From the sequence record NC_041917.1: a stretch of 64,000 bases of DNA. One strand, 5' to 3'. The position numbers and the translations under genes were made by a program. How positions within the stretch are numbered: the first letter of the stretch is position 1; the number at the start of each line of letters is the position of its first letter. This document shows positions 1-64,000 of this stretch, piece by piece. The notes under the pieces are model-generated. The model worked only from the letters and a program-made list of their open reading frames with translations, was not told where the DNA came from and did no database searches.

Positions 1-1251
1 CCAGGTTCTATCATGCAATATTCTTTGTCATCTGGTCAATCTGTTGCATCTATCAGAGAACAAATGAGTGGTGTTAGTGGTGGACAAAATGGTAGAAATG
101 GTACAGCTTCAGCTCCATATGTAACAAAAACTGGATGGTGTTTTGCAGATGGTTCTTATTGGACATGGAATGGAGAAAGTGGTTCAGTAACCAAAGTTGT
201 TCCAAATTTAAACCAAAATGCATATTTAAAAGGTATAACCACAACTGGTCTTACTAAGACAGATGCGGTAATTTCAGGTTCAGGTTCAATAGGAAATACG
301 TCAATATCTTTCCCACAACACTATCATGGTACTGGTATGATGGTTGGATTATCTGGTGATTGGGGTGATGATGGATATTTCATTAGTAATAAAACATGGA
401 ATGATGGAATACAATATCAGGGAGTACAGATAACAGGTGATTTACAACGTAGAACAACTGGTCCAGTTAACGGTTCAGATGCTCGAACAGCATTAAGCAC
501 TTCTTTAGCAATATTCACTGGTTCAGATACTACTTCTCATACTCACAGCTTAAATAGTGTTGACGTAGCTCACTTTAATGTTGCTGTGGTATATAATATT
601 GCAGAACCAAGCTCAGCACTTAATCAAAATGCTGGTGATCGCCGTTATGTATTAAAATCTGGTGATACTATGACTGGTTCATTGACTATCGCTAATAGTG
701 CTGCAATTCAAGCAAATGATACAAATCTAGTACTATGGTTTAGAAATGCATCTGGTGGTGAACGTGCTGCAATATATCATGCATCTAATACTAATACTCT
801 TAGATTGCGTACTGCTGGTGGTTCTGAAATGTCATTAAATAATGTAGGACTATTAAATGTTTCCTCAATTACTACTGGTTCAATTACAGGTTCATCATTG
901 AACATATCTGGTACAGCAACAACTGGCCCATTAAATGTTAATGGACAAATAACAGCCACTGGTGATATTTGGGCATTCTCTGATGAAAGATTGAAAGAAA
1001 ATATTAAACCTATTGAAAATGCCGTAGATATAATTAAAAGTATTCGTGGTGTAACTGGTAATTTTATTGGAGATGAACGTACACGTTCAATGGTTATTGC
1101 TCAAGAAGTCCAGAAGAACTTCCCTTGTGCTGTAACTGAAGATGTATCAGGATTCTTAAAAGTTAATTATGATGCCCTTATTCCATTGTTGTTAAATGCA
1201 GTCTCTACTATGAGTGAAGAAATTGCAAGTTTAAGGAGCATAATTAAATGA
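1..1251 (+). CDS. Tail fibre protein, C-terminal part, with peptidase S74 intramolecular chaperone; 5'-truncated by the window edge
   Basis: The frame is open from base 1. Gly/Ser/Thr-rich beta repeats, fibre motif GDRRYVLKSGDTMTGSLTI, and C-terminal WAFSDERLKENIKPI...VIAQEVQ...VNYDALIPLL typical of S74 chaperone domains. Confidence 0.85.
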   Translation, partial: PGSIMQYSLSSGQSVASIREQMSGVSGGQNGRNGTASAPYVTKTGWCFADGSYWTWNGESGSVTKVVPNLNQNAYLKGITTTGLTKTDAVISGSGSIGNTSISFPQHYHGTGMMVGLSGDWGDDGYFISNKTWNDGIQYQGVQITGDLQRRTTGPVNGSDARTALSTSLAIFTGSDTTSHTHSLNSVDVAHFNVAVVYNIAEPSSALNQNAGDRRYVLKSGDTMTGSLTIANSAAIQANDTNLVLWFRNASGGERAAIYHASNTNTLRLRTAGGSEMSLNNVGLLNVSSITTGSITGSSLNISGTATTGPLNVNGQITATGDIWAFSDERLKENIKPIENAVDIIKSIRGVTGNFIGDERTRSMVIAQEVQKNFPCAVTEDVSGFLKVNYDALIPLLLNAVSTMSEEIASLRSIIK

Positions 1252-1814
1252 TACCATGTACTGGAACGATAAAAGCATCAGATATTAATACTGAATTGGG
1301 AAGAACACCAACATCTATATTTCAAATTGGAAATACACCAGAAAGAACTCTTGCAGGTAAGCCATCTGGTTTGATAAAATTTAGTGATTTCTATTGTAAA
1401 TCATCTGCTGATCCGTTGCCTTGGTTCTTATATGAGGTACAGCAAACTGGTGGTCGTGGTGTAAACACAGACCCAGCAGTATTCCGTGTTATTGATGGTA
1501 GCTATTCTGTATTTTGGGGTGGTAGTAACGGTTGGTTGAAGTTTAACAATCACTTCACTGGTACTATTCGTCAAATTGAAGTTACTTGGAAATATTCTGG
1601 CAGAAATGGTGGTTGGCATGGTATAACTGTTTATGAACGTACCAATTCTGCAAGTACTTACAGATTAGGTAGCAATACGGGAATCCAAAAATTTGTTTTA
1701 GATGTTAACATACCAGCCGATCAAGAGATATGGTTGAATTGGTCTGGTGGTGGTGATCAGGGTGATGGTAACAACGTAGATTATGTAGCTATCACTAATG
1801 TAGTTTATTACTAA
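1248..1814 (+). CDS. Fibre-associated protein, candidate receptor-binding adhesin
   Basis: ATGA overlap with the fibre gene. N-terminal module GTIKASDINTELG...RTLAGKPSGLIKFSDFYCKSS is of a type seen next to phage fibre genes; the C-terminal domain is Gly/Trp-rich. Confidence 0.5.
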   Translation: MIPCTGTIKASDINTELGRTPTSIFQIGNTPERTLAGKPSGLIKFSDFYCKSSADPLPWFLYEVQQTGGRGVNTDPAVFRVIDGSYSVFWGGSNGWLKFNNHFTGTIRQIEVTWKYSGRNGGWHGITVYERTNSASTYRLGSNTGIQKFVLDVNIPADQEIWLNWSGGGDQGDGNNVDYVAITNVVYY

Positions 1815-1821
1815 AAATTTT

Positions 1822-1850
1822 TGGAACGACAAAAAAACATATGGTATAAT
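1822..1850 (+). promoter_or_regulatory. Putative middle-type promoter TGGAAC-N17-TATAAT (TGG extended -10)
   Basis: One of 12 identically spaced copies in the window. Confidence 0.75.
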
Positions 1851-1853
1851 ATG

Positions 1854-1886
1854 AGCATCCTAACAAGGCGTTAGGGTGCTTTTTTT
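1854..1886 (+). terminator. Rho-independent terminator
   Basis: AGCATCCTAAC/GTTAGGGTGCT 11-bp stem (one G-U) followed by a T tract. Confidence 0.7.
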
Positions 1887-1902
1887 ATACATGGAGATAA
1901 TT

Positions 1903-2205
1903 ATGACCAAGAAGACTGAATCTAAGATCGAAGCACATGACCTAAATGATGCTCAACGTAAAAAGCTAAAAGATGGCTTGAATTCCGCTGTAGTTCAACT
2001 AACTCACCTAGACACCCTAAAAGAATCGTATGCTGATTTCATGGATACTCTAGCAGATGAAATTGGTCTTGACAAGGCAAAGCTAAAATCAGCAGCTATG
2101 CGTATCTATAAGCAGGATTTCTTCGATAAAGTTCGTGCTCAAGATGAGGTAGAGACAATTCTTACTGTTTCTGGTAATCTATCTGCACCAATGGATGACG
2201 AATAA
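1903..2205 (+). CDS. T4 DsbA-like double-stranded DNA-binding protein
   Basis: SD GGAGA before ATG 1903. About 100 aa, helical; the pattern ...LADEIGLDKAKLKSAAMRIYKQDF...EVETIL resembles T4 DsbA. Confidence 0.55.
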   Translation: MTKKTESKIEAHDLNDAQRKKLKDGLNSAVVQLTHLDTLKESYADFMDTLADEIGLDKAKLKSAAMRIYKQDFFDKVRAQDEVETILTVSGNLSAPMDDE

Positions 2206-2210
2206 TAAAT

Positions 2211-2240
2211 AATGCCCCAACGAATGGGGCATTTGCTTTT
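2211..2240 (+). terminator. Hairpin or terminator
   Basis: AATGCCCCA/TGGGGCATT stem followed by GCTTTT. Confidence 0.6.
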
Positions 2241-2267
2241 TAAGTGCGTGAATTATAAGGAGATAAG

Positions 2268-5200
2268 ATGTATATAGATGGATATATGGATAGAAAACGT
2301 ACTGGTGAAGTTCTGCATGTGGCTGAACGTGTCAATGGTCAACGTATCTTACGTGAAATTGAACCAGTTTACGAGTATTATGTAGAATCACCATATGGTA
2401 CATTTAAAACAATCAACGGAACCTTAGCTGAACGTTTTGAATTTACTAGATATTCCGAAATGAAGAAACAAATGGATACATTACCTAGTACTGCACAGAT
2501 TTTTGAAGCAGATTGTAATGTTACATTCAAAACATTAGCTAAACACTATATGGGTAAGTCATCACCTGATTTGAATATCGTATTTTTCGATATTGAAACG
2601 GACTTTCACCCAAAGTTCGGCTATGCGTCACCTAGTGATCCTTTCAATAGAGTTACTGCAATTTCATTATATCAAAGCTGGACAGGTAAGGATTATGTAC
2701 TTACTATGGCACCATCCGAGATGGAAATTGTAGAAGCACAAGATATTATCAACCGCTTGAATGCAGAAACAGATGATCCGAATAGTACTGTAGTACTTTA
2801 TACTGATGAATGTGAAATGTTCTCAGATTTCTTCGATTTGATTGAAGATTCTGATGTTTTATCTGGTTGGAACAGTGAGTTTTATGATATTCCTTATATG
2901 GTAAACCGAACTCGTAAATTGTTTAATGAAGCAACTCTTGCTCGTTGGTGTTTATGGAATCGTAAACCAAATCCTCGTGAAGCAGATATGTTTGGTAAAA
3001 CAATTGTAACTTATGATTTAGTAGGTCGCGTACATTTGGATTACCTAGCACTATACAAAAAACATGCTGGTCAAGTAGAACAATCATATAAATTGGATTA
3101 TATCGCAGAAAAAGTCACTGGTGAAAACAAAGTAGCATATGATGGGTCTTTGGATAAATTATATCGTGAAGATTATCTAAGATTTCTACGTTATTCCAAA
3201 CAGGATAGTATTCTTCTAAAGAAAATTGATGATAAGATGGATTTCATCAACCTACACAATCGATTAGCTCATAAAGAGTGTGTTCTAATAAGTACCACAA
3301 TGGGTTCTGTAGCACTAATTGATACTGCAATCATCAATCTAGCTCATAAACGCGGTGAAGTAGTATTCAACAAGCGTAAACTTGACGATGATGAAGATGA
3401 TTTCGATTATCAAGAGTATGAAATGGATTATGAAGATGAAGATGAAGACAATGATGAACCAAAAGCAGGTTCTAAAGCAGCAGGTGCATGGGTTCAAGAT
3501 CCAGTACTTGGTTTAATCGACTTCTTAGGCTGTGTAGACTTCAACTCACTATATCCAACAGTTCTACGTGCATTAGGTATGAGTACTGAATGTATTCTTG
3601 GTCAATTGCGTCAAACATATACAGATGCATATCTTGCTGAACGTATTGAAGAACAACGTATGAAATATCGTGGAAAAGGTCGATTTGAGCCTAAATGGAC
3701 TGAAGCATGGCATGGTTTATTTGCAAGTGTTGAATTTACTATGGTTCGTGAAAAATCAGATGGTATAATTACTGTTGATTTAGAAGATGGTTCATCATTC
3801 CAAGCAACTGGTGCAGAACTATATGATATTATCTATGGTGAAGGTAGTACTATAGTACTAAGTGCGAACGGAACGTTATTTGATAAGACAAAGTACGGTG
3901 TTATTCCAGAAATTCTTACAATTTGGTATTCTGAACGTAAAGCACAACAAAAAATGGTTATTGACTATAAGCATCTTGCAACAGATGGATGGGAATTAGC
4001 TGAAGAAATCGTTTCAGAATTGGAAGAAGCGTTGAAATCACTACAATATGGTGATAAAATTCACAAAACCAACTTACATGAGGATGATCCAGTATATCTA
4101 ATTCGCTTAGCACTAGCGAAGGGTGATATTGAAGGAACAGCAAAACTTATTGCTGAAAATGGTATGCGTTTTGAAGGTGGTAAGGTATTTGCACCTGAAA
4201 GTGATAAAAAATACTGTAAAACACAGTCTGCATTCTGGAAACAGAACCAACAGATTCGTAAAATTCTTCTAAACTCACTATACGGTGCTTTGTTGAATAA
4301 AGGTTCTCGTTTCTTCGACAAACGTCTAGGACAATCAGTAACGTTAACTGGTCGTAGTATGACTAAACACCTTGCAAGTAAGATAAATGAAGTATGTACT
4401 GAAACTTATGATCATAGTGGTGGTGTTGTAGTATATGGTGATACCGACTCAGTGTATTTTAGTGTAGCACACTATTATAAAGAGAATGATATACCGTTTG
4501 ACATGTCCAAAGAAGAAGTAATTGAACTATATCAGATGATTGGTGATACCGTAGGTGCATCATTCCCTTCATTTATGGATGAAACCTTTAATACTGGTAT
4601 TGATAATGGTAAGATTGTGGGAGCAGACTTAGAAATGGTTGGTTCTCGTGGATTATTCTTGAAAAAGAAACGTTATGCTATCCTAAAATATTGGGAAGAT
4701 GGATTCCGTTTAGATGTTGATGGAAAACCTGGTAAGGTTAAAGCGATGGGTCTTGAGATTAAACGTTCTGATACACCAAAATATATTCAAAACTTCCTAG
4801 AAGATACACTTACTGCATTACTTGTTGGTGCAGAGGAAGAAGAATTACGTGCTAAGGTTCGTGAATTCAAGAAACTATTCAAAGATCGTCCATCATTTGA
4901 GAAAGGTCAACCTAAAACAGTTAAAAATTATTCTAATAAGTTTAAAGAATATGAAGAAACTGGTCAATGTAGGGTAGGACACGTTCTTGCAGCAATACAA
5001 TGGAACAAATTGCGTACCATTTATGATGATATGTCAGTTCCAGAAGCTACTGACGGTACTAAAGTTATCGTTTGTAAGTTAAAACCAAACCCATATGGTA
5101 TTAAATCCGTTGGTTATCCAATAGATTGTACTGAATACTTACCTGAGTGGTTCTTATCATTGCCATTTGATGATGATGATATGGAAAAAGCCGTTCTTAC

Positions 5201-5300
5201 TAAGAAATTAGGTAACATTTTTGGTATTTTGGATATGGATTTGGCAATAAATGAAAAAAGTTCCATCGAATTGAACACTGGTTTCTTTGCATGGAGTTAA
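2268..5300 (+). CDS. 43: Family B DNA polymerase (gp43-like)
   Basis: ExoI FDIETD, ExoII GWNSEFYD, motif A DFNSLYP, motif B KILLNSLYG, motif C YGDTDS, KKRYA. Confidence 0.97.
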   Translation: MYIDGYMDRKRTGEVLHVAERVNGQRILREIEPVYEYYVESPYGTFKTINGTLAERFEFTRYSEMKKQMDTLPSTAQIFEADCNVTFKTLAKHYMGKSSPDLNIVFFDIETDFHPKFGYASPSDPFNRVTAISLYQSWTGKDYVLTMAPSEMEIVEAQDIINRLNAETDDPNSTVVLYTDECEMFSDFFDLIEDSDVLSGWNSEFYDIPYMVNRTRKLFNEATLARWCLWNRKPNPREADMFGKTIVTYDLVGRVHLDYLALYKKHAGQVEQSYKLDYIAEKVTGENKVAYDGSLDKLYREDYLRFLRYSKQDSILLKKIDDKMDFINLHNRLAHKECVLISTTMGSVALIDTAIINLAHKRGEVVFNKRKLDDDEDDFDYQEYEMDYEDEDEDNDEPKAGSKAAGAWVQDPVLGLIDFLGCVDFNSLYPTVLRALGMSTECILGQLRQTYTDAYLAERIEEQRMKYRGKGRFEPKWTEAWHGLFASVEFTMVREKSDGIITVDLEDGSSFQATGAELYDIIYGEGSTIVLSANGTLFDKTKYGVIPEILTIWYSERKAQQKMVIDYKHLATDGWELAEEIVSELEEALKSLQYGDKIHKTNLHEDDPVYLIRLALAKGDIEGTAKLIAENGMRFEGGKVFAPESDKKYCKTQSAFWKQNQQIRKILLNSLYGALLNKGSRFFDKRLGQSVTLTGRSMTKHLASKINEVCTETYDHSGGVVVYGDTDSVYFSVAHYYKENDIPFDMSKEEVIELYQMIGDTVGASFPSFMDETFNTGIDNGKIVGADLEMVGSRGLFLKKKRYAILKYWEDGFRLDVDGKPGKVKAMGLEIKRSDTPKYIQNFLEDTLTALLVGAEEEELRAKVREFKKLFKDRPSFEKGQPKTVKNYSNKFKEYEETGQCRVGHVLAAIQWNKLRTIYDDMSVPEATDGTKVIVCKLKPNPYGIKSVGYPIDCTEYLPEWFLSLPFDDDDMEKAVLTKKLGNIFGILDMDLAINEKSSIELNTGFFAWS

Positions 5301-5313
5301 AAAGGAAATATAT

Positions 5314-5778
5314 ATGACCAATGAAGTAAGCATTTATCAGCGTATTGGAGAAGCCATTGCTTCTAAGGGATTGTACAATATTATTAGAGCTACAACACCT
5401 GATGAAGAAACAATTCTCGAAGATTCTGGTTTTATCAAAGTTGGTTCAATTAAAGAGGGTGGTGTTATCACCTCTCTTTACAAAATTGAACTAAAAGAGA
5501 AAGAAGTTATCAAAATTGTAGAAGTACCAAAGATTAGTTCACCACCTTGGGGAAATCAACCAATTGATACTTCTCCGTGGAATAACAAACCTTATATCAT
5601 GTACACAAATGGTACTGGTGATGCGGAATGGTTAAAAAATCTTTATACTAATAGCAAATCAGATAACTATACTGCTAATTATATGGGTTCTGATATTAAA
5701 TCTAATTCATTAGTTGGTGAAGTTGTGAACGTATTGAATTCTATTGAAAAAAATACAAAAGCTTGTAGAAATATTTAA
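5314..5778 (+). CDS. Hypothetical protein
   Basis: ORF with an AAGGA SD before ATG 5314; no recognised motif. Confidence 0.6.
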   Translation: MTNEVSIYQRIGEAIASKGLYNIIRATTPDEETILEDSGFIKVGSIKEGGVITSLYKIELKEKEVIKIVEVPKISSPPWGNQPIDTSPWNNKPYIMYTNGTGDAEWLKNLYTNSKSDNYTANYMGSDIKSNSLVGEVVNVLNSIEKNTKACRNI

Positions 5779-5795
5779 AAAAATATTTAAAAATA

Positions 5796-5824
5796 TGAAA
5801 CGTATACGAATTATATGGTATAAT
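5796..5824 (+). promoter_or_regulatory. Putative middle-type promoter TGAAAC-N17-TATAAT
   Basis: Matches the repeated consensus; overlapped by an inverted repeat ACGTATACGA/TCGTATACGT. Confidence 0.75.
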
Positions 5825-5855
5825 CGTATACGTAAACAACATGGAGAATTAACAA

Positions 5856-6587
5856 ATGGAATTACGTGACGTACTACGCGACCTAGTAACTACTACGGCA
5901 GGAATTGATTTTGATTGTATCGCTATTTCAAGCGAAGATCGTGGTCAAGGCCAAAGAATTTACATGGAAGCTTATACAAGTGATAAAAACCTAGTAATGC
6001 GAGCCGTTACTAAAGAAGATGTATCTGAAGTTGTTGGTCGTTTTGGTATTGGTAATCTTGGAATGCTTCAAGGTCTATTGAACCTAAATGTCTACAAATC
6101 AGACAGTACTAAAATTAGTGTGAATGCAAAAGATGGCGTTGTTAAAAGTCTATCCTTTACTTCAGACGATGCAAATACCAACTATCTAGTAGTTGCAGAG
6201 AAATTTATTCCACCTCAACCGCGTTTTACTGACCAACCATATGACGTACAGGTTACACCTAGTGCATCAAAGGTCAATGAACTAAAAAGCTTCTCAGGCG
6301 TGTTTAAATCTTTTACTGCTCACGTTACCCCTTATACTGAGGATAACAGCTTATACTTCTACGTAGGTGAAAAGAATAAAAACAACCATACTGGTACTTT
6401 ACTATTCTCTAAGACAGATGGCGATCTAACTCAGGGTTATGGTTATCCAATTGAACGTGTTCTTCAAGCATTGAATCGTGTAAACAATGCTGAACAAAAA
6501 TCTCTTGGTATTACAAAAACTGGTATGTTAAATGTAACTGTTGATACTGGTATTGCAGTTTATAGCATCTACGTAAGTGGTTGCTAA
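5856..6587 (+). CDS. 45: DNA polymerase sliding clamp (gp45-like)
   Basis: 243 aa with alternating alpha/beta pattern and an N-terminus MELRDVLRDLV like clamp homologs of this phage group; replication context with gp44 at 58891. Confidence 0.6.
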   Translation: MELRDVLRDLVTTTAGIDFDCIAISSEDRGQGQRIYMEAYTSDKNLVMRAVTKEDVSEVVGRFGIGNLGMLQGLLNLNVYKSDSTKISVNAKDGVVKSLSFTSDDANTNYLVVAEKFIPPQPRFTDQPYDVQVTPSASKVNELKSFSGVFKSFTAHVTPYTEDNSLYFYVGEKNKNNHTGTLLFSKTDGDLTQGYGYPIERVLQALNRVNNAEQKSLGITKTGMLNVTVDTGIAVYSIYVSGC

Positions 6588-6593
6588 TTAAAT

Positions 6594-6617
6594 TGGGGGA
6601 ATGTTCCCCCATTTTTT
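6594..6617 (+). terminator. Rho-independent terminator
   Basis: TGGGGGA-ATGT-TCCCCCA followed by T6. Confidence 0.7.
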
Positions 6618-6631
6618 ATTTGGAAAAGAAA

Positions 6632-7246
6632 ATGAGTACACCAAGATTTATTGCTGATACCCACATGGGACACAAAAATATTTGGAAGTACAGACCTGTA
6701 TTCGAAAGTACTCTACATAATGATTTGTATTTTCAGTACATTCTATCTGAAGTCTGTACAAAAAGAGATACTATGTTCTTCTTAGGAGACATTCTATTTG
6801 ATGAAAAGTATCTTCCATTTATTAAAGAACTTCCTGGTACAAAAATTTTAGTACTTGGAAACCACTGTACTGAAATGATTAGTGCTTCAAAGTTGTGCGA
6901 GGCTTTTGATGAAGTACATGCCATGATTCGATATAAAGAATTTTGGTTAACCCACGCACCGTTGCATGTTGATGAGTTGCGTATGAAAAAGAATATTCAT
7001 GGACATGTTCACACTGAATCAGTTAATGATTTAAATTATCTTAATGTATCAGTTGATAGCTCGTTTATGAACTTTTTCCCTAGAACATTGTTCGAAGTTC
7101 GACAAGCTTTTGAGACAGTAAATAAAGAACAAAAGATTTTTGCTGGTGTTGATAATGCTGATGCGTTAAGTGTTATTGAAAGTAATTCTATTGCTAAAGA
7201 TGCATACTACAAGGCACTTGCAGAATCTCGAAAAATTACTGTTTAA
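6632..7246 (+). CDS. Calcineurin-like metallophosphoesterase
   Basis: Motifs ADTHMGH, LGD, LGNH, THAP, HGHVH. Confidence 0.88.
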   Translation: MSTPRFIADTHMGHKNIWKYRPVFESTLHNDLYFQYILSEVCTKRDTMFFLGDILFDEKYLPFIKELPGTKILVLGNHCTEMISASKLCEAFDEVHAMIRYKEFWLTHAPLHVDELRMKKNIHGHVHTESVNDLNYLNVSVDSSFMNFFPRTLFEVRQAFETVNKEQKIFAGVDNADALSVIESNSIAKDAYYKALAESRKITV

Positions 7247-7258
7247 AAGGAATGAAAT

Positions 7259-7468
7259 ATGCCACTATATACGTATCGTTGTACAAAAGAAGAATGTACA
7301 CATAGTGTAGAAAAGATTGTAAAAATTGCGGAACGTGAGACAACTGTACTTGATTGTCCAGAATGTGGTACTGAACAAAGTATGCAGTATGAAAGATATA
7401 CCTCTGGTGATAAAGGTAGTAATTTATACTTCAGGGGTAATTGGTTCGCCAATACAGGCGGCTACTAA
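7259..7468 (+). CDS. FmdB-family zinc-ribbon protein
   Basis: MPLYTYRC..C ... CPECG ... FRGNWFANT is the classic FmdB/CxxC signature. Confidence 0.85.
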   Translation: MPLYTYRCTKEECTHSVEKIVKIAERETTVLDCPECGTEQSMQYERYTSGDKGSNLYFRGNWFANTGGY

Positions 7469-7492
7469 AAGTATTTGAATGGAGTCAATACT

Positions 7493-7780
7493 ATGAGTTT
7501 AAGAATGATTAACGATTATGTGCTAATTGCCCTTATCGATAATACGCGAGTAACATCAGGCGGTTTACTATTAACTACTGTTGAACCTCCTTGTACTGGA
7601 ACAGTACTTTCAGTTGGACCAGGACGTTTTCTAGATAATGGTGAACGTGAAGAACATAACCTACAAGTAGGTGACGTTGTTGTTTTTGGAAAATCTTCAC
7701 TAAATACGCCGATAGAAGAAGATAATGTAAAATATTATGTTATGAAAATTGGTGATATATTCGGGAAGAAAAATGACTAA
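7493..7780 (+). CDS. groES: GroES-like co-chaperonin
   Basis: LRMINDYVLI...TSGGLLL...GTVLSVGPG...LQVGDVVVF...VMKIGDIFG aligns with Cpn10. Confidence 0.9.
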   Translation: MSLRMINDYVLIALIDNTRVTSGGLLLTTVEPPCTGTVLSVGPGRFLDNGEREEHNLQVGDVVVFGKSSLNTPIEEDNVKYYVMKIGDIFGKKND

Positions 7781-8498
7781 AAAAATTATACCATTCTGGT
7801 TGTACCCTTCACATTGGGGTCTAAAAGGTCAAGCTAAGGAGCTTGCTGAAATTGATTTTTATTTTGAAGGTGTTGAAGCGGATCTAAAACGTGCAGATAT
7901 TATGTATCTAACTGACTTAGAACGTGAACATGCTAAGAATGAAATTAAATTTAAACACAATGTATTCGATGAACTTGAATACGAATTGAATAAAGTACAA
8001 ATTGATTTTGAAAAAGCGTTAATTCATAAATTAACTGCATCTCAGAAGAAATTGGATTTACAATTGAAGTATGGACGTATCGATGAAAAAACATATGATA
8101 CTGAATCCATTGAGTTAATTCAAGATGAAGATAAAAAATATCTAGCAGCATTGGAGTTCTCATTAAAGTACGGGGATATTACCCAATCTGAATATGATAA
8201 AGAACTTAAAACGCATAATAGAGAGCCTTGGTTTGAATTCAATGTGGACTTTGATGAAAGTGAAAATGACTTAGTAGTCACCTTTGACTATAATGAATAT
8301 TTTTGGAAGAAACTACGTAGTGAGGGTCATCCAGGAACAGATGAACATGAGATCATTGACAATTTTATCAAAGATTGGGGTCGTAAGTTAGCAACAGAAG
8401 ACTATAATGGTGACTTTGACACAAAGTTAACAAGTCTAAACGACGAGATGAATCAAACGACTGGTACTTCTGAAACTGGTTTTAAAGTTTACGAATAA
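7773..8498 (+). CDS. Hypothetical protein
   Basis: Long ORF overlapping the groES stop; normal codon usage. Confidence 0.7.
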   Translation: MTKKIIPFWLYPSHWGLKGQAKELAEIDFYFEGVEADLKRADIMYLTDLEREHAKNEIKFKHNVFDELEYELNKVQIDFEKALIHKLTASQKKLDLQLKYGRIDEKTYDTESIELIQDEDKKYLAALEFSLKYGDITQSEYDKELKTHNREPWFEFNVDFDESENDLVVTFDYNEYFWKKLRSEGHPGTDEHEIIDNFIKDWGRKLATEDYNGDFDTKLTSLNDEMNQTTGTSETGFKVYE

Positions 8499-8531
8499 AA
8501 AAAAAGGAGAACAAATTTGTTCTCCTTTTTT
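8497..8531. terminator. Bidirectional terminator between convergent genes
   Basis: A-tract GGAGAACA-AATT-TGTTCTCC T-tract. Confidence 0.8.
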
Positions 8532-8543
8532 CGTTTTTATATA

Positions 8544-9200
8544 TTATAGTGACAAAGCAGGAATTGTTTTGTACACTTTAATTGCAAAGTTACCAGCAGT
8601 TGCAGCAGTAGCGGAAGAAGCAAGAATCACTTCAGCACCAGTACTGGTTAGCATTGGAACACCAGTTAGATCATCAATTAGTAGACGACCTTCATCGATT
8701 GTACCAGCAGGAACACCTTGGAAAGTTGTAAGGTCTTTATCAAACACGTTTGCACGTTCAACTAGGAATGTCACTACGTTAGCATCAGCTACAGAAGCAG
8801 CACCAGTAACACCAGATGGAGCATTCTTGAAGCCAGATACAGCAACGGCAGCAGCAGTATCAGAAGTTGAAAGAATTACAGCACGTTGTTGAACAATATC
8901 AATAACACGCTTAACGTTAGTTTGTGCAGCATATGCAGCAGTGTAATCTGCTGATAGTGAAGCTGAAACGAATTCAGTACCATCAACACGAACAACCCCT
9001 TTATCATTTAAGAAATCAATGATAACATCTGCATCAGTAGTGTTTAGAAAACGTTGTAGTTCAGTGAAAGATGCAACAGCACCAGTAACTTTAACAACAA
9101 CATCATCAGCACCACCAATTGCGATAGATACTAGGGCGTTTTTACCATAGAAATAACCAAGTACACCAGATTCGGAAAAACCATTAATACGTTCTAACAT
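8544..9200 (-). CDS. Probable virion structural protein (paralog of the next gene)
   Basis: Ala/Val/Thr-rich; shares QRAV-x2-[ST]TS and TFxVERxxV motifs with 9216-9776; SD GGAGGA. Confidence 0.6.
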   Translation of the reverse strand: MLERINGFSESGVLGYFYGKNALVSIAIGGADDVVVKVTGAVASFTELQRFLNTTDADVIIDFLNDKGVVRVDGTEFVSASLSADYTAAYAAQTNVKRVIDIVQQRAVILSTSDTAAAVAVSGFKNAPSGVTGAASVADANVVTFLVERANVFDKDLTTFQGVPAGTIDEGRLLIDDLTGVPMLTSTGAEVILASSATAATAGNFAIKVYKTIPALSL

Positions 9201-9215
9201 ATTTTCGTCCTCCTA

Positions 9216-9776
9216 TTATACTAGTACTGGTAGAGCAGCAAACACTTTAATTGCTACAGCAGCAGCTAGAGCAGCGGAACCGTCTTTCTTCTGGAATACA
9301 CCAGCTTGTGCTAGATTAGTAGCGATTTCAGTAGTAGGATCTACTGTTAGTGCATAAGTAGCACCAGGTTTGTTAACTTGTTTAGTTAGAACATCTTGAC
9401 GTTCAACGATAAAAGTAATACCAAAAGAGTTAGCAGCAAGAGTACCAGCAGAACCGTAAGCGATAACGTTTCCACCAACTGTTCCAAAACCAGAAGCGGT
9501 TGGATCAATAGTATTTGATAGTGCGGAAGTAGTTACTAGTACAGCACGTTGTGCAAGAGCTTGTGCAATGATAAATTGGTTTTTTTCAGCAGCAGATAGT
9601 GCAGTTTGAGCAGCATTATCGCCAGCTTCAGTACCATCAGAAACTACCGCAGTAGTACCGATTTCAACATCTGCTGGTAGAGTAACAACAACAGTTACGA
9701 AACCGTTATTACCACCCCAAAACTCGCGGCTATGATCTGACATGCCATAGTTGCGGTCAAAAGAATTAAGACTCAT
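9216..9776 (-). CDS. Probable virion structural protein
   Basis: SD GGAGA before ATG 9776 and an upstream late-type ATAAATA; paralogous to 8544-9200. Confidence 0.6.
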   Translation of the reverse strand: MSLNSFDRNYGMSDHSREFWGGNNGFVTVVVTLPADVEIGTTAVVSDGTEAGDNAAQTALSAAEKNQFIIAQALAQRAVLVTTSALSNTIDPTASGFGTVGGNVIAYGSAGTLAANSFGITFIVERQDVLTKQVNKPGATYALTVDPTTEIATNLAQAGVFQKKDGSAALAAAVAIKVFAALPVLV

Positions 9777-9829
9777 AAAAAATCTCCTTTGTCTAATTTG
9801 GTGCAGGTACTTGTTGACCTGCTTAATGT

Positions 9830-9836
9830 TATTTAT
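9830..9836 (-). promoter_or_regulatory. T4-like late promoter core ATAAATA
   Basis: Lies about 55 nt upstream of the minus-strand structural gene pair. Confidence 0.55.
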
Positions 9837-9910
9837 CAAATCTTTTGCGTTGATATTAATTACGCAATAAATCTAATCTAATTCTTATATGCAAATATTT
9901 ATTTCTTTAT

Positions 9911-9939
9911 TGGAACCACGCTCTAAAATGTGGTATAAT
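9911..9939 (+). promoter_or_regulatory. Putative middle-type promoter TGGAAC-N17-TATAAT
   Basis: Consensus match upstream of rnh. Confidence 0.75.
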
Positions 9940-9942
9940 TGA

Positions 9943-10955
<1,013 letters not shown>

Positions 10956-10956
<1 letters not shown>

Positions 10957-11456
10957 TGGCAATTCTAAAGATACTAACTGACTATTCGTTTATCGTTGAG
11001 ACTAATACTGGCGAGAAAATGGGAATATTAGTGAATTATGATGAAGGAACCACCGAACGTACTGGAATAGAGTTCTTTAACTCTGATGGGTCGTTTAAAT
11101 TTGATAGTATGTCTGAATTGCAAGAATTGTTAGGTGAAGAATTCACCTATGCTGAAATAGAAGTAACAGATTCAACTAATACTTCTAAAGGATTGGGTGA
11201 TTATCCAATTAATGATACTGATAACATTACTGATATATTGTTTGATGATCCGTTGGGGATTGGAACCTTTAGAAAAAGTGCACGTTCCAAAAAACGTTTT
11301 TATCCAGGATGGTGGATTGTACGTAGTGAAAATGGTTCATATTTGCCTAGATTGACTATAAGTGTAGACATTTACAATGAAAGAAATAATACAGAAGCAC
11401 TATATGGTCCGTTTAAGTCCTATATGGATGTAACATATACACTAAAACAACTATAA
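10956..11456 (+). CDS. Hypothetical protein
   Basis: ORF coupled to rnh by a TAATG overlap. Confidence 0.7.
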
Positions 11457-11463
11457 TGAGTAC

Positions 11464-11489
11464 AGTACTGCATCTTGCAGTACTTTTTA
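11464..11489 (+). terminator. Rho-independent terminator
   Basis: AGTACTGCA-TCT-TGCAGTACT followed by T's. Confidence 0.7.
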
Positions 11490-11499
11490 AGGAAGATTT

Positions 11500-15173
<3,674 letters not shown>

Positions 15174-15190
15174 AATCCCCTTTACTCATG

Positions 15191-15198
15191 TATAAATA
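15191..15198 (+). promoter_or_regulatory. T4 late promoter consensus TATAAATA
   Basis: Exact match upstream of gene 32. Confidence 0.6.
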
Positions 15199-15200
15199 AA

Positions 15201-15229
15201 TGAAACATTATACCAAAATATGGTATAAT
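15201..15229 (+). promoter_or_regulatory. Putative middle-type promoter TGAAAC-N17-TATAAT (gene 32, distal)
   Basis: Consensus match. Confidence 0.75.
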
Positions 15230-15287
15230 ATGAGTAATTCGATAGCACGGCGTGTTATCAAATAAACGTCAGTCATGACGAGAAATA

Positions 15288-15316
15288 TGAAACGTACCGC
15301 AAATTTGTGGTATAAT
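15288..15316 (+). promoter_or_regulatory. Putative middle-type promoter TGAAAC-N17-TATAAT (gene 32, proximal)
   Basis: Consensus match; tandem with 15201. Confidence 0.75.
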
Positions 15317-15397
15317 ATGAGTGTCAGAAGCAGGAAGCTGATGACAAGATAAGCAAATAAACTAAGTAACAAAGAAACAAATGATAAGGAAATCAAA

Positions 15398-16453
15398 ATG
15401 GCAACATTAGCAGAAATTCGTGCTCTATTAAAAGCAGAACAAGACAAAGCAGAAGCAATCAAAAGTGGTACATTCTCAGGCGGTAATGGTCAACCGGATG
15501 CGTTTCTAGCATTCTGGAACATTCCAGAGAATCAAGATTTGAATCTACGTTTTCTACCAGATTCAGATATTAATAACCCTTACTTCTGGCGTGAGCGTGA
15601 GATGATTAATCTTGAGTTCAACGGAATTGTTGGTGGTCACACCGATAAAGTTAAATTACAAGTACCTTGTAATGAAATGTGGGTTCCAAATTCTTGCCCT
15701 GTTCTTACTGAAATTCGTCAGTGGTATAAAGCTGCGAACGAAACTGGTAACGAAGATCTAAAGAAACAAGCATCTAAGTACTGGAAAAAGAAATCTTATC
15801 TATTCCAATGCCTAGTAGCTCCAGGTTCTGTTGAAGTTAAAGATGACAACGCACCTGAAAATCCAATTCGTCGTGTTCTAGTGAACAAAGATTTGTTCGA
15901 AAAGATTAAATCTATTCTAATGAATCCAGACGTTGCTGAACTTCCAACTCATTATCAACATGGACGTGATTTCCGTGTGATTAAGAGTAAGAATGCTGGT
16001 GGTTATAATAACTACGATGCTTCTCAGTTCAAATTCTCTGAGCGTCCACTAAATGAAGACGAACTAGCTGCAATTGAACAGTATGGCTTATTTGATCTAA
16101 GTGAGTTCATGCCAAAACAACCAACTCCAGAAGAACTAAATGCAATCCGTGAGATGTTTGAAGCATCTGCGAATGGTGAAGCATATGATCCTTCACGTTG
16201 GGCTGCATTCTACCGTCCAGCGGGTGTTCAAAAACCAGCAAATACTGGCTCAACCAGTACTACTGAAACCGTAAGTACTCCAGTAGCTAAACCTGCACAA
16301 ACTGTAACTGCTCCAGTACAAACTACTGTAACAGAAACTGTTGTGGCTCAAGAAGCACCAGTTCAAGAAACCGCTACTGCGGCTCCAACTGAGAGTAAGC
16401 AAAAACTTTCTCCAGCAGAACTAGTTGCAAAACTAAAAGCTAAAGGTGGCTAA
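15398..16453 (+). CDS. 32: Single-stranded DNA-binding protein (gp32-like)
   Basis: LRFLPD...F W, CP Zn-site residues (VPCNE...SCPV), YWKKKSY, DFRVIKS...YNNYDASQF, low-complexity C-tail; directly upstream of uvsX. Confidence 0.88.
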   Translation: MATLAEIRALLKAEQDKAEAIKSGTFSGGNGQPDAFLAFWNIPENQDLNLRFLPDSDINNPYFWREREMINLEFNGIVGGHTDKVKLQVPCNEMWVPNSCPVLTEIRQWYKAANETGNEDLKKQASKYWKKKSYLFQCLVAPGSVEVKDDNAPENPIRRVLVNKDLFEKIKSILMNPDVAELPTHYQHGRDFRVIKSKNAGGYNNYDASQFKFSERPLNEDELAAIEQYGLFDLSEFMPKQPTPEELNAIREMFEASANGEAYDPSRWAAFYRPAGVQKPANTGSTSTTETVSTPVAKPAQTVTAPVQTTVTETVVAQEAPVQETATAAPTESKQKLSPAELVAKLKAKGG

Positions 16454-16471
16454 TTAAAGTTGTAAAGAATT

Positions 16472-16496
16472 AAGGGGCTAAGGAACAGCCCCTTTT
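16472..16496 (+). terminator. Rho-independent terminator
   Basis: AAGGGGCT/AGCCCCTT stem followed by TT. Confidence 0.7.
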
Positions 16497-16516
16497 CATT
16501 TCATGGAGAGAATTAT

Positions 16517-17653
16517 ATGAAAAACATTTCTGCGGGTCTAAGTAGTATTATCAAAAACAGTACTGCATCAGTTAAAAAGAATTCTGGTGTAAGCATGGGC
16601 TTCCATGATCCAGACACTTGGATTAGTACTGGTAATCTAGCATTGAACTATCGTATTAGCGGCGATTTTAACAAGGGTATCCCTCTTGGTAAAGTAACTA
16701 TGTTCGCTGGTGAATCTGGTTCAGGCAAATCATTCATTGTATCAGGAAACATTATTCGTGAAGCACAACGTCAAGGTATCTTCGTAGTCTTAATCGACTC
16801 TGAAAACGCACTTGATTCCGATTGGCTACATGCACTTGGTGTAGATACTTCTGAAGACAAATTACTTAAAATGAATATGGGTATGATTGGTGATGTTGCT
16901 AAATTCACTTATGAATTCATTGAAGGGTATCGTAAAGATTATGAAGATGTACCACGTGAAGAACGTCCTAAAGTACTATTCGTAATTGACAGTATCGGTA
17001 TGTTAAACACTGAAATTGCAAATGACCAAATGAAAGCTGGTAATCTTAAAGGTGATATGGGTCACAAGCCTAAACAACTTAAAGCTTACATTACTAACTG
17101 TGTAAACAGTATGGGTGCATTGAATATTGGTATGGTATGTGTAAACCACTCATACGAAAGCCAAGATATGTTCAATCCAGACCCTAAAGTAAGTGGTGGT
17201 TCTGGTCTAGTGTATGCATCTAGTATTCTAGTAGTTATGGGTAAACTAAAACTAAAAGAAGATGAAGATGGTAACAAAACTTCAGAAGTTAATGGTATTC
17301 GTGCTAAGTGTAAAGTTATGAAGACCCGTTATAACAAACCATTTGAAGATGTAGAAATCAAGATTCCTTGGAACGAAGGTATGAATCCTCGTAGCGGATT
17401 ACTTGACATGTTCGAAAAATATGGTTTAATTACTAAATCAGGTAACCGTTTACTATATGTTGATATTGACACTGGTGAACAGATTCTTCAGTACCGTAAG
17501 GATTGGATGAATAATGTAAATTCCTGCTTAGATTTGGTAATGGGACAATTCACACGTCACCCATTGATCTCACACGTTACTGAAGAAGAAAAAGGTGATG
17601 AAGATTTTGGTACAGATATTGAAGTACCAAATACAGAGGTTAATGAGGATTAA
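16517..17653 (+). CDS. uvsX: RecA-like recombinase UvsX
   Basis: ISTGNLALNYRISG, Walker A GESGSGKS, LIDSENA, VIDSIG, KVMKTR. Confidence 0.95.
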   Translation: MKNISAGLSSIIKNSTASVKKNSGVSMGFHDPDTWISTGNLALNYRISGDFNKGIPLGKVTMFAGESGSGKSFIVSGNIIREAQRQGIFVVLIDSENALDSDWLHALGVDTSEDKLLKMNMGMIGDVAKFTYEFIEGYRKDYEDVPREERPKVLFVIDSIGMLNTEIANDQMKAGNLKGDMGHKPKQLKAYITNCVNSMGALNIGMVCVNHSYESQDMFNPDPKVSGGSGLVYASSILVVMGKLKLKEDEDGNKTSEVNGIRAKCKVMKTRYNKPFEDVEIKIPWNEGMNPRSGLLDMFEKYGLITKSGNRLLYVDIDTGEQILQYRKDWMNNVNSCLDLVMGQFTRHPLISHVTEEEKGDEDFGTDIEVPNTEVNED

Positions 17654-17655
17654 TT

Positions 17656-18120
17656 ATGGCAAAGGCATGGCATTGGATTATAAAAGACGATAAAACAAAA
17701 ATCATAGATATGGTTGAGTTTTTCGAAACTGAGTTAGAGGACGCAAGACGTGAGATTAAACAAGTCGGTCTTATCGAATCTATTGCTCAAAAATTGCCAG
17801 CCTACCATGAACAGCGTTTCAGCCAACTACAACAAGTAGAAACAGTTCTCGAAATTCTCGAAATAGAGATGAGACAGCTTGAATCTGAAAAGTTTAAACA
17901 ATTATTAGAGCACTACAAACGTGCTCTTACCAGTTCAGACTGTAAGAAGTATGTTGATGGCGATCCTGATGTGGTAGCGTTGTCACAATTGATAGCTGAT
18001 GTTGCGTATATTCGAAATCAGTTGGCAGGTGTTGTAAAATCATTAGAAATGAAAGCGTTCCAGCTTAATAATATAGTACGTTTACGTACTGCTGGTATAG
18101 AAGACGCTCGAATAGATTAA
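17656..18120 (+). CDS. uvsY: Recombination mediator UvsY
   Basis: Helical; KKYVDGDPDVV...KSLEMKAFQLNNIVRLRTAGIED C-terminal signature; sits between uvsX and uvsW. Confidence 0.8.
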   Translation: MAKAWHWIIKDDKTKIIDMVEFFETELEDARREIKQVGLIESIAQKLPAYHEQRFSQLQQVETVLEILEIEMRQLESEKFKQLLEHYKRALTSSDCKKYVDGDPDVVALSQLIADVAYIRNQLAGVVKSLEMKAFQLNNIVRLRTAGIEDARID

Positions 18121-18123
18121 TTT

Positions 18124-18148
18124 AAGGACGCTTATTGGCGTCCTTTTT
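18124..18148 (+). terminator. Rho-independent terminator
   Basis: AAGGACGC-TTATTG-GCGTCCTT followed by TTT. Confidence 0.75.
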
Positions 18149-18165
18149 GTTTTTTGAGAGAATAT

Positions 18166-19038
18166 ATGACAGAAATTGATAAATTTTTCAATAATGTAAT
18201 GGTATTAGACACTGAAACTACTGGTGTAGATGATAATGCTGACATTATAGAGTTTAGTGCATCATTTCCATTAAGTGCTAATGACACTTTTGAAGAAATG
18301 TTAAACTTTACTACCCGTTACAAACCAACACAAGAAGTTCCGGCTGAAGCATCAGCAATACACTTCATTGTAACTGAAGATTTGAATGATTCACCTTCAT
18401 ATGCTTCGTCTGTTAGTGAATTAGAAGGACTATTCGAAATTAAACAGTACTTTGTAGGACACAATGTGCAGTTCGACCGTCGAATGTTAGTAGAAAATAA
18501 CAAACGAGTTAATCCTGAAGTTAAAGAAGAATTTTTAGATGATAATCGTTGGATTTGTACCTTAAAATTAGCTAAAAAGCTATTTGCTGAAGACCCTGAG
18601 TTTAAAAATCTTACTTTGAGCTATTTGTGGTTCAAATTTGATTTACATAAGACATGTACCCGAAAAATCATACCTCATAGTGCTGAAGATGATGTGTATA
18701 TGTGTTATAAGGTACTTTCACACTTAGTAAATATTGCTGTTGATCGTGGCTTGATTGATTCCAATAAGGAAATTGGTTCACAGGTTGTTGTACTATGTAA
18801 TACTCCAAATATTTTCACAGTTATGCCAATCGGCAAACATAAAGGTATGTTAATGACTGAAGTTCCGATGAATTATATCGAATGGATGATTAACAACAGT
18901 GATATGTTAAATGAAAATATGCCAAACTTTGATGCTGATTTAGCAGCAACATTTATTGCTGAAATAATGTCAAGGCATTCGGCACTATCTAATATTGATA
19001 TGGATATGCATGACGGTCAAGAATATCCGCAAGGATAA
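18166..19038 (+). CDS. DEDDh 3'-5' exonuclease (DnaQ/ExoX-like)
   Basis: VLDTETTG, GHNVQFD, HSAEDD; C-terminal MPIGKHKG...VPMNYIEW module. Confidence 0.9.
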   Translation: MTEIDKFFNNVMVLDTETTGVDDNADIIEFSASFPLSANDTFEEMLNFTTRYKPTQEVPAEASAIHFIVTEDLNDSPSYASSVSELEGLFEIKQYFVGHNVQFDRRMLVENNKRVNPEVKEEFLDDNRWICTLKLAKKLFAEDPEFKNLTLSYLWFKFDLHKTCTRKIIPHSAEDDVYMCYKVLSHLVNIAVDRGLIDSNKEIGSQVVVLCNTPNIFTVMPIGKHKGMLMTEVPMNYIEWMINNSDMLNENMPNFDADLAATFIAEIMSRHSALSNIDMDMHDGQEYPQG

Positions 19039-19067
19039 AATGATTTAATAAAAAAAGGAACTCAAGG

Positions 19068-20552
19068 ATGAGTGGAACTTGTAAGTTAATACTTCAAGAT
19101 GAAGTTAACTGTAAATTTGAGGGGCTTGCCCCTAATATTCGACAAGAGATGATTCGTAAAGTATCATTTGTTTTACCTTATGCGAAATTCACACCAGCAG
19201 GAAGAATGGGACGTTGGGATGGTAAAGTAAACTTTATGAATATCGGTGGTAGTACTTACTATCATATGTTAGATCAATTACTACCGATTCTTGAAAAACA
19301 TAATATCATGATTGAAATTGATGATCAACGTATTGAACATGATTTTGTATTCGATGCAATTGATGAAAATATTTTTGATTATGTTGAATTCCCTGCTGGA
19401 CACCATATGGAAGGACAAAAGATAGTTCTTCGTGAGCATCAGGTAAATGCAGTAAACACTTGCTTGCAGAACCGACATGGTTTACTATTGGCAAGTACTA
19501 GCTCCGGTAAAACATTAATTACTGCTGCAATGTCAAAAAGTGTTGAAAAGTATGGTAGAAGTATAGTTATCGTACCAAATAAAGATTTAGTACAACAAAC
19601 ATATAATGACTATGCAATGGTTGGTTTAGATGCAGGTGTATTTTATGGTGATAAAAAAGAATTAAACCATCAACATACTATTACTACATGGCAATCATTA
19701 AACTCCCTATGGAAGAAAACTAAGAAAGGTGAAATTGCTCTAACTGAGCAGGACATTAGTGACTTTATTAGTGGAGTTGTTGCAGTTGTTGTAGATGAAG
19801 CACATACGAGTGCAGCAGAAGCACTACATGCAGTACTTGGACAAGTAATGAAAAATATTCCTTTACGTTGGGGCTTGACTGGTACGATTCCTAAAGATCC
19901 AGTACTAGCAGCTAAGATTAAATGTAATGTAGGGGAGATTATCTATACAATATCTGCAAAAGAGTTGCAAGATAAACAAATTCTTAGTACTTGTAATGTC
20001 AATTGCATTAGATTAAAAAGTTCTCTAAAATTTGGTAATTACCAAGAAGAATTGAAGTATCTTGTTACTGACCGTGATAGAATGAAGTATATCGCATCTT
20101 TAATAGCTGCTATAGCTGAATCGGGAAACACATTAGTACTAGTTGATAGATTAGAAGCTGGTGAATTATTATGTGAATTCTTAGGAATACCAAAATCTGA
20201 ATTTGTTAGAGGTGAAACTAAGAAGAAAGACCGTGAAGCGTCTTATGGTGAAATACGATGGGCTGATAATAAGATACTTATTGCAACATATGGTGTAGCA
20301 AGTACTGGTATTAGTATTAGTAGATTATACAATGTAGTACTTATAGAACCTGGAAAAAGTTTTGTAAGAACTATTCAGAGTATAGGTCGTGGACTTCGCC
20401 GTGCAGAAGATAAAGACCATGTGGAGATCTATGATATTTCGGGCTTCAATAAGTTTAGTGCTAAGCATTCTCGTGAACGAATGTCGTACTATAAAGAAGT
20501 TCAATACCCTTATCAAGAATTGATTGTTGATAATTGGGAAAATATGGAATGA
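19068..20552 (+). CDS. uvsW: SF2 helicase UvsW
   Basis: LREHQ, STSSGKT, VVDEAH, GLTGT, TGISI, QSIGRGLR. Confidence 0.92.
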   Translation: MSGTCKLILQDEVNCKFEGLAPNIRQEMIRKVSFVLPYAKFTPAGRMGRWDGKVNFMNIGGSTYYHMLDQLLPILEKHNIMIEIDDQRIEHDFVFDAIDENIFDYVEFPAGHHMEGQKIVLREHQVNAVNTCLQNRHGLLLASTSSGKTLITAAMSKSVEKYGRSIVIVPNKDLVQQTYNDYAMVGLDAGVFYGDKKELNHQHTITTWQSLNSLWKKTKKGEIALTEQDISDFISGVVAVVVDEAHTSAAEALHAVLGQVMKNIPLRWGLTGTIPKDPVLAAKIKCNVGEIIYTISAKELQDKQILSTCNVNCIRLKSSLKFGNYQEELKYLVTDRDRMKYIASLIAAIAESGNTLVLVDRLEAGELLCEFLGIPKSEFVRGETKKKDREASYGEIRWADNKILIATYGVASTGISISRLYNVVLIEPGKSFVRTIQSIGRGLRRAEDKDHVEIYDISGFNKFSAKHSRERMSYYKEVQYPYQELIVDNWENME

Positions 20553-20573
20553 AAAGATTTTTTGTGATATAAT
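20545..20573 (+). promoter_or_regulatory. Putative middle-type promoter TGGAAT-N17-TATAAT
   Basis: Consensus match overlapping the end of uvsW. Confidence 0.7.
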
Positions 20574-20606
20574 ATAGACAGAACAAAATAAAAAGGATAT
20601 TTTGAA

Positions 20607-21044
20607 ATGGAACTTCGTTCGAGTATCGCATTCATTGGCGATTCAGAAATTTTAGAAAATATTGATTCCTTAATTAATGAGGAAACTATAATCGATGACA
20701 TGGTGTTTTCGATAGATTTCATTCCTGAGCTTGAAACTAACGATACATATGTTTACCGCTGCACAACTGACGGCGACTCGTGGGTTAATATCTACGACAT
20801 TAAAACAAGACTTGATGACAAACTAGGTCAAGATGGAAAATATGACATAATTTATGCAAGTACTGATGGTACATCATATATAGATGTAATCAGTCATACA
20901 GGCAATTTTGATGCGTACTTAGATACTGACACTGATAAAATTCAAGAACTATGTGATACCTATGGATTGGAGTTCTACGGAAGTAATGATGATGATGATG
21001 ATTATTATCAAGATTCCGATGATGAAAACGACGATTATTATTGA
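20607..21044 (+). CDS. Highly acidic hypothetical protein
   Basis: About 40 D/E versus 7 K/R in 145 aa (hand count). Confidence 0.7.
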   Translation: MELRSSIAFIGDSEILENIDSLINEETIIDDMVFSIDFIPELETNDTYVYRCTTDGDSWVNIYDIKTRLDDKLGQDGKYDIIYASTDGTSYIDVISHTGNFDAYLDTDTDKIQELCDTYGLEFYGSNDDDDDYYQDSDDENDDYY

Positions 21045-21053
21045 GGAAATCAC

Positions 21054-21557
21054 ATGAACGTATTAACACCTGAAAATTATGCATTTGAAATGGATCTAGT
21101 AACTGATACAATTCCAGAAGAAATGTATTGTGTACTGGATTTGAGTACAGTAGAAGATGCAGATTATTATTTTAAACATATACTGAATACAGTATCGTTT
21201 AACAGTATTAGTGCTGACTTACTAATTGGAAAACATATAGTACAAGTACCGCTCGGCTGGCAGATTTTGCTTGGAGATGAAGATACTGGTATGATGGAAA
21301 TGTGTACAATTGAAAATATTTTGAATATGAAAGACCCTAGAGCCTTTGTATATAACCCTATACGCTCTATGTATCCAAAGTATGAACAGGTTAAAGTACT
21401 ACGAGTATTCACTTTAACAACTAAGTGGCAAATACCAATGCTACCAAAGAAAAATCTTCTCGCTGTTCCATTATGTAATGGTATAAATCCACCATGTGTG
21501 TATTTTGCAGATGAAAATGAGAAGATTCAAGATTTATTTTTAGGAATTGGCGAATAA
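21054..21557 (+). CDS. Conserved hypothetical protein
   Basis: SD GAGGA; intact ORF in the operon. Confidence 0.7.
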   Translation: MNVLTPENYAFEMDLVTDTIPEEMYCVLDLSTVEDADYYFKHILNTVSFNSISADLLIGKHIVQVPLGWQILLGDEDTGMMEMCTIENILNMKDPRAFVYNPIRSMYPKYEQVKVLRVFTLTTKWQIPMLPKKNLLAVPLCNGINPPCVYFADENEKIQDLFLGIGE

Positions 21558-22405
21558 TGTTTGATTTTACTGGTTTACCTACATCAACTGAAGATGAAGA
21601 TACCACTGCTGGATCACAAACCAAGTTAGATATGAATCTATTACTTGAAAAGATTGACATGGCAGATTATGGGTATTATGATACCCTAAGTGATAAAGAA
21701 AAGAAGCATTTCCAACCATACATCGTACTTAGATGGGTAAGTTCATTAGATGATTCCGTTCAGGTAACGTATAATGCCAAAAAAGTTGAGGGAGTATTCA
21801 ACAAATGGTCTGGTGGTGGGAAAGAAGCACTAAATGAACTAAAAGATGAGTTTAATAACTCTGGTTCAGGTACTTGTGTGTCTGTAGCAAAGTATGAACA
21901 TGCAAAATATGATTGGAGAATCAAATTTGCAGTTCAAGATATTGCTAGTGCCAATGCTCTTATTGATTCAATGAAGGAATTTGGTATAACTGGTCATGAG
22001 ATCATATCTCTTATTGATAGTACTACAATTAAGTACCATATAATTATGCTAAATGATATGGTAAACCAAAACTTTTGGGAGATGAAGAATCACCCTGAGT
22101 TGGTTTACCAACTTATGTGTTCAGTATCAGAAATGATTGGACCACAAAAACGAGCACATAACTGGTTGTCTCATTGTAAAGGCTTAAAGAACGTTGATAA
22201 AGCAATTTTTGACATTATCAAACGTACACAATCTGAATACACAGCTTCCCAATTGAATGAGGCTGAGTATAAAATTCTATTGAGTACTTATACTAAAGAA
22301 ACGTTTGAAGATTTACTAAAAGACTTAGGTACTGGTGAATCAGAGATTAAAACTCTATTGAAACATTTCAAATCAGAAAGTGAAAAATATGGCAAAAACA
22401 ATTAA
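21557..22405 (+). CDS. Possible clamp-loader small subunit (gp62-like) with an insertion
   Basis: LLEKIDMADYGYYDTLSDKEKKHFQPYIVLRWVSS ... VNQNFWEMKNHPELVYQL resembles gp62-like proteins of large T4-related phages. Confidence 0.45.
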   Translation: MFDFTGLPTSTEDEDTTAGSQTKLDMNLLLEKIDMADYGYYDTLSDKEKKHFQPYIVLRWVSSLDDSVQVTYNAKKVEGVFNKWSGGGKEALNELKDEFNNSGSGTCVSVAKYEHAKYDWRIKFAVQDIASANALIDSMKEFGITGHEIISLIDSTTIKYHIIMLNDMVNQNFWEMKNHPELVYQLMCSVSEMIGPQKRAHNWLSHCKGLKNVDKAIFDIIKRTQSEYTASQLNEAEYKILLSTYTKETFEDLLKDLGTGESEIKTLLKHFKSESEKYGKNN

Positions 22406-23108
22406 AGGGGCGGCTAAAGCCCCTATTTTTAAATGTAGATTTTGTGATAAAGAATTTAAACGTGAAGGTACGTTAATCACTCACAATTGTATTAAACGTG
22501 ATCGATACAATGATCGTGAATCTCGTCCCATGCGTGAAGCATATCGTTTATACATGATGTTCATGGAAGCTCATAGACTTGCAATGAAAAAATCAGAAGA
22601 ACCGTTAATGCAATTCATAAAATCAAGATACTTCAATGATTTCTTTGATTTCGGTCAATATATTTTATCCCATGATATTCTAAATAAAGAACAATTCATA
22701 AAGTACATTTTGACAAGTGGGAAACCAGTTTTTGAATGGCAATCACCAAAAGTACATGAAGAATGGGTTATAAAATGTATTCGTGAAGAACATCCACGTA
22801 GAGCTATCGAGCGTTCTATAAATGCATTGGTAGAATGGGGAAATGTAACTGATAATGATTGGGTAGATTTCTTTGAGAATGTTAGTACTGAACGTGCTAT
22901 CATGTGGTTTGAATCAGGTAAGGTTTCACCGTGGCTAATTTACATTGCTGAACCAGCAAGTGGTAATAAACTTTTAAACAGATTCGGTGATTCAGAATTA
23001 GATTATCTAGTACGTTTTATAGATCCTACATACTTCAAAATACTTCAAATTCGATATAAGGATGAAGTACAAGAAATACGCAGTTTATTAACAGAGGCAG
23101 GACTATGA
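22389..23108 (+). CDS. C2H2-type zinc-finger conserved protein
   Basis: FKCRFCDKEFKREGTLITHNC at the N-terminus. Confidence 0.7.
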   Translation: MAKTIKGAAKAPIFKCRFCDKEFKREGTLITHNCIKRDRYNDRESRPMREAYRLYMMFMEAHRLAMKKSEEPLMQFIKSRYFNDFFDFGQYILSHDILNKEQFIKYILTSGKPVFEWQSPKVHEEWVIKCIREEHPRRAIERSINALVEWGNVTDNDWVDFFENVSTERAIMWFESGKVSPWLIYIAEPASGNKLLNRFGDSELDYLVRFIDPTYFKILQIRYKDEVQEIRSLLTEAGL

Positions 23109-23455
23109 AAAGTAAAATTTATGCTGAACAAGAATTAACCGATGAAGAAAAGAAACAAAAAGAAGAACTGAAGGAAGATGCAAAACAGTTATCAGTACTG
23201 AGACAAGGTACAGTAACTGAAATCACAATGGGTGGACAAACTTTTCAAGTATCTGACCCTAAAAGGATTGAACAAGCAATATCTTTCTTAGAGAGACATG
23301 AAGAATCTTTATTCACATTAAGACAACGAATTAAAGAACAGAACAAAGCAATAAATGTATTAATTCAAGAAATTGAAAAATTGAAAGCTGATGTTCAAAG
23401 ATTGAAAGAGGAAAGTAATAATGGATTTGGATCACAAGAGTACTCAAACTATTAA
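23105..23455 (+). CDS. Coiled-coil hypothetical protein
   Basis: Heptad-rich C-half; ATGA overlap with the previous gene. Confidence 0.65.
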   Translation: MKSKIYAEQELTDEEKKQKEELKEDAKQLSVLRQGTVTEITMGGQTFQVSDPKRIEQAISFLERHEESLFTLRQRIKEQNKAINVLIQEIEKLKADVQRLKEESNNGFGSQEYSNY

Positions 23456-24071
23456 TTACAGGAAAGCAAGAACTGATGTTGACATTGATTTTAAAGATGG
23501 GAAATCAGTTATTGAACAACTTCCTTGTACTAGAAGTGTTGAGAAAATTACAGAAGATGGATTGATACCGCATAATAGTGGTGTACATTTTGATAATATC
23601 CCTGTAGATCCAATTACTGGACTCGCATCTATACAATATAAAGAAGCCGAAAGATTAGGATACCAAAAAGTGGATATTCTGTCTCAATCGGCTTATGAAC
23701 ATGTACGTGATCGAAATCACTTAAAAGAACTAATGAATAAAGAACCAGATTGGGATTTATTATTAGTACCTGAAATAGTAGAACAGTTGTCTCAAATTAA
23801 GAAACATATAACTTTGTTACATGTGTGGCGACCTAGTAGTATCGATGAATTAGCTATGTTTATTGCTATGATACGTCCAGGAAAACGTCAATGTCAAAGT
23901 ATGAATAGTTGGGATGAAGTGCGGGCTGTTATTTGGGATTATGATAGTATTGGACTCGATGCAGAAGGTAGAAAGTTAAGATACTTTAAAAAACCTCATG
24001 CATACGCATATAGTTTGATGATTGTGGTTCAGTTAAATGCTTTAGTAGAATTTCTTACTTCTTCTTCTTGA
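23421..24071 (+). CDS. DnaE (Pol III alpha)-like fragment: catalytic palm and fingers
   Basis: RTDVDIDF (PDFDVDF), HNSGVHF (HAGGVVI), KVDILSQ (KFDFLGL), AMIRPG (ALFRPG), FKKPHAYAY (FNKSHSAAY). Confidence 0.85.
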   Translation: MDLDHKSTQTINYRKARTDVDIDFKDGKSVIEQLPCTRSVEKITEDGLIPHNSGVHFDNIPVDPITGLASIQYKEAERLGYQKVDILSQSAYEHVRDRNHLKELMNKEPDWDLLLVPEIVEQLSQIKKHITLLHVWRPSSIDELAMFIAMIRPGKRQCQSMNSWDEVRAVIWDYDSIGLDAEGRKLRYFKKPHAYAYSLMIVVQLNALVEFLTSSS

Positions 24072-24408
24072 GAGCAATATTTCTACGTTTAATCCGTTTC
24101 GTCGGTAGATCACTTAAAGATATTACTGGTCCAGAAATTACTTTCACATGATCAGTATTAAAACGTTTTGTATAGTTTTCGAATTTTTCCATTTCCTCTT
24201 GCATAAAAAGGCAAATCGGAATAGTTCGATTACTTTGCCACCACCAGTTATTGGCTAAAAGTAGCAATTCTTCTTGAAGGGATTCTTCCATCTCATGAAA
24301 ACAATACAAAGTCATGTATTGTTTACTTTTGATTTTAATAATCCCATAATAGATTACATCGTCGTGCTCTATGACCGTCACGAACGGATAAGTTTTGTGT
24401 TCATTCAT
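24055..24408 (-). CDS. Hypothetical protein
   Basis: Convergent ORF with SD (GGAAG) and a TATAAATA at 24450-24457 on the minus strand. Confidence 0.65.
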   Translation of the reverse strand: MNEHKTYPFVTVIEHDDVIYYGIIKIKSKQYMTLYCFHEMEESLQEELLLLANNWWWQSNRTIPICLFMQEEMEKFENYTKRFNTDHVKVISGPVISLSDLPTKRIKRRNIALKKKK

Positions 24409-24449
24409 AGGACTTCCATAAATATTGTATAAAATGATAAATTATATAT

Positions 24450-24457
24450 TATTTATA
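24450..24457 (-). promoter_or_regulatory. T4 late promoter consensus TATAAATA
   Basis: Exact match on the minus strand, 42 nt upstream of the 24408 start. Confidence 0.55.
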
Positions 24458-24468
24458 GAGGTTAAAAC

Positions 24469-25440
24469 ATGGCACATTTCGGCGTATATATGTATCCTTA
24501 TAATAACGAAGTTTCTCTTGGCAATTTTAATATGCCTTTTAATAATGAGAAATTGACAATTTATAGAGGTGCAAACAATCCAATCAGTTTTACAGTACAT
24601 AATGCTGATGGAAAGTACACACTACTAAGCGACAATCAATATCTTGTATTCAGTATTTTTGATGCTCGAAACGATACAAGAATTTTCGAAGTACTTCTTG
24701 AAAAGCTTTTACCATCATGGGTATCAGAAGCTGGTCAAGCAAGACCAACAATTAATAACAAACAAAAAGTCTACTATGGCTGTATTGTACCTGCGGGTGT
24801 TCTACAAGATTTAAGTGTAGGTTCTAAGTACCGTTGGAGTATAACAAAAGTTACCATGAATGGTGATTTAATTGAACCAACCGAGTACTTATACACTGGA
24901 TTAAATTTTGAAGCAAGTTCAGAATTAATACTAAGTAATTTAGCAGCACCAACATTTACTCCTAGTCAAGAAATCAGTGCACAACGTAATGCCTCTTGGT
25001 TACCTATAAAGGACAAAGAACAAAAACCTATTAGTAATGGGCTTTTTGGTGATTACGATGTTATGCATTCATCTCCATTGAGGGCTGACGCACAATATGG
25101 TTTAGTGGACGGTTTAAGTACTGCTGCATTTTATTTCCATAATTTTATTGGTAGAGTACAACTACAAGGTTGCCTTTCTAATGAAACACCAAAGGACGCA
25201 GAAGATTACAAATGGTTCATCATTAAGTTAGATGGGAAAGAATATATAGATAATCCAACTGACCCTAATGGTATTCCTATACCAATGGATGGTATACGTG
25301 CATTTAATTTCCACGGACAACTTATGTGGGTTCGTGTTGTATGTGCAATTCCACCAATTGTTAAGAACTATCCACCTAATGTAATTAAGAAGGATTACAA
25401 TCCTTTAAATACGATTCCTAAGATTCTAATCCGTAGATAA
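24469..25440 (+). CDS. Probable virion structural protein
   Basis: Beta-rich; IYRGANNPISFTVHNADGK motif of a type seen in large-myophage structural genes. Confidence 0.5.
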   Translation: MAHFGVYMYPYNNEVSLGNFNMPFNNEKLTIYRGANNPISFTVHNADGKYTLLSDNQYLVFSIFDARNDTRIFEVLLEKLLPSWVSEAGQARPTINNKQKVYYGCIVPAGVLQDLSVGSKYRWSITKVTMNGDLIEPTEYLYTGLNFEASSELILSNLAAPTFTPSQEISAQRNASWLPIKDKEQKPISNGLFGDYDVMHSSPLRADAQYGLVDGLSTAAFYFHNFIGRVQLQGCLSNETPKDAEDYKWFIIKLDGKEYIDNPTDPNGIPIPMDGIRAFNFHGQLMWVRVVCAIPPIVKNYPPNVIKKDYNPLNTIPKILIRR

Positions 25441-25441
25441 T

Positions 25442-25470
25442 TGGAATGTCCTATAAAAATGTGGTATAAT
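25442..25470 (+). promoter_or_regulatory. Putative middle-type promoter TGGAAT-N17-TATAAT
   Basis: Consensus match upstream of primase. Confidence 0.75.
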
Positions 25471-25499
25471 ATTTGGAGTACAGTCATAAAAGGAATTGA

Positions 25500-26546
25500 A
25501 TGATGAATCAAGTACAAAATATTATCGCAAACATTGTCCACGATCCTGCACCAATTATGGATCGTTGGAATCAACATAATTGCCCTGCTTGTACATCTAG
25601 AGGGCAATCAAGACCTGATACAAAAGGCCGTGGCAACCACATGTTCTTGAACGATGGTTCTGTAGCCTATAATTGTTTCAACTGCCACTTAAAGACTGTA
25701 TGGACACCTGGAAAGTACATTAGTAAAGATATGGATGCTTTACTAAGATCTTATGGTGCATCAGAAAAAGAAATGGCACAAATAAAATTCATCGTTAAAG
25801 AAATGGTAGAAAGCGGTGACTATGAAGTACAGGAAAACAGTGCTTCAAAAATCTATCAAAAAATAGTAAGACGTGAACTACCTCAAGGTGCAAGACCATT
25901 TTTGGATTGGGCTAATGATCCTGTCATTCCACCTGACTTTATTAAAGTCATTAATGCAATTAATGAGCGTAATCCGTATATGCTGGACTTAGATTTATAT
26001 TGGAGTCCATCGAAAGAATTTTACATGCATCAACGTTTTATCATTCCATATTATATGAATGGTCAAATTATTGGTTATACTGCTCGGCATATGGACGTAA
26101 ATAGCGAATATCGTTATAGAAATCAAGTAAGCACGAGCATTTTTTATAACTTCGATTTGTTGAATGATGATCGGGTTAAAGTAATATTAGTTGCAGAAGG
26201 ACCAATTGATGCTGCACTAATGGGTGGTTTATCTGCAAATAACTATTTCTTATGTGCATCTCAATTGGAGTTGTTGCATAAAGCACAAGAACGTGGTAAA
26301 AAAATAGTTATTGTACCAGATAGAGATAAAGATGGTTTAGTAACAATAGAACAAGCAATAGAGCACGGATTCAGTGTAGCAATGCCTGACTTTGGTGCTG
26401 TACGTGATGAAAATGGAATTCGTCACATTAAGGATTTTGATGAAGCATGTGCTAAATTTGGTAGATTATTCTGTTTACAGATGATTCACAATAGCATCTA
26501 TGATGATAAATTCGATATAAGAGTACAAACTGAAAAATGGATTTGA
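25500..26546 (+). CDS. 61: DNA primase (gp61-like)
   Basis: Zn-finger CPAC...CFNC; TOPRIM VAEGPIDA and VPDRDKDG; adjacent to the helicase. Confidence 0.88.
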   Translation: MMNQVQNIIANIVHDPAPIMDRWNQHNCPACTSRGQSRPDTKGRGNHMFLNDGSVAYNCFNCHLKTVWTPGKYISKDMDALLRSYGASEKEMAQIKFIVKEMVESGDYEVQENSASKIYQKIVRRELPQGARPFLDWANDPVIPPDFIKVINAINERNPYMLDLDLYWSPSKEFYMHQRFIIPYYMNGQIIGYTARHMDVNSEYRYRNQVSTSIFYNFDLLNDDRVKVILVAEGPIDAALMGGLSANNYFLCASQLELLHKAQERGKKIVIVPDRDKDGLVTIEQAIEHGFSVAMPDFGAVRDENGIRHIKDFDEACAKFGRLFCLQMIHNSIYDDKFDIRVQTEKWI

Positions 26547-26553
26547 GGTTTAA

Positions 26554-28035
26554 ATGGCAATTAATACAAACACGGACGTTAAGAAATATGATATACAATA
26601 CCAACTCTATTTGCTATCGCAAATTTTTAGTACACCAGATTTATATGTAAGGTGTAAGAATGTATTAAAACCGGATTATTTTGATAAAGAATATCATTCT
26701 AGTATTCAATATGTACATGACTATTCTTCCAAATATAATGTAACTCCAACGTTAAATGACATTAAACACAATTCTGATTTTTCATTTAATGAAACTCCAG
26801 TTGGTGATTTGAATCAGCAAGCAGTACTTGATAGTGTTGGTGAATTTTGTCGTCATAAAGCTTTAGCTTTAGCAATCCAACAAGGAATGGAACTTGTAAA
26901 CCAAAAACGTTATGGTGGAATTGAAGAACTCATTCGTGAAGCAATGTTGGTAACTGTACAAAATGATTTAGGTTTAGACATTTATGAAGATCCTGAAGAA
27001 GTTATTAGTTCACTAGCAAATATGCAAGGTACTTTTAAATCAGGATGGGAAACTCTTGATTATAAATTGTTTGGTGGTTTTGGTCGTCAAGAATTAGAAA
27101 TATTTGCTGCTGCCTCCGGTGGTGGTAAATCTGTAGTACTTCAAAATTTGGCAGTTAATTTCAGTAAAGCTGGATTAAATGGTGCATATATTACATTAGA
27201 ACTTGCAAAAGAATTGGTTGCAGTTCGTATCTATGGTATGTTAGTAAACACTGCTCAAAATCGTGTCAAAATTGATATTGATGAAACAGCGGCTAAAGTT
27301 AAGATTGAAGAAAGAACAAATGGTAAATTACGTATCCACCGTTTACCAGAATCCGTAACCACCGTTAATGATATTGAAAGTTATATTCGTGAACTACAAA
27401 TTAAGACTGGTATTAAACTAGACTACGTTTGTGTTGACTACTTAGATCTATTAACATCAGATCGTTGTGGTCCAAATGATAAATCGAATGCTTTCGTAAA
27501 AGATAAGTTTGTATCGGAAGAATTACGTGCACTTGCAATGAAAATGGATTTAACTGTATTCACAGCTTGTCAGTTCAACCGTAGTGGTGTTAGTGGTGAA
27601 GATGTTAAAAGTCAAGCACAGATTGCTGGTGGTATTTCTAAAATCTATACTGCGGATAACGTAATTTATATTGATGCACGTAAAGAACGTGGTGAGATGG
27701 TATTTGACTTCCAAAAAACACGTAACAGTTCAGCAGTAGGTTCACGTCTAGTTATGTCATATGATGTAGATTCATTACGTGTACTAGATCATCAGCAAAC
27801 TATTCAAGAAATGCAGATTAATACTTCATTTAAACACAGTGGAAAAGTACTTATAGGTAATGGTAATTTGGCGGCACATCCAACAATATCTGCCCCAAGT
27901 GCGTTGAATAAGTTACAAAATACTTTAACAACAGTAAGTCAAAAAACGAACACTACTTTGCCAGATGATATAAATACAAAAAAGGCTGATGAGAAAGTTT
28001 CTAGTATGAGAAACTTTTTGAATGGTAGGACGTAA
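26554..28035 (+). CDS. 41: Replicative DnaB-like helicase (gp41-like)
   Basis: Walker A AASGGGKS, ITLEL, CVDYLDLL, TACQFNRSG, QKTRN. Confidence 0.93.
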   Translation: MAINTNTDVKKYDIQYQLYLLSQIFSTPDLYVRCKNVLKPDYFDKEYHSSIQYVHDYSSKYNVTPTLNDIKHNSDFSFNETPVGDLNQQAVLDSVGEFCRHKALALAIQQGMELVNQKRYGGIEELIREAMLVTVQNDLGLDIYEDPEEVISSLANMQGTFKSGWETLDYKLFGGFGRQELEIFAAASGGGKSVVLQNLAVNFSKAGLNGAYITLELAKELVAVRIYGMLVNTAQNRVKIDIDETAAKVKIEERTNGKLRIHRLPESVTTVNDIESYIRELQIKTGIKLDYVCVDYLDLLTSDRCGPNDKSNAFVKDKFVSEELRALAMKMDLTVFTACQFNRSGVSGEDVKSQAQIAGGISKIYTADNVIYIDARKERGEMVFDFQKTRNSSAVGSRLVMSYDVDSLRVLDHQQTIQEMQINTSFKHSGKVLIGNGNLAAHPTISAPSALNKLQNTLTTVSQKTNTTLPDDINTKKADEKVSSMRNFLNGRT

Positions 28036-28039
28036 AACT

Positions 28040-28309
28040 ATGGCAAATAAAAAGCACAATCTTCTGGATAGTATCGTTAACTATACTTCTGATAAAGAAA
28101 AATTACAAAGTTTGGGAAATCGTGCAGACCACGCAATCAATGCAGTTATAAACCTACTTGATAGTATAGAAGAAGATTTTGATCAAGAAGAAGCTGATGA
28201 TTTAAGGCGTCGATTGTTTCTTAGTATTAAAAATCGTGACTATCGCAAATTCGAAAAAGGGCTAGAAAATTTAGCCCTATCAGACAAGCGTAAGAATAAA
28301 GGTGATTAA
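28040..28309 (+). CDS. Conserved hypothetical protein
   Basis: Helical ORF; SD TAGGA. Confidence 0.7.
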   Translation: MANKKHNLLDSIVNYTSDKEKLQSLGNRADHAINAVINLLDSIEEDFDQEEADDLRRRLFLSIKNRDYRKFEKGLENLALSDKRKNKGD

Positions 28310-28310
28310 T

Positions 28311-28475
28311 ATGAAAAATAAAAAGATTAATGAAAATGCTTCTTCTGGTGCTACAAGTGCTGGTGGTATTGCATCAGTAAGTGGTGGATTAAATTATCCT
28401 CTTATAAGCCGTTTACCTCCTACTAATTTCTTTGGCTATAAAGAATATAAACCTAAGAAAAAGAAAAAGGATTAA
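28311..28475 (+). CDS. Small protein absent from the ORF track (54 aa), probable internal head protein
   Basis: MKNKKINENASSGATSAGGIASVSGG...KPKKKKKD; SD AAGGTG; fills the gap exactly between the flanking genes. Confidence 0.7.
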   Translation: MKNKKINENASSGATSAGGIASVSGGLNYPLISRLPPTNFFGYKEYKPKKKKKD

Positions 28476-28476
28476 T

Positions 28477-28875
28477 ATGAATTCCTATACATTTTATACA
28501 ATTAATACTGTTATAGATATTGGGGATGGTAACACACCACCAATTAATGATGGTATTTTTACAGGGGCTATGAACCTTTGTAGATTAGTTGAAAGTGTAA
28601 TGATATTTGACAGACCTATGATGGTTAGTGTAGTAAGGACTGAAGTTGATTTGAGTAAAAACAATAATGCTGCATTCTATAATTTACCGTCAGCATGGGG
28701 TGAATGTATTGTTAGTACTTTTAAATTTGCACTACCTATGGATGTGAACGTAAACTGTAACGGTATTCCATTAGTACTTCCTACTGAAGTTAACGGCACT
28801 AGATTAACAAAGTTTAATAGTGTAACTTCAGAACGTAACATTAGTATTTCAAAGCAAACCTTTTCCCGTACATGA
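28477..28875 (+). CDS. Hypothetical, probably structural protein
   Basis: SD AAGGA before ATG 28477; the track's longer start overlaps the small ORF above. Confidence 0.6.
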   Translation: MNSYTFYTINTVIDIGDGNTPPINDGIFTGAMNLCRLVESVMIFDRPMMVSVVRTEVDLSKNNNAAFYNLPSAWGECIVSTFKFALPMDVNVNCNGIPLVLPTEVNGTRLTKFNSVTSERNISISKQTFSRT

Positions 28876-28921
28876 TAAATATCTTCATGTACAGAAAAGG
28901 TTTTTCTTTTTGGAGATAATA

Positions 28922-29836
28922 ATGGATATACAACAAACAGCACAAGAGTTACAAAAGTTTGCAGATGCTAATGGATTGCAGATGGATGTTAACCAAGCAT
29001 TGAGTGCAATGGACGCTGGTGATTTCGTAGAAATTAACCAAGCAATGGATAATTCTGACAACAGAACTATCATGCAAGTATTACAAAAGTACAAAGCACG
29101 TACTAATGAAAATTATCAGTACTTTGATGGAACAACACTATCAGAATCTGACGAAATTAATAACATCAATTCAATGGGTGTAGATGCACTAATTGAAGCA
29201 TATCGTGATAATGTTCATGGAGCATTTTATGATTGTTCTCACTTAACACTAAGTGAAATGAGAACATTAGTGTATGAAGATCTTGCAAGTACTTTAAGTG
29301 CAAATCAAACCGCTAATAGAAATACTACAACACAGAAAACACAAGTAAACCCACAAACTCAAGCTAAATTAAAACAGGCTGAATTGCAGCAAAATGCAAA
29401 TAACAGTTCCTTTAAGGTTTCTGTTCCTGGTGATAGTTCTGGTACAACTCAAGTTGCACCTATTGTTGGCGTTGATGTTGGTCCAACACCACAGCAAACA
29501 TTAGTTGTTACTAAGAATAATGAAAAACCAAATCAAGTTAATGTATTTGGTTTAGATGATGTTCAGGCAGTACAAGAAGATGACGAACATGATGATGTGG
29601 GTTCACAAGAAGTTATGGCACCACAAGCACCTGCTGATAATATTGAACAGGTTGATTCACCATTTACTCAAGAAAATCCAGGATTGGGTGAATTATCACG
29701 TGAAATTGGAAGAATCGAAGGTGATCAATATGATACTTCAGGTGAAGAAAGTCCTGAAGGTAATGAAGCAATGAACAATGAAGATGAGATGATTTCTCAA
29801 ATATTGGATTTTTGTTCACGGATGAGAGGTAGATAA
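28922..29836 (+). CDS. Probable internal head protein
   Basis: Gln/Asn/acidic low complexity; TLSES- and LVYED-type E motifs. Confidence 0.5.
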   Translation: MDIQQTAQELQKFADANGLQMDVNQALSAMDAGDFVEINQAMDNSDNRTIMQVLQKYKARTNENYQYFDGTTLSESDEINNINSMGVDALIEAYRDNVHGAFYDCSHLTLSEMRTLVYEDLASTLSANQTANRNTTTQKTQVNPQTQAKLKQAELQQNANNSSFKVSVPGDSSGTTQVAPIVGVDVGPTPQQTLVVTKNNEKPNQVNVFGLDDVQAVQEDDEHDDVGSQEVMAPQAPADNIEQVDSPFTQENPGLGELSREIGRIEGDQYDTSGEESPEGNEAMNNEDEMISQILDFCSRMRGR

Positions 29837-30054
29837 TGAGAGCAGTCGATACAAAAAATGGTTATTCTGTTATCGTATCGAATGAAGAATATCGCCTTAT
29901 AAAAAAGATTGATGCAAACATTAAAGTTCCAGTTGAATCATTATCAGAGTACTATCAAGAATTGGGTGAAAAACTTTATTCTCGTGGTGTATTAAATAAA
30001 GAAGAAAATGATGAAACTGAGTATTTTGTATCAATTAAAAGGAGTAAGCAATGA
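29836..30054 (+). CDS. Hypothetical protein
   Basis: Translationally coupled ORF. Confidence 0.65.
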   Translation: MRAVDTKNGYSVIVSNEEYRLIKKIDANIKVPVESLSEYYQELGEKLYSRGVLNKEENDETEYFVSIKRSKQ

Positions 30055-30854
30055 GTGATGATTTCGGAGAATGGGAACAACGTAAACAAGGTGTAGACCT
30101 TATGAGCGATATTATGTCTGCATTTGATGATATTGAAGAAGGTCGTCCTGTACCAAAAAAATTACCAGATGGAAGTACGTTTGTTAATGATTTCGACCAA
30201 ATCAATCGTGCTGAAACTAAAAATCTTTTATATGCTCTCCAAGAAGTAACTGGAGAGTATGGTAATATTCATCAGGAAGATGCACAATATTATGATCAAG
30301 GTGGTTACCTTGGGGAATCTAATGACTATGATAGTGTATATGGTTATTATGAACCACAAGAAGGGGAAACGTTTATTCAAGACCCTTCCTATGTAAAAAT
30401 GAAACAAGTTCAACCACAACAAAATGCATACAGTGCACCAGTACAGCAATCTAGGCCATATGTTCCAGGACAAAACTGGAGTATTATAGAAGAATCTGTA
30501 CTTGGGATGAAAAGTGCAAAAGTATACAGTATTAAATGTAATGCAACAAATCAGGTTGTTATGGATAACATCATGATGTATGAATCTGCTTTAGCATTGA
30601 AAACTATACTTAATGACGGTAAAACATTGACAGATCCTAAAGTACTTGGTATTATCAGTTCTGGTATTCAATATACTAGAGTTATTACTGAAGCTATCAA
30701 TGCAGCTAAGAAACGTCAACAAGTTCTAAAAGAATCACGGTACGATAAGGCTCAAGAACTTGATAAAGAAATTGCTGAACATAAAAGTAAAGCAACTGAA
30801 CTTAAAGAGCGAGTACTAAACTTCTTACGAGAAGAAGGATTCATAACTAAATAA
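30051..30854 (+). CDS. Hypothetical, probably head-associated protein
   Basis: Coupled ORF in the late-type cluster. Confidence 0.6.
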   Translation: MSDDFGEWEQRKQGVDLMSDIMSAFDDIEEGRPVPKKLPDGSTFVNDFDQINRAETKNLLYALQEVTGEYGNIHQEDAQYYDQGGYLGESNDYDSVYGYYEPQEGETFIQDPSYVKMKQVQPQQNAYSAPVQQSRPYVPGQNWSIIEESVLGMKSAKVYSIKCNATNQVVMDNIMMYESALALKTILNDGKTLTDPKVLGIISSGIQYTRVITEAINAAKKRQQVLKESRYDKAQELDKEIAEHKSKATELKERVLNFLREEGFITK

Positions 30855-30886
30855 GGATAGAAATTTCATTTATAAGGAAATAACAA

Positions 30887-31543
30887 ATGACTAAACAATT
30901 TTCAAAGATGATGGAATCTGCTAACCGCGTGGAAGCAATGAGTTTTATTCAACTTAATGAATCAAACATTGAGAAAGCTGAAATCGTTCTGGCGGTAAAA
31001 GGTGAAATCGTTGATAAGCTACAACGTCAAGCAGAAGTTATTAATAACATGGGCGTTGACGTACTTGGTCCATTGCTAGACCGTATTAAAGCTGAACATG
31101 GTGTTCCAGCAGCAGATTCATTCCGTAATAACATTAGTGGTCTATTGGATCATGCAGTGAAAACTATTATGGATGTTAAAGATAAAATCAGTACTGAAAC
31201 TCTTAAACTTACTGGTGATATTACTAGTTCTCCAGATGTTGCAGATTTAGGTTCAGACGAGGTGATTGATGACGTTTCACTTGATGTTGATGGTGATAAC
31301 TTCGATTTTGAAGCTGACGCTGAACTAGGTGCAGAAGATGATCTAGATGCAGATATTATGAGTGAACCAACACCAATGGATCGTGAGATGAAAGAATCTA
31401 CTCAACCAAAACGCTTCGGTATTCAACTAGAAAGTGTTAAAGGTACTGTTGGTAATAAGTATTTTAATTCCAAAAAAGAAATGAATACTTGGCTACAAGA
31501 GAACGAAAGTAAGATTGCTAAGGTAATCAAGATTCTAAAATAA
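30887..31543 (+). CDS. Probable prohead core or scaffold-like protein
   Basis: Helical core flanked by MMES, LNES, MKES, QLES motifs and an acidic linker. Confidence 0.5.
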   Translation: MTKQFSKMMESANRVEAMSFIQLNESNIEKAEIVLAVKGEIVDKLQRQAEVINNMGVDVLGPLLDRIKAEHGVPAADSFRNNISGLLDHAVKTIMDVKDKISTETLKLTGDITSSPDVADLGSDEVIDDVSLDVDGDNFDFEADAELGAEDDLDADIMSEPTPMDREMKESTQPKRFGIQLESVKGTVGNKYFNSKKEMNTWLQENESKIAKVIKILK

Positions 31544-31555
31544 TTGGAGGGTGAT

Positions 31556-31891
31556 ATGAGGTTCAGTCAGATAACCGAAGATGCACCAGGTAAAGATATA
31601 CGTAATATGATTAGTACTATAGCTTTATCATTAATCGCTACTGGTAGAGAACAAATAAGTATTCAATCATTGATTAATGAAATAAAAAAGCGTACTAATA
31701 TCGATGTTCCATATAATGTAATGATGGATATTCTTAATGAACTTCCATTTGTTCAGGATGCAAATTCTGATATGGTAACACTTCAAGGCTCTGATACATC
31801 ACCTGATGGTGATAATGCAGAATCATCAGAAGAACAAGTTACTGATATGGCAACTAAAGCAGCATCATCAAATTTAAAACAAGATATTTGA
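31556..31891 (+). CDS. Probable internal head protein
   Basis: MRFSQITED N-terminus typical of head-packaged, protease-processed proteins of T4-like phages. Confidence 0.5.
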   Translation: MRFSQITEDAPGKDIRNMISTIALSLIATGREQISIQSLINEIKKRTNIDVPYNVMMDILNELPFVQDANSDMVTLQGSDTSPDGDNAESSEEQVTDMATKAASSNLKQDI

Positions 31892-31917
31892 AACAAACGA
31901 AAAACATGTGCTATAAT
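31889..31917 (+). promoter_or_regulatory. Putative middle-type promoter TGAAAC-N17-TATAAT
   Basis: Consensus match upstream of the exonuclease. Confidence 0.75.
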
Positions 31918-31930
31918 ATAGGAGTACAGG

Positions 31931-32632
31931 ATGTACATTCCACCTATCGTTAATAAGTACACGTATGTTGGTTACAATCGAATCGAAGGCGGCTCAGAAG
32001 GCCGCCTTTATTCTACCCCAAGTGGTAACCTACCATCCGTGACTACAATTTTAAGTGCCACTTCTGATAATGAAGGATTGAAGAAATGGCGTGAATTTGT
32101 TGGAGAAGACAAAGCTAATGCAATAACTTTGGAAGCTACAACAGTCGGTACGTTCATGCATGAAAATCTAGAACGAAGACTCGTTGGAGATCAAGATCAT
32201 CTTGGTGGTATGCCAATTCGGGTACTAGCAAGAAATATGGCTGATTGTATTCAACAAAATGCTTGGCCTAAGATCAATGAAGTATGGGGTCAAGAAGTTC
32301 CATTGTTTTACGAAGGATTATGGGCTGGTACTACTGACTTAGTTGGTATACATGATGGCCTACCCGCAATAATGGATTATAAAAATTCACGAAAACCCAA
32401 AACATGGGAATACATCGAAAATTATCGTCTTCAACTCGCAGCTTATGCACTAGCACATAACGCAATGTTCGGTACGGATATTAACCGTGGCGTAATCTTT
32501 ATTTGTGTGCGTAAAGACCCTGCAAATCTTCAATACCAAGAATTTGTTGTTGAAGGTGCTGATTTTGAAGAAGCTAAACGTATGTGGATTGAAAGAGTAG
32601 AGCAATTTTATGCTCAACGTGGAGAAATGTAA
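31931..32632 (+). CDS. PD-(D/E)XK exonuclease (lambda-exo/RecB-like)
   Basis: PSVTTILS, GTFMHENLE, EVPL...AGTTDLVG...MDYKNS, LQLAAYA. Confidence 0.88.
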   Translation: MYIPPIVNKYTYVGYNRIEGGSEGRLYSTPSGNLPSVTTILSATSDNEGLKKWREFVGEDKANAITLEATTVGTFMHENLERRLVGDQDHLGGMPIRVLARNMADCIQQNAWPKINEVWGQEVPLFYEGLWAGTTDLVGIHDGLPAIMDYKNSRKPKTWEYIENYRLQLAAYALAHNAMFGTDINRGVIFICVRKDPANLQYQEFVVEGADFEEAKRMWIERVEQFYAQRGEM

Positions 32633-32652
32633 AAAAAATGGGAACAAGAGCA

Positions 32653-33192
32653 ATGAAACAAGATTTATTCGCAATTAAAGCAGTAAAAGCTAAAGGCTAT
32701 GATATTCAAGAATTAATTCTTCGTTCAGATGAAGAACTAGATGAATTACAACTACCTGTTAAGCTTATTCAGGCAGTAAAAGAATATAAACAACGTGGTG
32801 GAAAATCTGCACAAGAAATTGCAGAAGAAATTGCAGAAATTATGGTTCAGGAAAGTCCAGAAGTTGACCAAAGCACTTCTGTTGATGATGCAGTAACAGC
32901 ATATAAAACTAATACTGATGAACAGCAAGCTATCATTGAAGAAATTCAAAGTACTGTAGTTATTCCTGAAGATGAAGTTGAAGTTGTAAGAATCGAAAGT
33001 GCACAAGAAGATGTTGATGTAATCAACACCGCACTAAAAGAGAAAGAGTTTAAATCTTTCGCTCCTTATCTAAAGCATTTGAAATCTGCTGTTCCAGCAC
33101 AAATCCTTTCATCTGTTGATGGTACAAAAGTAAATGAGTTGATCGAAAAACGTATTTCTGAGATCAAAGCAAAGGACGAAAGTACTAAATAA
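32653..33192 (+). CDS. Acidic hypothetical protein
   Basis: Intact ORF with highly-expressed codon usage. Confidence 0.7.
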   Translation: MKQDLFAIKAVKAKGYDIQELILRSDEELDELQLPVKLIQAVKEYKQRGGKSAQEIAEEIAEIMVQESPEVDQSTSVDDAVTAYKTNTDEQQAIIEEIQSTVVIPEDEVEVVRIESAQEDVDVINTALKEKEFKSFAPYLKHLKSAVPAQILSSVDGTKVNELIEKRISEIKAKDESTK

Positions 33193-33220
33193 TTCTATAC
33201 TTTAATAGGAGATTTTAGTT

Positions 33221-33799
33221 ATGGCTCAAAAAGAAATTTCATTGATGCAAGTACGTATGGGTAAACAACGCGATTTACCACTTGCACTTGAAAAAGGACA
33301 ACTAGGATTAAGTACTGATGTTGGACGTATGTTCATCGGTCTTCCAAGTTCTTCAGACCCAGCATCAATTGTTGCGGGACGAACTTGGGAAAATGCACCT
33401 AATTCTGGAAAAGAGAATATAGAAATAATTACTGAATTTACCCCTTGGTCTATAATTAATAATATTGTTAATAGACCTTACAAAACTACAGTACCTGCAA
33501 ATGGTTCAGTTACGGTAAATGTTCAAAGTACATCAAGAGTATTTTTAGAATATATAGCGTATAGTAATGCTACAGGAAGTACATTACTAGAATCCGGTGC
33601 AGTTCAAATGGTAGTTCAAGGAAGCACAGTACTTCTTTCTCAACAAAATAATACGAATCAACCTGATGGATTAGTTGTAGTAGAATATGAAGATCCATCA
33701 TATGATTCAGGTACACAAAGAATGTCAATTACTTTATCCAATAATAGCAATGAAGCATTTACAGTTGAGTACATACTACGTGGGTGGGATGCTTTTTAA
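33221..33799 (+). CDS. Virion structural protein with an Mtd/hyaluronidase-type N-terminal anchor
   Basis: MQVRMGKQRDLPLALEKGQLGLSTDVGRMFIG resembles the fibre/Mtd N-terminal trimer module. Confidence 0.6.
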   Translation: MAQKEISLMQVRMGKQRDLPLALEKGQLGLSTDVGRMFIGLPSSSDPASIVAGRTWENAPNSGKENIEIITEFTPWSIINNIVNRPYKTTVPANGSVTVNVQSTSRVFLEYIAYSNATGSTLLESGAVQMVVQGSTVLLSQQNNTNQPDGLVVVEYEDPSYDSGTQRMSITLSNNSNEAFTVEYILRGWDAF

Positions 33800-33819
33800 A
33801 AAAGGCACCCGCCTTTTTT
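33798..33819. terminator. Terminator
   Basis: A6-GGC-ACCC-GCC-T6. Confidence 0.6.
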
Positions 33820-33879
33820 ACCCCCAATAAATAGTAAACTACAATTTTTAAGAAAAATAAACAACAACAAGGATGTACG

Positions 33880-36207
33880 ATGATAAACGTTACTAAACGT
33901 AATGGTGCAAAGGAAGCACTTGACTTAGATAAAATCCACCAGATTTTATTTTTTGCGTGTGAAGGTTTAACTGGTGTATCTGTTTCAGAAATTGAAATGA
34001 GATCACAACTTCAATTCTTTGAAGGTATCAGTACTAAAACTATTCATGACATTCTAATTAAAGCAGCTTCTGAATTAATTTCAGAAGAAACGCCTAATTA
34101 TCAATATGTAGCAGGTCGGCTAATTAACTACTCTCTACGTAAACACGTATATGGTGATTACGAACCAATTGCTTTCCTAACACATGTTAACAAACTTGTC
34201 AATCTAGGTAAGTATGATGCTGAAATTTTAGTTAAGTACAGTACAAATGAACTAGAGGAACTTGGTAATTATATTAAGCATAAGCGTGATAATAGATTTA
34301 CATTTGTTGCTATGAAACAATGGGAAGGTAAGTATCTAGTTCAGAACCGTGCTAATAAAAAAACCAAAGCAGATGCACAAATTTATGAAACTCCACAAAT
34401 GGCATATATGATGATTGCAGCAACTATTTTTATGGAATATGCTGAAAATCGTATGCAATATGTTAAAAAGTTTTATGACGCAATTAGTAATTTTGATATT
34501 AGTTTACCAACACCAATTATGTCTGGACTACGAACTGCAACACGCCAATTTAGTTCTTGTGTAGTATTGAACGTTGGTGATAGTTTAGATAGTATTGGTG
34601 CAGGGAACCAAGCGATTCTAAAATATATTTCCAAGAAAGCTGGACTTGGTATTAACTATGGTAGAGTACGTGCTGAAGGATCTGAAATTCGTGGTGGTGA
34701 TGCAGTACATACTGGTTTGATTCCATTCTTATCAGCCGTTGCCAAAACTGTAAAATCATGTTCACAAGGTGGTGTACGTGGTGGTGCAGCAACTGTCCAC
34801 TTCCCATTATGGCATTTAGAATTTGAAGATCTTGTAGTACTAAAGAATAACAAAGGTACTGAAACATCTCGTGTACGTCAATTAGACTATTGTTTCCAAT
34901 TGAATAAAACTTTATATCAACGGTTGATTGAACGTAAGAATATTACTTTCTTCTCACCAAGTGATGTTCCAGGATTATATGATGCATTTTGTGCTGATCA
35001 AAAAGAATTTGAACGTTTATATGTAAAATATGAAAATGATCCAACGATTAGACAAAAAACGTTACCAGCATTAGAAGTATTCAGTGCATTGATGAATGAA
35101 CGTGCAGAGACTGGACGTATCTATATACAGAATATCGACCTAACAAATGAACATTCTCCATTTGATGAAACTGTTGCACCAGTTGAACAAAGTAATTTAT
35201 GTCAAGAAATTGCATTACCATCAATTCCATTTGATGATGTTAAAGATGATGAAAATGGACTAATTAGTCTATGTACTTTATCTGCAATTAATTGGGGTAA
35301 CTTTGATACACCTGAAGAAATGGAAGAAGCGTGTGATTTATCTGTACGTGCATTAGATGCTCTACTAGACTATCAGGACTACCCTGTAATCCACGCAGAA
35401 CGAGCAACACGCCTTTATAGACCACTAGGTGTAGGCATCATTAACCTAGCCTACTTCTTAGCTAAGCGTGGCTTACGATACGATGCAGACGCATTAGCTA
35501 CAGTTAATGAATGGACAGAAGCATGGTCATATTATTTGATTAAATCTTCAGTACAATTGGCTAAAGAAAAAGGTCGTTGTGAAGGATTTGAAAATCTAAA
35601 ATATGCTAAAGGTATTTTACCAATCGATACTTATAAGAAAAGTATTGATGAATTGGTTGGTACAGAACTAAAGATGGATTGGGATGCTCTACGTGAAGAA
35701 ATAGCCGTTCATGGTATTCGTAATGCTACTACTATGGCATTGATGCCAGCAGAAACATCTGCACAAATTAGTAATAGTACTAACGGAATTGAACCACCAC
35801 GTAATTTAGTTTCAGTAAAAGCATCTAAGGATGGTATCTTAAAACAAGTTGTTCCAGAGATTGGTAAACTTAAAAATAAGTATACATTACTTTGGGAACA
35901 AGAAAGCAACATCGGTTATCTAATGTTATGCGGTGTTATGCAAAAATATATTGATCAAAGTATAAGTGCTAATACTAGCTATAATCCAGAACATTTCCCT
36001 AATCAGAAATTGTCAATGGAAATCTTACTTCGTGATCTTATATTAGCGTACAAATACGGTGTCAAGAACTTATACTATATGAATACCAATGATGGTTCAG
36101 GTGAAGTTGATCTTGATAAATTAGAAAACGATAAAAAAGAAAAAGGTATCGTAGTACTACTTCCACCAATGGAAGCAGATGATGATTGCGATAGCTGCAA
36201 GATTTAA
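33880..36207 (+). CDS. nrdA: Class Ia ribonucleotide reductase alpha subunit
   Basis: ATP cone VTKRNG, FSSCV, CSQGGVRGG, QSNLCQEI, MPAETSA, C-terminal CDSCKI. Confidence 0.97.
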   Translation: MINVTKRNGAKEALDLDKIHQILFFACEGLTGVSVSEIEMRSQLQFFEGISTKTIHDILIKAASELISEETPNYQYVAGRLINYSLRKHVYGDYEPIAFLTHVNKLVNLGKYDAEILVKYSTNELEELGNYIKHKRDNRFTFVAMKQWEGKYLVQNRANKKTKADAQIYETPQMAYMMIAATIFMEYAENRMQYVKKFYDAISNFDISLPTPIMSGLRTATRQFSSCVVLNVGDSLDSIGAGNQAILKYISKKAGLGINYGRVRAEGSEIRGGDAVHTGLIPFLSAVAKTVKSCSQGGVRGGAATVHFPLWHLEFEDLVVLKNNKGTETSRVRQLDYCFQLNKTLYQRLIERKNITFFSPSDVPGLYDAFCADQKEFERLYVKYENDPTIRQKTLPALEVFSALMNERAETGRIYIQNIDLTNEHSPFDETVAPVEQSNLCQEIALPSIPFDDVKDDENGLISLCTLSAINWGNFDTPEEMEEACDLSVRALDALLDYQDYPVIHAERATRLYRPLGVGIINLAYFLAKRGLRYDADALATVNEWTEAWSYYLIKSSVQLAKEKGRCEGFENLKYAKGILPIDTYKKSIDELVGTELKMDWDALREEIAVHGIRNATTMALMPAETSAQISNSTNGIEPPRNLVSVKASKDGILKQVVPEIGKLKNKYTLLWEQESNIGYLMLCGVMQKYIDQSISANTSYNPEHFPNQKLSMEILLRDLILAYKYGVKNLYYMNTNDGSGEVDLDKLENDKKEKGIVVLLPPMEADDDCDSCKI

Positions 36208-36216
36208 TATAAAATT

Positions 36217-36240
36217 ATCCCGTCTAGTACGGGATTTTTT
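36217..36240 (+). terminator. Rho-independent terminator
   Basis: ATCCCGT-CTAGT-ACGGGAT followed by T's. Confidence 0.7.
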
Positions 36241-36267
36241 ATCAACAGAAAATGTCAAGGATGAAAT

Positions 36268-37392
36268 ATGTCAGTATTCCAAATTAATACAAAAAACCAT
36301 TTAGAAAAGAATATGTTTTTCGATGAATCCGTTGATATTCAGCGTTTCGAGTCGTTGAAATATCCGTCAATTGAAAAACTAACCGAGTCACAAAAAGGGT
36401 TCTTTTGGTCACCAGATGAAGTTGATCTGTCAAAAGATCGCTTAGATTTTAAAACTTTATCGGATCATGAAAAACATATCTTCACGTCGAATCTAAAACG
36501 ACAAATTCTTCTCGACTCAGTACAAGGTCGTGGTCCTAATCTAGTACTACTACCATATGCATCACTACCTGAACTAGAAAACTTTATTGAAACATGGTCA
36601 TTCTTTGAAGGTGCTATTCATAGTAAATCTTATACTCATATTATTCGTAATGTGTACCCAAACCCATCTGAAGTATTTGATACTATGTTAGATATTCCAG
36701 AAATTACCAGTTGTGCAGCGGATATTTCGAAGTACTATGATGATTTGGATTTATACGGAACTTACTATCGTTTACTTGGTGTAGGTAATCATACAGTTAA
36801 TGGTGAAGAAATTATCATTGATTTGTATGAATTGAAGAAGAAGTTGTGGTTATGCTTAAATTCCATCAATATCTTAGAAGGTGTTCGTTTCTATGTTAGC
36901 TTCGTGTGTTCATGGGCTTTCAGTGAAAATGAAAAAATGGAAGGTAATGGAAAGATCATTAAACTTATTTGCCGTGATGAGAACTTACACTTAGCAGCAA
37001 CACAAATGATGTTACGCTTGCTAAAGAAAGAAGATCCTGATTTTGCACAAATTGCAGAAGAATGTCACGATGAAGTACAACAAATGTTCTTAGATGCTAT
37101 TCAGCAAGAAGAAGAATGGGCAGACTTCTTATTCAAAGATGGTTCTATAATTGGACTAAACGCACCAATTCTAAAACAATATATTCGTTGGATTGGTTGT
37201 AAGAGAATGGGTGCTGTGGGTATTAAATGTCCGTACAGTATTGGTCAGAATAACCCACTACCTTGGACGACTAGTTGGATTAGTGGTGCAGATGTACAAG
37301 TAGCTCCACAAGAAACTGAAATTAGTTCATATATTATTGGTGGTGTAGTTAATGACATTTCAGAAGAATCTTTCAAAAATTTAGAATTATAA
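36268..37392 (+). CDS. nrdB: Class Ia ribonucleotide reductase beta subunit
   Basis: FFWSPDEV, LDSVQ, EGAIHSKSY, LEGVRF, RDENLH, PQETEISSY. Confidence 0.97.
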   Translation: MSVFQINTKNHLEKNMFFDESVDIQRFESLKYPSIEKLTESQKGFFWSPDEVDLSKDRLDFKTLSDHEKHIFTSNLKRQILLDSVQGRGPNLVLLPYASLPELENFIETWSFFEGAIHSKSYTHIIRNVYPNPSEVFDTMLDIPEITSCAADISKYYDDLDLYGTYYRLLGVGNHTVNGEEIIIDLYELKKKLWLCLNSINILEGVRFYVSFVCSWAFSENEKMEGNGKIIKLICRDENLHLAATQMMLRLLKKEDPDFAQIAEECHDEVQQMFLDAIQQEEEWADFLFKDGSIIGLNAPILKQYIRWIGCKRMGAVGIKCPYSIGQNNPLPWTTSWISGADVQVAPQETEISSYIIGGVVNDISEESFKNLEL

Positions 37393-37395
37393 TAT

Positions 37396-37421
37396 AATAA
37401 GGACGCTTAGGCGTCCTTATT
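37396..37421. terminator. Hairpin or terminator
   Basis: AATAAGGACGC-TTAG-GCGTCCTTATT 11-bp stem. Confidence 0.65.
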
Positions 37422-37435
37422 CGTGGAGAATGATA

Positions 37436-37642
37436 ATGGCATTTCAAAGTAATGATATATTCACATTTGATCCGGCATGGATATATAAATTTACATTAAT
37501 GGGTGGATTACAAATAACCGGCACTATAATTAGACCTTTTGATAATGGGATAGTACTAAACGATGGCACCCATATCCCAACGGATAAGATAGTATGCTTT
37601 GTACCAATATCTATTATAAAAGAAAATGAAACACCAGAATAA
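37436..37642 (+). CDS. Small Hfq/Sm-like protein (tentative)
   Basis: FTLMGGLQITGTIIRPFD aligns with the Hfq Sm1 IYLVNGIKLQGQIESFD; HIPTDKIVCFVP aligns with Sm2 MVYKHAISTVVP. Confidence 0.45.
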   Translation: MAFQSNDIFTFDPAWIYKFTLMGGLQITGTIIRPFDNGIVLNDGTHIPTDKIVCFVPISIIKENETPE

Positions 37643-37655
37643 TTTCTGGTATAAT
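37627..37655 (+). promoter_or_regulatory. Putative middle-type promoter TGAAAC-N17-TATAAT
   Basis: Consensus match; the spacer holds the inverted repeat ACCAGAA/TTCTGGT. Confidence 0.75.
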
Positions 37656-37683
37656 AATCTTGTAAATTGAAAAGGAAAACGAT

Positions 37684-37917
37684 ATGAACAACAATGAACT
37701 AAATGATATGGTAGAGAAAAATATTGATGCAGCAGAAGATGAAATCGGTTACGAAATGACTGAAGCTGACCTAGAATATACTCGCAAAATGATCGCACGT
37801 CTTTCTGGTTATTACATGCGTAAAGATGAAGATTTAGCTAAAAAACGTAAAGTTAAACAACAACGCCGTGCTGCAAATAAAGTTGCTCGTAAGTCACGCC
37901 GTACAAATCGTAAGTAA
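37684..37917 (+). CDS. Hypothetical protein with an acidic N-half and a very basic tail
   Basis: SD AAGGA; ends KKRKVKQQRRAANKVARKSRRTNRK. Confidence 0.7.
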   Translation: MNNNELNDMVEKNIDAAEDEIGYEMTEADLEYTRKMIARLSGYYMRKDEDLAKKRKVKQQRRAANKVARKSRRTNRK

Positions 37918-37926
37918 GAGGGAATT

Positions 37927-38304
37927 ATGCAGTATACTTTTGATAAAGTCAAAGAAAATTATCCTAAACGTGCGTATCGTAGTAAGCGTACACTAAAGAA
38001 ATTACATCTTCAAGAATTTGGAGTTGTACTTGCAAGTATTGTTATTAACGCATCTGTATTTGATTCACAGTACTGTGATACCTTACTAGATGCTATGTAT
38101 GAACATGATGATGGTATTTTTGTTTGTGGTGGAAAAGATACTACAACAGTTTTAGTGGAAATCCCTGTTGGAGATTTTTCTATTGATTATGTCAAGAACT
38201 ACTGCCATAAATTATTACTAGATCTATCTGAGATTGATCTAAGCTTTGCAGAAATTGAAAACATCACTGTTCAATACGGTGATGCATATTATGGAGAATG
38301 GTAA
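37927..38304 (+). CDS. Hypothetical protein
   Basis: SD GAGGG; coupled to the next gene. Confidence 0.65.
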   Translation: MQYTFDKVKENYPKRAYRSKRTLKKLHLQEFGVVLASIVINASVFDSQYCDTLLDAMYEHDDGIFVCGGKDTTTVLVEIPVGDFSIDYVKNYCHKLLLDLSEIDLSFAEIENITVQYGDAYYGEW

Positions 38305-39008
38305 TGGGAAACACCGTAGAACAATATAATCAAGTAGTTGAATTCATGAACGTAGGTTCACAAGAAGTGAATACTGAATTTAAATATCCTTCTTGGAAAA
38401 CTGGCCTTTTTCGGTTAAGACTAATTAATGAAGAATTAAATGGAAATAACGAACTAATCGATTCATTAATGAAAGATAGCCCACTTGGTGTTCTTGATGG
38501 TATTTGTGATGTATTGTACGTGGTATATGGTGCATACGCAACATTCGGTCTAGAGCCTATTCGTTGGAATTTACCAAGCGGTGACAAAACAGTAAATCCA
38601 GTACTACCTATGCAGCGTTCTATTTTACATTCTAAACATCTTAATGGTGCATATGAACGTCTAGTTCGTGGTCTAGAGTTAGGCGATCAACCAACAATCG
38701 TCAGTGCACTTCGTGGTATTATTGATAATATTATTGATTTATCTGTTGATTGTGGATTTGATGTTTCTGGTGCATTTACTGAAGTACATGAATCGAATAT
38801 GAGTAAATTTTGTAAAACTCATGAAGATGCACAGAAAAGTATTGAGATGCGTTTAGAACAAGGTAAATTTGAAGATTACACTGGTGCTACAATTCAAGAA
38901 GTACATGTAGGTGATAATACTTATTACATTATTAAACGACGAAATGATGGTAAGATTTTGAAAGGTATGTCGTTCTACGAACCTGACCTATCTAAATTTA
39001 TTCCATAA
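38304..39008 (+). CDS. MazG-like / PRA-PH family NTP pyrophosphohydrolase
   Basis: LINEEL..EL...LDGICDVLYVVYG, FTEVHESNMSK, GKILKG..FYEPDL. Confidence 0.82.
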   Translation: MGNTVEQYNQVVEFMNVGSQEVNTEFKYPSWKTGLFRLRLINEELNGNNELIDSLMKDSPLGVLDGICDVLYVVYGAYATFGLEPIRWNLPSGDKTVNPVLPMQRSILHSKHLNGAYERLVRGLELGDQPTIVSALRGIIDNIIDLSVDCGFDVSGAFTEVHESNMSKFCKTHEDAQKSIEMRLEQGKFEDYTGATIQEVHVGDNTYYIIKRRNDGKILKGMSFYEPDLSKFIP

Positions 39009-39040
39009 AAAAAGGGAGCGAAGGCTCCCTTTCTTATTTT
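39008..39040. terminator. Bidirectional terminator
   Basis: AAAGGGAGC-GAAG-GCTCCCTTT between convergent genes. Confidence 0.8.
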
Positions 39041-39690
39041 ACAAGTGGTTGAATACTTGAAATATATGGTCTTAGACCATTGACTAGATTTTGAACTTGA
39101 AGGTTATCGTATTCTGAGCTTAATGTTATCATGACATATCCCACTACACCAACGTCGATATTTTGAACTATGGGAATAGATATGACACTTTTATATTTAG
39201 AACCAATTTTCTTATACTTTTCACATGAATACATTTGACTTGTATCAAATTTATTCTCACATAAAAGTTGAATTGTGGCGATGTTATCGTAATGTACGTT
39301 ATTCAAAAGAATTTCTTGAACATTGTTAGTACTATCTACCATAGAAACCGTCTTGTTGTCGTTAGGTATTATAGTGCCATCTTTTGTCTCAGAAGTTACA
39401 TTGATTTGACCAGTGTACATAGAATTACTACCATCCGATACAAATTTATACAGTACAGCGGAAGTTATATCAGGGTGATTCATTATCATTTTCCTGAATT
39501 CTATATTAATGTTGTCTACATTTTGTTGCTTTATATTATAGACATTATTCACTATAAGAGGAAAAACCTCTTTCTTTGCTGAGACTTGTATATTATTTAC
39601 ATTGAGTAGCACGAATAATCCAAGTACGAAACACGCGACAATAGTAAGAAGTCTACATAATATAGTAAGCTTTTCTTTACGATTAAACAT
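39034..39690 (-). CDS. Holin-T-like paralog (one TM helix plus a periplasmic GAF-like domain)
   Basis: SD GGAGA before ATG 39690; TM ILCRLLTIVACFVLGLFVLL; SAVLYKFV and SVISIPI...GYVMITL parallel the neighbouring gene. Confidence 0.5.
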   Translation of the reverse strand: MFNRKEKLTILCRLLTIVACFVLGLFVLLNVNNIQVSAKKEVFPLIVNNVYNIKQQNVDNINIEFRKMIMNHPDITSAVLYKFVSDGSNSMYTGQINVTSETKDGTIIPNDNKTVSMVDSTNNVQEILLNNVHYDNIATIQLLCENKFDTSQMYSCEKYKKIGSKYKSVISIPIVQNIDVGVVGYVMITLSSEYDNLQVQNLVNGLRPYISSIQPLVK

Positions 39691-39700
39691 GTTATTCTCC

Positions 39701-40444
<744 letters not shown>

Positions 40445-40488
40445 TTATATACATATTTACCATGAGTATGGTAAAAACAGTAAAAAAC

Positions 40489-40517
40489 TGAAACGGAGAA
40501 CAACAATATGGTATAAT
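40489..40517 (+). promoter_or_regulatory. Putative middle-type promoter TGAAAC-N17-TATAAT
   Basis: Consensus match, divergent from the holin pair. Confidence 0.75.
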
Positions 40518-40546
40518 GTTTACAACACACCTTATAAGAGTCCCAT

Positions 40547-41884
<1,338 letters not shown>

Positions 41885-41888
<4 letters not shown>

Positions 41889-43225
41889 GTATTACGCTTA
41901 CGGACAAGCAACAATATATTTTTGATGACATTATTGACAGAATCAACAACTTCCCTGGTCGAACTGAGGCTGTAATTGTTGGTTATGCAGGAACTGGTAA
42001 AAGTACTTTAGTTTCTAAAATTATTGAGAATATATATCAGGGATATAATATAGCAGTAACTTCACCAACACATAAAGCAAACTCAGTACTTCGTAATATG
42101 TTACGAGATGTTGGATTAGATAAAGATGATGCATTAGTAAGTACAATTCACTCTTTTTTAGGATTGAAATTGGTCTATGAAAAAAATCGTCAAGTTCTTA
42201 AACATGATCCACGTTCAGCTAATAGTACTGCTATGGTTGATGTTCTATTTGTTGATGAATGTAGTATGATTTCGGAAGAAATGTATAATCACATTCTTAG
42301 CCAGATTCATAGGGTTCGTCGTGCAGTTATTTTTATTGGTGACTCATGTCAGCTACCACCAGTGGAAGCTGAAGGAACACTTGGTGAAACAAAACTTAGT
42401 CCAACTTTTGATATTAAATTAAAGTATGAACTAACCGAAGTATTACGTCAAGCACTAGACAATCCTATTATCAATATTGCAACACAAATTCGTGAATGTA
42501 TTGGTACAAATAGAGATCCTTTACTTATTCTAAATCAACTAGAGGGTTTAGAAACAATTCATCCAATCGAGGATGAAATGGAATTTTTAGACATATATAA
42601 GATGTACATTAATGAACATCGCGGATCAGCTAATAAAATATATGACTTTGTTCAAGAAAATAAAATTATTGCATATACAAATTATCGTGTAAACTTTGCT
42701 AATATGTATATTCGCAATGAAGTATTTCCAGAGCATACTAATTCTGAATTTATTAGTGGTGAGCCAATTGTTTTTGAAACAACAACAGAAAACTGTCCAT
42801 ACATGGTTCAGCAAGTAATTCAATGTCCTGAGATTCGGGCGGAATCATTTTTGGGTATTGATTGCTGGCAATTCAAATTACCAAATGGAAGTTATATTTC
42901 AGGAGTAGGTCCATATTCTAGATTAAAATTGGAAGCACATCTTGAAGATTTAGTTGACAAGATTGAACGTAAAGTTGAAAATCCGTTAACTAAAAAGCCT
43001 TTTATGTGGCAAGATTATTATGTTATTAAAAATAAGATGAACGTAATAAACTATCCATATGCTACAACTGCTCATAAGTCTCAGGGAAGTACTTTTAATA
43101 ATATTTGGTTTGATACTGACTTCATTGAGAGAATCCCAAATAATGATACGAAGTGTCGAATATTGTATACAGCATTGACACGCCCTCGGTATCATGTTAT
43201 GTTGAGGAAAAACGGAAGGTTCTAA
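41885..43225 (+). CDS. dda: Dda-like SF1B DNA helicase
   Basis: GYAGTGKS, SPTHKA, VDECSM, GDSCQLPPV, TEVLRQ, ATTAHKSQGST, YTALTR. Confidence 0.92.
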
Positions 43226-43422
43226 TGAAAGAAGAATATTCACATGAATCACATCAATTCGTGTTTAGCAGGACATTGGGTAAGCAGTACTGTGTAAAAT
43301 GTGGTTTGATTGCATTGAACAATGGTTTATCTCAATGGGCGGTTGAAAAAGGGTGCTTAAATGAATTACACCCTTCATTTAAATCAACTAGAGCTAAGTT
43401 CACGAATAAATTTATTTTTTGA
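43225..43422 (+). CDS. Small Cys/His protein
   Basis: HQF...YCVKCG...C..ELH; coupled to dda. Confidence 0.6.
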   Translation: MKEEYSHESHQFVFSRTLGKQYCVKCGLIALNNGLSQWAVEKGCLNELHPSFKSTRAKFTNKFIF

Positions 43423-43459
43423 CCATAAATAATATAAAGTTCTTTTATGGAGACTAATA

Positions 43460-44002
43460 ATGAACAATTTATTCAACGCTTTTAGTATTAAAGTACCAGG
43501 TCAAGCACTAGATGATAAAAAATTCTTCCAGTACTCTGACTATGTAAATACCAGCACAACTGTTCCTACTGATGCACAAACATTGGAAAAAGCAATTGCG
43601 TATGTTAGACTTAAACAAGTTGAACGTAAACTAAGTGAACTTTCAGTTCCTATTTACTTCACTATCAATTTTAGTACTGCGGGAACTGCAAGTGCTGTAC
43701 CAACTGACGCAGAATTGGTTGTTGGCTATATCAGTATCGAACCATTCCTAAGTACATTAGAGACATATCCAGATGAAGCAGATCGCTTTACTGCTGCTGC
43801 TGAAGTCATTAAAACTATTATTGATAAAGCTCTTTCTGAAGAAATCAAAGATGAATTCTTTGAAGTACAGAAAACTTACACTCGTCACCAATACCCTGGT
43901 GCAACTACTACTGATACATATCGTGAATTGGAAACAATTTTTGTAACTGTTCCAGATTCTGGTGAAGTTAGTACAGTAGTACACATTGAAATTAAAGCAT
44001 AA
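43460..44002 (+). CDS. Probable virion structural protein
   Basis: Late-type CATAAATA at 43424-43431 and a strong SD. Confidence 0.55.
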   Translation: MNNLFNAFSIKVPGQALDDKKFFQYSDYVNTSTTVPTDAQTLEKAIAYVRLKQVERKLSELSVPIYFTINFSTAGTASAVPTDAELVVGYISIEPFLSTLETYPDEADRFTAAAEVIKTIIDKALSEEIKDEFFEVQKTYTRHQYPGATTTDTYRELETIFVTVPDSGEVSTVVHIEIKA

Positions 44003-44023
44003 AAACAACAAAATGGAGTTGAC

Positions 44024-44218
44024 ATGGATAGCAAAAAGTTTTATGATATGGTTCTTGAGGACGTAATGGCTTTTGACAAAGTACTTTTCGACCTAGAACA
44101 AATGTCTAATAATGCTCCAAACCCACGTATTCGTACAGTGGCTGATGTAGCAATCTTGCACGTTAAATTGGCACGTGAAATCAGCCAAGCCCTTAAAGAT
44201 GCACACGATGGTAAGTAA
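44024..44218 (+). CDS. Hypothetical protein
   Basis: SD GGAG; 64 aa, helical. Confidence 0.6.
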   Translation: MDSKKFYDMVLEDVMAFDKVLFDLEQMSNNAPNPRIRTVADVAILHVKLAREISQALKDAHDGK

Positions 44219-44225
44219 AAAGTCC

Positions 44226-44253
44226 TTGACTTTTACGAAATTCGTGTTATAAT
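44226..44253 (+). promoter_or_regulatory. Sigma70-like promoter TTGACT-N16-TATAAT with extended -10
   Basis: Near-consensus, upstream of IF3. Confidence 0.6.
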
Positions 44254-44291
44254 CTTATTTGAAAATAATTATTCGGAGTTATAAAATATAT

Positions 44292-44798
44292 ATGAAATCT
44301 GTTATTGCCAATGATCAAATCACTGCAAAGAGCGTTCGCCTCGTTGATGAAAGTTCTAGTACGGTGATGGCAATTAATGCCGCATTAGATCTTGCTTACA
44401 GTAAAGAGATGGATCTAATCCAAGTCTCAGATCAAGATGTACCTGTTGTAAAAATCGCTAATTTGAACAAGTACTTGTACGATCAAAAACAAGCGGAAAA
44501 AGAATCCAAAAAGAAACAACGCCAAAATGCTACCCAAGTAAAAGAGGTTCAGTTTTCTTTTAGTACACAGGAAAATGATTTAAATACTAAAGCGAAGTCG
44601 GCACAGAAATTCATTTCTGAGGGCAAGCAAGTACGTATCGTGATGAAAATCCAAGGACGTACTAATTCCAATCCTAACATTCTTAAACAAAATACTGATT
44701 GTATGGGTAACTTTGTTACTCGTTTAGGTGATGTAGATTTTGTACAAAACATTGCAGTACAAGGTAATAACGTTACCTGCACAGTTAAAGCGAAGTAA
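44292..44798 (+). CDS. infC: Translation initiation factor IF-3
   Basis: ANDQITAKSVRLV...ALDLA...DLIQVS...PVVKI..LNKYLYDQK, VKEVQF, DLNTK...KFISEGKQVRI...QGR. Confidence 0.93.
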   Translation: MKSVIANDQITAKSVRLVDESSSTVMAINAALDLAYSKEMDLIQVSDQDVPVVKIANLNKYLYDQKQAEKESKKKQRQNATQVKEVQFSFSTQENDLNTKAKSAQKFISEGKQVRIVMKIQGRTNSNPNILKQNTDCMGNFVTRLGDVDFVQNIAVQGNNVTCTVKAK

Positions 44799-44850
44799 CT
44801 TTATAAGGGGGTAAATAATTTTTTACCCTCTTAACAACTGGAGTATTATT

Positions 44851-45372
44851 ATGAAGAATATTGAACGTGAAGTGTTCTCCCTACCTAATATGGAAGTAGT
44901 GAAAGCATCTTACAAGAACTCGGTATATTATATTGCTGGCTCAAATGATATTACCGAATATGTTAAAATCATCAAAGCAACACAAGACATGGATGACTTA
45001 GACGCAATTACTTACGGTCTAGATCTGTATTTGCGAGATCATCCAGAAAACAGTCAATTAGCAGTACCGCTATTCGATGTAGTACTATTGAATGATTCAA
45101 GCACTAGTTTTGATTATGTAATTCATATTGTTAATGATCTGTTCCGTAAAGATGTTAATGAAGCTTATGATATTGCTAATCTAATTCATACCAATGGATT
45201 CTGTGAAGTTGGTACATATCCATATGAATTGGCACATACATTTGCATGTATGGTTGAAACTGCAAATATGCAAACTAAACAACAACTTCAAACAGATATT
45301 GTTCCATCACATGTTGATCCACTAGCAGTGATTGAGCAGTTGATTCGTCGTGATCATCCAGACGACATTTAA
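44851..45372 (+). CDS. clpS: ClpS-like N-degron adaptor with an N-terminal extension
   Basis: FDVVLLNDSSTSFDYVIHIVNDLF...AYDIANLIHTNGFCEVGTYPYELA aligns with the ClpS core. Confidence 0.8.
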   Translation: MKNIEREVFSLPNMEVVKASYKNSVYYIAGSNDITEYVKIIKATQDMDDLDAITYGLDLYLRDHPENSQLAVPLFDVVLLNDSSTSFDYVIHIVNDLFRKDVNEAYDIANLIHTNGFCEVGTYPYELAHTFACMVETANMQTKQQLQTDIVPSHVDPLAVIEQLIRRDHPDDI

Positions 45373-45378
45373 TACAAC

Positions 45379-47543
<2,165 letters not shown>

Positions 47544-47544
<1 letters not shown>

Positions 47545-49976
47545 TGCCTAGTAAAAGTAAAGCACAAGCTAGGTTCATGGCAGCAGCCGCACACAATCCA
47601 GCTTTCGCAAAGGAAGCTGGAATTAGTACTAAGGCAGCGAAAGAATGGAACCAAGCTGATGAAAAAGAAGGTAATTTGAAAAAAAGTTCAAATAAACCTG
47701 ATCATATTAAGGAAGAAGTACTTGATGAAGCAAGAGGTGTTGGTATTTTGAATGTACCACCAGCATTGATTGATAAAGTACGTAGATATGTTGGTTCAAT
47801 TCTTTTAACAATGGGATTAATGAAACAACATGATTTGAAGAATCAAGGTAGAGAACAAGAGTCAACAGCATTATTAAACTACTTAAAACGTTTCCAGCAA
47901 AAATATAATGCAGCCGTACTATCTCCTACAGATCTTAAAAAATATATAAACAGTATTAGTACTTTGAATTTAGATTCAGATGCGATTTATAATCAATTAC
48001 CAGAGAATATAAAAAAGAATCCTAAAACAAAAGAATTACTTCAAAATCTACGAATGAAATTGCGTATCAATAATCAATTAACAGATCGTGGTGGTAGTAA
48101 TCAAACCGTTGGAAATTTGAATGTTCAAGAGATTGGAATTCCATCATATAATCATGATTTGAAAAATGCTGATTTAGATAGTGTAGTTCATTCAATGAAT
48201 TATTCTATGGGAACGATTGAACATGAATTACAACATGCAATTCAAACAACAGTACTTGGTAAGTTAAATCCTAAAGATCAACAAACACATACTGATCCAA
48301 ATTATCGTGATAGAATCAATCATCCAGATGCATATTATGCAAGTGGTATTGAATATGGACCACAAGTAAAAGACCTTGCAAATACTGCCAACCATTGGTT
48401 AGAAGAACATCCAGAAGATTTAACTGGTAATAAAAATACTGATATAAGTAATGCAATTAAATTTGCTATGTCTAAAATTAGCCAAGGTAAGATTATTCAA
48501 GCATTGCGGAATTATAAACATGATGACCGTGCAAATAAAGCAATGAAATTAATTTACCGAGAAGTTAGTAAATTTTATGATAATGATTTAAAAAATACTG
48601 ATGACCATGAATTAGATAGTAAAGAACAAGATGTATTCAACGATGTAGAAGATACTAGACGTTCATTAGAATATCCAGAACATGGCGATAGTTGGATGGG
48701 TGATATGTGGTTAGCATATAATGAGTATTTTGGTGAACAACCAAAGGCTTCAGGTTCATGGGACGATATTCAAGACCTAAGATTTAAACGTCCATATGGA
48801 GAAGTTGATTTCGAGAAAGGAACAACTGGAATACATATGTATGTTAGAACCAATGATAAAGATACATCATTTCATATGGAACTATCACCAAAGGCCGCTA
48901 GAATGGCAATAAATTATGTTTCATATTTTAGTACATACGCCACATTAACTAAGTTAAAAGATATATTAACTGATGAAATGACTCCTAATGTTGATTTGGC
49001 AAAAGCTGATGATATAATTGTATATCAAAATAATGTTTCTGAAACATTCAATGATGATTCTAATAAAAATATTGATATTCAATATATTGAAGATGAAAGT
49101 ACAATATATGTTGCATTTAACGGTGTTAGGCATACAATGTATGTACAAGAAAATGGCAAAAAATATATGATTGGTTATGGTGATGATGACTCATCATGTA
49201 AGAGTTCAGATTTCAAGATAGTTATTGAAATGTTATTTGAATTTTATTATGATGAAAATAATACACCAAGAGAAACACAACGTGTCCTTCGTAACATAGT
49301 TAGAAATGGGATAACTCCAGATGAGGTGGAAAGCTCAATGAGATATGCAAAAGAATTATCTAAAAAAGAACCAGAACTTCAAGAATCAAGTATGCGTAGT
49401 TGGGTAGATGTTGTCCAGAATGCAGAGCTAGAGCATGATATTGATGATGCTGATGAACAAACTTTAATTAACACAGATCGTATTGATGAAATGCCTCTTA
49501 AATACGATTCCTTTATGGGAATGGACCCACAGATTTATGTGGATAAAGAAGCCCAAAAGAACAAACCTCAAAACATGAAACCAATAAACAATCATGGTGA
49601 GTGGACAACTTATCGTGGTAAAAATGGTTACATGGCGTATGATAATGATACTGGAGAAGCATTAGCTACAGTTGAAGGTCATGAAGATGATGGTTGGTTT
49701 AATGTTGATGTAACTGCATCTAGCCGTTCGGTTAAAGGTGTTGTATATCAGATGTTTATGGATATTATAAAGATTGAAGGTACACCAATTCTAAGTGGAA
49801 GATTACAATCAAATGATGCTATAAATTTCTGGAAAAGACTAATTCAGTCACATAAAGTATATGTGGTAGCTAATGGTGAAGTTATTCAAGAAGCGACACC
49901 AGAAAAATTTCATAAGTACTGGAGTGATGAAGAAGGTTCACCACAATCACAATTCCAATTTTTACTAGTCAAATAA
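47544..49976 (+). CDS. Multidomain protein: basic N-module, HExxH domain, C-terminal GNAT-like domain
   Basis: MPSKSKAQARFMAAAAHNP; TIEHELQHAIQ...YYASGIEYGPQ; C-terminal VTASSRSVKGVVYQM...ILSGRLQSNDAINFWKRL. Confidence 0.6.
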
Positions 49977-49985
49977 GGTACAAAT

Positions 49986-50351
49986 ATGATAAGCACGATT
50001 TTTATTCTACTCATAGCATTTCAAATAAAGCATTTTCTTTGTGATTACCCATTACAAGGAAGATTTATGTTAGGTAAGTTCAATAAAGAAGGTTGGGAGT
50101 TACCATTAGCTGCACATGCTGGTGTTCACTTCATAGGAACATTCTTGATTGCATTGTTCTTCGGATTCTGGATTGCATTAACAGTTGCAGTACTAGATTT
50201 TGTTATTCACTTCGTAGTTGATAAAATAAAAGTTGAAGCTTCACGCAAAACTGATCATAGTAAACCTGAGTTCTGGTGGTATCTAGGTTTAGACCAAATG
50301 GCACACCACTTAACACATTACATGATAATTGCTATATTAGTTCTACTATAA
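49986..50351 (+). CDS. DUF3307-like membrane protein
   Basis: KHFLCDYPLQ, AHAGVH, HFVVDKIK, LGLDQMAH. Confidence 0.78.
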   Translation: MISTIFILLIAFQIKHFLCDYPLQGRFMLGKFNKEGWELPLAAHAGVHFIGTFLIALFFGFWIALTVAVLDFVIHFVVDKIKVEASRKTDHSKPEFWWYLGLDQMAHHLTHYMIIAILVLL

Positions 50352-50356
50352 ATATT

Positions 50357-50386
50357 AACGATGCAGAGATGCATCGTTATTTTTTT
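50357..50386 (+). terminator. Rho-independent terminator
   Basis: AACGATGCA-GAGA-TGCATCGTT followed by A and a T-tract. Confidence 0.75.
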
Positions 50387-50414
50387 GAAACAAAGAAACA
50401 AATTATGCTATAAT
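50386..50414 (+). promoter_or_regulatory. Putative middle-type promoter TGAAAC-N17-TATAAT
   Basis: Consensus match upstream of the topoisomerase. Confidence 0.75.
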
Positions 50415-50447
50415 ATACTGGCTAAGAAACAATAAAAGGAATTAGAA

Positions 50448-52436
50448 ATGGCAAAGGAAAAGAAAAGTTCTGTTCTAGCTGAACACGGTGTTCAACAATT
50501 AACTGAATATCAACATGCTCGAATCCGTACTGAAATGTACTTAGGTTCGAAGTCTGAACATGAGCAACCAGTTCTTCTATTCAACGAAGATGGTTATACT
50601 GTGCAAAATTTAGGTTGGGTTCCTGCCCTATTAACATCATTCCGAGAAATCGTTGATAACTCGTTAGATGAATTCGTTAAAGCTGGTACTAAAGATCCAG
50701 TACTACGTGTTACATATAATGAAGATGAACTTGATTTTGAAATTAGCGATAACGGTCGTGGTATTCCAATTGATTATGTTCCAGAAACACAAAAACATGT
50801 GTGTACTATGGTACTAACCGAGATGAAAACTGGTCGTAACTTTAATGATGATGAACGTAACAATGTCGTTGGTATGAACGGTCTTGGTGGTTCAGTTGTT
50901 ATGATTGTAAGTGAGAAAGCTGAAATCGAAATTCACCGTGCAGGTAAGCCTTACAAAACTGACAAAGCAAATGCAGAATATGATGGTATGTATAAATTCA
51001 CACAAAAGTTCACTGAAGGTACAGCAATGTTCCCTGAACTTGGAATTGAAGAACCAAGTATTCGCAAAGTAAAAGCTGATAAGACTGGAACTACGGTTCG
51101 ATTCAAAATCAGTAAAGAAGTATTCAAAGTACACACACTACCTATTCAACTAGTATATAGTATTCTTAAAGAAGTTGCAGCGGCGAATCCATCGTACAAA
51201 ATCTTTTTGAATGATCAACGAATTACTGTGAATAAAAAAGGTTTATTTAGTTCTGCTAAGAATACAATGACTCTTAAAGTTGATGACAGTGAAACTGGAC
51301 TTGACAGTACTTTCTACATTGTACCCAATGTAGTACAGGGTCTTAACAAGAACCTACATATGCAAGGTCTTGTTAACAACGCACCATCACTAGAAGGTGG
51401 TACACACTTAGATACGTTCCAACAGAAATTTGCACTTGGTGTTATCAATGCATTGGATCGTATTCCAAAAAATAGAAAACGCAATCTAAAACCAAACCGT
51501 TCTGATATTGAAGAAGGTCTGTTGATTTACAACATCACTAAGATGAATACACCAACATTCAACTCTCAAATCAAAACAAAACTAACTAATGAAAACGTCA
51601 TAAAGCCAGTACAAAACGCAATGAGCGATGAATTCTTTAATGAACTTGTTAAGAAAAATACCGAGTGGGTTGAAGAAATTTATACTCGTTGTGCTGAACG
51701 TACCAATAAAAAGGATGCAGACGAAGATCGTAAAATGGCAAAACGTCTTCTAAAAGGCAAAGTAGCTAAACTACGTGATGCAAATGGTCAAAACCGAAGT
51801 GAATGTATTCTTCTAATTGCAGAAGGTGATTCAGCAGTAAGTTCTATGACAGCGGCACGTAACTCTACTATTCATGGCATTCTTCCATTACGTGGTAAGA
51901 TTCAAAACGTAAATGGAAAAGAGAAGACAAAAGATCTAATGGGTACTGCGGATAAGCCATCTGCAATTCATGATATTATGGCTTCTTTAAACATTGTTCC
52001 TGGCGAAAAAGCAGTTCGTTCAAATATGAACTTTGGTAAACTTTATATCTGTGCAGATGAAGATGAAGATGGTAAGAACATCGGTGCTCTAGTAGTAAAC
52101 TTCTTCTATAAATTCTGGCCTGAATTGTTTGCTGATCCAGAAGATCCATTCATTTATATTTTCAAAACCCCATTCATTATTTTAGAAAAGGGCAAAGAAT
52201 CTAAGTACTACTATGGTCATAATGTCCATGAGTATAATCCTGATGATTGGAAAGGTTGGAAAGCAACTCGTGCTAAAGGGTTAGGTACTCTTGAAGTATC
52301 AAACTTCAGAGATGCACTAGCAAATGGTGTAGCAATCGCAATTACTGATGATGGTTCATTAGGGGAAACTCTAGATCTTATCTTCAATAAAGAACGTGCT
52401 GATGACCGTAAAGAATGGACTAAAGAAGACGTGTAA
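50448..52436 (+). CDS. 39: Type II topoisomerase ATPase/TOPRIM subunit (gp39+gp60 fused)
   Basis: EIVDNSLDE, DNGRGIP, GMNGLGG, AEGDSA, PLRGKIQNV, DEDEDG, KGLG. Confidence 0.95.
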   Translation: MAKEKKSSVLAEHGVQQLTEYQHARIRTEMYLGSKSEHEQPVLLFNEDGYTVQNLGWVPALLTSFREIVDNSLDEFVKAGTKDPVLRVTYNEDELDFEISDNGRGIPIDYVPETQKHVCTMVLTEMKTGRNFNDDERNNVVGMNGLGGSVVMIVSEKAEIEIHRAGKPYKTDKANAEYDGMYKFTQKFTEGTAMFPELGIEEPSIRKVKADKTGTTVRFKISKEVFKVHTLPIQLVYSILKEVAAANPSYKIFLNDQRITVNKKGLFSSAKNTMTLKVDDSETGLDSTFYIVPNVVQGLNKNLHMQGLVNNAPSLEGGTHLDTFQQKFALGVINALDRIPKNRKRNLKPNRSDIEEGLLIYNITKMNTPTFNSQIKTKLTNENVIKPVQNAMSDEFFNELVKKNTEWVEEIYTRCAERTNKKDADEDRKMAKRLLKGKVAKLRDANGQNRSECILLIAEGDSAVSSMTAARNSTIHGILPLRGKIQNVNGKEKTKDLMGTADKPSAIHDIMASLNIVPGEKAVRSNMNFGKLYICADEDEDGKNIGALVVNFFYKFWPELFADPEDPFIYIFKTPFIILEKGKESKYYYGHNVHEYNPDDWKGWKATRAKGLGTLEVSNFRDALANGVAIAITDDGSLGETLDLIFNKERADDRKEWTKEDV

Positions 52437-52486
52437 AAATTAGTGGGGTACATGAAGTACCCTCAAATATCAAAGAGGCAAATGGA

Positions 52487-53896
52487 ATGCGTAAACCTAA
52501 AAAAATTGCAGAAGTAGTTCCTAATGAACTAACTCTATTGAACTTTCAAAGTTCAGACTATATTAACCAATCATCCCTAGAATATGCGTTAAGTACTTTT
52601 GACCGTTCTCTACCAGGGATTGATGGTTTTAAAAACTCACAACGAAAAGCAATCTTTACTCTAAGCAAAATTAGTGGTGAGATCAAAACAGTATCTTGTG
52701 CAGGTCGTATGATTAGTGATGGTATCTATCTACACGGTGATGCTTCAGCTAGTGGTACATTGCAAAATCTAGCTAGTCCCGTAGTTAACAACTATCCACT
52801 AATTGGAAAGCGTGGTGGATTTGGTACACAGGTAAATCCTGAACCAGCTAGTCCACGTTATACTTATGTGAAGAAAACTAAAATTACTGAAGCTTTAGTA
52901 CTTCGTGATTTAGATGTTGTTCCGATGCAAGAGAACTATGATGGTACAACATATGAACCAAAATTCTTCTTACCATTAATTCCACTAGCGTTACTAGGAG
53001 TAGATGGAACAGCGACAGCATATAAAAGTTTTATTTTTCCTTATCGTATGAATGATATTATTGATAATACTATTCGTGCTATTGATGGTAAAGAATTACT
53101 ACCAATGACTCCATACTATGCAAGTTATGGTGCTAACGATTATGTTGAAGATCGTGGAGAAGGTAAGTATACATTCTTTGGTAAAGCTGAAGTTATTGAT
53201 GCAAGTACTGTAAGAATTACTGGTTTATCACCACGTATGAAACTAGAAAAATTTGTTGAAGATTTGATTGCAATGGAAGATTCTGGTAAAATTCGTAGTT
53301 ATGATGATAACAGTTCAGGTAAAGTAGATATTACCATTAAACTACCACGTGGTCTTAGTACTACATGGAAAGAAATGGATGTGCTTCAATATTTTGACAT
53401 TTCAACAAAATTAGCACATACCCTTAATGTTTTAGGTGAAAATGGAAAAGTAAAAAGTTACACCGATGTTCAGAGTATAATCTCGGACTTCGTTCAGTTC
53501 AGATTCAAGTACTACATTAAACGTTATGAAAAGTTACTTGCTGACGCAGATGCAGAGGTTCGTTATAAAATTCTTGTAAAAGAATGTTTTGATAACGACA
53601 TGACTGGTAAGATTAAATCTTTCCAAAACCGTGCAGAACTAGTAGAATTTGTTACTTCATTGAATAATGAAATTGAAGCATCAGATGAAAATATTCAAGG
53701 AATTGTTAATTTCCCAAGTTATCGGTGGACTCAAGAAAACTATGATAAAGTACTTCAAGATATTGAAGATGCATTAGCTAAGATGGATGAGTATAATGAT
53801 TTGCTTGCTAATCATGATAAAATCTGGAATATCTACAAAGATGAACTTATTGAACTACGTAATATGAACATCGAATATAAAGAAGATACTGAATAA
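52487..53896 (+). CDS. 52: Type II topoisomerase breakage-reunion subunit (gp52-like)
   Basis: DGFKNSQRK, YLHGDAS, ASPRYT (catalytic Tyr), ENYDG. Confidence 0.95.
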   Translation: MRKPKKIAEVVPNELTLLNFQSSDYINQSSLEYALSTFDRSLPGIDGFKNSQRKAIFTLSKISGEIKTVSCAGRMISDGIYLHGDASASGTLQNLASPVVNNYPLIGKRGGFGTQVNPEPASPRYTYVKKTKITEALVLRDLDVVPMQENYDGTTYEPKFFLPLIPLALLGVDGTATAYKSFIFPYRMNDIIDNTIRAIDGKELLPMTPYYASYGANDYVEDRGEGKYTFFGKAEVIDASTVRITGLSPRMKLEKFVEDLIAMEDSGKIRSYDDNSSGKVDITIKLPRGLSTTWKEMDVLQYFDISTKLAHTLNVLGENGKVKSYTDVQSIISDFVQFRFKYYIKRYEKLLADADAEVRYKILVKECFDNDMTGKIKSFQNRAELVEFVTSLNNEIEASDENIQGIVNFPSYRWTQENYDKVLQDIEDALAKMDEYNDLLANHDKIWNIYKDELIELRNMNIEYKEDTE

Positions 53897-53900
53897 ACCA

Positions 53901-53928
53901 AAAGGACGCTAATGCGTCCTTTATTTTT
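53901..53928 (+). terminator. Rho-independent terminator
   Basis: AAAGGACGC-TAAT-GCGTCCTTT followed by ATTTTT. Confidence 0.75.
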
Positions 53929-53984
53929 TAATTGCGAACATATAATAAATACCACAAAGCTTTTTATGTTTTTGGAGATAATAT

Positions 53985-56900
53985 ATGGCAAACTTCGAAC
54001 CCAAATGGGATTTGAGAGCTGATACCAATTCAATTAAAGAAGGACAGACCACATACTTTAGACTACGAATTTCTAAAAGTCAAACAACTTCACCAAATAA
54101 TGAATATGTACTTCAAGATGATCAATATCTTGAATTTACATTTAATATTGTCGGGGCAGGGGAAACTTTAGAAGAACGTGATTTTAATGTATCTATAGGT
54201 GAAAGTACTTCTTCTTTAGTTCCAATCGGTGAAGCTGGAACTGGAACCCCTCATATTCAGGGTAAACATGTAGTAAAACTTAGTAGAAAAGATTTCCAAT
54301 TAAGTTCAAGCGTAACATTCATTGATGCATTCTTTTTTAAAATAGAATGTCCTGAAGATGGTATATGGGATGGTCCAGAATCATTAACATTTAACATTGA
54401 CAGCATAAATGAAATTACTCTTTTAGATGGTCAAATTGCAAATACAATGCCAAGTGGGGTATTGGGAACTAGTACACAAGTACTGAATTATAATACTGCT
54501 GGAGAAATTTGGCTAACACCTAATTTAACGACCCACGGTGATAATCTTTATACAATTGGTGGTATTGGATATGGTGCCGAAAGTAGATTGTTCATTCAAG
54601 CATTTGGACAAAGTAGAACAATAAATGGTGTAACTAATGTTTTTATGCCATCGTATGAAGTGCAAGATATAACAATGTCAGATATTCCATCTGAACATAT
54701 TACTGGTTCAGGAACAATTTTAGTACCGGATGAATCGGCACTACCTTCTATTCCAGAATATCCTATAACTTTAGGTACTACTAGAAATCAAATAAATTCA
54801 TTTTATATGAAGAATGTTGCTAATTTAATGTCTGGTGCTGGTTGTATTATTCAAGGAACTACACTAACAGATCATAATAATGAACTCTATTATAGTTATG
54901 GAATAAGAGTATATGCAAATACTGGTTTCAAATTAATGTGTCCAGCAGAAGCAGAAAGTATATATGTAAGTAATGTAAATGCTGTAAATGCAGGTGGTAT
55001 AAATTCTTCATTGTCTGAATTAACAGAATATGGTATATTAGATACGAACAAAATTGGTAGATGTGATATATATGGTAATGTAAAACATGAACCACAAACA
55101 ATAGTCTTACCACCATCCACTACCGGTGGTCAAATGGTAATTTATATTCGAGTTAAGGTTAGTAATACAATTTGCCCACCTTGGATTTCATTTAATGTAA
55201 TATCATTTAATAGTCCAATTCTAAAATCTTCTAATACATTGGATAATAGAATTTATATTAATACAAACAGTACTGCATTAAATTCAGTTGAACTAGATAA
55301 CATTTTACATGCAGCAGTTGCTGGTTCTGGATGGACAACATCATATAATGCCAATAATACAAAAAATCAAGTACCAAATACTATAGAACCAGTTGTGATT
55401 CGAAAATTAGAGGAAAACTCTATTATGATCAGAGATGAAATTGGAAATATGGTACAATCAGGATTGAAATTTAATGCTAATGGACAATTTGTTCAAACAT
55501 TCATTTATGATTCAGAACCAGTAGATGCATATTTTCGTGCAACTATTCTTTCTATAAAGGATTTTTATAATACTGATACTGATGCATACTATGTTGGTAA
55601 AAGATTCCGTGCATATAATGTATGGGTTTGTCCAGCAGATGTTACTAACTTCTCAACAAAACCAAAACCTGGACATTTATATCAATTAAAAGATACTAAA
55701 GTATATCCTTATGTTGTTAAAGATACTGTTGTTGAAGGTATAACTAAAATTTTATTTGAAGAAGATAAATGGTACGATTTAGGATTGTATAATGAATCAT
55801 TAGGTGCTAATATCATAGGTTCCGAAAGGATGTTTAGAATTGTAGTTAATGATGATACTGGTACTGATATTTCTTTTGAAACTGATTCCAACTTAGGTGA
55901 AATTCATGTTGGTGAATATTTTGGTCATACGGTTTATCCAAAAATCGTTGCAACTGGCTCAGAATTAATAACCTACACAATAAATGCAAGTACTTCACCA
56001 AATGATATTACAAAGTACGGAATAGATTTAACTGCTGATGGATTTATTGTAGGGGAAGCATATGCATTAAGTACTGATTTTTCTGCCAATGATGACATAC
56101 CTTTGCAGTTCGATGTAGTTGCAACTGGTAAAAACGGTAAATCATTGACACAACGTTTTAAAATTCGTATAATTCGTGGTTTAGGGCAAAACTTCTTACA
56201 TGCTGATATTTGTCCATCACTTTCATTAGAACGTGCATGGTTCAGAATGATTAGTACTACATCATTTAGTAGAGCAAATTACTATCGTGCATCAGATCCA
56301 AGATATGGTGTTAAGAAAGTCCCACGTATTCTTATGAAAGAAAACTTCGTTGATCCTAATAAGAATTGGGAAGGGATAAAACAAACAGTATTAAATATTC
56401 GAAATGGTATTGTTGATACAGCACATGGTGCACCTACACCAGATGGTTCATTCCGACTAGTACTAGGGAATTATAAATTACGTTCAGCACTTGACAATCA
56501 AGGAAATGTACTGTATGATGTTTTATACAGAGAGTTACATTCAGAAGGAACACAAGTAAGTTTAAGTTTAAATCCATTGAAATATACTGATTATTCAACA
56601 TCACTTATTTCAGAAATTTATGGTCTACGTCAAAATGTGTACAACATTGTTGGTGAAGATACTGTGAACTTATTAACTGATCCTACAGATTTGAATAATC
56701 GTGGTATAGTAGTTGATCCTATTAACGGATTATCAGTTGAAATGCTAGATACAGTTCCTCGTTATATGAACCATCCATATGTTGAAGATAACATTAAGCC
56801 AATGTACTTCCCATGTATACCAGTTGCTTACTTACAACCAGGACAAGGGGAAGTATTCTTTAATACATTGATTCAAAATAACGAACATGGTACATTACTC

Positions 56901-57014
56901 AATACTGAGTTTGAAGTTTCTGGAGTTGAATTCAGTTACTTCGTACAAGACAATGAGAGATACGTACCAGAAACCTTTATGGCCTCATTAAGAGTGCCTA
57001 ACCTATTTCAATAA
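53985..57014 (+). CDS. Large virion structural protein (baseplate/tail, Ig-like domains)
   Basis: 1009 aa, beta-rich; Calx-beta/Ig-like N-terminus (SIKEGQT...DGIWDGPESLTF); late-type AATAAATA at 53944-53951. Confidence 0.6.
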   Translation: MANFEPKWDLRADTNSIKEGQTTYFRLRISKSQTTSPNNEYVLQDDQYLEFTFNIVGAGETLEERDFNVSIGESTSSLVPIGEAGTGTPHIQGKHVVKLSRKDFQLSSSVTFIDAFFFKIECPEDGIWDGPESLTFNIDSINEITLLDGQIANTMPSGVLGTSTQVLNYNTAGEIWLTPNLTTHGDNLYTIGGIGYGAESRLFIQAFGQSRTINGVTNVFMPSYEVQDITMSDIPSEHITGSGTILVPDESALPSIPEYPITLGTTRNQINSFYMKNVANLMSGAGCIIQGTTLTDHNNELYYSYGIRVYANTGFKLMCPAEAESIYVSNVNAVNAGGINSSLSELTEYGILDTNKIGRCDIYGNVKHEPQTIVLPPSTTGGQMVIYIRVKVSNTICPPWISFNVISFNSPILKSSNTLDNRIYINTNSTALNSVELDNILHAAVAGSGWTTSYNANNTKNQVPNTIEPVVIRKLEENSIMIRDEIGNMVQSGLKFNANGQFVQTFIYDSEPVDAYFRATILSIKDFYNTDTDAYYVGKRFRAYNVWVCPADVTNFSTKPKPGHLYQLKDTKVYPYVVKDTVVEGITKILFEEDKWYDLGLYNESLGANIIGSERMFRIVVNDDTGTDISFETDSNLGEIHVGEYFGHTVYPKIVATGSELITYTINASTSPNDITKYGIDLTADGFIVGEAYALSTDFSANDDIPLQFDVVATGKNGKSLTQRFKIRIIRGLGQNFLHADICPSLSLERAWFRMISTTSFSRANYYRASDPRYGVKKVPRILMKENFVDPNKNWEGIKQTVLNIRNGIVDTAHGAPTPDGSFRLVLGNYKLRSALDNQGNVLYDVLYRELHSEGTQVSLSLNPLKYTDYSTSLISEIYGLRQNVYNIVGEDTVNLLTDPTDLNNRGIVVDPINGLSVEMLDTVPRYMNHPYVEDNIKPMYFPCIPVAYLQPGQGEVFFNTLIQNNEHGTLLNTEFEVSGVEFSYFVQDNERYVPETFMASLRVPNLFQ

Positions 57015-57023
57015 GGAGGATTT

Positions 57024-57326
57024 ATGTTTCATCCGTTTTTCGATCCTTCATCTTTAAGTGATAAAGAACTTTATGATAAAATCACTGAAGTTTCGCTTCG
57101 TATAAGTGCTGCTCGTTCAGCAGGTATACAATACGAAATGATACAATCTATGTTCACCGTAATTCAAGCTTGTGAGTTTGAGATTCAGAATCGCCAAGCT
57201 CACAAAGACTTGGAGCAAGCGGCAAAAGAAGATAATTGTATTTTTGATTCAGACAGCTATTTAAATGACAAAGATGATAAGAAACATGAAAGTACAAGAA
57301 AACAGAACTATAAGCGAGGATGGTGA
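57024..57326 (+). CDS. Hypothetical protein
   Basis: SD AGGAGGA. Confidence 0.7.
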   Translation: MFHPFFDPSSLSDKELYDKITEVSLRISAARSAGIQYEMIQSMFTVIQACEFEIQNRQAHKDLEQAAKEDNCIFDSDSYLNDKDDKKHESTRKQNYKRGW

Positions 57327-57804
57327 TGTACGTTTAAATCTGAACGCCGTGGTTTATGCAATAAATTGCGGCACAGATATTACATATATCCAGCTTAATG
57401 AGCAAGATGAATTTGAACGTTTAAAGTTCAATGACAACTGCAAGAAATTTGGACTATCGGAACGTATGTTAGATTACACCATAGAACATGATAAAAATCA
57501 TGAATTATGGCGGTATGATCCAGCTTATGATAAAATCAACTTAGAAGATTATTTTCTTTCTTTATGTAGTACTGATATAGAACGTGATAGAGTACTATAT
57601 GAATTAAGTTTATATGAAAACTATAACATGACTAAACTATTACGCTGTATGATATGGTTGGTAGATTACCTAGAAGAACATAATATTTTTTGGGGATTAG
57701 GTCGTGGAAGTTCCGTAAGTAGCTTCTGTTTATACTTGATTGGATTACACTTAGTTGATTCAGTTAAATATGAATTAGATGTGAATGAATTTTTGAAATG
57801 GTAA
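57265..57804 (+). CDS. DnaE (Pol III alpha)-like fragment: N-terminal palm part (start may be 57274 or 57286)
   Basis: ERDRVLYEL..YE..NM..LL.CMIWLVDYLEEHNIFWGLGRGSSVSSFCLYLIGLHLVDSVKYELDVNEFL aligns with DnaE ERLETEL...[34 protein letters not shown]. Confidence 0.85.
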   Translation: MTKMIRNMKVQENRTISEDGDVRLNLNAVVYAINCGTDITYIQLNEQDEFERLKFNDNCKKFGLSERMLDYTIEHDKNHELWRYDPAYDKINLEDYFLSLCSTDIERDRVLYELSLYENYNMTKLLRCMIWLVDYLEEHNIFWGLGRGSSVSSFCLYLIGLHLVDSVKYELDVNEFLKW

Positions 57805-57822
57805 AAAAATTTATGGTATAAT
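57794..57822 (+). promoter_or_regulatory. Putative middle-type promoter TGAAAT-N17-TATAAT
   Basis: Consensus match. Confidence 0.72.
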
Positions 57823-57852
57823 ATACCAGTAGTACAGTGAAAAGGGATTTTT

Positions 57853-58227
57853 ATGAAAAAACATACTAGCTATCGCGGTCAGAAAATCGATATGGAAATG
57901 TTGAAATTTCAACATCAATATAGCGTAGCCGTTGGTAACGCAAACATGAATGCACGTGGCGATATTATTGGTCGTGGCGGCACTGTTGTTAAGAAGCGTG
58001 AAGAACTATTAGCAGAACGTGAACGTGAATTGCAAAAACCTGACATTAGTCCAGAACACCAAAGCCATTCTATGGCACCACAAATGGGTGATCCTATGGC
58101 ATTTGCTGATGATGGTTTTGATGATACACAGTTTGAAAGTTCCTCAACAGGTGAACCAATAGAAGAACCTGTAGAGAAAAAAGCACCAGTAAAACGTGCA
58201 AGAACTAAAGACACGGACGCAGAATAA
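57853..58227 (+). CDS. Conserved hypothetical protein
   Basis: SYRGQKIDM...AVGNANMNARGDIIGRGG conserved-looking core with an acidic tail. Confidence 0.7.
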   Translation: MKKHTSYRGQKIDMEMLKFQHQYSVAVGNANMNARGDIIGRGGTVVKKREELLAERERELQKPDISPEHQSHSMAPQMGDPMAFADDGFDDTQFESSSTGEPIEEPVEKKAPVKRARTKDTDAE

Positions 58228-58237
58228 GGAAATTAAC

Positions 58238-58558
58238 ATGGAGTCAAAAGTACTTAACGCCTGCAAAGGTAAAGTTCTAGTATCTGATTTAGATTCAGGT
58301 GAACAAGTTTTAAAATCCGGTATTGTCCTACGTGATGATGACGGTAAAGTACGTGGTGTACATAGTCGTTGGGCTAAAGTATATTCCGTAGGTGAAGATG
58401 TAACCGATCTTAAAGCTGGTGAATGGATTTTGGTATCTCATGGTAGATGGTCAAGAACTATTACAGTAGACGGTGTATCATTAAATTTAGTAGATTATCC
58501 TAAAGGTATCTTAGCAGCCTGTGATGAACGGCCTGACTTCCTTGGATTAGGATATTAA
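58238..58558 (+). CDS. Second, divergent GroES-like co-chaperonin
   Basis: KVLV...EQVLKSGIVL...AKVYSVGEDVTDLKAGEWILV has the Cpn10 pattern. Confidence 0.72.
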   Translation: MESKVLNACKGKVLVSDLDSGEQVLKSGIVLRDDDGKVRGVHSRWAKVYSVGEDVTDLKAGEWILVSHGRWSRTITVDGVSLNLVDYPKGILAACDERPDFLGLGY

Positions 58559-58564
58559 TAACTT

Positions 58565-58591
58565 GCCCTGCATATGCAGGGCTTTCTTTTT
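58565..58591 (+). terminator. Rho-independent terminator
   Basis: GCCCTGC-ATAT-GCAGGGC followed by TTTCTTTTT. Confidence 0.7.
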
Positions 58592-58603
58592 GTCGGTACT
58601 TTT

Positions 58604-58894
58604 ATGAGCGTAACTACAGATAACAAATTCAATTTTTATGATGTTAAGTTGGTTTCAACTAATAAATCTGGAAAGTTCTACTTTGAAGCTGCAAAGAATA
58701 GATCTAGAGTTTATGAAGTATCAGAGGATTTATTCAAAACAATGCTGGTTGCAGCAGCACAAAGAAGAAACACCAGTGAAGATTCAAGTGCATTAGCAAA
58801 TTCATTTGATTATCTTTTTGACCAACTAGAAATGACCGAAGAAATTTTTACAGCTTTACTATATCCAGAATGGATTAATGAAAACAAGGAATGA
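58604..58894 (+). CDS. Hypothetical protein
   Basis: ORF coupled to the clamp loader; weak SD, so the start is uncertain. Confidence 0.55.
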   Translation: MSVTTDNKFNFYDVKLVSTNKSGKFYFEAAKNRSRVYEVSEDLFKTMLVAAAQRRNTSEDSSALANSFDYLFDQLEMTEEIFTALLYPEWINENKE

Positions 58895-59850
58895 TTATGA
58901 CCAGTCTATGGACAGAGAAGTACCGCCCAAATAATGTTGACGAATACGTATTCAAGAATCCAGCTTTTAAACTAAAGATGGAAGAATGGATCAGTACTGG
59001 TCAAATTCCACATATTGGACTATTTGGACCAGCAGGTACAGGTAAGACTTCTGCCATTAAAGTACTAATTAATGGATTAGTCGAGAACGGATTCGTAGAT
59101 CCATCCGATGTAACAACACTAAACATGTCAGATGAAGGTATGGATGCAGTACGTGATAAAATAGATGCTGCTGCTAGACTATCTGCATTTGGTGATTACC
59201 GTATCTTTGTACTTGAAGAAATGGAACAAATGGGTTTAAAAGCTCAAGGTTCCCTAAAACGTATTATGGAAGATTATCACGAGAATGCTAGATTCATTCT
59301 TACTTCCAATGAACCACACAAAATTATCAAACCAATTATCTCGCGTGTTCAATCTATCATGATTGAAAAACATGATCAAGATGAATTTACTACTCGCATC
59401 ATTGAGATTCTTATCAATGAAGGTGTAGAACTAGATACTGAAGAAAGTTTAGATCTAGTTAATAAGTACATTAAATGTACATTCCCTGACTTCCGCAAAA
59501 CATTAAACACGTTGCAAAGTTCAGTAGTTGGTGGTAAGCTAGTACGTCTAGAGGAATCTATTGACAGTACTGCGAGCTATCGTGCAGCTATTATTGATGC
59601 ACTTAAAGAAGGTAATATTCGTCAAATGCGTGAACGTATTGTTCAGAATATTCCCGAAGATGAAATTGATGGATTCTTCTCATTCTTATATCAGAATGTA
59701 GATATGTTTACTACTGATGAAATCAAAGAAATGAAAATCAAGGTTAAGATTCGTGATGCTGTTGTAAAACAAGCGAACGTTTCTGATAGAGAAATGAATC
59801 TATCTGCACTTCTATGTGAAGTTGACCTTATTTGCCACGATCAAATGTAA
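58891..59850 (+). CDS. 44: Clamp loader AAA+ subunit (gp44/RFC-like)
   Basis: LWTEKYRP, GPAGTGKTS, LEEMEQM, ARFILTSN, PIISRVQ, FPDFRK. Confidence 0.95.
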   Translation: MIMTSLWTEKYRPNNVDEYVFKNPAFKLKMEEWISTGQIPHIGLFGPAGTGKTSAIKVLINGLVENGFVDPSDVTTLNMSDEGMDAVRDKIDAAARLSAFGDYRIFVLEEMEQMGLKAQGSLKRIMEDYHENARFILTSNEPHKIIKPIISRVQSIMIEKHDQDEFTTRIIEILINEGVELDTEESLDLVNKYIKCTFPDFRKTLNTLQSSVVGGKLVRLEESIDSTASYRAAIIDALKEGNIRQMRERIVQNIPEDEIDGFFSFLYQNVDMFTTDEIKEMKIKVKIRDAVVKQANVSDREMNLSALLCEVDLICHDQM

Positions 59851-59861
59851 TAGGAAATTAA

Positions 59862-60485
59862 ATGCAAAACATGAAAAAGAAAGCAGTCATTTTTGACTGT
59901 GATGAAATTCTGTTAAATCATCTAGGTGGTTTTAAAAAGTACGTTCAGAAGTACTATGATATTGAAACTATCGGTGAGCCAATGCAATACAATTTACAAG
60001 ATTGGTTACGCTGCGATGGTGAACAAGTGATGGATCTGTTGAAGAATTTCAACTTCTATTCATATGAGTTTGGACTTCTTGAACCTATGGATGAATTTAC
60101 AGTTCAACGTATGAAAGAACTACGTGAAAATCATCCAGATGTTGAATTTATTGTAGTGACAAAAAGTGGTACATTCGGACATGGTGAAGTACTACGTAAG
60201 GTAAACTTACATAATGTATTTGGTGATATGTTTGATGATATTATTATTCTTGAAAACTATGCATCTAAGCGTGGAACATATAATAAGTTAATGAAACAAT
60301 ACAATGTTATTACTGTTGTTGATGATCATCTAGCAAATATTGATGTAGCAAAGCAATTAGGCTTAGATGCAGTAGTCTTGGAATGTTCACATAATGTTAC
60401 AGAGAAGGATAATCCTTTTTACAATTATGTTCAAAATTGGAATGAAATGTACAATTACATTGATGCAAAAATCAAAGGGGAGTGA
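59862..60485 (+). CDS. HAD-superfamily 5'(3')-deoxyribonucleotidase-like protein
   Basis: IFDCDEILLN (motif I), VVTKS, VVDDHLANI. Confidence 0.8.
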   Translation: MQNMKKKAVIFDCDEILLNHLGGFKKYVQKYYDIETIGEPMQYNLQDWLRCDGEQVMDLLKNFNFYSYEFGLLEPMDEFTVQRMKELRENHPDVEFIVVTKSGTFGHGEVLRKVNLHNVFGDMFDDIIILENYASKRGTYNKLMKQYNVITVVDDHLANIDVAKQLGLDAVVLECSHNVTEKDNPFYNYVQNWNEMYNYIDAKIKGE

Positions 60486-60495
60486 TCCCCTTTTT
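60474..60495 (+). terminator. Rho-independent terminator
   Basis: AAAGGGGA-GTGA-TCCCCTTT followed by TT. Confidence 0.7.
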
Positions 60496-60562
60496 GTATA
60501 AGTAAATAAGGTTATATTATTATGTTTCTCGCATGAGAAATAACCTTAAAGGAAAGATATAC

Positions 60563-61132
60563 ATGGATAGTTCACAAGCAATTCAAAATCTTTACGACCA
60601 AGACGGATTACTAGATATTCTTCTTGGAGTTGAAGAATATTTTGATAATATGGATTTGTATGCTTATAAGAACTGGATATACGGTGAAGTAGTAGAAGGG
60701 CCAATCGTTAGTAAGTATTGGGTTGAAATTACTTTAAAATTTGATCACAATACGTTTCCAGATCCAGTAGCTACACAGATGTTTGAGAGACAAGGAACGA
60801 AAATCTTCATTCGTCCTGATTGGGAAATTTACCCTGTTTCACACCCACGCGGTAATGAAGATATGCAAAGTGTTTTAGGCAATAGCTCAAGTATGAGAAA
60901 ACCTAAAGATGAACGTAAAGCAATTATTTTATATAAATTTCAAATTCCAAGACGTTTAGTTAATCCTGAAAGCTTCGATGAATATAAACTAATGGCATCA
61001 GATTTCAATAGCAATACTATGCAAGCTGAAGCTGATGACCCTGAGAAACAAGAACCTCAAGATCAAGAACAAATGGATCAGCAGGATCAAAGTGATGATA
61101 TTCAATTCGATGACCCACAAGGAGGATTATAA
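60563..61132 (+). CDS. Conserved hypothetical protein
   Basis: DLYAYKNWIYGEVVEGP core; TAAATA at 60503-60508 upstream. Confidence 0.7.
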   Translation: MDSSQAIQNLYDQDGLLDILLGVEEYFDNMDLYAYKNWIYGEVVEGPIVSKYWVEITLKFDHNTFPDPVATQMFERQGTKIFIRPDWEIYPVSHPRGNEDMQSVLGNSSSMRKPKDERKAIILYKFQIPRRLVNPESFDEYKLMASDFNSNTMQAEADDPEKQEPQDQEQMDQQDQSDDIQFDDPQGGL

Positions 61133-61815
61133 TGTCTAAGAGAATTTATGAACGTGCATTAAGACCACTAGTACTAAAAGATTTAGTACACCCTATCATC
61201 AGTGTTGATGAATATACACCAAAAATTGATGATGATAATATCGTAGTATTATTTCAAGTACTAGATAATTTCGATGCTGCTTATGACCTAAGTTCATTTA
61301 TCGAACGTTCACCAGTTGAAGTAATTGATACTGAAGCTGCTGAAACTCCGAATGTTGATGGACGTTATCAGGTTTTTGTTGAGTTTGAACGAAATGGAGA
61401 ATTCCCTGCAAAATTGATAGATTTAATTAAATCAATCGAAAACATTTGTCCTAATCCAGATTGGAAATTACAAATGTACGGTGTTAATGATCCTATAGAT
61501 TTAGATATTGATAAAATTACTGATGGTATGGAACTCGTTAATGAAGAAGATTTGAAAGAATTTTTTGATTTTGCACCTGTAAATGTAGAAATTTTAAAAG
61601 AATCCATTAAACTTAGAAGTGTATATGGTTCAGAATTGCATTACAGCTTAGGTTCAGGTATAGTTAATGAGAGCTACGTTACTGGTCTTCTAAAAGAAGA
61701 AATGACACTAGATGGCACTCGTTTAAGTGCTGTACTAGGAGAAAACTATGACGTGCTAAGAAGTGGGAAAAACTACATTGTAGGCATCAACGGACGTTAT
61801 ATAGTACTAAGATAA
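61132..61815 (+). CDS. Conserved hypothetical protein
   Basis: Coupled ORF; ISVDEYTPKI...AYDLSSFIE. Confidence 0.7.
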   Translation: MSKRIYERALRPLVLKDLVHPIISVDEYTPKIDDDNIVVLFQVLDNFDAAYDLSSFIERSPVEVIDTEAAETPNVDGRYQVFVEFERNGEFPAKLIDLIKSIENICPNPDWKLQMYGVNDPIDLDIDKITDGMELVNEEDLKEFFDFAPVNVEILKESIKLRSVYGSELHYSLGSGIVNESYVTGLLKEEMTLDGTRLSAVLGENYDVLRSGKNYIVGINGRYIVLR

Positions 61816-62609
61816 TGAAAATATATAATATGTTAATTGCACTACATGAAAGTACTAAAACATCAATACAACAGTATGGTAATGTTGGTTTGAGTAAGCG
61901 TCTATATGTTAGGACGTATGAAATCAACAGAATCGGAAAGAATTATGATGAAGTAAATCGCAATGATGTAAGTACCGAGATGGTTCTCAAAGCATATTTG
62001 GCACGTAAAGTATACATTAATGAAAAATACCTTAGAGGAAGATTTTTAATTGATGAATTTTATGAGCAAGAGGTAGAATTCACTGAAGGTTTATGGAGAA
62101 TATTCTCTATGGAAGTATTCGGTGAACTTCTTCCAGAGTTACCAGTACCTACTACATATAAAGAATTACAACATATATTTGATCATAGTGATATGTATAA
62201 AGAATTCAATTTATACACTACGGTCAAAGAAGCAGTTATTCATAATCAAATAGCTGATTCCGATAAATGTGTTAGTATTAGAGATTTCGATTTATTTTGT
62301 TCATTACCAGGAATTCCTGGTTGGACTTCAGTACAGCATGGTGCAAGCCTTGTTGACGGTCGCACAGAAGCCCCACAAAGGCTACTACAAGCGTGTATGG
62401 GAATGTATAGATATGATTATCTGAAATGCCCTGAACCGTATGAAAACTTCTGGAAAGAACGTGCAGAGGCTGCAATGAAAAAAGCAGTTGCAATTTTGGA
62501 AAGAACGTATATAATAAAATTTAGAAATGCAACGATGTACGGCATGACGCCTGTACCGGAAAGATTTGATCCGGTAACCTCGTTTCATTGGAATATCAAA
62601 AGGACGTGA
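61815..62609 (+). CDS. Hypothetical protein
   Basis: Coupled ORF ending at a terminator. Confidence 0.65.
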   Translation: MKIYNMLIALHESTKTSIQQYGNVGLSKRLYVRTYEINRIGKNYDEVNRNDVSTEMVLKAYLARKVYINEKYLRGRFLIDEFYEQEVEFTEGLWRIFSMEVFGELLPELPVPTTYKELQHIFDHSDMYKEFNLYTTVKEAVIHNQIADSDKCVSIRDFDLFCSLPGIPGWTSVQHGASLVDGRTEAPQRLLQACMGMYRYDYLKCPEPYENFWKERAEAAMKKAVAILERTYIIKFRNATMYGMTPVPERFDPVTSFHWNIKRT

Positions 62610-62629
62610 ATTTATTTTCGTCCTTTTTT
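62598..62629 (+). terminator. Terminator
   Basis: AAAAGGACG/CGTCCTTTT stem followed by a T-tract. Confidence 0.65.
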
Positions 62630-62639
62630 ATTTTCTCCC

Positions 62640-62668
62640 TTGACAGGGGTCACTTTTAAGCGTAGAAT
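62640..62668 (+). promoter_or_regulatory. Canonical sigma70 (early) promoter TTGACA-N17-TAGAAT
   Basis: Exact -35 with 17-nt spacer. Confidence 0.75.
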
Positions 62669-62698
62669 GTACCACATGAACACAGCGTAACAAAGTAC

Positions 62699-62727
62699 TT
62701 GACAAAACGCTGAGTTCAATATAAAAT
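62699..62727 (+). promoter_or_regulatory. Canonical sigma70 (early) promoter TTGACA-N17-TAAAAT
   Basis: Exact -35 with 17-nt spacer, tandem with 62640. Confidence 0.7.
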
Positions 62728-62759
62728 CTTTCGAGTCAAAACCTAAAAAGGAAAAAGTA

Positions 62760-63350
62760 ATGAAAACTGTAAATTTCTTGTACACTGAAGGCGTTTCTTA
62801 CAAAGCAACCAACGTTGAAAACATCGAGTCCGATGGTTATACTGTTGATTATTCTCGTTCTGTTCAGAACGAATCTGGTACAGTTGTTGGGGTTGACTTC
62901 CGTTCTGTCAGTACCGAAGATTTGCTTTTCGCTACTGTAAAAGATCATAGTACTGGTATTGTTACAATCATCCCTGGTATCTACGATCATTTCGATATTG
63001 TGCCTAAAGGTAACGCAGTTACTCGTCAACAAAATATCGAACGCGAAGCGGCTGCCGTTGCAGCAAATCGTGCAGCAAAGGCACCAGAACGTAACGCTAA
63101 AGAACTTGCTAAGTTCGAAGCTCGCCGTGCAGCACGTAAAGCAGCATGGGAAGCTGAAAACGGCGTAACCCCTGTTGCCCCTGCACCAACACCACGAGCC
63201 AAGGCTGTAGCTCCAGAAGCTCCTGTAATGATGATGAAAGCAGAGCCGACTCCTGCACCATCTGCAAATACTGCGATTGAACAGCTACGTAATGCTGGCG
63301 TTTCTGAAAGTGACATTGCAGTACTAAAATCTCTAAACGTGTTGAAATAA
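62760..63350 (+). CDS. Early hypothetical protein with an Ala/Pro-rich tail
   Basis: SD AAGGA; downstream of tandem sigma70 promoters. Confidence 0.75.
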   Translation: MKTVNFLYTEGVSYKATNVENIESDGYTVDYSRSVQNESGTVVGVDFRSVSTEDLLFATVKDHSTGIVTIIPGIYDHFDIVPKGNAVTRQQNIEREAAAVAANRAAKAPERNAKELAKFEARRAARKAAWEAENGVTPVAPAPTPRAKAVAPEAPVMMMKAEPTPAPSANTAIEQLRNAGVSESDIAVLKSLNVLK

Positions 63351-63379
63351 TTTGACACTCTGATAAAAAAGGATATATA

Positions 63380-63580
63380 ATGGAAACCGGAAAATACTTA
63401 GTAGTATCGCGTGATAAGACAACCAAGCGTTGTTCTATGTCTGCATCACCAAAAGAGCATAGCACTGAAGCAGTTGCGAAAGCAGAAGCGGCACGTCTAG
63501 CTCAAGAAAACCAAGAAAAAGAATTCACTGTTGTACGTGTAGTCGCTACAGCAACAGTTGCTAAGGTTTCTTGGCGTTAA
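63380..63580 (+). CDS. Small early hypothetical protein
   Basis: SD AAGGA; 66 aa. Confidence 0.7.
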   Translation: METGKYLVVSRDKTTKRCSMSASPKEHSTEAVAKAEAARLAQENQEKEFTVVRVVATATVAKVSWR

Positions 63581-63586
63581 TTACAA

Positions 63587-63615
63587 CGGGGAGTTCTAGA
63601 ACTCCCCGATCTTTT
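63587..63615 (+). terminator. Hairpin or terminator (perfect 22-bp palindrome)
   Basis: CGGGGAGTTCTAGAACTCCCCG followed by ATCTTTT. Confidence 0.65.
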
Positions 63616-63639
63616 AAGTAAACAGCGAGATTAAAATCC

Positions 63640-64000
63640 ATGAAAGGCAAATATTTTTTCAAAGATACAAATGGAAATCCTGTCGAAATTCAAGAATTCG
63701 ACTACGAGTATGTTCGTAATTCTTTGCTAAAAGTTTTTGATAAAAATGTCGCAAAGAAATACATCTTTAATGTGGTCGTCCGTCGTGATTATGATTCGAT
63801 GGGATTACCAGTTTTTGATGTTCGTCCATTAAATTTAAATGAAATCTATTATGATAGTACACGTCTTCGTGTACTAGAAATGATGCTTGATGACATTTAC
63901 TTTGGTCGCATCTCTATCAAAGAACTGGCAGTTCCACGGTTGCAGCAAGAATATAACGAATTCTTGGAAGGTCGCACTAAACCCGCACCTGTTCCGGCAA
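63640..64000 (+). CDS. Hypothetical protein, 3'-truncated by the window edge
   Basis: ATG 63640 opens a frame (MKGKYFFKDTNGNPVEI...) with no stop before base 64000. Confidence 0.65.
   Translation, partial: MKGKYFFKDTNGNPVEIQEFDYEYVRNSLLKVFDKNVAKKYIFNVVVRRDYDSMGLPVFDVRPLNLNEIYYDSTRLRVLEMMLDDIYFGRISIKELAVPRLQQEYNEFLEGRTKPAPVPA

Follow-up and report, generated by a model that had tools for sequence, protein, structure and literature searches.

The closest described counterpart of the promoters analysed here is the divergent RpoD-like promoter of phages CBB and GAP32, with a -35 element TGAAACG and a classic -10, published in 2017 (PMC5259590). In CBB, this motif was predicted by MEME from 18 sites, with no reader assigned (PMC5259590); for GAP32, it is credited to Abbasifar et al. 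2014, as cited in PMC5259590. Serratia phage BF (Eneladusvirus), a jumbo phage with a 357 kb genome, encodes an orthologous class. Twelve of its sites lie in the 64,000-nucleotide stretch of DNA analysed here (NC_041917.1, record positions 186001-250000; hereafter, the window), and these are part of a genome-wide class of about 40 near-identical promoters. The BF class shares with the CBB/GAP32 class the -35 consensus, the classic -10 (TATAAT at N17) and the placement at DNA-synthesis genes; one site precedes a gp55-like sigma gene in both cases, each BF site compared with CBB has an ortholog there at the corresponding position, and there is no essential difference. Thus, the motif itself, published for these sister phages, was already known; added here are the number of sites in the BF genome (40), the extension of the targets to tRNA and structured RNA genes, the variation of the hexamer by lineage and the link to a helix in sigma region 4.

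Among better characterized systems, the middle promoters of phage T4 carry the MotA box, (a/t)(a/t)(a/t)TGCTTtA centred at -30, which works with AsiA-remodelled sigma70. Like these, the BF promoters have a phage-specific element in the -35 place before a sigma70-type -10 and, as proposed below, would serve replication genes after the early phase, ahead of gp55-dependent late transcription. Unlike T4, BF has TGRAAC at positions -35 to -30, always followed by an N17 spacer, and a complete sigma gene in place of motA and asiA, which were undetected at single-sequence sensitivity. The Bacillus phage SPO1 employs a sigma cascade, gp28 followed by gp33/34. The BF scheme, as proposed, is of the same type, with a host-read early gene encoding a replacement sigma for a new promoter class, and then a late factor; however, the BF -10 remains housekeeping-like, with the change confined to the -35, and the BF sigma, whose role is predicted from sequence, is a complete RpoD-like factor that includes regions 2, 3 and 4.

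Promoters of ECF sigma factors contain an AAC motif in the -35 (PMC5758882), as in TGAAAC-N16-CGTA of Bacillus subtilis sigmaW. The BF hexamer is identical to TGAAAC letter by letter, AAC motif included, but the BF -10 is TATAAT with TG rather than CGT-type, and the BF sigma includes a region 3 and most resembles SigA/RpoS, whereas ECF factors are two-domain proteins (sigma2 and sigma4). The resemblance is confined to the DNA level. Finally, the BF sites share the perfect -10 and, nearly always, the TG of enterobacterial extended -10 promoters (TGnTATAAT), to which they add an invariant, non-canonical, lineage-specific -35 at fixed spacing.

The promoter class in the window and across the genome

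Pattern scanning of the window for TGRAAY-N17-TATAAT yields 12 exact matches, all on the plus strand (Table 1), against an expectation of 0.29 and a maximum of 3 in 100 dinucleotide shuffles. All 12 carry TG at -15/-14 (TGG, TGA or TGC before TATAAT), and the scan recovered every position at which a previous sequence-only reading of this DNA had placed such a promoter. The sites are intergenic or overlap the final few bases of the gene upstream (12 of 12), and the predicted 5'UTR is 22-27 nt long in 8 of the 12. One of the genes so headed, gp263, is a gp45/PCNA-like sliding clamp judging from atlas features only. In six phages, the ortholog of the gp280 promoter retains the C-to-T variant.

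Table 1. Promoters and associated elements in the window (64,000 nt)
Feature	Position	Strand	Context	Basis
Class promoter TGGAAC-N17-TGG-TATAAT	1822..1850	+	heads gp260 (1903-2205), then DNA polymerase (2268-5300)	scan, annotation; orthologous sites in Yen9-04, CBB
Class promoter	5796..5824	+	heads gp263 (5856-6587); palindrome overlaps	scan, annotation
Class promoter	9911..9939	+	heads RNase H (9970-10956)	scan, annotation
Class promoter P1	15201..15229	+	heads SSB gene (15398-16453); T4-late-like TATAAATA at 15191 directly upstream	scan, annotation
Class promoter P2	15288..15316	+	heads SSB gene (15398-16453)	scan, annotation
Class promoter, TGGAAT variant	20545..20573	+	heads gp280 (20607-21044); begins inside final bases of uvsW	scan, annotation
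Class promoter	25442..25470	+	heads primase (25503-26546) and primase-helicase	scan, annotation
Class promoter	31889..31917	+	heads exonuclease gp298 (31931-32632); leader just ~7 nt	scan, annotation
Class promoter	37627..37655	+	heads gp304-gp306 (MazG-like pyrophosphohydrolase)	scan, annotation
Class promoter	40489..40517	+	heads gp309, DHFR, RNase H, Dda	scan, annotation
Class promoter	50386..50414	+	heads topoisomerase II (50448-52436); TATAAATA upstream at 50347	scan, annotation
Class promoter	57794..57822	+	heads gp327-gp330, clamp loader at 58897-59850 (Pfam/PHROG)	scan, annotation
Canonical-type promoter TTGACT-N16-TATAAT	44226..44253 (record 230226)	+		motif scan
Two canonical-type promoters, TTGACA-N17-TAGAAT (62640) and TTGACA-N17-TAAAAT (62699)	62640..62727 (record 248640, 248699)	+		motif scan
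Palindrome, 9-10 bp arms	5800..5836	+	~-31 to +4 of clamp promoter	z -3.6 to -7.7
Terminator-like hairpin, 12 bp stem and U7	1853..1886	+	begins 2 nt past -10 of gp260/polymerase promoter	z -5.4 to -7.0

The proposal that these sites form a distinct promoter class is borne out by the genome-wide motif scan, which found 40 exact, sharply defined members in BF, 39 of them on the plus strand and 37 with TG at -15/-14. The spacer is rigid: N17 accounts for all 40, and each other spacer length gives 0-3 sites genome-wide. With a position weight matrix, 39 sites in BF reach at least 20 bits, and none do in random sequence generated by a Markov model with the base-to-base transition frequencies of the BF genome itself. 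Conservation extends beyond the scan pattern: positions -42 to -38 are A-rich, C occupies hexamer position 6 in 88% of the sites and a purine follows the hexamer in 92%, the spacer includes an A-tract, and T is conserved at -17, G at -13 and A/T at -6/-5. The class consensus therefore reads: A-rich, TGRAAC, R, N4, A-tract, TnTGG, TATAAT. The matrix places TGRAAC at positions -35 to -30 and contains no TGCTT; the element is neither TTGACA nor a MotA box, as already noted from the window. Compared to TTGACA, the hexamer has 2 of 6 matches in register N17; in register N18, where the element becomes nTGAAA, just 35% of the sites begin with T. The canonical sigma70 -35 (TTGACA at 16-18 bp, in which TTG is the best conserved part) is not found in the class sites.

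The description of these promoters as standing in front of replication genes is too narrow for the genome as a whole, where they also head at least seven tRNA genes, a gene for a gp55-like late sigma and five copies of an unannotated structured non-coding RNA.

All nine sites in a 43 kb span pair one-to-one with sites at the same junctions in CBB and Yen9-04. Across the nine orthologous sites, BF and CBB are 96% identical in the -35 and 100% in the -10, compared with 60% in the spacer and 60-64% in the flanks. Class members in phage XaC1 keep TGAAAC in the absence of TG at -15/-14 and with TATACT as the -10, which makes the -35 the constant part of the class.

The phage sigma gp413 and the -35 hexamer

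The search for a second sigma factor elsewhere in the genome, which the sequence-only reading had suggested, led to gp413 (record 330365-331357, outside the window, in the early region with canonical promoters), an RpoD-like protein whose region 4.2 helix lacks the residues with which sigma70 contacts the -35. Pfam recognizes region 2 (PF04542, E 1e-6) and, under its cut-off, region 3 (PF04539, E 3e-4), but not region 4, for which no ECF match was found either. The core-binding 2.2 motif GLMKA is retained. Among solved structures, SigA, RpoD and RpoS are the closest to residues 80-305 of gp413 (PDB SigA, E 2e-17), and its AlphaFold model corresponds to sigmaS and sigmaA over their full length, with a pLDDT of 87-93 for sigma4. 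The predicted helix-turn-helix of region 4 accommodates an 8-residue insert, modelled as a beta-hairpin, and all four -35 contacts of Escherichia coli sigma70, R584, E585, R588 and Q589, are replaced, by K, A, S and R, respectively. The W433/W434 pair of region 2.3-2.4 is T and A in gp413, and E458 of region 3.0, which contributes to TG recognition in sigma70, is M, so that the reading of TGnTATAAT by gp413 is here an assumption. The gp413 gene follows a terminator-like hairpin, and the promoter-like site before it is only a weak one.

The recognition helix and the hexamer co-vary in eight phages, K[A/P]TLSRR going with TGRAAY and His-type helices with TGRGAY. The helix is KATLSRR in BF, Yen9-04 and GAP32, and KPTLSRR in XaC1, even though the XaC1 sigma is only 39% identical. 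The -35 is TGRAAY-N17 in BF (9 sites), Yen9-04 (10), XaC1 (8) and CBB (9), with G at position 4 in none; CBB, a close relative of GAP32 with a sigma 80% identical to that of BF, contributed hexamers without an aligned helix, and GAP32 contributed a helix, its promoters not having been read. Helices with His were found in 7t3 (RTSLHRC, with TGGGAY; 8 sites), Hallingskeid (HSTIHRR, with TGRGAY; 9 sites), where the hexamer agreed with a prediction set down ahead of reading the DNA, and ph0011 (RSSVHRK, with TGRGAC); RaK2 combines RGTLHYK with YTGAAC. Three more metagenomic lineages with K-type helices have TGAAAY promoters, and two metagenomic contigs with His-type helices have mixed hexamers (TGAAAT, TGAAAC, TGGGAT). 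In PA5oct-type phages, which share the polymerase, neither the sigma search nor the motif search gave a match. In the tree, all sigmas with His-type helices fall within one clade, so A may have been replaced by G in the hexamer just once; statistically, the co-variation is weak, representing no more than one or two independent changes in evolution.

Candidate readers of the class

Taken together, these comparisons suggest that the approximately 40 BF promoters are a phage-specific class most likely read by gp413 on the host core polymerase, a reading in which we place moderate confidence. Under this scenario, the host sigma70 holoenzyme would transcribe the early regions with canonical TTGACA-N17-TATAAT promoters (record ~1-20 kb and ~248-346 kb), which include the gp413 gene. 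The host core RNA polymerase would then be bound by gp413, with regions 2 and 3 reading the housekeeping-type extended -10 and the diverged region 4 (the KATLSRR helix and the 8-residue beta-hairpin insert in the helix-turn-helix) reading TGRAAC at -35. This would switch on replication and nucleotide genes, tRNA genes, the five-copy structured RNA and the gene for the gp55-like late sigma, which would in turn read T4-type late promoters. Gene content and the location of the sigma gene in the early region suggest that the timing may be delayed-early or middle. The proposed cascade also fits the presence of a class promoter in front of the gene for the late sigma and of canonical promoters around the gp413 gene. 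The public sequencing runs that were found hold DNA or scattered low-depth contigs only.

Another possibility, which we consider unlikely, is that these are plain extended -10 promoters that host sigma70 reads unaided as soon as infection begins, with TGRAAC tolerated as a weak -35 or conserved for other reasons and gp413 serving other promoters. Every window site has TGnTATAAT, along with the upstream A-rich tract and the A-tract spacer; a one-base shift gives nTGAAA, 4-5 of 6 matches to TTGACA at 18 bp spacing; and immediate expression would suit tRNA and replication genes. However, the required T precedes the hexamer in just the minority of sites given above, and the conserved C at position 6 and the following R fall outside the sigma70 -35. 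The hexamer equals the -10 in information content, and its conservation is 94-96% in comparisons of phages with diverged spacers; XaC1 has TGAAAC even without TG; the hexamer differs by lineage, although the hosts are all enterobacteria with the same sigma70; and no further over-represented motif remains for gp413. Because a perfect extended -10 suffices for sigma70 in E. coli, the class promoters may nevertheless fire without gp413, and the perfect TGnTATAAT makes a degree of early transcription by host sigma70 likely too.

The sequence-only reading had left the choice between a phage sigma and an activator that remodels sigma70. In the latter case, host sigma70 would read the -10 and a MotA analogue, with or without an AsiA-like remodeller of region 4, would bind TGRAAC, gp413 not being the reader. 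The -35 to -30 position and the good -10 do resemble sigma appropriation at T4 middle promoters, and in T4, extended -10 promoters resist AsiA; moreover, AsiA is carried by some group 2 jumbo phages (PMC7824862). Nonetheless, we regard such an activator as improbable. Searches of the whole BF genome in six frames (phmmer, tblastn) detected no homolog of T4 AsiA or MotA (best E-values 0.2-0.5, at single-sequence sensitivity), and no factor of either type is named in the annotation; the sigma recognition helix tracks the hexamer; and the N17 spacing is rigid, as with direct reading by sigma. The sigma branch of the earlier alternative is accordingly favoured; an unrecognised activator could show the same co-variation.

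A spread of the sites by duplication of a mobile or recombining promoter cassette, rather than selection of each for one reader, is very improbable: the sites show unusual uniformity, with a mild enrichment of inverted repeats inside them, and promoter cassettes are known from T4-type phages, but spacers and flanks vary from site to site, and orthologous sites occupy the same junctions in phages with 60-70% identity of the surrounding DNA, hence old placement and purifying selection on the two hexamers, not recent spread.

Returning to gp413, the broader proposition seems to us evenly balanced, namely, that RaK2-like jumbo phages have an RpoD-like sigma with a rebuilt region 4 (beta-hairpin insert and new helix), through which it reads the class directly, that helix and hexamer (TGRAAC, TGRGAY, YTGAAC) diverged jointly between genera, and that the same promoters drive an undescribed five-copy family of structured RNAs. 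If true, the RaK2-like phages would contain a series of sigma/promoter pairs that are naturally orthogonal and retain the housekeeping -10.

Other elements of the window

The three canonical-type promoters reported previously are present (Table 1), the pair marking the beginning of the canonical-promoter region, but they are not the only ones: further perfect canonical matches occur at 56145, within gp324, and at 63352, overlapping a start codon. The arms of the palindrome at the clamp promoter are wholly different in sequence across seven phages, with complementarity maintained. The hairpin at the gp260/polymerase promoter starts so close to the -10 that the predicted start site coincides with part of its 5' arm, and this hairpin is kept in five lineages.

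The TGRAAC promoter class in the BF genome

The TGRAAY-N17-TATAAT promoter class of Serratia phage BF is real. The sequence-only reading had claimed twelve copies in the window, all with an extended -10 element; a pattern search returns the same 12 at identical coordinates, all on the + strand and each (12/12) with TG two bases 5' of TATAAT, against a mean of 0.29 matches and a maximum of 3 in dinucleotide shuffles of the window. These sites are intergenic or lie within the final bases of the preceding gene, with a predicted leader of 22-27 nt at 8/12. A genome-wide motif scan, as had been suggested, yields 40 exact matches across the BF record, of which 39 are + strand sites and 37 carry the TG; each of the other spacers from 14 to 20 bp gives 0-3 matches. 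With a weight matrix built from the class sites, 39 sites in the BF genome score at least 20 bits, followed by two or three weaker ones, and none does so in random sequence generated by a first-order Markov model trained on the genome. Conservation extends to positions outside the search pattern: a purine (R) follows the hexamer, the spacer contains an A-tract, -17 is T and -13 is G, -6 and -5 are A and T, and the bases from -42 to -38 are A-rich.

BF (KY630187 / NC_041917, Eneladusvirus, 357,154 bp) is a jumbo myovirus of the RaK2-like kind whose replication and late-transcription core is T4-like; the window matches its record at 100% identity over 186001-250000. The earlier description of the class as standing in front of replication genes proved too narrow: it also heads tRNA, late sigma, Lon and nucleotide-metabolism genes. 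The gp55-like late sigma gene is preceded by a class promoter, as are several 0.5-0.8 kb gaps without annotated genes; tRNA-Ser is preceded by one at 10 nt, and six other BF tRNA genes are likewise headed. These seven targets (Ser, Leu, Arg, a suppressor-type tRNA, Pro, Met and a pseudo-tRNA) lie about 10-20 nt from their promoters, which would leave leaders of just a few nucleotides. Two class promoters point into an unannotated gap containing three tRNA T-arm-like stretches (GGTTCGAATCC-like), for which there is no tRNA call in the annotation or in Rfam at gathering score.

The motif is not new: the BF class is orthologous to one predicted in print for the sister phages CBB and GAP32. For CBB, Buttimer et al. 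predicted three promoter classes (PMC5259590): an RpoD-like class of 18, concentrated in what is presumed to be the early region, where an RNA polymerase sigma factor gene also lies; a 'divergent' class, likewise of 18, that combines a classic -10 with the -35 consensus TGAAACG and precedes DNA-synthesis genes at 11 sites and the gp55-like sigma at one; and a late motif, ATAAATA. The same 'divergent' motif was reported for GAP32, and no reader was assigned to the class (PMC5259590). Promoters are not treated in papers on BF-like Erwinia phages or on RaK2; according to a review, such jumbo phages carry a minimal and a complete RpoD-like sigma (PMC7824862). The sites of BF and CBB are positional orthologs: over a 43 kb span, 9/9 have counterparts in Yen9-04 and CBB, and the hexamer and the -10 are 96% and 100% identical between BF and CBB, as against 60% for the spacer and 60-64% for the flanks.

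In the usable transcription map of BF that these data give, early regions are marked by canonical promoters, replication, tRNA and RNA genes by about 40 TGRAAC promoters, and virion genes by T4-type late promoters. The earlier list of canonical promoters in the window needs two additions, perfect TTGACA-N17/18-TATAAT matches that lie inside the virion gene gp324 and across the gp336 start codon and are probably non-functional. In many canonical early promoters, a hairpin rich in G+C (GGGGTTGAC...GTCAGCCCC, then Ts) contains the -35, or GTAC (AAAGTACTTGACA) precedes the promoter. T4-type phages have promoter-plus-stem-loop cassettes that this arrangement may resemble. T4-late-type TATAAATA boxes, under-represented in the window (5 seen, 10.9 expected), lie immediately 5' of the SSB and topoisomerase class promoters, so that both may have dual timing.

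Coordinates of the features discussed (record, whole BF genome; L003 to L006 and L008, pieces of the BF record; L015, XaC1; other L numbers, relatives or contigs)
Feature	Record	Window	Piece or relative	Remark
gp413 sigma gene	330365-331357			+ strand block; Pfam, PDB sequence match, AlphaFold model
Class promoter before gp55-like late sigma gene	169796
Class promoters before tRNA genes	269235, 281184, 288063, 289616, 306183, 310174, 319208		L003, L004
Class promoters pointing into gap	300515, 300699
Unannotated gap	300517-301010		L004:517-1010	T-arm-like stretches
Hairpin/GTAC-type early promoters	about 13-19 kb, 322-346 kb	62631-62655	L005, L004
Perfect canonical match, gp324		56145-56173
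Perfect canonical match, gp336		63352-63381
TATAAATA boxes, SSB and topoisomerase		15191-15198, 50347-50354
XaC1 TGAAAC-N17 with TGTTC-TATACT (examples)			L015:19537-19567, 23448-23478
Clamp-gene promoter		5796
Clamp-gene promoter palindrome		5800-5836		about -31 to +4
Hairpin at the 1822 promoter		1853-1886		12 bp stem, then U7
gp260		1903-2202
Inverted repeat in SSB promoter P1		15207-15229
RNA element copy 1	30296-30542		L005
RNA element copy 2	93012-93229		L006:43011-43232
RNA element copy 3	174481-174737		L008:24480-24738
RNA element copy 4	258797-259029		L003:8797-9030
RNA element copy 5	335306-335544		L004:35305-35546
RNA element, relatives			L013:5517-5771; L014:6509-6741; L015:4303-4571; L011:4710-4940
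RNA element, further copies in relatives			L018:2538-2768; L012:4551-4776; L030:3474-3662; L029:9939-10027

The sigma factor gp413 and the -35 hexamer

The search for a second sigma elsewhere in the genome led to gp413, a 330-residue sigma70-family protein encoded outside the window. Pfam finds region 2, with region 3 slightly under the cut-off, and the nearest solved structures by sequence are SigA, RpoD and RpoS (residues 80-305). The sigma matches 102 phage records, with about 70 of the hits full-length. An AlphaFold model built with 43 homologs matches full-length chains of sigmaS and sigmaA; its region 4 is confident (pLDDT 87-93), and in it a short beta-hairpin separates the two helix-turn-helix helices. 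The C-terminus alone matched no Pfam region 4 model (the sigma C-termini of ph0011 and RaK2 give weak matches), and a PDB sequence search with it retrieved RpoD region 4 only marginally (E about 0.4). An ECF-like region 4 is unsupported; no ECF match was obtained with region 4 of gp413.

Escherichia coli RpoD contacts the -35 hexamer through R584, E585, R588 and Q589. In an alignment with this protein, the gp413 equivalents are K, A, S and R, and with all four replaced, a different -35 specificity is to be expected. Also missing from gp413 are residues that sigma70 uses elsewhere, namely the two paired tryptophans in region 2.3-2.4 and the region 3.0 glutamate. The gene belongs to a block of small + strand genes in which canonical TTGACA-N16/17-TATAAT promoters abound; immediately 5' of it, a terminator-like hairpin and a weak promoter-like site are all that is present.

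For seven relatives, we compared the DNA around the polymerase gene and the gene for the sigma.

Recognition helix of sigma region 4 and -35 hexamer in BF and its relatives
Phage	Helix	-35 and spacer	Sites
BF	KATLSRR	TGRAAY-N17	9
Yen9-04	KATLSRR	TGRAAY-N17	10
CBB	KATLSRR in close relative GAP32; own not aligned	TGRAAY-N17	9
XaC1 (sigma 39% identical to BF)	KPTLSRR	TGAAAY-N17	8
Salmonella phage 7t3	RTSLHRC	TGGGAY, mostly N18	8
Escherichia phage ph0011	RSSVHRK	TGRGAC-N17	3 exact, plus variants
RaK2	RGTLHYK	YTGAAC	7, read by eye
Hallingskeid	HSTIHRR	TGRGAY-N17	9

For Hallingskeid, G at hexamer position 4 was predicted ahead of the DNA reading and is present in 9/9 sites. TGAAAY promoters accompany a K-type helix in three further metagenomic lineages. 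The PA5oct-type phages, which have the polymerase in common, show no gp413-type sigma match and lack the class motif in 42 kb; their published promoters are TTGAC/TATAATA. Mixed hexamers occur in two metagenomic contigs with His-type helices, and such helices all fall within one clade of the sigma tree, so the hexamer switch may be a single event. A one-residue code, by which A or G at the E585 equivalent goes with A4 in the hexamer and S or T with G4, fits eight phages; because of the two mixed contigs and the single clade, we keep it as an association only.

XaC1 retains the hexamer and has an altered extended -10, TGTTC-TATACT, in which the TG is displaced two bases upstream, away from -15/-14, and the -10 is TATACT. 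Region 3.0 reads PKYLSND in the XaC1 sigma versus PEHLSMH in BF; to judge from these sequences, there may be a second co-variation, of the extended -10 with region 3.

The comparison lends support to the proposal that a phage sigma may read the class, and we lean towards gp413 as this reader, with possible extra early firing by sigma70. The wider question is how a complete phage RpoD-like sigma would change only its -35 specificity, which is easy to test because natural helix/hexamer pairs exist. Such pairs, found in phages of E. coli, Salmonella, Klebsiella, Erwinia and Serratia, could provide orthogonal expression parts.

Other readers and timing

With their perfect TGnTATAAT, the class promoters would allow host sigma70 to initiate without a -35, so that they may already fire early. 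Reading by sigma70 alone is unlikely, if the strongest of the alternatives. Sigma70 with an additional co-evolving activator appears improbable; T4 AsiA and MotA queries against BF found no homolog (best E 0.2-0.5). A mobile promoter cassette spread across the genome is very improbable, and the rest of the probability falls to none of the readings named. The -35 of sigmaW-type ECF promoters is letter-identical to the BF hexamer, and ECF promoters typically retain an AAC motif (PMC5758882), but gp413 is not an ECF sigma, and we take the likeness to be at the DNA level only. A sigma54 reading (TGGCAC-like) of the sites was rejected because of the spacing and the clear -10.

The 'middle' timing of the class is putative, suggested by gene content. 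Twenty public sequencing runs contain pieces of the region, nearly all of them DNA; one possible RNA run and two of unstated type give scattered contigs at depth 2-4, without start sites.

Palindromes, hairpins and a putative five-copy RNA element

The promoter of the clamp gene is covered by a palindrome whose arms are wholly different yet complementary in BF, Yen9-04, CBB, 7t3, Hallingskeid, ph0011 and RaK2 (stems of 9-14 bp, z -3.6 to -7.7 in these seven phages); it is absent from XaC1. Most of the right arm is upstream of the expected start site, so the hairpin could form only in read-through RNA of the polymerase operon or in single-stranded DNA. In an atlas look-up, gp263 looks like a gp45/PCNA clamp.

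At the promoter at 1822, a terminator-like hairpin begins 2 nt past the -10, with its 5' arm overlapping the expected start site, an arrangement kept in five lineages (BF, RaK2, XaC1, ph0011 and Hallingskeid). It may stop upstream tail-fibre transcripts, with starts inside the stem partly escaping, or alternatively may be an attenuator for the polymerase operon. The first gene past this promoter, gp260, has a weak PHROG match to phrog_639, 'transcriptional regulator' (E 2e-6), which is compatible with the label 'dsbA' without verifying it.

The spacer of SSB promoter P1 begins with ATTATACCA, the exact reverse complement of the extended -10 TGGTATAAT. Within-spacer inverted repeats are mildly enriched (at least 6 bp in 5/39 sites versus 2.7% of mismatched site pairs; register-free test, permutation p about 0.002); a fixed-column test for pairing between spacer positions gave nothing convincing. 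The 8 bp palindrome at the BF late-sigma promoter was rejected, being conserved in relatives by identity, without compensatory change.

Five BF copies of a conserved element of about 220-260 nt lie outside the window in unannotated gaps, each 10-60 nt 3' of a TGRAAC-class promoter, and nhmmer on BF returns exactly five. Beyond BF, six phages and two metagenomic contigs have copies of the element, often just 3' of the sigma gene and directly so in three lineages. No Rfam 15 family matches it at gathering score, or at E up to 5-10; Rfam finds nothing over the window and only tRNAs elsewhere in BF. Around the copy at 174 kb, conservation extends over about 750 nt across genera. With 11 copies as input, RNAalifold predicts 37 pairs; compensatory double changes occur at 20 of these, and hardly any pair is broken. 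From these alignments, the element looks like an undescribed structured RNA family.

Follow-up and report, generated by a model that had tools for sequence, protein, structure and literature searches.

AGTACT as a highly iterated palindrome of Rak2-like jumbo phages

Introduction

Why would the genome of a lytic phage accumulate a short palindrome? The question is raised by a 64-kb stretch of DNA (hereafter the window) from Serratia phage BF, a Rak2-like jumbo myovirus, of which it comprises bases 186001-250000. An initial annotation of this DNA noted that lytic phages usually deplete palindromes, and 32 of the 64 palindromic hexamers are indeed missing from the window and 26 of the 64 from the whole BF genome, in which GCGC has zero copies. 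The same annotation reported AGTACT as strongly over-represented and proposed that it is positively selected. Here, we describe the abundance, sequence context, conservation, and distribution of this hexamer and weigh the explanations for its excess.

Abundance and distribution of AGTACT

AGTACT occurs 139 times in the window, against 18.7 +/- 4.8 copies expected from dinucleotide-preserving shuffles (n = 100; largest count 33, with none of the 100 reaching 139) and 21.3 expected from base composition. Across the whole BF genome, 1072 copies are found versus approximately 98 expected. The hexamer ranks first by z-score among all 4096 hexamers in the window, and the other top-scoring 5- to 8-mers are its derivatives. 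The over-representation is real and stronger than had been claimed, and it extends from 729 to 63325 rather than from 2400 to 62000. The earlier hand counts were accurate (at least 14 copies claimed from 12839 to about 16980, 15 counted at 12839-16977; five claimed and five counted in 2401-3600), but the ten-fold excess derived from them describes the counted stretch (about 11-fold) and not the whole window (6.5-7.4-fold). The sites are as follows.

Window, 729..63325, unstranded, AGTACT sites (139 in total), start positions 1-37: 729, 1653, 2487, 2784, 2792, 3503, 3582, 3846, 3854, 6105, 6707, 6850, 7603, 8640, 9223, 10297, 10387, 10621, 11464, 11479, 11606, 11851, 12839, 13007, 13547, 13613, 13919, 14123, 14502, 14643, 14954, 15777, 16256, 16274, 16559, 16625, 16972
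Window, unstranded, AGTACT sites (continued): 18446, 19251, 19494, 19832, 19901, 19986, 20135, 20301, 20336, 20859, 21395, 22019, 22283, 22884, 23194, 23439, 24690, 24884, 25117, 26823, 27135, 27846, 28714, 28773, 29118, 29288, 29948, 30641, 30812, 31190, 31613, 32950, 33181, 33311, 33628, 34030, 34836, 35776, 36153, 36543, 36731, 37552, 38069, 38600, 39328
Window, unstranded, AGTACT sites (continued): 40903, 41359, 41761, 41771, 42002, 42085, 42224, 43088, 43286, 43530, 43673, 44080, 44470, 45081, 45558, 46459, 46657, 47077, 47124, 47478, 47625, 47717, 47958, 48251, 49915, 50189, 50699, 51306, 52204, 52592, 52897, 53204, 53357, 53508, 53749, 54204, 54479, 55269, 55989
Window, unstranded, AGTACT sites (last part): 56070, 56253, 56459, 57568, 57591, 58249, 58993, 59061, 59566, 59950, 60188, 61170, 61257, 61803, 61851, 62694, 62949, 63320
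2784..2797, unstranded: close AGTACT pair, 8 bp apart, within the DNA polymerase gene
3846/3854 and 41761/41771: further close AGTACT pairs
11464..11484, plus strand: hairpin of an intrinsic terminator, flanked by gp271 and the first terminase ORF and followed by a T-run (U-run)
62694..62735, plus strand: sigma-70-like promoter upstream of gp335, AGTAC followed directly by TTGACA, a 17-nt spacer, and TAAAAT

As the initial annotation had noticed, AGTACT is present in each arm of the 11464-11484 hairpin; the 9-nt arms (AGTACTGCA / TGCAGTACT) are predicted to fold in RNA into a 9-bp stem (-11.7 kcal/mol, z = -3.1). The phage carries about 3 sites per kb, compared with 0.06 per kb in a 50-kb Escherichia coli sample. 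Their genome-wide spacing is approximately Poisson, with close pairs slightly rarer than the model gives; the search for periodicity that had been suggested found none at the kilobase scale, and sites show no preference for position relative to gene starts or ends.

Reading frames and codon control

Genic copies in the window lie in all three frames, namely 67 as AGT-ACT (Ser-Thr), 53 as xxA-GTA-CTx (Val-Leu), and 17 as xAG-TAC-Txx, in agreement with the earlier description; three copies are intergenic. GTA, ACT, and AGT are favoured codons. Nevertheless, a synonymous shuffle that leaves the encoded proteins and the codon usage of each gene unchanged yields 34.9 +/- 4.9 copies versus 137 observed (19.6/2.9/12.4 expected by frame), and every frame remains in excess under this control, which the initial annotation had named as decisive. 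Codon order matters as well: Ser-Thr is written AGT-ACT in 67 of 113 instances (~60%), whereas Thr-Ser is written ACT-AGT in only 4 of 78. The density is 4.1 per kb in non-coding DNA versus 2.8 per kb in coding DNA, and the unannotated first 1.7 kb of the BF genome contains 15 sites.

Peptide contexts compatible with the hexamer use it in 60%, 57%, and 40% of cases in the three frames. Ser-Thr is found at 1.57 times its expected frequency (Thr-Ser, 1.02) and Val-Leu at 1.35 times (Leu-Val, 0.92). Selection for AGTACT thus occupies about half of the synonymously accessible positions and raises the frequencies of Ser-Thr and Val-Leu in the proteome.

Site grammar, conservation, and spread

The base preceding AGTACT is C 1.78 times and G 0.43 times as often as expected. 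The base following it is the mirror image (G 1.5 times, C 0.36 times), and non-coding DNA behaves likewise. Enrichment is nested, rising from GTAC through AGTAC and GTACT to AGTACT. One-letter variants are 2.4- to 2.9-fold enriched when an outer position differs and occur at about the expected frequency when an inner one does; one-off variants are not depleted (AGTATT 55 versus 34 expected, AATACT 44 versus 37 expected). GGTACC and CGTACG are wholly avoided despite their GTAC core, which counts against a protective methylation of every GTAC.

Sites are also conserved. BF and CBB have 31 of 51 AGTACT sites in common versus 30% for control hexamers (p = 7e-6), terminal-repeat sites are shared in 57 of 163 cases versus 8.2% for control hexamers (p = 1e-21), and conservation between related phages is 2-4 times as frequent for AGTACT sites as for control hexamers. 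Since AGTACT totals are equal in BF and CBB, lost sites are replaced: selection acts on single sites and on overall density.

The excess (7-20 times chance) is present in every Rak2-like phage sampled, including those of Xanthomonas hosts, and AGTACT is the top palindrome at all 17 terminase-gene (TerL) loci drawn from the IMG/VR viral contig collection as well as in XaC1 and BF17. No excess is seen in the T4-like controls, Serratia phage Muldoon (same host genus as BF) and RB68, which share hosts with the Rak2-like phages and resemble them in G+C content.

Taken together, the codon-controlled excess, the three frames, non-coding DNA, codon order, mirror-image flanks, site conservation, and clade-wide spread argue for selection at the DNA level rather than a by-product of codon use, in support of the initial proposal. 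From these patterns, we consider it very probable that AGTACT is a DNA-level motif held above chance by selection, with the reservation that sequence alone cannot separate selection from a repair or recombination drive.

Terminal repeat and early promoters

Sites are densest in the direct terminal repeat of 21-22 kb, where they reach about 6.5 per kb (6.4-6.6 per kb in BF, CBB, and fEgEco12), and their density drops stepwise at its edge. Occupancy of compatible contexts rises only from about 0.5 to 0.66 in the repeat, the rest of the increase being due to more compatible contexts and more non-coding DNA; weaker protein constraint could partly account for the peak. Host Chi sites, oriented one way, cluster in the same repeat, which shows that the processing of DNA ends has left its mark on this region. 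In fEgEco12, AGTACT-free islands adjoin the repeat.

A promoter family common to the BF and fEgEco12 repeats (aaaAGTAC-TTGCAa...(AGTACT)g/tTATAAT) has its early-promoter -35 box bracketed by two AGTACT sites 21 bp apart, and site positions are fixed in about 20 promoters per genome in two genera. Only 3 of 38 promoters outside the repeat have the motif. The gp335 promoter (BF 248694/248699, window 62694/62699), in which AGTAC directly adjoins the -35 box, is the only window case of this architecture. The repeat promoters may share AGTAC through descent by duplication instead of function.

Candidate writers and readers

Three phage methyltransferases were found, and the one of the Dam family (BF gp063) is clade-wide (34 Escherichia, 11 Klebsiella, and 8 Erwinia records, equal to the TerL-search counts for these genera), making it the only clade-wide candidate writer. 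The Pfam family of this Dam-type enzyme is usually associated with GATC. The other two were rejected as universal writers because some branches of the clade lack them and yet retain the excess; among them, the methyltransferase of the BF subclade related to the N4-cytosine enzyme M.PvuII is missing in Rak2, Asteriusvirus, and XaC1, all of which have the excess. No DNA-binding domain was found in ten terminal-repeat proteins or in the products of gp063 neighbours, and no cognate nuclease for AGTACT was found. DNA of fEgEco12 is cut normally by ten restriction enzymes, which indicates that it has no global modification (PMC13070987).

Comparison with known systems

The terminal-repeat peak, the early-promoter link, and the following analogy go beyond the initial annotation. 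The closest parallel is HIP1 (GCGATCGC) and the alternate highly iterated palindromes of cyanobacteria (Elhai 2015, PMC4390886; Xu, Lawrence and Durand 2018, PMC5861425; Kamoku and Nielsen 2024, bioRxiv 10.1101/2024.09.10.611283; PMC13756078). Both are short, perfect, hyper-abundant palindromes (HIP1 15-300 times, AGTACT 7-20 times expectation) that reach one copy per few hundred bp, lie within genes in several frames and between genes, and have one-letter deviants clustered at the first and last letters. In both, sites keep their positions from one genome to another, an argument for selection, and the lineage retains an orphan methyltransferase, whose link to the motif is putative in the case of AGTACT. 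AGTACT differs in its length (6 bp, not 8 bp) and composition (AT-rich, not GC-rich), in belonging to a lytic phage clade rather than cellular genomes, in its lack of kb-scale periodicity, in its sharp terminal-repeat maximum and early-promoter incorporation, and in having no counterpart to the nested GATC and CGATCG sites of HIP1.

Other systems resemble AGTACT less fully. Enterobacterial Chi (GCTGGTGG) is likewise an over-represented, density-selected oligomer found mainly in core genes and tied to DNA-end processing, and true Chi sites are concentrated in the very repeat where AGTACT peaks; however, Chi is asymmetric, orientation-dependent, and read by host RecBCD, whereas AGTACT is palindromic, about ten times denser, and host-independent. 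The DNA uptake sequences of Neisseria (DUS) and Haemophilus (USS), which can persist by transmission bias, also number ~1000-2000 copies per genome, shape peptide composition, and in some inverted pairs form terminators, as at 11464-11484, but they are non-palindromic 9-12-mers read by a competence pilus protein, and lytic phages lack an uptake step. The site of ScaI-type restriction-modification is the identical hexamer, and the BF subclade has its M.PvuII-related enzyme; phage restriction sites, however, are avoided or neutral, whereas AGTACT is 11-fold enriched.

Interpretation and alternatives

The mirror-image flanks (not G before, not C after) and the partly enriched GTAC-core variants suggest a symmetric reader of duplex DNA, and the constancy of the motif while hosts vary suggests that this reader is phage-encoded; a two-fold symmetric, phage-encoded factor thus probably reads AGTACT on duplex DNA. 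The roles that the initial annotation listed (target of a DNA-binding, nucleoid, or packaging protein, or a methyltransferase or self-recognition mark) are still candidates. As an explanation of the whole, we tentatively favour a selected duplex-DNA recognition site serving as a 'self' tag. The sites would act in cis as a density-coded tag, probably methylated by BF gp063, that would distinguish phage from host DNA by density contrast. The tag would govern the fate of phage DNA at or near ends (protection, resection, and terminal-repeat recombination) and control the firing or shut-off of terminal-repeat early promoters, a behaviour that would match that of methylated HIP1 in cyanobacterial transformation. 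In this specific form, with methylation acting on end processing and early promoters, the model is possible but doubtful; no reader protein was found, and the Dam-family enzyme is a candidate writer.

Somewhat less probable is that an abundant architectural or regulatory protein (a 'phage nucleoid' protein or global repressor) coats the ~1000 sites without methylation and, at the repeat early promoters, binds both sites around the -35 box and switches them on or off. Affinity recognition by a dimer fits the flanks and the graded enrichment of half-correct sites, the fixed promoter positions are in keeping with it, and near-Poisson spacing with slightly few close pairs suggests coverage rather than discrete operators. 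Yet the proteins searched for DNA-binding domains offer no candidate, promoters outside the repeat lack the motif, and sites do not favour gene starts or ends.

Molecular drive, in which biased mismatch repair or gene conversion keeps turning near-sites into AGTACT without function, is unlikely. Resembling Elhai's methyl-directed repair ratchet, it would act most strongly in the two-copy terminal repeat, the region that recombines most often, and would suit the step-like peak there, the HIP1-like concentration of deviants at the outer letters (PMC4390886), and the fEgEco12 islands, as if recent DNA were still unconverted. Against it, AGTATT and AATACT are not depleted, BF annotations include no MutS/MutL/MutH or Vsr-like gene, a proteome cost is tolerated, and positional conservation within and between genes indicates selection, as Xu et al. 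argued for HIP1 (PMC5861425).

More improbable still is a palindromic Chi-like signal for the phage resection or recombination machinery (like T4 gp46/47, or helicases), at which degradation would stop and recombinase be loaded from either direction, leading to concatemers and recombination-dependent replication from the terminal repeats. AGTACT is densest at genome ends, co-localizes with the oriented Chi cluster, and, like Chi, is over-represented, conserved, and located in core genes, and HIP1 itself is reported to act 'in a manner reminiscent of a Chi site' (bioRxiv 10.1101/2024.09.10.611283). This signal would leave the fixed promoter positions unexplained. Known Chi sites, moreover, are asymmetric, and we know of no sequence-regulated nuclease in T4-like recombination systems.

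It is very unlikely that AGTACT is the preferred site of a replication enzyme, either a T4-type primase (with starts on both strands) or the type II topoisomerase of the phage (cutting A^GTAC, 4-bp stagger): both are encoded in the window (gp288/289 and gp322/323), two-fold symmetry and a 4-bp core suit a type IIA topoisomerase, and a site every 330 bp would be appropriate for priming of the lagging strand, but neither enzyme accounts for the repeat peak or promoter positions, 3 nucleotides suffice for known primases, and the consensus sequences of known type II topoisomerases are weak. It is barely credible that the excess is an artefact of bias in codons, codon pairs, or oligonucleotides, or that AGTACT is the site of a host protein such as SlmA (a nucleoid-occlusion factor that binds a sequence with AGTACT at its centre): the favoured codons and a fourth-order Markov model that nearly reproduces the count (120 versus 139, because each of the pentamers AGTAC and GTACT is itself enriched about 4-fold) speak for bias, but codon control (137 versus 35), unenriched reversed codon order, and enriched non-coding DNA refute codon bias as the cause, while T4-like phages of the same hosts show no excess, Xanthomonas-host phages do, and the G and C flanks required by SlmA are disfavoured (GAGTACTC 5 copies versus 72 CAGTACTG).

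We conclude that AGTACT is a highly iterated palindrome of Rak2-like jumbo phages, the phage counterpart of the cyanobacterial highly iterated palindromes.

Abundance of AGTACT in the Serratia phage BF genome

The window corresponds to positions 186001–250000 of the genome of Serratia phage BF (NC_041917.1; 357,154 bp; genus Eneladusvirus), a Rak2-like jumbo myovirus with which it is identical in sequence. The window holds the core genes for replication and packaging; nearly all its genes lie on the + strand, and they encode replication proteins (DNA polymerase, single-strand DNA-binding protein, UvsX-like recombinase, helicases, primase, and topoisomerase II), terminase, ribonucleotide reductase, and many virion proteins. 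Two overlapping open reading frames (ORFs; window 11500–12210 and 12200–13846) make up the annotated large terminase; in GAP32 and several metagenomic relatives the homologous match covers ~2.3 kb rather than 1.6 kb, pointing in some lineages to an insertion, such as an intron, an intein, or a homing-endonuclease gene. Beyond the window the ORFs are our own calls; within it, the same calling found 74 of the 80 annotated genes.

The excess of the palindrome AGTACT reported in the initial annotation is real: the window contains 139 copies, where dinucleotide-preserving shuffles give 18.7 ± 4.8 (33 at most) and base composition predicts 21.3, and the whole genome contains 1072 compared with ~98 expected. 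The local hand counts were also right (15 copies in 12839–16977 and 5 in 2401–3600), as was the placement of the word in both arms of a terminator:

Window 11464–11484: terminator hairpin, AGTACT in each arm

Among all 4096 hexamers, AGTACT is the most deviant in the window, and the remaining top 5- to 8-mers are its substrings or superstrings. Enrichment there rises from GTAC (2.4×) through AGTAC/GTACT (~4×) to AGTACT (7.4×) and, because the signal is nested in this way, a fourth-order Markov model, with the pentamer frequencies built in, predicts as many as 120 copies.

Independence from coding sequence

A codon-preserving shuffle had been proposed as a check. With protein sequence and codon usage fixed by synonymous shuffling within each gene, the window genes still hold 137 copies compared with 34.9 ± 4.9, and the excess is present in every frame (67 versus 19.6, 17 versus 2.9, and 53 versus 12.4). 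Codon order matters: in the window, AGT-ACT writes 67 of the 113 Ser-Thr dipeptides, whereas the opposite order, ACT-AGT, writes merely 4 of the 78 Thr-Ser dipeptides; GTA-CTx is used in 77 of 139 Val-Leu dipeptides and the corresponding codons in reverse order in 27 of 108 Leu-Val dipeptides. Genome-wide, 60%, 57%, and 40% of the peptide contexts able to carry AGTACT are filled in the three frames. Protein sequences are measurably reshaped by this DNA motif, Ser-Thr occurring in the BF proteome at 1.57× expectation (Thr-Ser, 1.02×) and Val-Leu at 1.35× (Leu-Val, 0.92×).

By our own ORF calls, AGTACT is at least as dense in non-coding as in coding DNA (4.1 versus 2.8 per kb), and the unannotated first 1.7 kb of the BF genome has 15 sites. 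Codon or codon-pair bias is ruled out, since the excess survives fixed codon usage, depends on codon order, and extends to non-coding DNA. Around gene starts and stops, AGTACT shows no positional preference.

Features of the recognized word

Conservation around AGTACT stops at one flanking base per side; the word is therefore not a repeat element, which rules out a dispersed repeat or mobile mini-element. The 5′ flanking base is enriched in C (1.78×) and depleted of G (0.43×), and the 3′ base is its mirror image (G, 1.5×; C, 0.36×), a pattern that is unchanged in non-coding DNA. Among 8-mers, CAGTACTG occurs 72 times and GAGTACTC 5 times, the latter having the lowest enrichment of the palindromic 8-mers. 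Symmetric flanks within asymmetric coding sequence argue against an RNA or peptide signal and indicate that AGTACT would be recognized on the duplex by a two-fold symmetric agent, which we infer to be a phage-encoded factor. The binding site of SlmA is GTGAGTACTCAC, in which the AGTACT core is preceded by G and followed by C, with GT...AC as the outer bases; SlmA was rejected as the cause because exactly these flanks are disfavoured (G before, 0.43×; C after, 0.36×).

One-letter variants that change an outer letter, and so keep GTAC, are enriched 2.4–2.9×, and inner variants stay near 1× (about 0.4–1.7×), so that deviants are biased to the first and last letters. A very-short-patch repair or deamination signature was dismissed because one-off variants are not depleted. 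Spacing is near Poisson (coefficient of variation 0.89, close pairs slightly few), and the largest AGTACT-free gap is at most 2.5 kb. The periodicity suggested for examination did not appear, whether helical or on the kilobase scale, no period being significant at 4–30 bp or 0.3–60 kb, and the sites are not evenly spaced.

Distribution among Rak2-like phages

AGTACT is the top palindrome in 17 of 17 terminase-gene (TerL) loci, which came from relatives among the IMG/VR viral contigs (TerL identity down to 69%; Yen9-04, GAP32, CBB, and RaK2 among them), with 36–59 copies per 21 kb compared with 5–8 expected. The excess recurs in Xanthomonas phage XaC1 (123 versus 16 expected) and Asteriusvirus BF17 (73 versus 10.5), whereas the T4-like controls Serratia phage Muldoon (7 versus 7.1) and RB68 (5 versus 4.8) lack it. 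The Rak2-like clade stands apart, with TerL identities of at least 60% among its members and below 31% to the nearest phages outside it, and an excess found across this clade and not in the T4-like controls is therefore a trait of the phage lineage rather than of the host. A host-specific cause is rejected on two grounds: the same excess accompanies Serratia, Yersinia, Cronobacter, Pectobacterium, Klebsiella, Escherichia, and Xanthomonas hosts, and T4-like phages of Serratia and E. coli are without it. A prophage origin was also discarded, no match having been found among E. coli genomes.

Individual sites are conserved between relatives above background. BF shares 67% of its AGTACT sites with Yen9-04 (control hexamers, 42%), 61% with GAP32 and CBB (28–30%; p about 1e-6, and p = 7e-6 for 61% versus 30% around the terminase gene), and 20% with RaK2 (11%); in the terminal repeat, 35% are common to BF and CBB compared with 8% of controls (p = 1e-21; 64% nucleotide identity). 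Totals are equal between relatives, and lost sites have therefore been replaced. The initial annotation had favoured positive selection over a by-product of codon usage, and survival of the shuffle, codon order, the non-coding excess, and site conservation agree with it; selection or drive—not fully separable by sequence—acts both on the sites and on their density.

The terminal repeat and its promoters

Along the BF genome, AGTACT density falls from 6.5 per kb over the first ~25 kb to ~4 per kb in the 30 kb that flank it on either side and ~2 per kb in mid-genome, where the window sits at the minimum. The high-density block coincides with the direct terminal repeat, and each terminal repeat carries ~140 copies compared with 7 expected; the BF repeat length was estimated from CBB and the density step. 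In CBB, the annotated direct terminal repeat (1–22,456; PMC5259590) has 6.4 per kb, and in fEgEco12, the experimentally confirmed repeat of 20,993 bp (PMC13070987) has 6.6 per kb, and density drops abruptly at its edge, to 2.3 per kb over the following 29 kb. Site occupancy climbs only from ~0.5 to 0.66 in the terminal repeat, and the rise is partly due to more permissive sequence there. Just past the fEgEco12 repeat, AGTACT-free islands (22500–25000 and 30000–37500) lie in arrays of ~70-codon ORFs; these may be recent acquisitions or fast-turnover gene arrays in which the motif has still to accumulate.

Each terminal repeat contains ~20 strong, near-consensus sigma-70-type early promoters of one architecture that is kept in BF and fEgEco12, phages of two genera: aaaAGTAC-TTGCAa, a 9–10-nt gap, often a second AGTACT, g/t, TATAAT, and then gttttacatcga. 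The paired sites, 21 bp apart, enclose the -35 box.

BF 1345–19519 and fEgEco12 1658–20075: repeat early-promoter family, all directed inward from the left end
Window 62694: single example in the window of a promoter of the AGTACT type

An inward direction would fit a role of transcription in drawing phage DNA into the cell. Outside the terminal repeat, AGTACT is found in 3 of 38 promoters; a general promoter or operator element was rejected because a fixed position is confined to the ~20 repeat promoters and the gene-end profile is flat.

Host Chi (GCTGGTGG) is clustered in one orientation within the direct terminal repeat, where ~0.1 copies per repeat are expected:

BF 6669–17964 (outside the window): Chi, six in the + orientation and none in the - orientation, in three different reading frames
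CBB 9311–21027: Chi, seven in the + orientation and two in the - orientation
fEgEco12 590–19632: Chi, ten in the + orientation and two in the - orientation

RecBCD that enters at the right genome end would meet these clustered sites in their active orientation.

Candidate proteins

The genome search proposed in the initial annotation yielded three DNA methyltransferases (gp151, gp129, and gp063), and limited domain scans of ten terminal-repeat proteins and the gp063 gene neighbours gave no DNA-binding candidate. The N6_N4-family (N4-cytosine-type) enzyme gp151, with M.PvuII as its closest solved relative, occurs only in the BF/Yen9/CBB/GAP32/XbC2 subclade, and a homology search with it returned no informative names; gp129 occurs in Eneladusvirus only. 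Each being confined to a subclade, both are ruled out as the universal methyltransferase of AGTACT. Homologues of gp063, of the Dam family (PF05869), are found throughout the Rak2-like clade. A ScaI-type restriction-modification target was rejected because the N4-cytosine-type methyltransferase is missing from most of the clade and no nuclease was found. A 7-deazaguanine modification was set aside because the annotated ‘GTP cyclohydrolase’ (gp169; BF 95949–96455, outside the window), probably misannotated, is a NADAR-domain protein. Another likely misannotation is the ‘HNH endonuclease’ gp213 (BF 124325–125665, outside the window), which matches DUF2201 metallopeptidase-like and VWA-like domains.

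Avoided words

Short palindromes are classic restriction-enzyme targets. The depletion of palindromes expected of a lytic phage holds for BF and is extreme: of the 64 palindromic hexamers, the window lacks 32 and the 357-kb genome 26. In the genome, GATATC occurs once (104 expected) and CTTAAG not at all (91 expected), and GGTACC and CGTACG have no copies despite containing GTAC. GAATTC, AAGCTT, and CATATG are not avoided, and this profile could be matched to host restriction enzymes.

The tetramer GCGC is absent from the 357 kb of BF (~217 expected) and from every Rak2-like locus checked, including XaC1, BF17, and the first 50 kb of CBB and of fEgEco12, whereas its frequency is normal in the T4-like controls. 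In one 50-kb sample of E. coli K-12, GCGC occurs at 6.8 per kb and AGTACT at 0.06 per kb. Avoidance that is total and independent of host points to a nuclease that is specific for GCGC and encoded by the phage, or else to a host enzyme of very wide occurrence.

Interpretation

The comparisons show AGTACT to be a palindrome specific to the clade, operating at the DNA level, conserved in position, and, as far as genomes can tell, selected for density. Almost all short palindromes have been purged, yet this one is kept at ~1000 copies at a measurable cost to protein sequence, which points to a strong, undescribed chromosomal function. Full-text literature searches returned no prior description of an AGTACT or GTAC excess in phages, and the CBB, RaK2, and fEgEco12 papers do not mention it.

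The closest known phenomenon is HIP1, the highly iterated palindrome of cyanobacteria, which is hyper-abundant, genic and intergenic, positionally conserved, accompanied by deviants at its outer letters, and associated with an orphan methyltransferase (PMC4390886, PMC5861425). AGTACT is likewise many-fold over-represented relative to base composition and dinucleotide shuffles, present in several coding frames and between genes beyond what peptide and codon use explain, conserved in position, and varied at its outer letters; if a lineage-wide orphan methyltransferase has a target nested in AGTACT, gp063 would be the candidate. HIP1 differs in its periodic distribution on the 10–90 kb scale (Xu et al. 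2018, PMC5861425), whereas for AGTACT no period between 0.3 and 60 kb is significant. Leads on HIP1 function include methylation-dependent effects on incoming DNA and recombination, ‘reminiscent of Chi’ (bioRxiv 10.1101/2024.09.10.611283), and a possible uptake-signal role (PMC13756078).

Guided by HIP1, by the peak in the terminal repeat, and by the oriented Chi cluster located there, we tentatively propose that AGTACT may be a self tag coded by density, with the Dam-family enzyme as its probable methyltransferase, and that this tag would control DNA-end processing and recombination as well as early-promoter activity. Alternatively, a plain architectural or repressor protein could bind AGTACT, or repair or conversion drive could have spread it without function. 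The word might also be a palindromic analogue of Chi that would attenuate a helicase-nuclease and promote the loading of recombinase, a role that its peak in the terminal repeat would indirectly suit, but Chi is an asymmetric sequence with strand bias, and AGTACT, as its own reverse complement, can have no orientation. A primase or topoisomerase site is a further alternative.

Somewhat less probable than the self tag is a two-way density code that would separate the Rak2-like phage chromosome from that of the host. AGTACT, ~50–100× denser than in the E. coli sample, would be the ‘self’ tag, read by a phage protein and perhaps methylated; GCGC, at zero in the phage and ~7 per kb in the host sample, would be the ‘non-self’ tag and possibly the target of a phage nuclease.

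Implications

AGTACT offers a simple signature by which Rak2-like phages can be recognized in metagenomes, and it matters whenever these phages, which are therapeutic candidates, are recoded or synthesized; unless AGTACT is modified, ScaI would reduce Rak2-like DNA to very small fragments. HIP1, the only comparable case, has been without explanation for three decades, and the question could become directly testable in a lytic phage whose life cycle takes 30 minutes, whose terminal repeat is defined, and whose candidate genes are few. Were the two-way code true, Rak2-like phages would protect, recombine, transcribe, or package their own DNA and destroy that of the host without modified bases, and they would provide a tractable experimental model for the long-unexplained HIP phenomenon.

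Follow-up and report, generated by a model that had tools for sequence, protein, structure and literature searches.

The products of genes gp326 and gp285 of Serratia phage BF are read here, with a probability of about 0.65, as both halves of a minimal C-family (Pol III alpha-type) DNA polymerase core, the assembled pair being a predicted templated dNTP polymerase. The window, i.e. the whole stretch of 64,000 nucleotides that was analysed, corresponds to bases 186001-250000 of NC_041917.1 and carries the two genes 33.2 kb apart (Table 1). The split minimal Pol III alpha of BF is already known, having been published in 2021 from sequence analysis by Iyer et al. (Viruses 13:63; PMC7824862). In the ‘group 2.2’ jumbo phages these authors described an N-terminal NTP-binding part and a C-terminal Mg2+-binding and template-binding part, encoded by two distantly located genes, lacking the other Pol III domains and accompanied by a family B polymerase. 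BF is a member of this group, its pair has every one of these features with no difference in kind, and the same two genes are found in its close relatives GAP32, CBB, RaK2, and 121Q. That Iyer et al. came independently to the same conclusion counts in favour of reading the two proteins as polymerase halves. Added here are two rare single-chain (fused) relatives, the synteny of each half, and the occurrence of the pair in a 141-kb phage, along with residue counts, a selection analysis, and structure-based confirmation. No published experiments addressing activity, transcript timing, or presence in the virion proteome were found for the pair in the literature.

Table 1. Features of the window from phage BF, with positions counted from its first nucleotide
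Feature	Position	Strand	Basis or remark
Family B (T4 gp43-like) DNA polymerase gp261, complete	2268..5300	+	exonuclease and polymerase motifs intact
Stand-alone DnaQ/epsilon-like 3'-5' exonuclease gp278	18166..19038	+	PF00929
C half of minimal Pol III alpha, gp285, YP_009599781.1	23421..24071	+	homolog profile, AF2 and Foldseek
Small convergent ORF gp286, phrog_11637, basic KRIKRR tail	24055..24408	-	overlaps 3' end of C half
Primase gp288 and DnaB-type primase-helicase gp289	25503..28035	+	conserved module
N half of minimal Pol III alpha, gp326, YP_009599822.1	57265..57804	+	PF07733, profile, AF2 and Foldseek
Clamp-loader AAA+ subunit gp330 (RFC/gp44-like)	58891..59850	+	conserved neighbour

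Both reading frames are present where a preliminary description of this DNA had placed them, and with the termini quoted there. The N half ends in ...GLGRGSS...VDSVKYELDVNEFLKW, followed by the stop codon, and the C half begins with MDLDHKSTQTINYRKARTDVDIDF..., preceded by a strong Shine-Dalgarno sequence, AAAGAGGAAAG, at 23404-23414. The true start of gp326 is probably Met8, at 57286, as its relatives are annotated (172 aa). Against Pfam, gp326 matches PF07733 (DNA_pol3_alpha) with an E-value of 5e-8, exceeding the gathering score, residues 105-178 corresponding to profile positions 22-95. Using a profile from 24 homologs, residues 102-174 align to E. coli alpha 320-392. The palm segment, residues ~100-179, bears the GS nucleotide-binding motif G146-R147-G148-S149-S150, in which GRGSS aligns with E. 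coli R362-G363-S364, and residues 1-100 form an additional N-terminal region ahead of it. For the AF2 model of the N half (pLDDT 83.5), the top 17 Foldseek matches in the PDB are all Pol III alpha or PolC.

By itself the C half, gp285, gave no significant match in sequence searches against Pfam and the PDB, and its homology therefore had to be established from profiles, relatives, and structure. Its homolog profile is collinear with Mtb DnaE1 over 413-424 (DxD), 568-667 (KxD to RPG), and 773-787 (KSHA). Weak matches to PF17657 (DNA_pol3_finger) occur in 12 of 27 C-half homologs, and the copy in phage RsoM2USA exceeds the gathering score of that family. The AF2 model of gp285 has a pLDDT of 91 and its top 11 Foldseek matches in the PDB are all Pol III alpha, with probability up to 1.00. 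The Foldseek E-values for the halves are modest (3e-3 and 6e-2) and the TM is about 0.4 because of large deletions. Residue by residue, the metal-binding aspartates D19, D21, and D85 of gp285 correspond to E. coli D401, D403, and D555, D23 to D405, K83 to K553, and the finger motif R152-P153-G154 to RPG 639-641; the steric-gate H193 corresponds to H760, an equivalence based on a short motif alignment. The roles assigned to the E. coli active-site and motif residues are those given in PMC8485763. By the E. coli numbering D401-F-D403-V-D405, the catalytic pair is D19 and D21, the first two aspartates of DVDID.

The two palm segments adjoin, as the preliminary description had claimed. DnaE homology in gp326 stops at E. 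coli residue ~393 and the protein ends 2 residues beyond the last homologous one. The conserved portion of gp285 starts exactly at this end point, resuming at the next DnaE residues after only about 12 non-conserved ones, and in the single-chain relative P0312 a PF07733 match spans the corresponding junction. There is no space for intein fragments at either terminus, and no Hint or intein domain was matched in Pfam; an intein-split DnaE is thus rejected, in agreement with the earlier reading of the termini. The HNS at gp285 residues 51-53 lies downstream of the catalytic aspartates, within a conserved palm motif. A frameshift or misassembly artefact is rejected as well, since some 90 sequenced phage genomes or more share the split, with the halves kilobases apart.

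Bacterial DnaE (E. coli, Taq, and Mtb; PDB 2hnh, 2hpi, and 5lew) shares with the pair the Pol-beta-like palm and the GS motif and, in collinear order, D401/D403/D555, K553, RPG, and the steric-gate H760. It is, however, a single polypeptide of about 1160 residues, whereas the BF pair totals about 390 residues in two. The domains previously listed as largely lost, i.e. the PHP, thumb, HhH, clamp-binding, and OB parts, are indeed absent from gp326 and gp285. No Pfam match to a PHP domain was obtained in the pair, in which only about 100 residues lie ahead of the palm segment. The thumb is cut to about 27 residues, the number between D23 and H51; D23 to D85 spans 62 residues in gp285, compared with 150 for D405 to D555 in E. 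coli. The fingers are about 80 residues shorter than those of DnaE, and gp285 finishes 23 residues past H193, one helix beyond the KxxH motif, while E. coli alpha runs on for 400 residues past H760. The beta-clamp-binding motif, HhH, OB fold, and tau-binding C-terminal region are all missing from the pair. What is retained (GS palm, three aspartates, RPG and KSH fingers, and Pol III alpha fold) makes this a C-family catalytic core; it is not a full-length DnaE holoenzyme subunit, as PHP, thumb, C-terminal modules, and the single polypeptide are all absent.

Two other kinds of split enzyme bear comparison. Cyanobacterial DnaE (DnaE-N and DnaE-C of Synechocystis and Nostoc) is likewise a C-family polymerase made from two distant genes. 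Its halves, however, carry intein fragments and are spliced to a full-length chain, and its split site differs from that of BF; the BF halves, having no intein fragments, must stay separate. The T4-like split genes (for example family B polymerase 43A/43B and topoisomerase gp39/gp60/gp52) also encode essential DNA-metabolism enzymes of large myoviruses, in the form of separately translated subunits that reassemble. The T4-like pieces are usually adjacent and their splits often recent, whereas the BF-type fission is ancient, is conserved across very divergent phages, and cuts the catalytic domain itself.

Conservation was assessed in about 270 C-half and 119 N-half homologs. The catalytic aspartates, previously described as kept in BF, are invariant or nearly so: D19 is present in 268 of 268 C-half homologs, D21 in 267 of 268, and D85 in 279 of 280. 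R152 is found in 260/263 and H193 in 251/256, and GRGSS in all 119 N halves. Conservation in the family is highest at the metal-binding and nucleotide-binding residues, and its cluster representatives, more than 500 in number, do not vary in length. Both halves are under purifying selection, with dN/dS of 0.042 and 0.043 and matching dN. Neither half was found to be missing in relatives; both co-occur in every phage lineage examined, namely Rak2-like, PA5oct-like, Atu_ph07, Phosso, XacN1, RsoM2USA, and RAS14 phages, and also in a 141-kb Alishewanella phage. The halves are encoded separately in every phage genome examined, from 4 kb to >200 kb apart.

Fused forms are rare: among the 150 best cluster representatives just two are fused, each on one contig only. 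P0312 is a single chain of 375 aa with the halves joined in the expected order, and its PF07733 match crosses the junction unbroken (profile positions 12-121). P0376, of 336 aa and with the same order, is without most of the ~100 residues preceding the palm segment; it adjoins a PF03090 replicase gene and is operonic with this plasmid-type replicase. A homolog search with P0376 returned only split C halves and no further fusion, a scan of viral contigs with P0312 gave no matches, and a metagenome scan for further fusions yielded only two ordinary full-length DnaE genes. Fission may have come first, followed by rare re-fusions, as suggested by the position of the fused forms in different subclades among split forms in a C-half tree that is unrooted, too few columns aligning with DnaE outgroups. 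The two fused relatives, together with the equal evolutionary rates of the halves, indirectly support a physical interaction of the separate proteins.

The genes surrounding each half are those of a replisome. The C half is always linked to primase-helicase genes, the primase and primase-helicase module following it closely on the downstream side in BF, PAC2, Atu_ph07, and Slicko01. The N half is always linked to the clamp loader, which is found downstream at a distance of 2-3 small ORFs in BF, Paride, Atu_ph07, and RsoM2USA. Such synteny points to association with replication genes rather than to function. The family B polymerase said to accompany the pair is complete, with ExoI (FDIET), ExoII, motif B (KILLNSLYG), motif C (YGDTDS), and KKRY intact. 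The stand-alone exonuclease gp278 could, purely as a hypothesis, be a partner of the mini Pol III. The convergent ORF gp286 has homologs that are placed alike in PAC2, in Atu_ph07, and on the contig with the fused P0312. With 5 occurrences in the window against 10.9 expected, the T4-type late promoter TATAAATA shows no enrichment, and so no timing can be inferred from it.

A mechanism can be proposed in which an ancient gene fission severed the Pol-beta-like palm after the GS motif and before the first metal-binding strand, and in which the two proteins would associate non-covalently, jointly completing the palm sheet. Neither half alone contains a complete active site. The N half would grip the triphosphate of the incoming nucleotide through R147-G148-S149, and the C half would contribute the metal ligands D19, D21, and D85 plus K83 and the RPG finger motif, with His193 as a steric gate keeping out ribonucleotides. 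Once assembled, the halves would form a small polymerase, about 390 residues in all, that copies a DNA template with dNTPs; being without PHP, thumb, clamp-binding, and OB modules, it should be distributive on its own.

The mini Pol III may act in the phage replisome alongside the T4-like family B polymerase, where it would probably either elongate the primers of the neighbouring primase until hand-off or take part in gap-filling or repair. The preliminary description had favoured a non-replicative role, against which stand the location of the halves in conserved replisome gene modules and the retention of the steric-gate His and finger motifs. RNA modification and synthesis of signalling nucleotides are disfavoured by the same evidence, which argues for templated DNA synthesis, perhaps in primer extension, hand-off, or repair. 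Without a thumb or any processivity module, the pair is unlikely to have a main replicative role, and its DNA binding is uncertain. By analogy with eukaryotic Pol alpha, the mini Pol III might be a dedicated initiator polymerase coupled to primase, laying down short DNA on an RNA primer before hand-off to family B, a tentative and rather unlikely proposal. If true, it would imply for these phages a two-polymerase replisome in which a C-family core of bacterial type is combined with a B-family replicase of archaeo-eukaryotic type. A small replicon would then have this two-step module too, in the shape of the fused form that neighbours a plasmid-type replicase/primase.

An improbable alternative, among the options raised by Iyer et al. 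(PMC7824862), is that the mini Pol III replicates one strand, as a genuine subunit of the replicase, and family B the other, processivity and proofreading being supplied in trans by the clamp/clamp loader and gp278. Linkage to the clamp loader and primase-helicase fits this, as does the conservation of a stand-alone epsilon-like exonuclease in these phages though family B has its own exonuclease domain, but neither a clamp-binding motif nor a thumb was found in the pair. T4-type replisomes, moreover, use a single family B enzyme for both strands.

Quite improbable is an active Pol-beta-like nucleotidyltransferase pair that is non-templated, i.e. a terminal transferase, an RNA end-modifying enzyme, or a producer of signalling or anti-defence nucleotides. 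Many enzymes of the Pol-beta fold are non-templated transferases, and all DNA-gripping and processivity modules (thumb, HhH, OB, and clamp motif) are missing from the pair. The fingers nevertheless keep the motifs by which template and incoming dNTP are positioned, and R152 and the steric-gate His193 are conserved at the frequencies given above; the neighbours are primase, helicase, and clamp loader and not defence or RNA-repair genes, and one fused relative is operonic with a plasmid-type replicase. Finally, extreme truncation of DnaE and GenBank names that mention no polymerase might suggest catalytically dead relics of a degraded DnaE gene, kept as a scaffold or regulator or acting independently, but this is quite improbable given that the metal- and nucleotide-binding residues are the family's most conserved positions, that dN/dS is about 0.04, that more than 500 cluster representatives keep a constant length, and that re-fusions are in the correct order.

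Should the pair be active, no other C-family DNA polymerase would come near it in smallness, at about 390 residues in two chains; it would set the minimal catalytic unit for the bacterial replicase family and would offer a model for the ancestral state of that family, as argued by Iyer et al. (PMC7824862). It would also represent a replisome combining B-family and C-family polymerases. For biochemical work the pair is a simple object, and it might also serve enzyme engineering. The GenBank records name the proteins variously as hypothetical or membrane proteins, and for the many C-half records so named the annotation would be corrected.

Serratia phage BF is a jumbo myovirus of the genus Eneladusvirus, Rak2/GAP32-like, with a genome of 357 kb (NC_041917.1/KY630187.1); the window is 100 % identical to its bases 186001-250000. 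The split minimal Pol III alpha of this phage is confirmed here and was already known: the CBB genome paper noted the truncated N half, and Iyer et al. (2021, PMC7824862) later described the split pair in 'group 2.2' jumbo phages and proposed that it reconstitutes an active enzyme and models the ancestral Pol III. The present analysis adds figures for conservation and selection, confirmation of the C half from structure, a conserved and distinct synteny for each half, occurrence outside jumbo phages, and two fused relatives. Both ORFs, with the termini quoted in the preliminary description, are present, and RefSeq labels both 'DNA polymerase'.

Coordinates of the polymerase halves and associated features (window positions unless a locus is named)
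Feature	Position	Strand	Description
gp261	2268-5300		family B polymerase
gp266	7493-7780	+	GroES/Cpn10-like
gp272	11500-12210	+	terminase large subunit, first ORF
gp273	12200-13846	+	terminase large subunit, second ORF
gp283	22389-23108	+	phrog_11058
gp285	23421-24071	+	C half
gp286	24055-24408	-	phrog_11637
T4-late-promoter-like sequence	24450-24457	-	TATAAATA
gp325	57024-57326		ORF upstream of N half
gp326	57265-57804	+	N half
gp328	58238-58558	+	GroES/Cpn10-like
RlaP protein	L007 (RsoM2USA locus) 2566-3579	-	PF10127
P0376 and replicase	L010 (P0376 contig) 1516-4181		JGI metagenome contig Ga0669126_0033275

The N half matches PF07733 (DNA_pol3_alpha) over the curated threshold (E 5e-8; residues 105-178 to profile positions 22-95), and a 24-sequence profile aligns its residues 102-174 with E. 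coli alpha 320-392. A Pfam search with BF's own C half gave no match. With a profile built from 27 C-half sequences, M. tuberculosis DnaE1 aligns over four collinear segments: the Asp-x-Asp strand at 413-424, a weakly matching stretch at 485-527, the region from the Lys-x-Asp strand to the Arg-Pro-Gly finger motif at 568-667, and the Lys-Ser-His helix at 773-787. Weak matches to PF17657 (DNA_pol3_finger) occur in 12 of the 27 C-half homologs, and the copy of Ralstonia phage RsoM2USA is over the gathering score. Modelled separately with AlphaFold2, both halves gave confident structures, the C half with a pLDDT of 91 and the N half with one of 83.5. In the PDB, the 11 best matches of the C half and the 17 best of the N half are without exception Pol III alpha or PolC, at probabilities of up to 1.00; below these, scores drop to noise. 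The TM-scores, at about 0.4, are low, which is to be expected for a protein of 200 residues compared with one of 1100 that has large insertions. C-half homology starts exactly where the N half ends; thus, as first proposed from the sequence, the genes encode adjoining segments of a single palm domain.

In E. coli K-12 dnaE numbering, the motif D401-F-D403-V-D405 places the published catalytic pair of Pol III alpha, D401/D403 (PMC8485763), at phage D19/D21. K553 and D555 correspond to K83 and D85 of the C half, RPG 639-641 to R152-G154 and the steric-gate H760 to H193, while R362-G363-S364 corresponds to R147-G148-S149 of the N half. Among all homologs collected these positions are nearly invariant: D19 in 268/268, D21 in 267/268, D23 in 263/268 (three of the exceptions being Glu), K83 and D85 each in 279/280, R152 in 260/263, H193 in 251/256, and GRGSS of the N half in 119/119. 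The retention of the catalytic aspartates given in the preliminary description holds across homologs. The reported losses were likewise borne out. The PHP domain is absent, with just ~100 residues ahead of the palm segment; the thumb is cut down to ~27 residues, the fingers are shorter by ~80, and the clamp motif, HhH, OB and tau-binding parts after the steric-gate helix (400 residues in E. coli) are absent. Neither Pfam search nor sequence inspection found intein fragments in the two halves, and the accompanying family B polymerase is a complete one that has both exonuclease and polymerase motifs.

Several independent lines indicate that the two halves are one functional unit. Neither alone holds a complete active site. 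Both occur in every lineage examined, i.e. Rak2-like phages, PA5oct-like Pseudomonas phages, Atu_ph07, Phosso, XacN1, RsoM2USA, RAS14 and a 141-kb (non-jumbo) Alishewanella phage, which agrees with the co-occurrence expected at the outset; in these phages they are always separate genes, 4 kb to >200 kb apart. Between BF and GAP32, dN/dS comes to 0.042 for the C half and 0.043 for the N half, with dN values of 0.052 and 0.047, showing strong purifying selection at equal rates. An exhaustive profile search gave 550 cluster representatives, nearly all of 185-216 residues, and the best 150 of these include two single-chain versions, each on a single contig. In P0312 (375 aa) the entire N half (hhalign probability 99.9 %) is joined by a 10-residue linker to the C half, and the PF07733 match spans the junction; P0376 (336 aa) is without most of the N-terminal extension and otherwise collinear. 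Further scans of homologs, viral contigs and metagenomes yielded no additional fused forms. In a FastTree phylogeny, whose rooting is unreliable, the two belong to separate subclades and each has split forms around it, which suggests an old fission followed by rare re-fusions. The fused forms are supportive of a single unit, not decisive. P0376 lies on an 8-kb contig directly downstream of, and translationally coupled to, a 552-aa PF03090 'Replicase' protein with HTH, overlapping its stop codon. Other genes there encode a peptidoglycan-binding protein, a DUF4238 protein and a methyltransferase; the contig may be a small replicon using a replicase and mini-polymerase module.

Each half has its own neighbourhood. 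The C-half module, in the order UvsW helicase, small ORFs, C2H2 zinc-finger protein, C half, convergent small ORF, ~300-residue protein, primase and DnaB-type helicase, is conserved in BF, PAC2, Atu_ph07 and the Alishewanella phage. For the N half, the shared neighbour in BF, Paride, Atu_ph07 and RsoM2USA is the clamp-loader gene, which lies downstream after two or three small ORFs, including a GroES-like one. RsoM2USA has both halves within ~5 kb: the N half comes first, then a GroES-like gene, an unknown gene, the clamp loader, two further ORFs and the C half. These phages also share gp278, a stand-alone DnaQ-like exonuclease.

The halves probably associate without a covalent link to form a minimal, distributive DNA polymerase that copies a DNA template; in it, the N half would grip the triphosphate of the incoming nucleotide and the C half would provide the metals, finger contacts and a steric gate against ribonucleotides. 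We infer heterodimer formation, and likewise activity and role; a literature search for experiments on these proteins found none. The most plausible roles are primer extension or hand-off beside the primase, as the preliminary description had listed, or gap-filling and repair. The share in bulk replication suggested by Iyer et al. is conceivable. RNA modification or synthesis of signalling nucleotides, also listed earlier, is disfavoured by the retained steric gate and finger motifs and by the replisome context.

In GenBank, the N half of relatives goes under 'DNA polymerase III alpha subunit', and the C half under 'hypothetical' or 'putative membrane protein'. The latter label, in GAP32 and pEa_SNUABM_12/47/50, stems from a transmembrane prediction; the helix concerned is the C-terminal one of the polymerase fingers, which bears the steric gate, so the label looks like a misannotation. 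With its annotated start, the N half shares 62 nt with gp325; in relatives the start is the Met corresponding to 57286 (MKVQ...), from which the overlap is still 41 nt. No clear Shine-Dalgarno precedes either start, unlike the C half, which has a strong one upstream.

The small convergent gp286 overlaps the C-half 3' end by 17 nt and carries FPF and WWWxSxRxIPI motifs and a basic KRIKRR tail. Homologs occupy the identical place in PAC2, Atu_ph07 and the P0312 contig, and the late-promoter-like sequence lies ~40 nt upstream of its start; gp286 might act as a partner of the mini polymerase, or regulate it. gp283 starts with a C2H2 zinc-finger-like motif, CRFCDKEFKREGTLITHNC, and is a conserved neighbour, since a C2H2-domain protein is immediately upstream of the C half in Pseudomonas phage PAC2. 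Of the two GroES/Cpn10-like genes, gp328 sits between N half and clamp loader, as in RsoM2USA. That phage also encodes an RlaP protein, two genes downstream of its C half; this RNA-repair-pathway Pol-beta-family nucleotidyltransferase is a second Pol-beta-fold enzyme in that cluster. The terminase large subunit of BF is annotated as two consecutive overlapping ORFs, possibly a further case of a split gene, or else a frameshift site.
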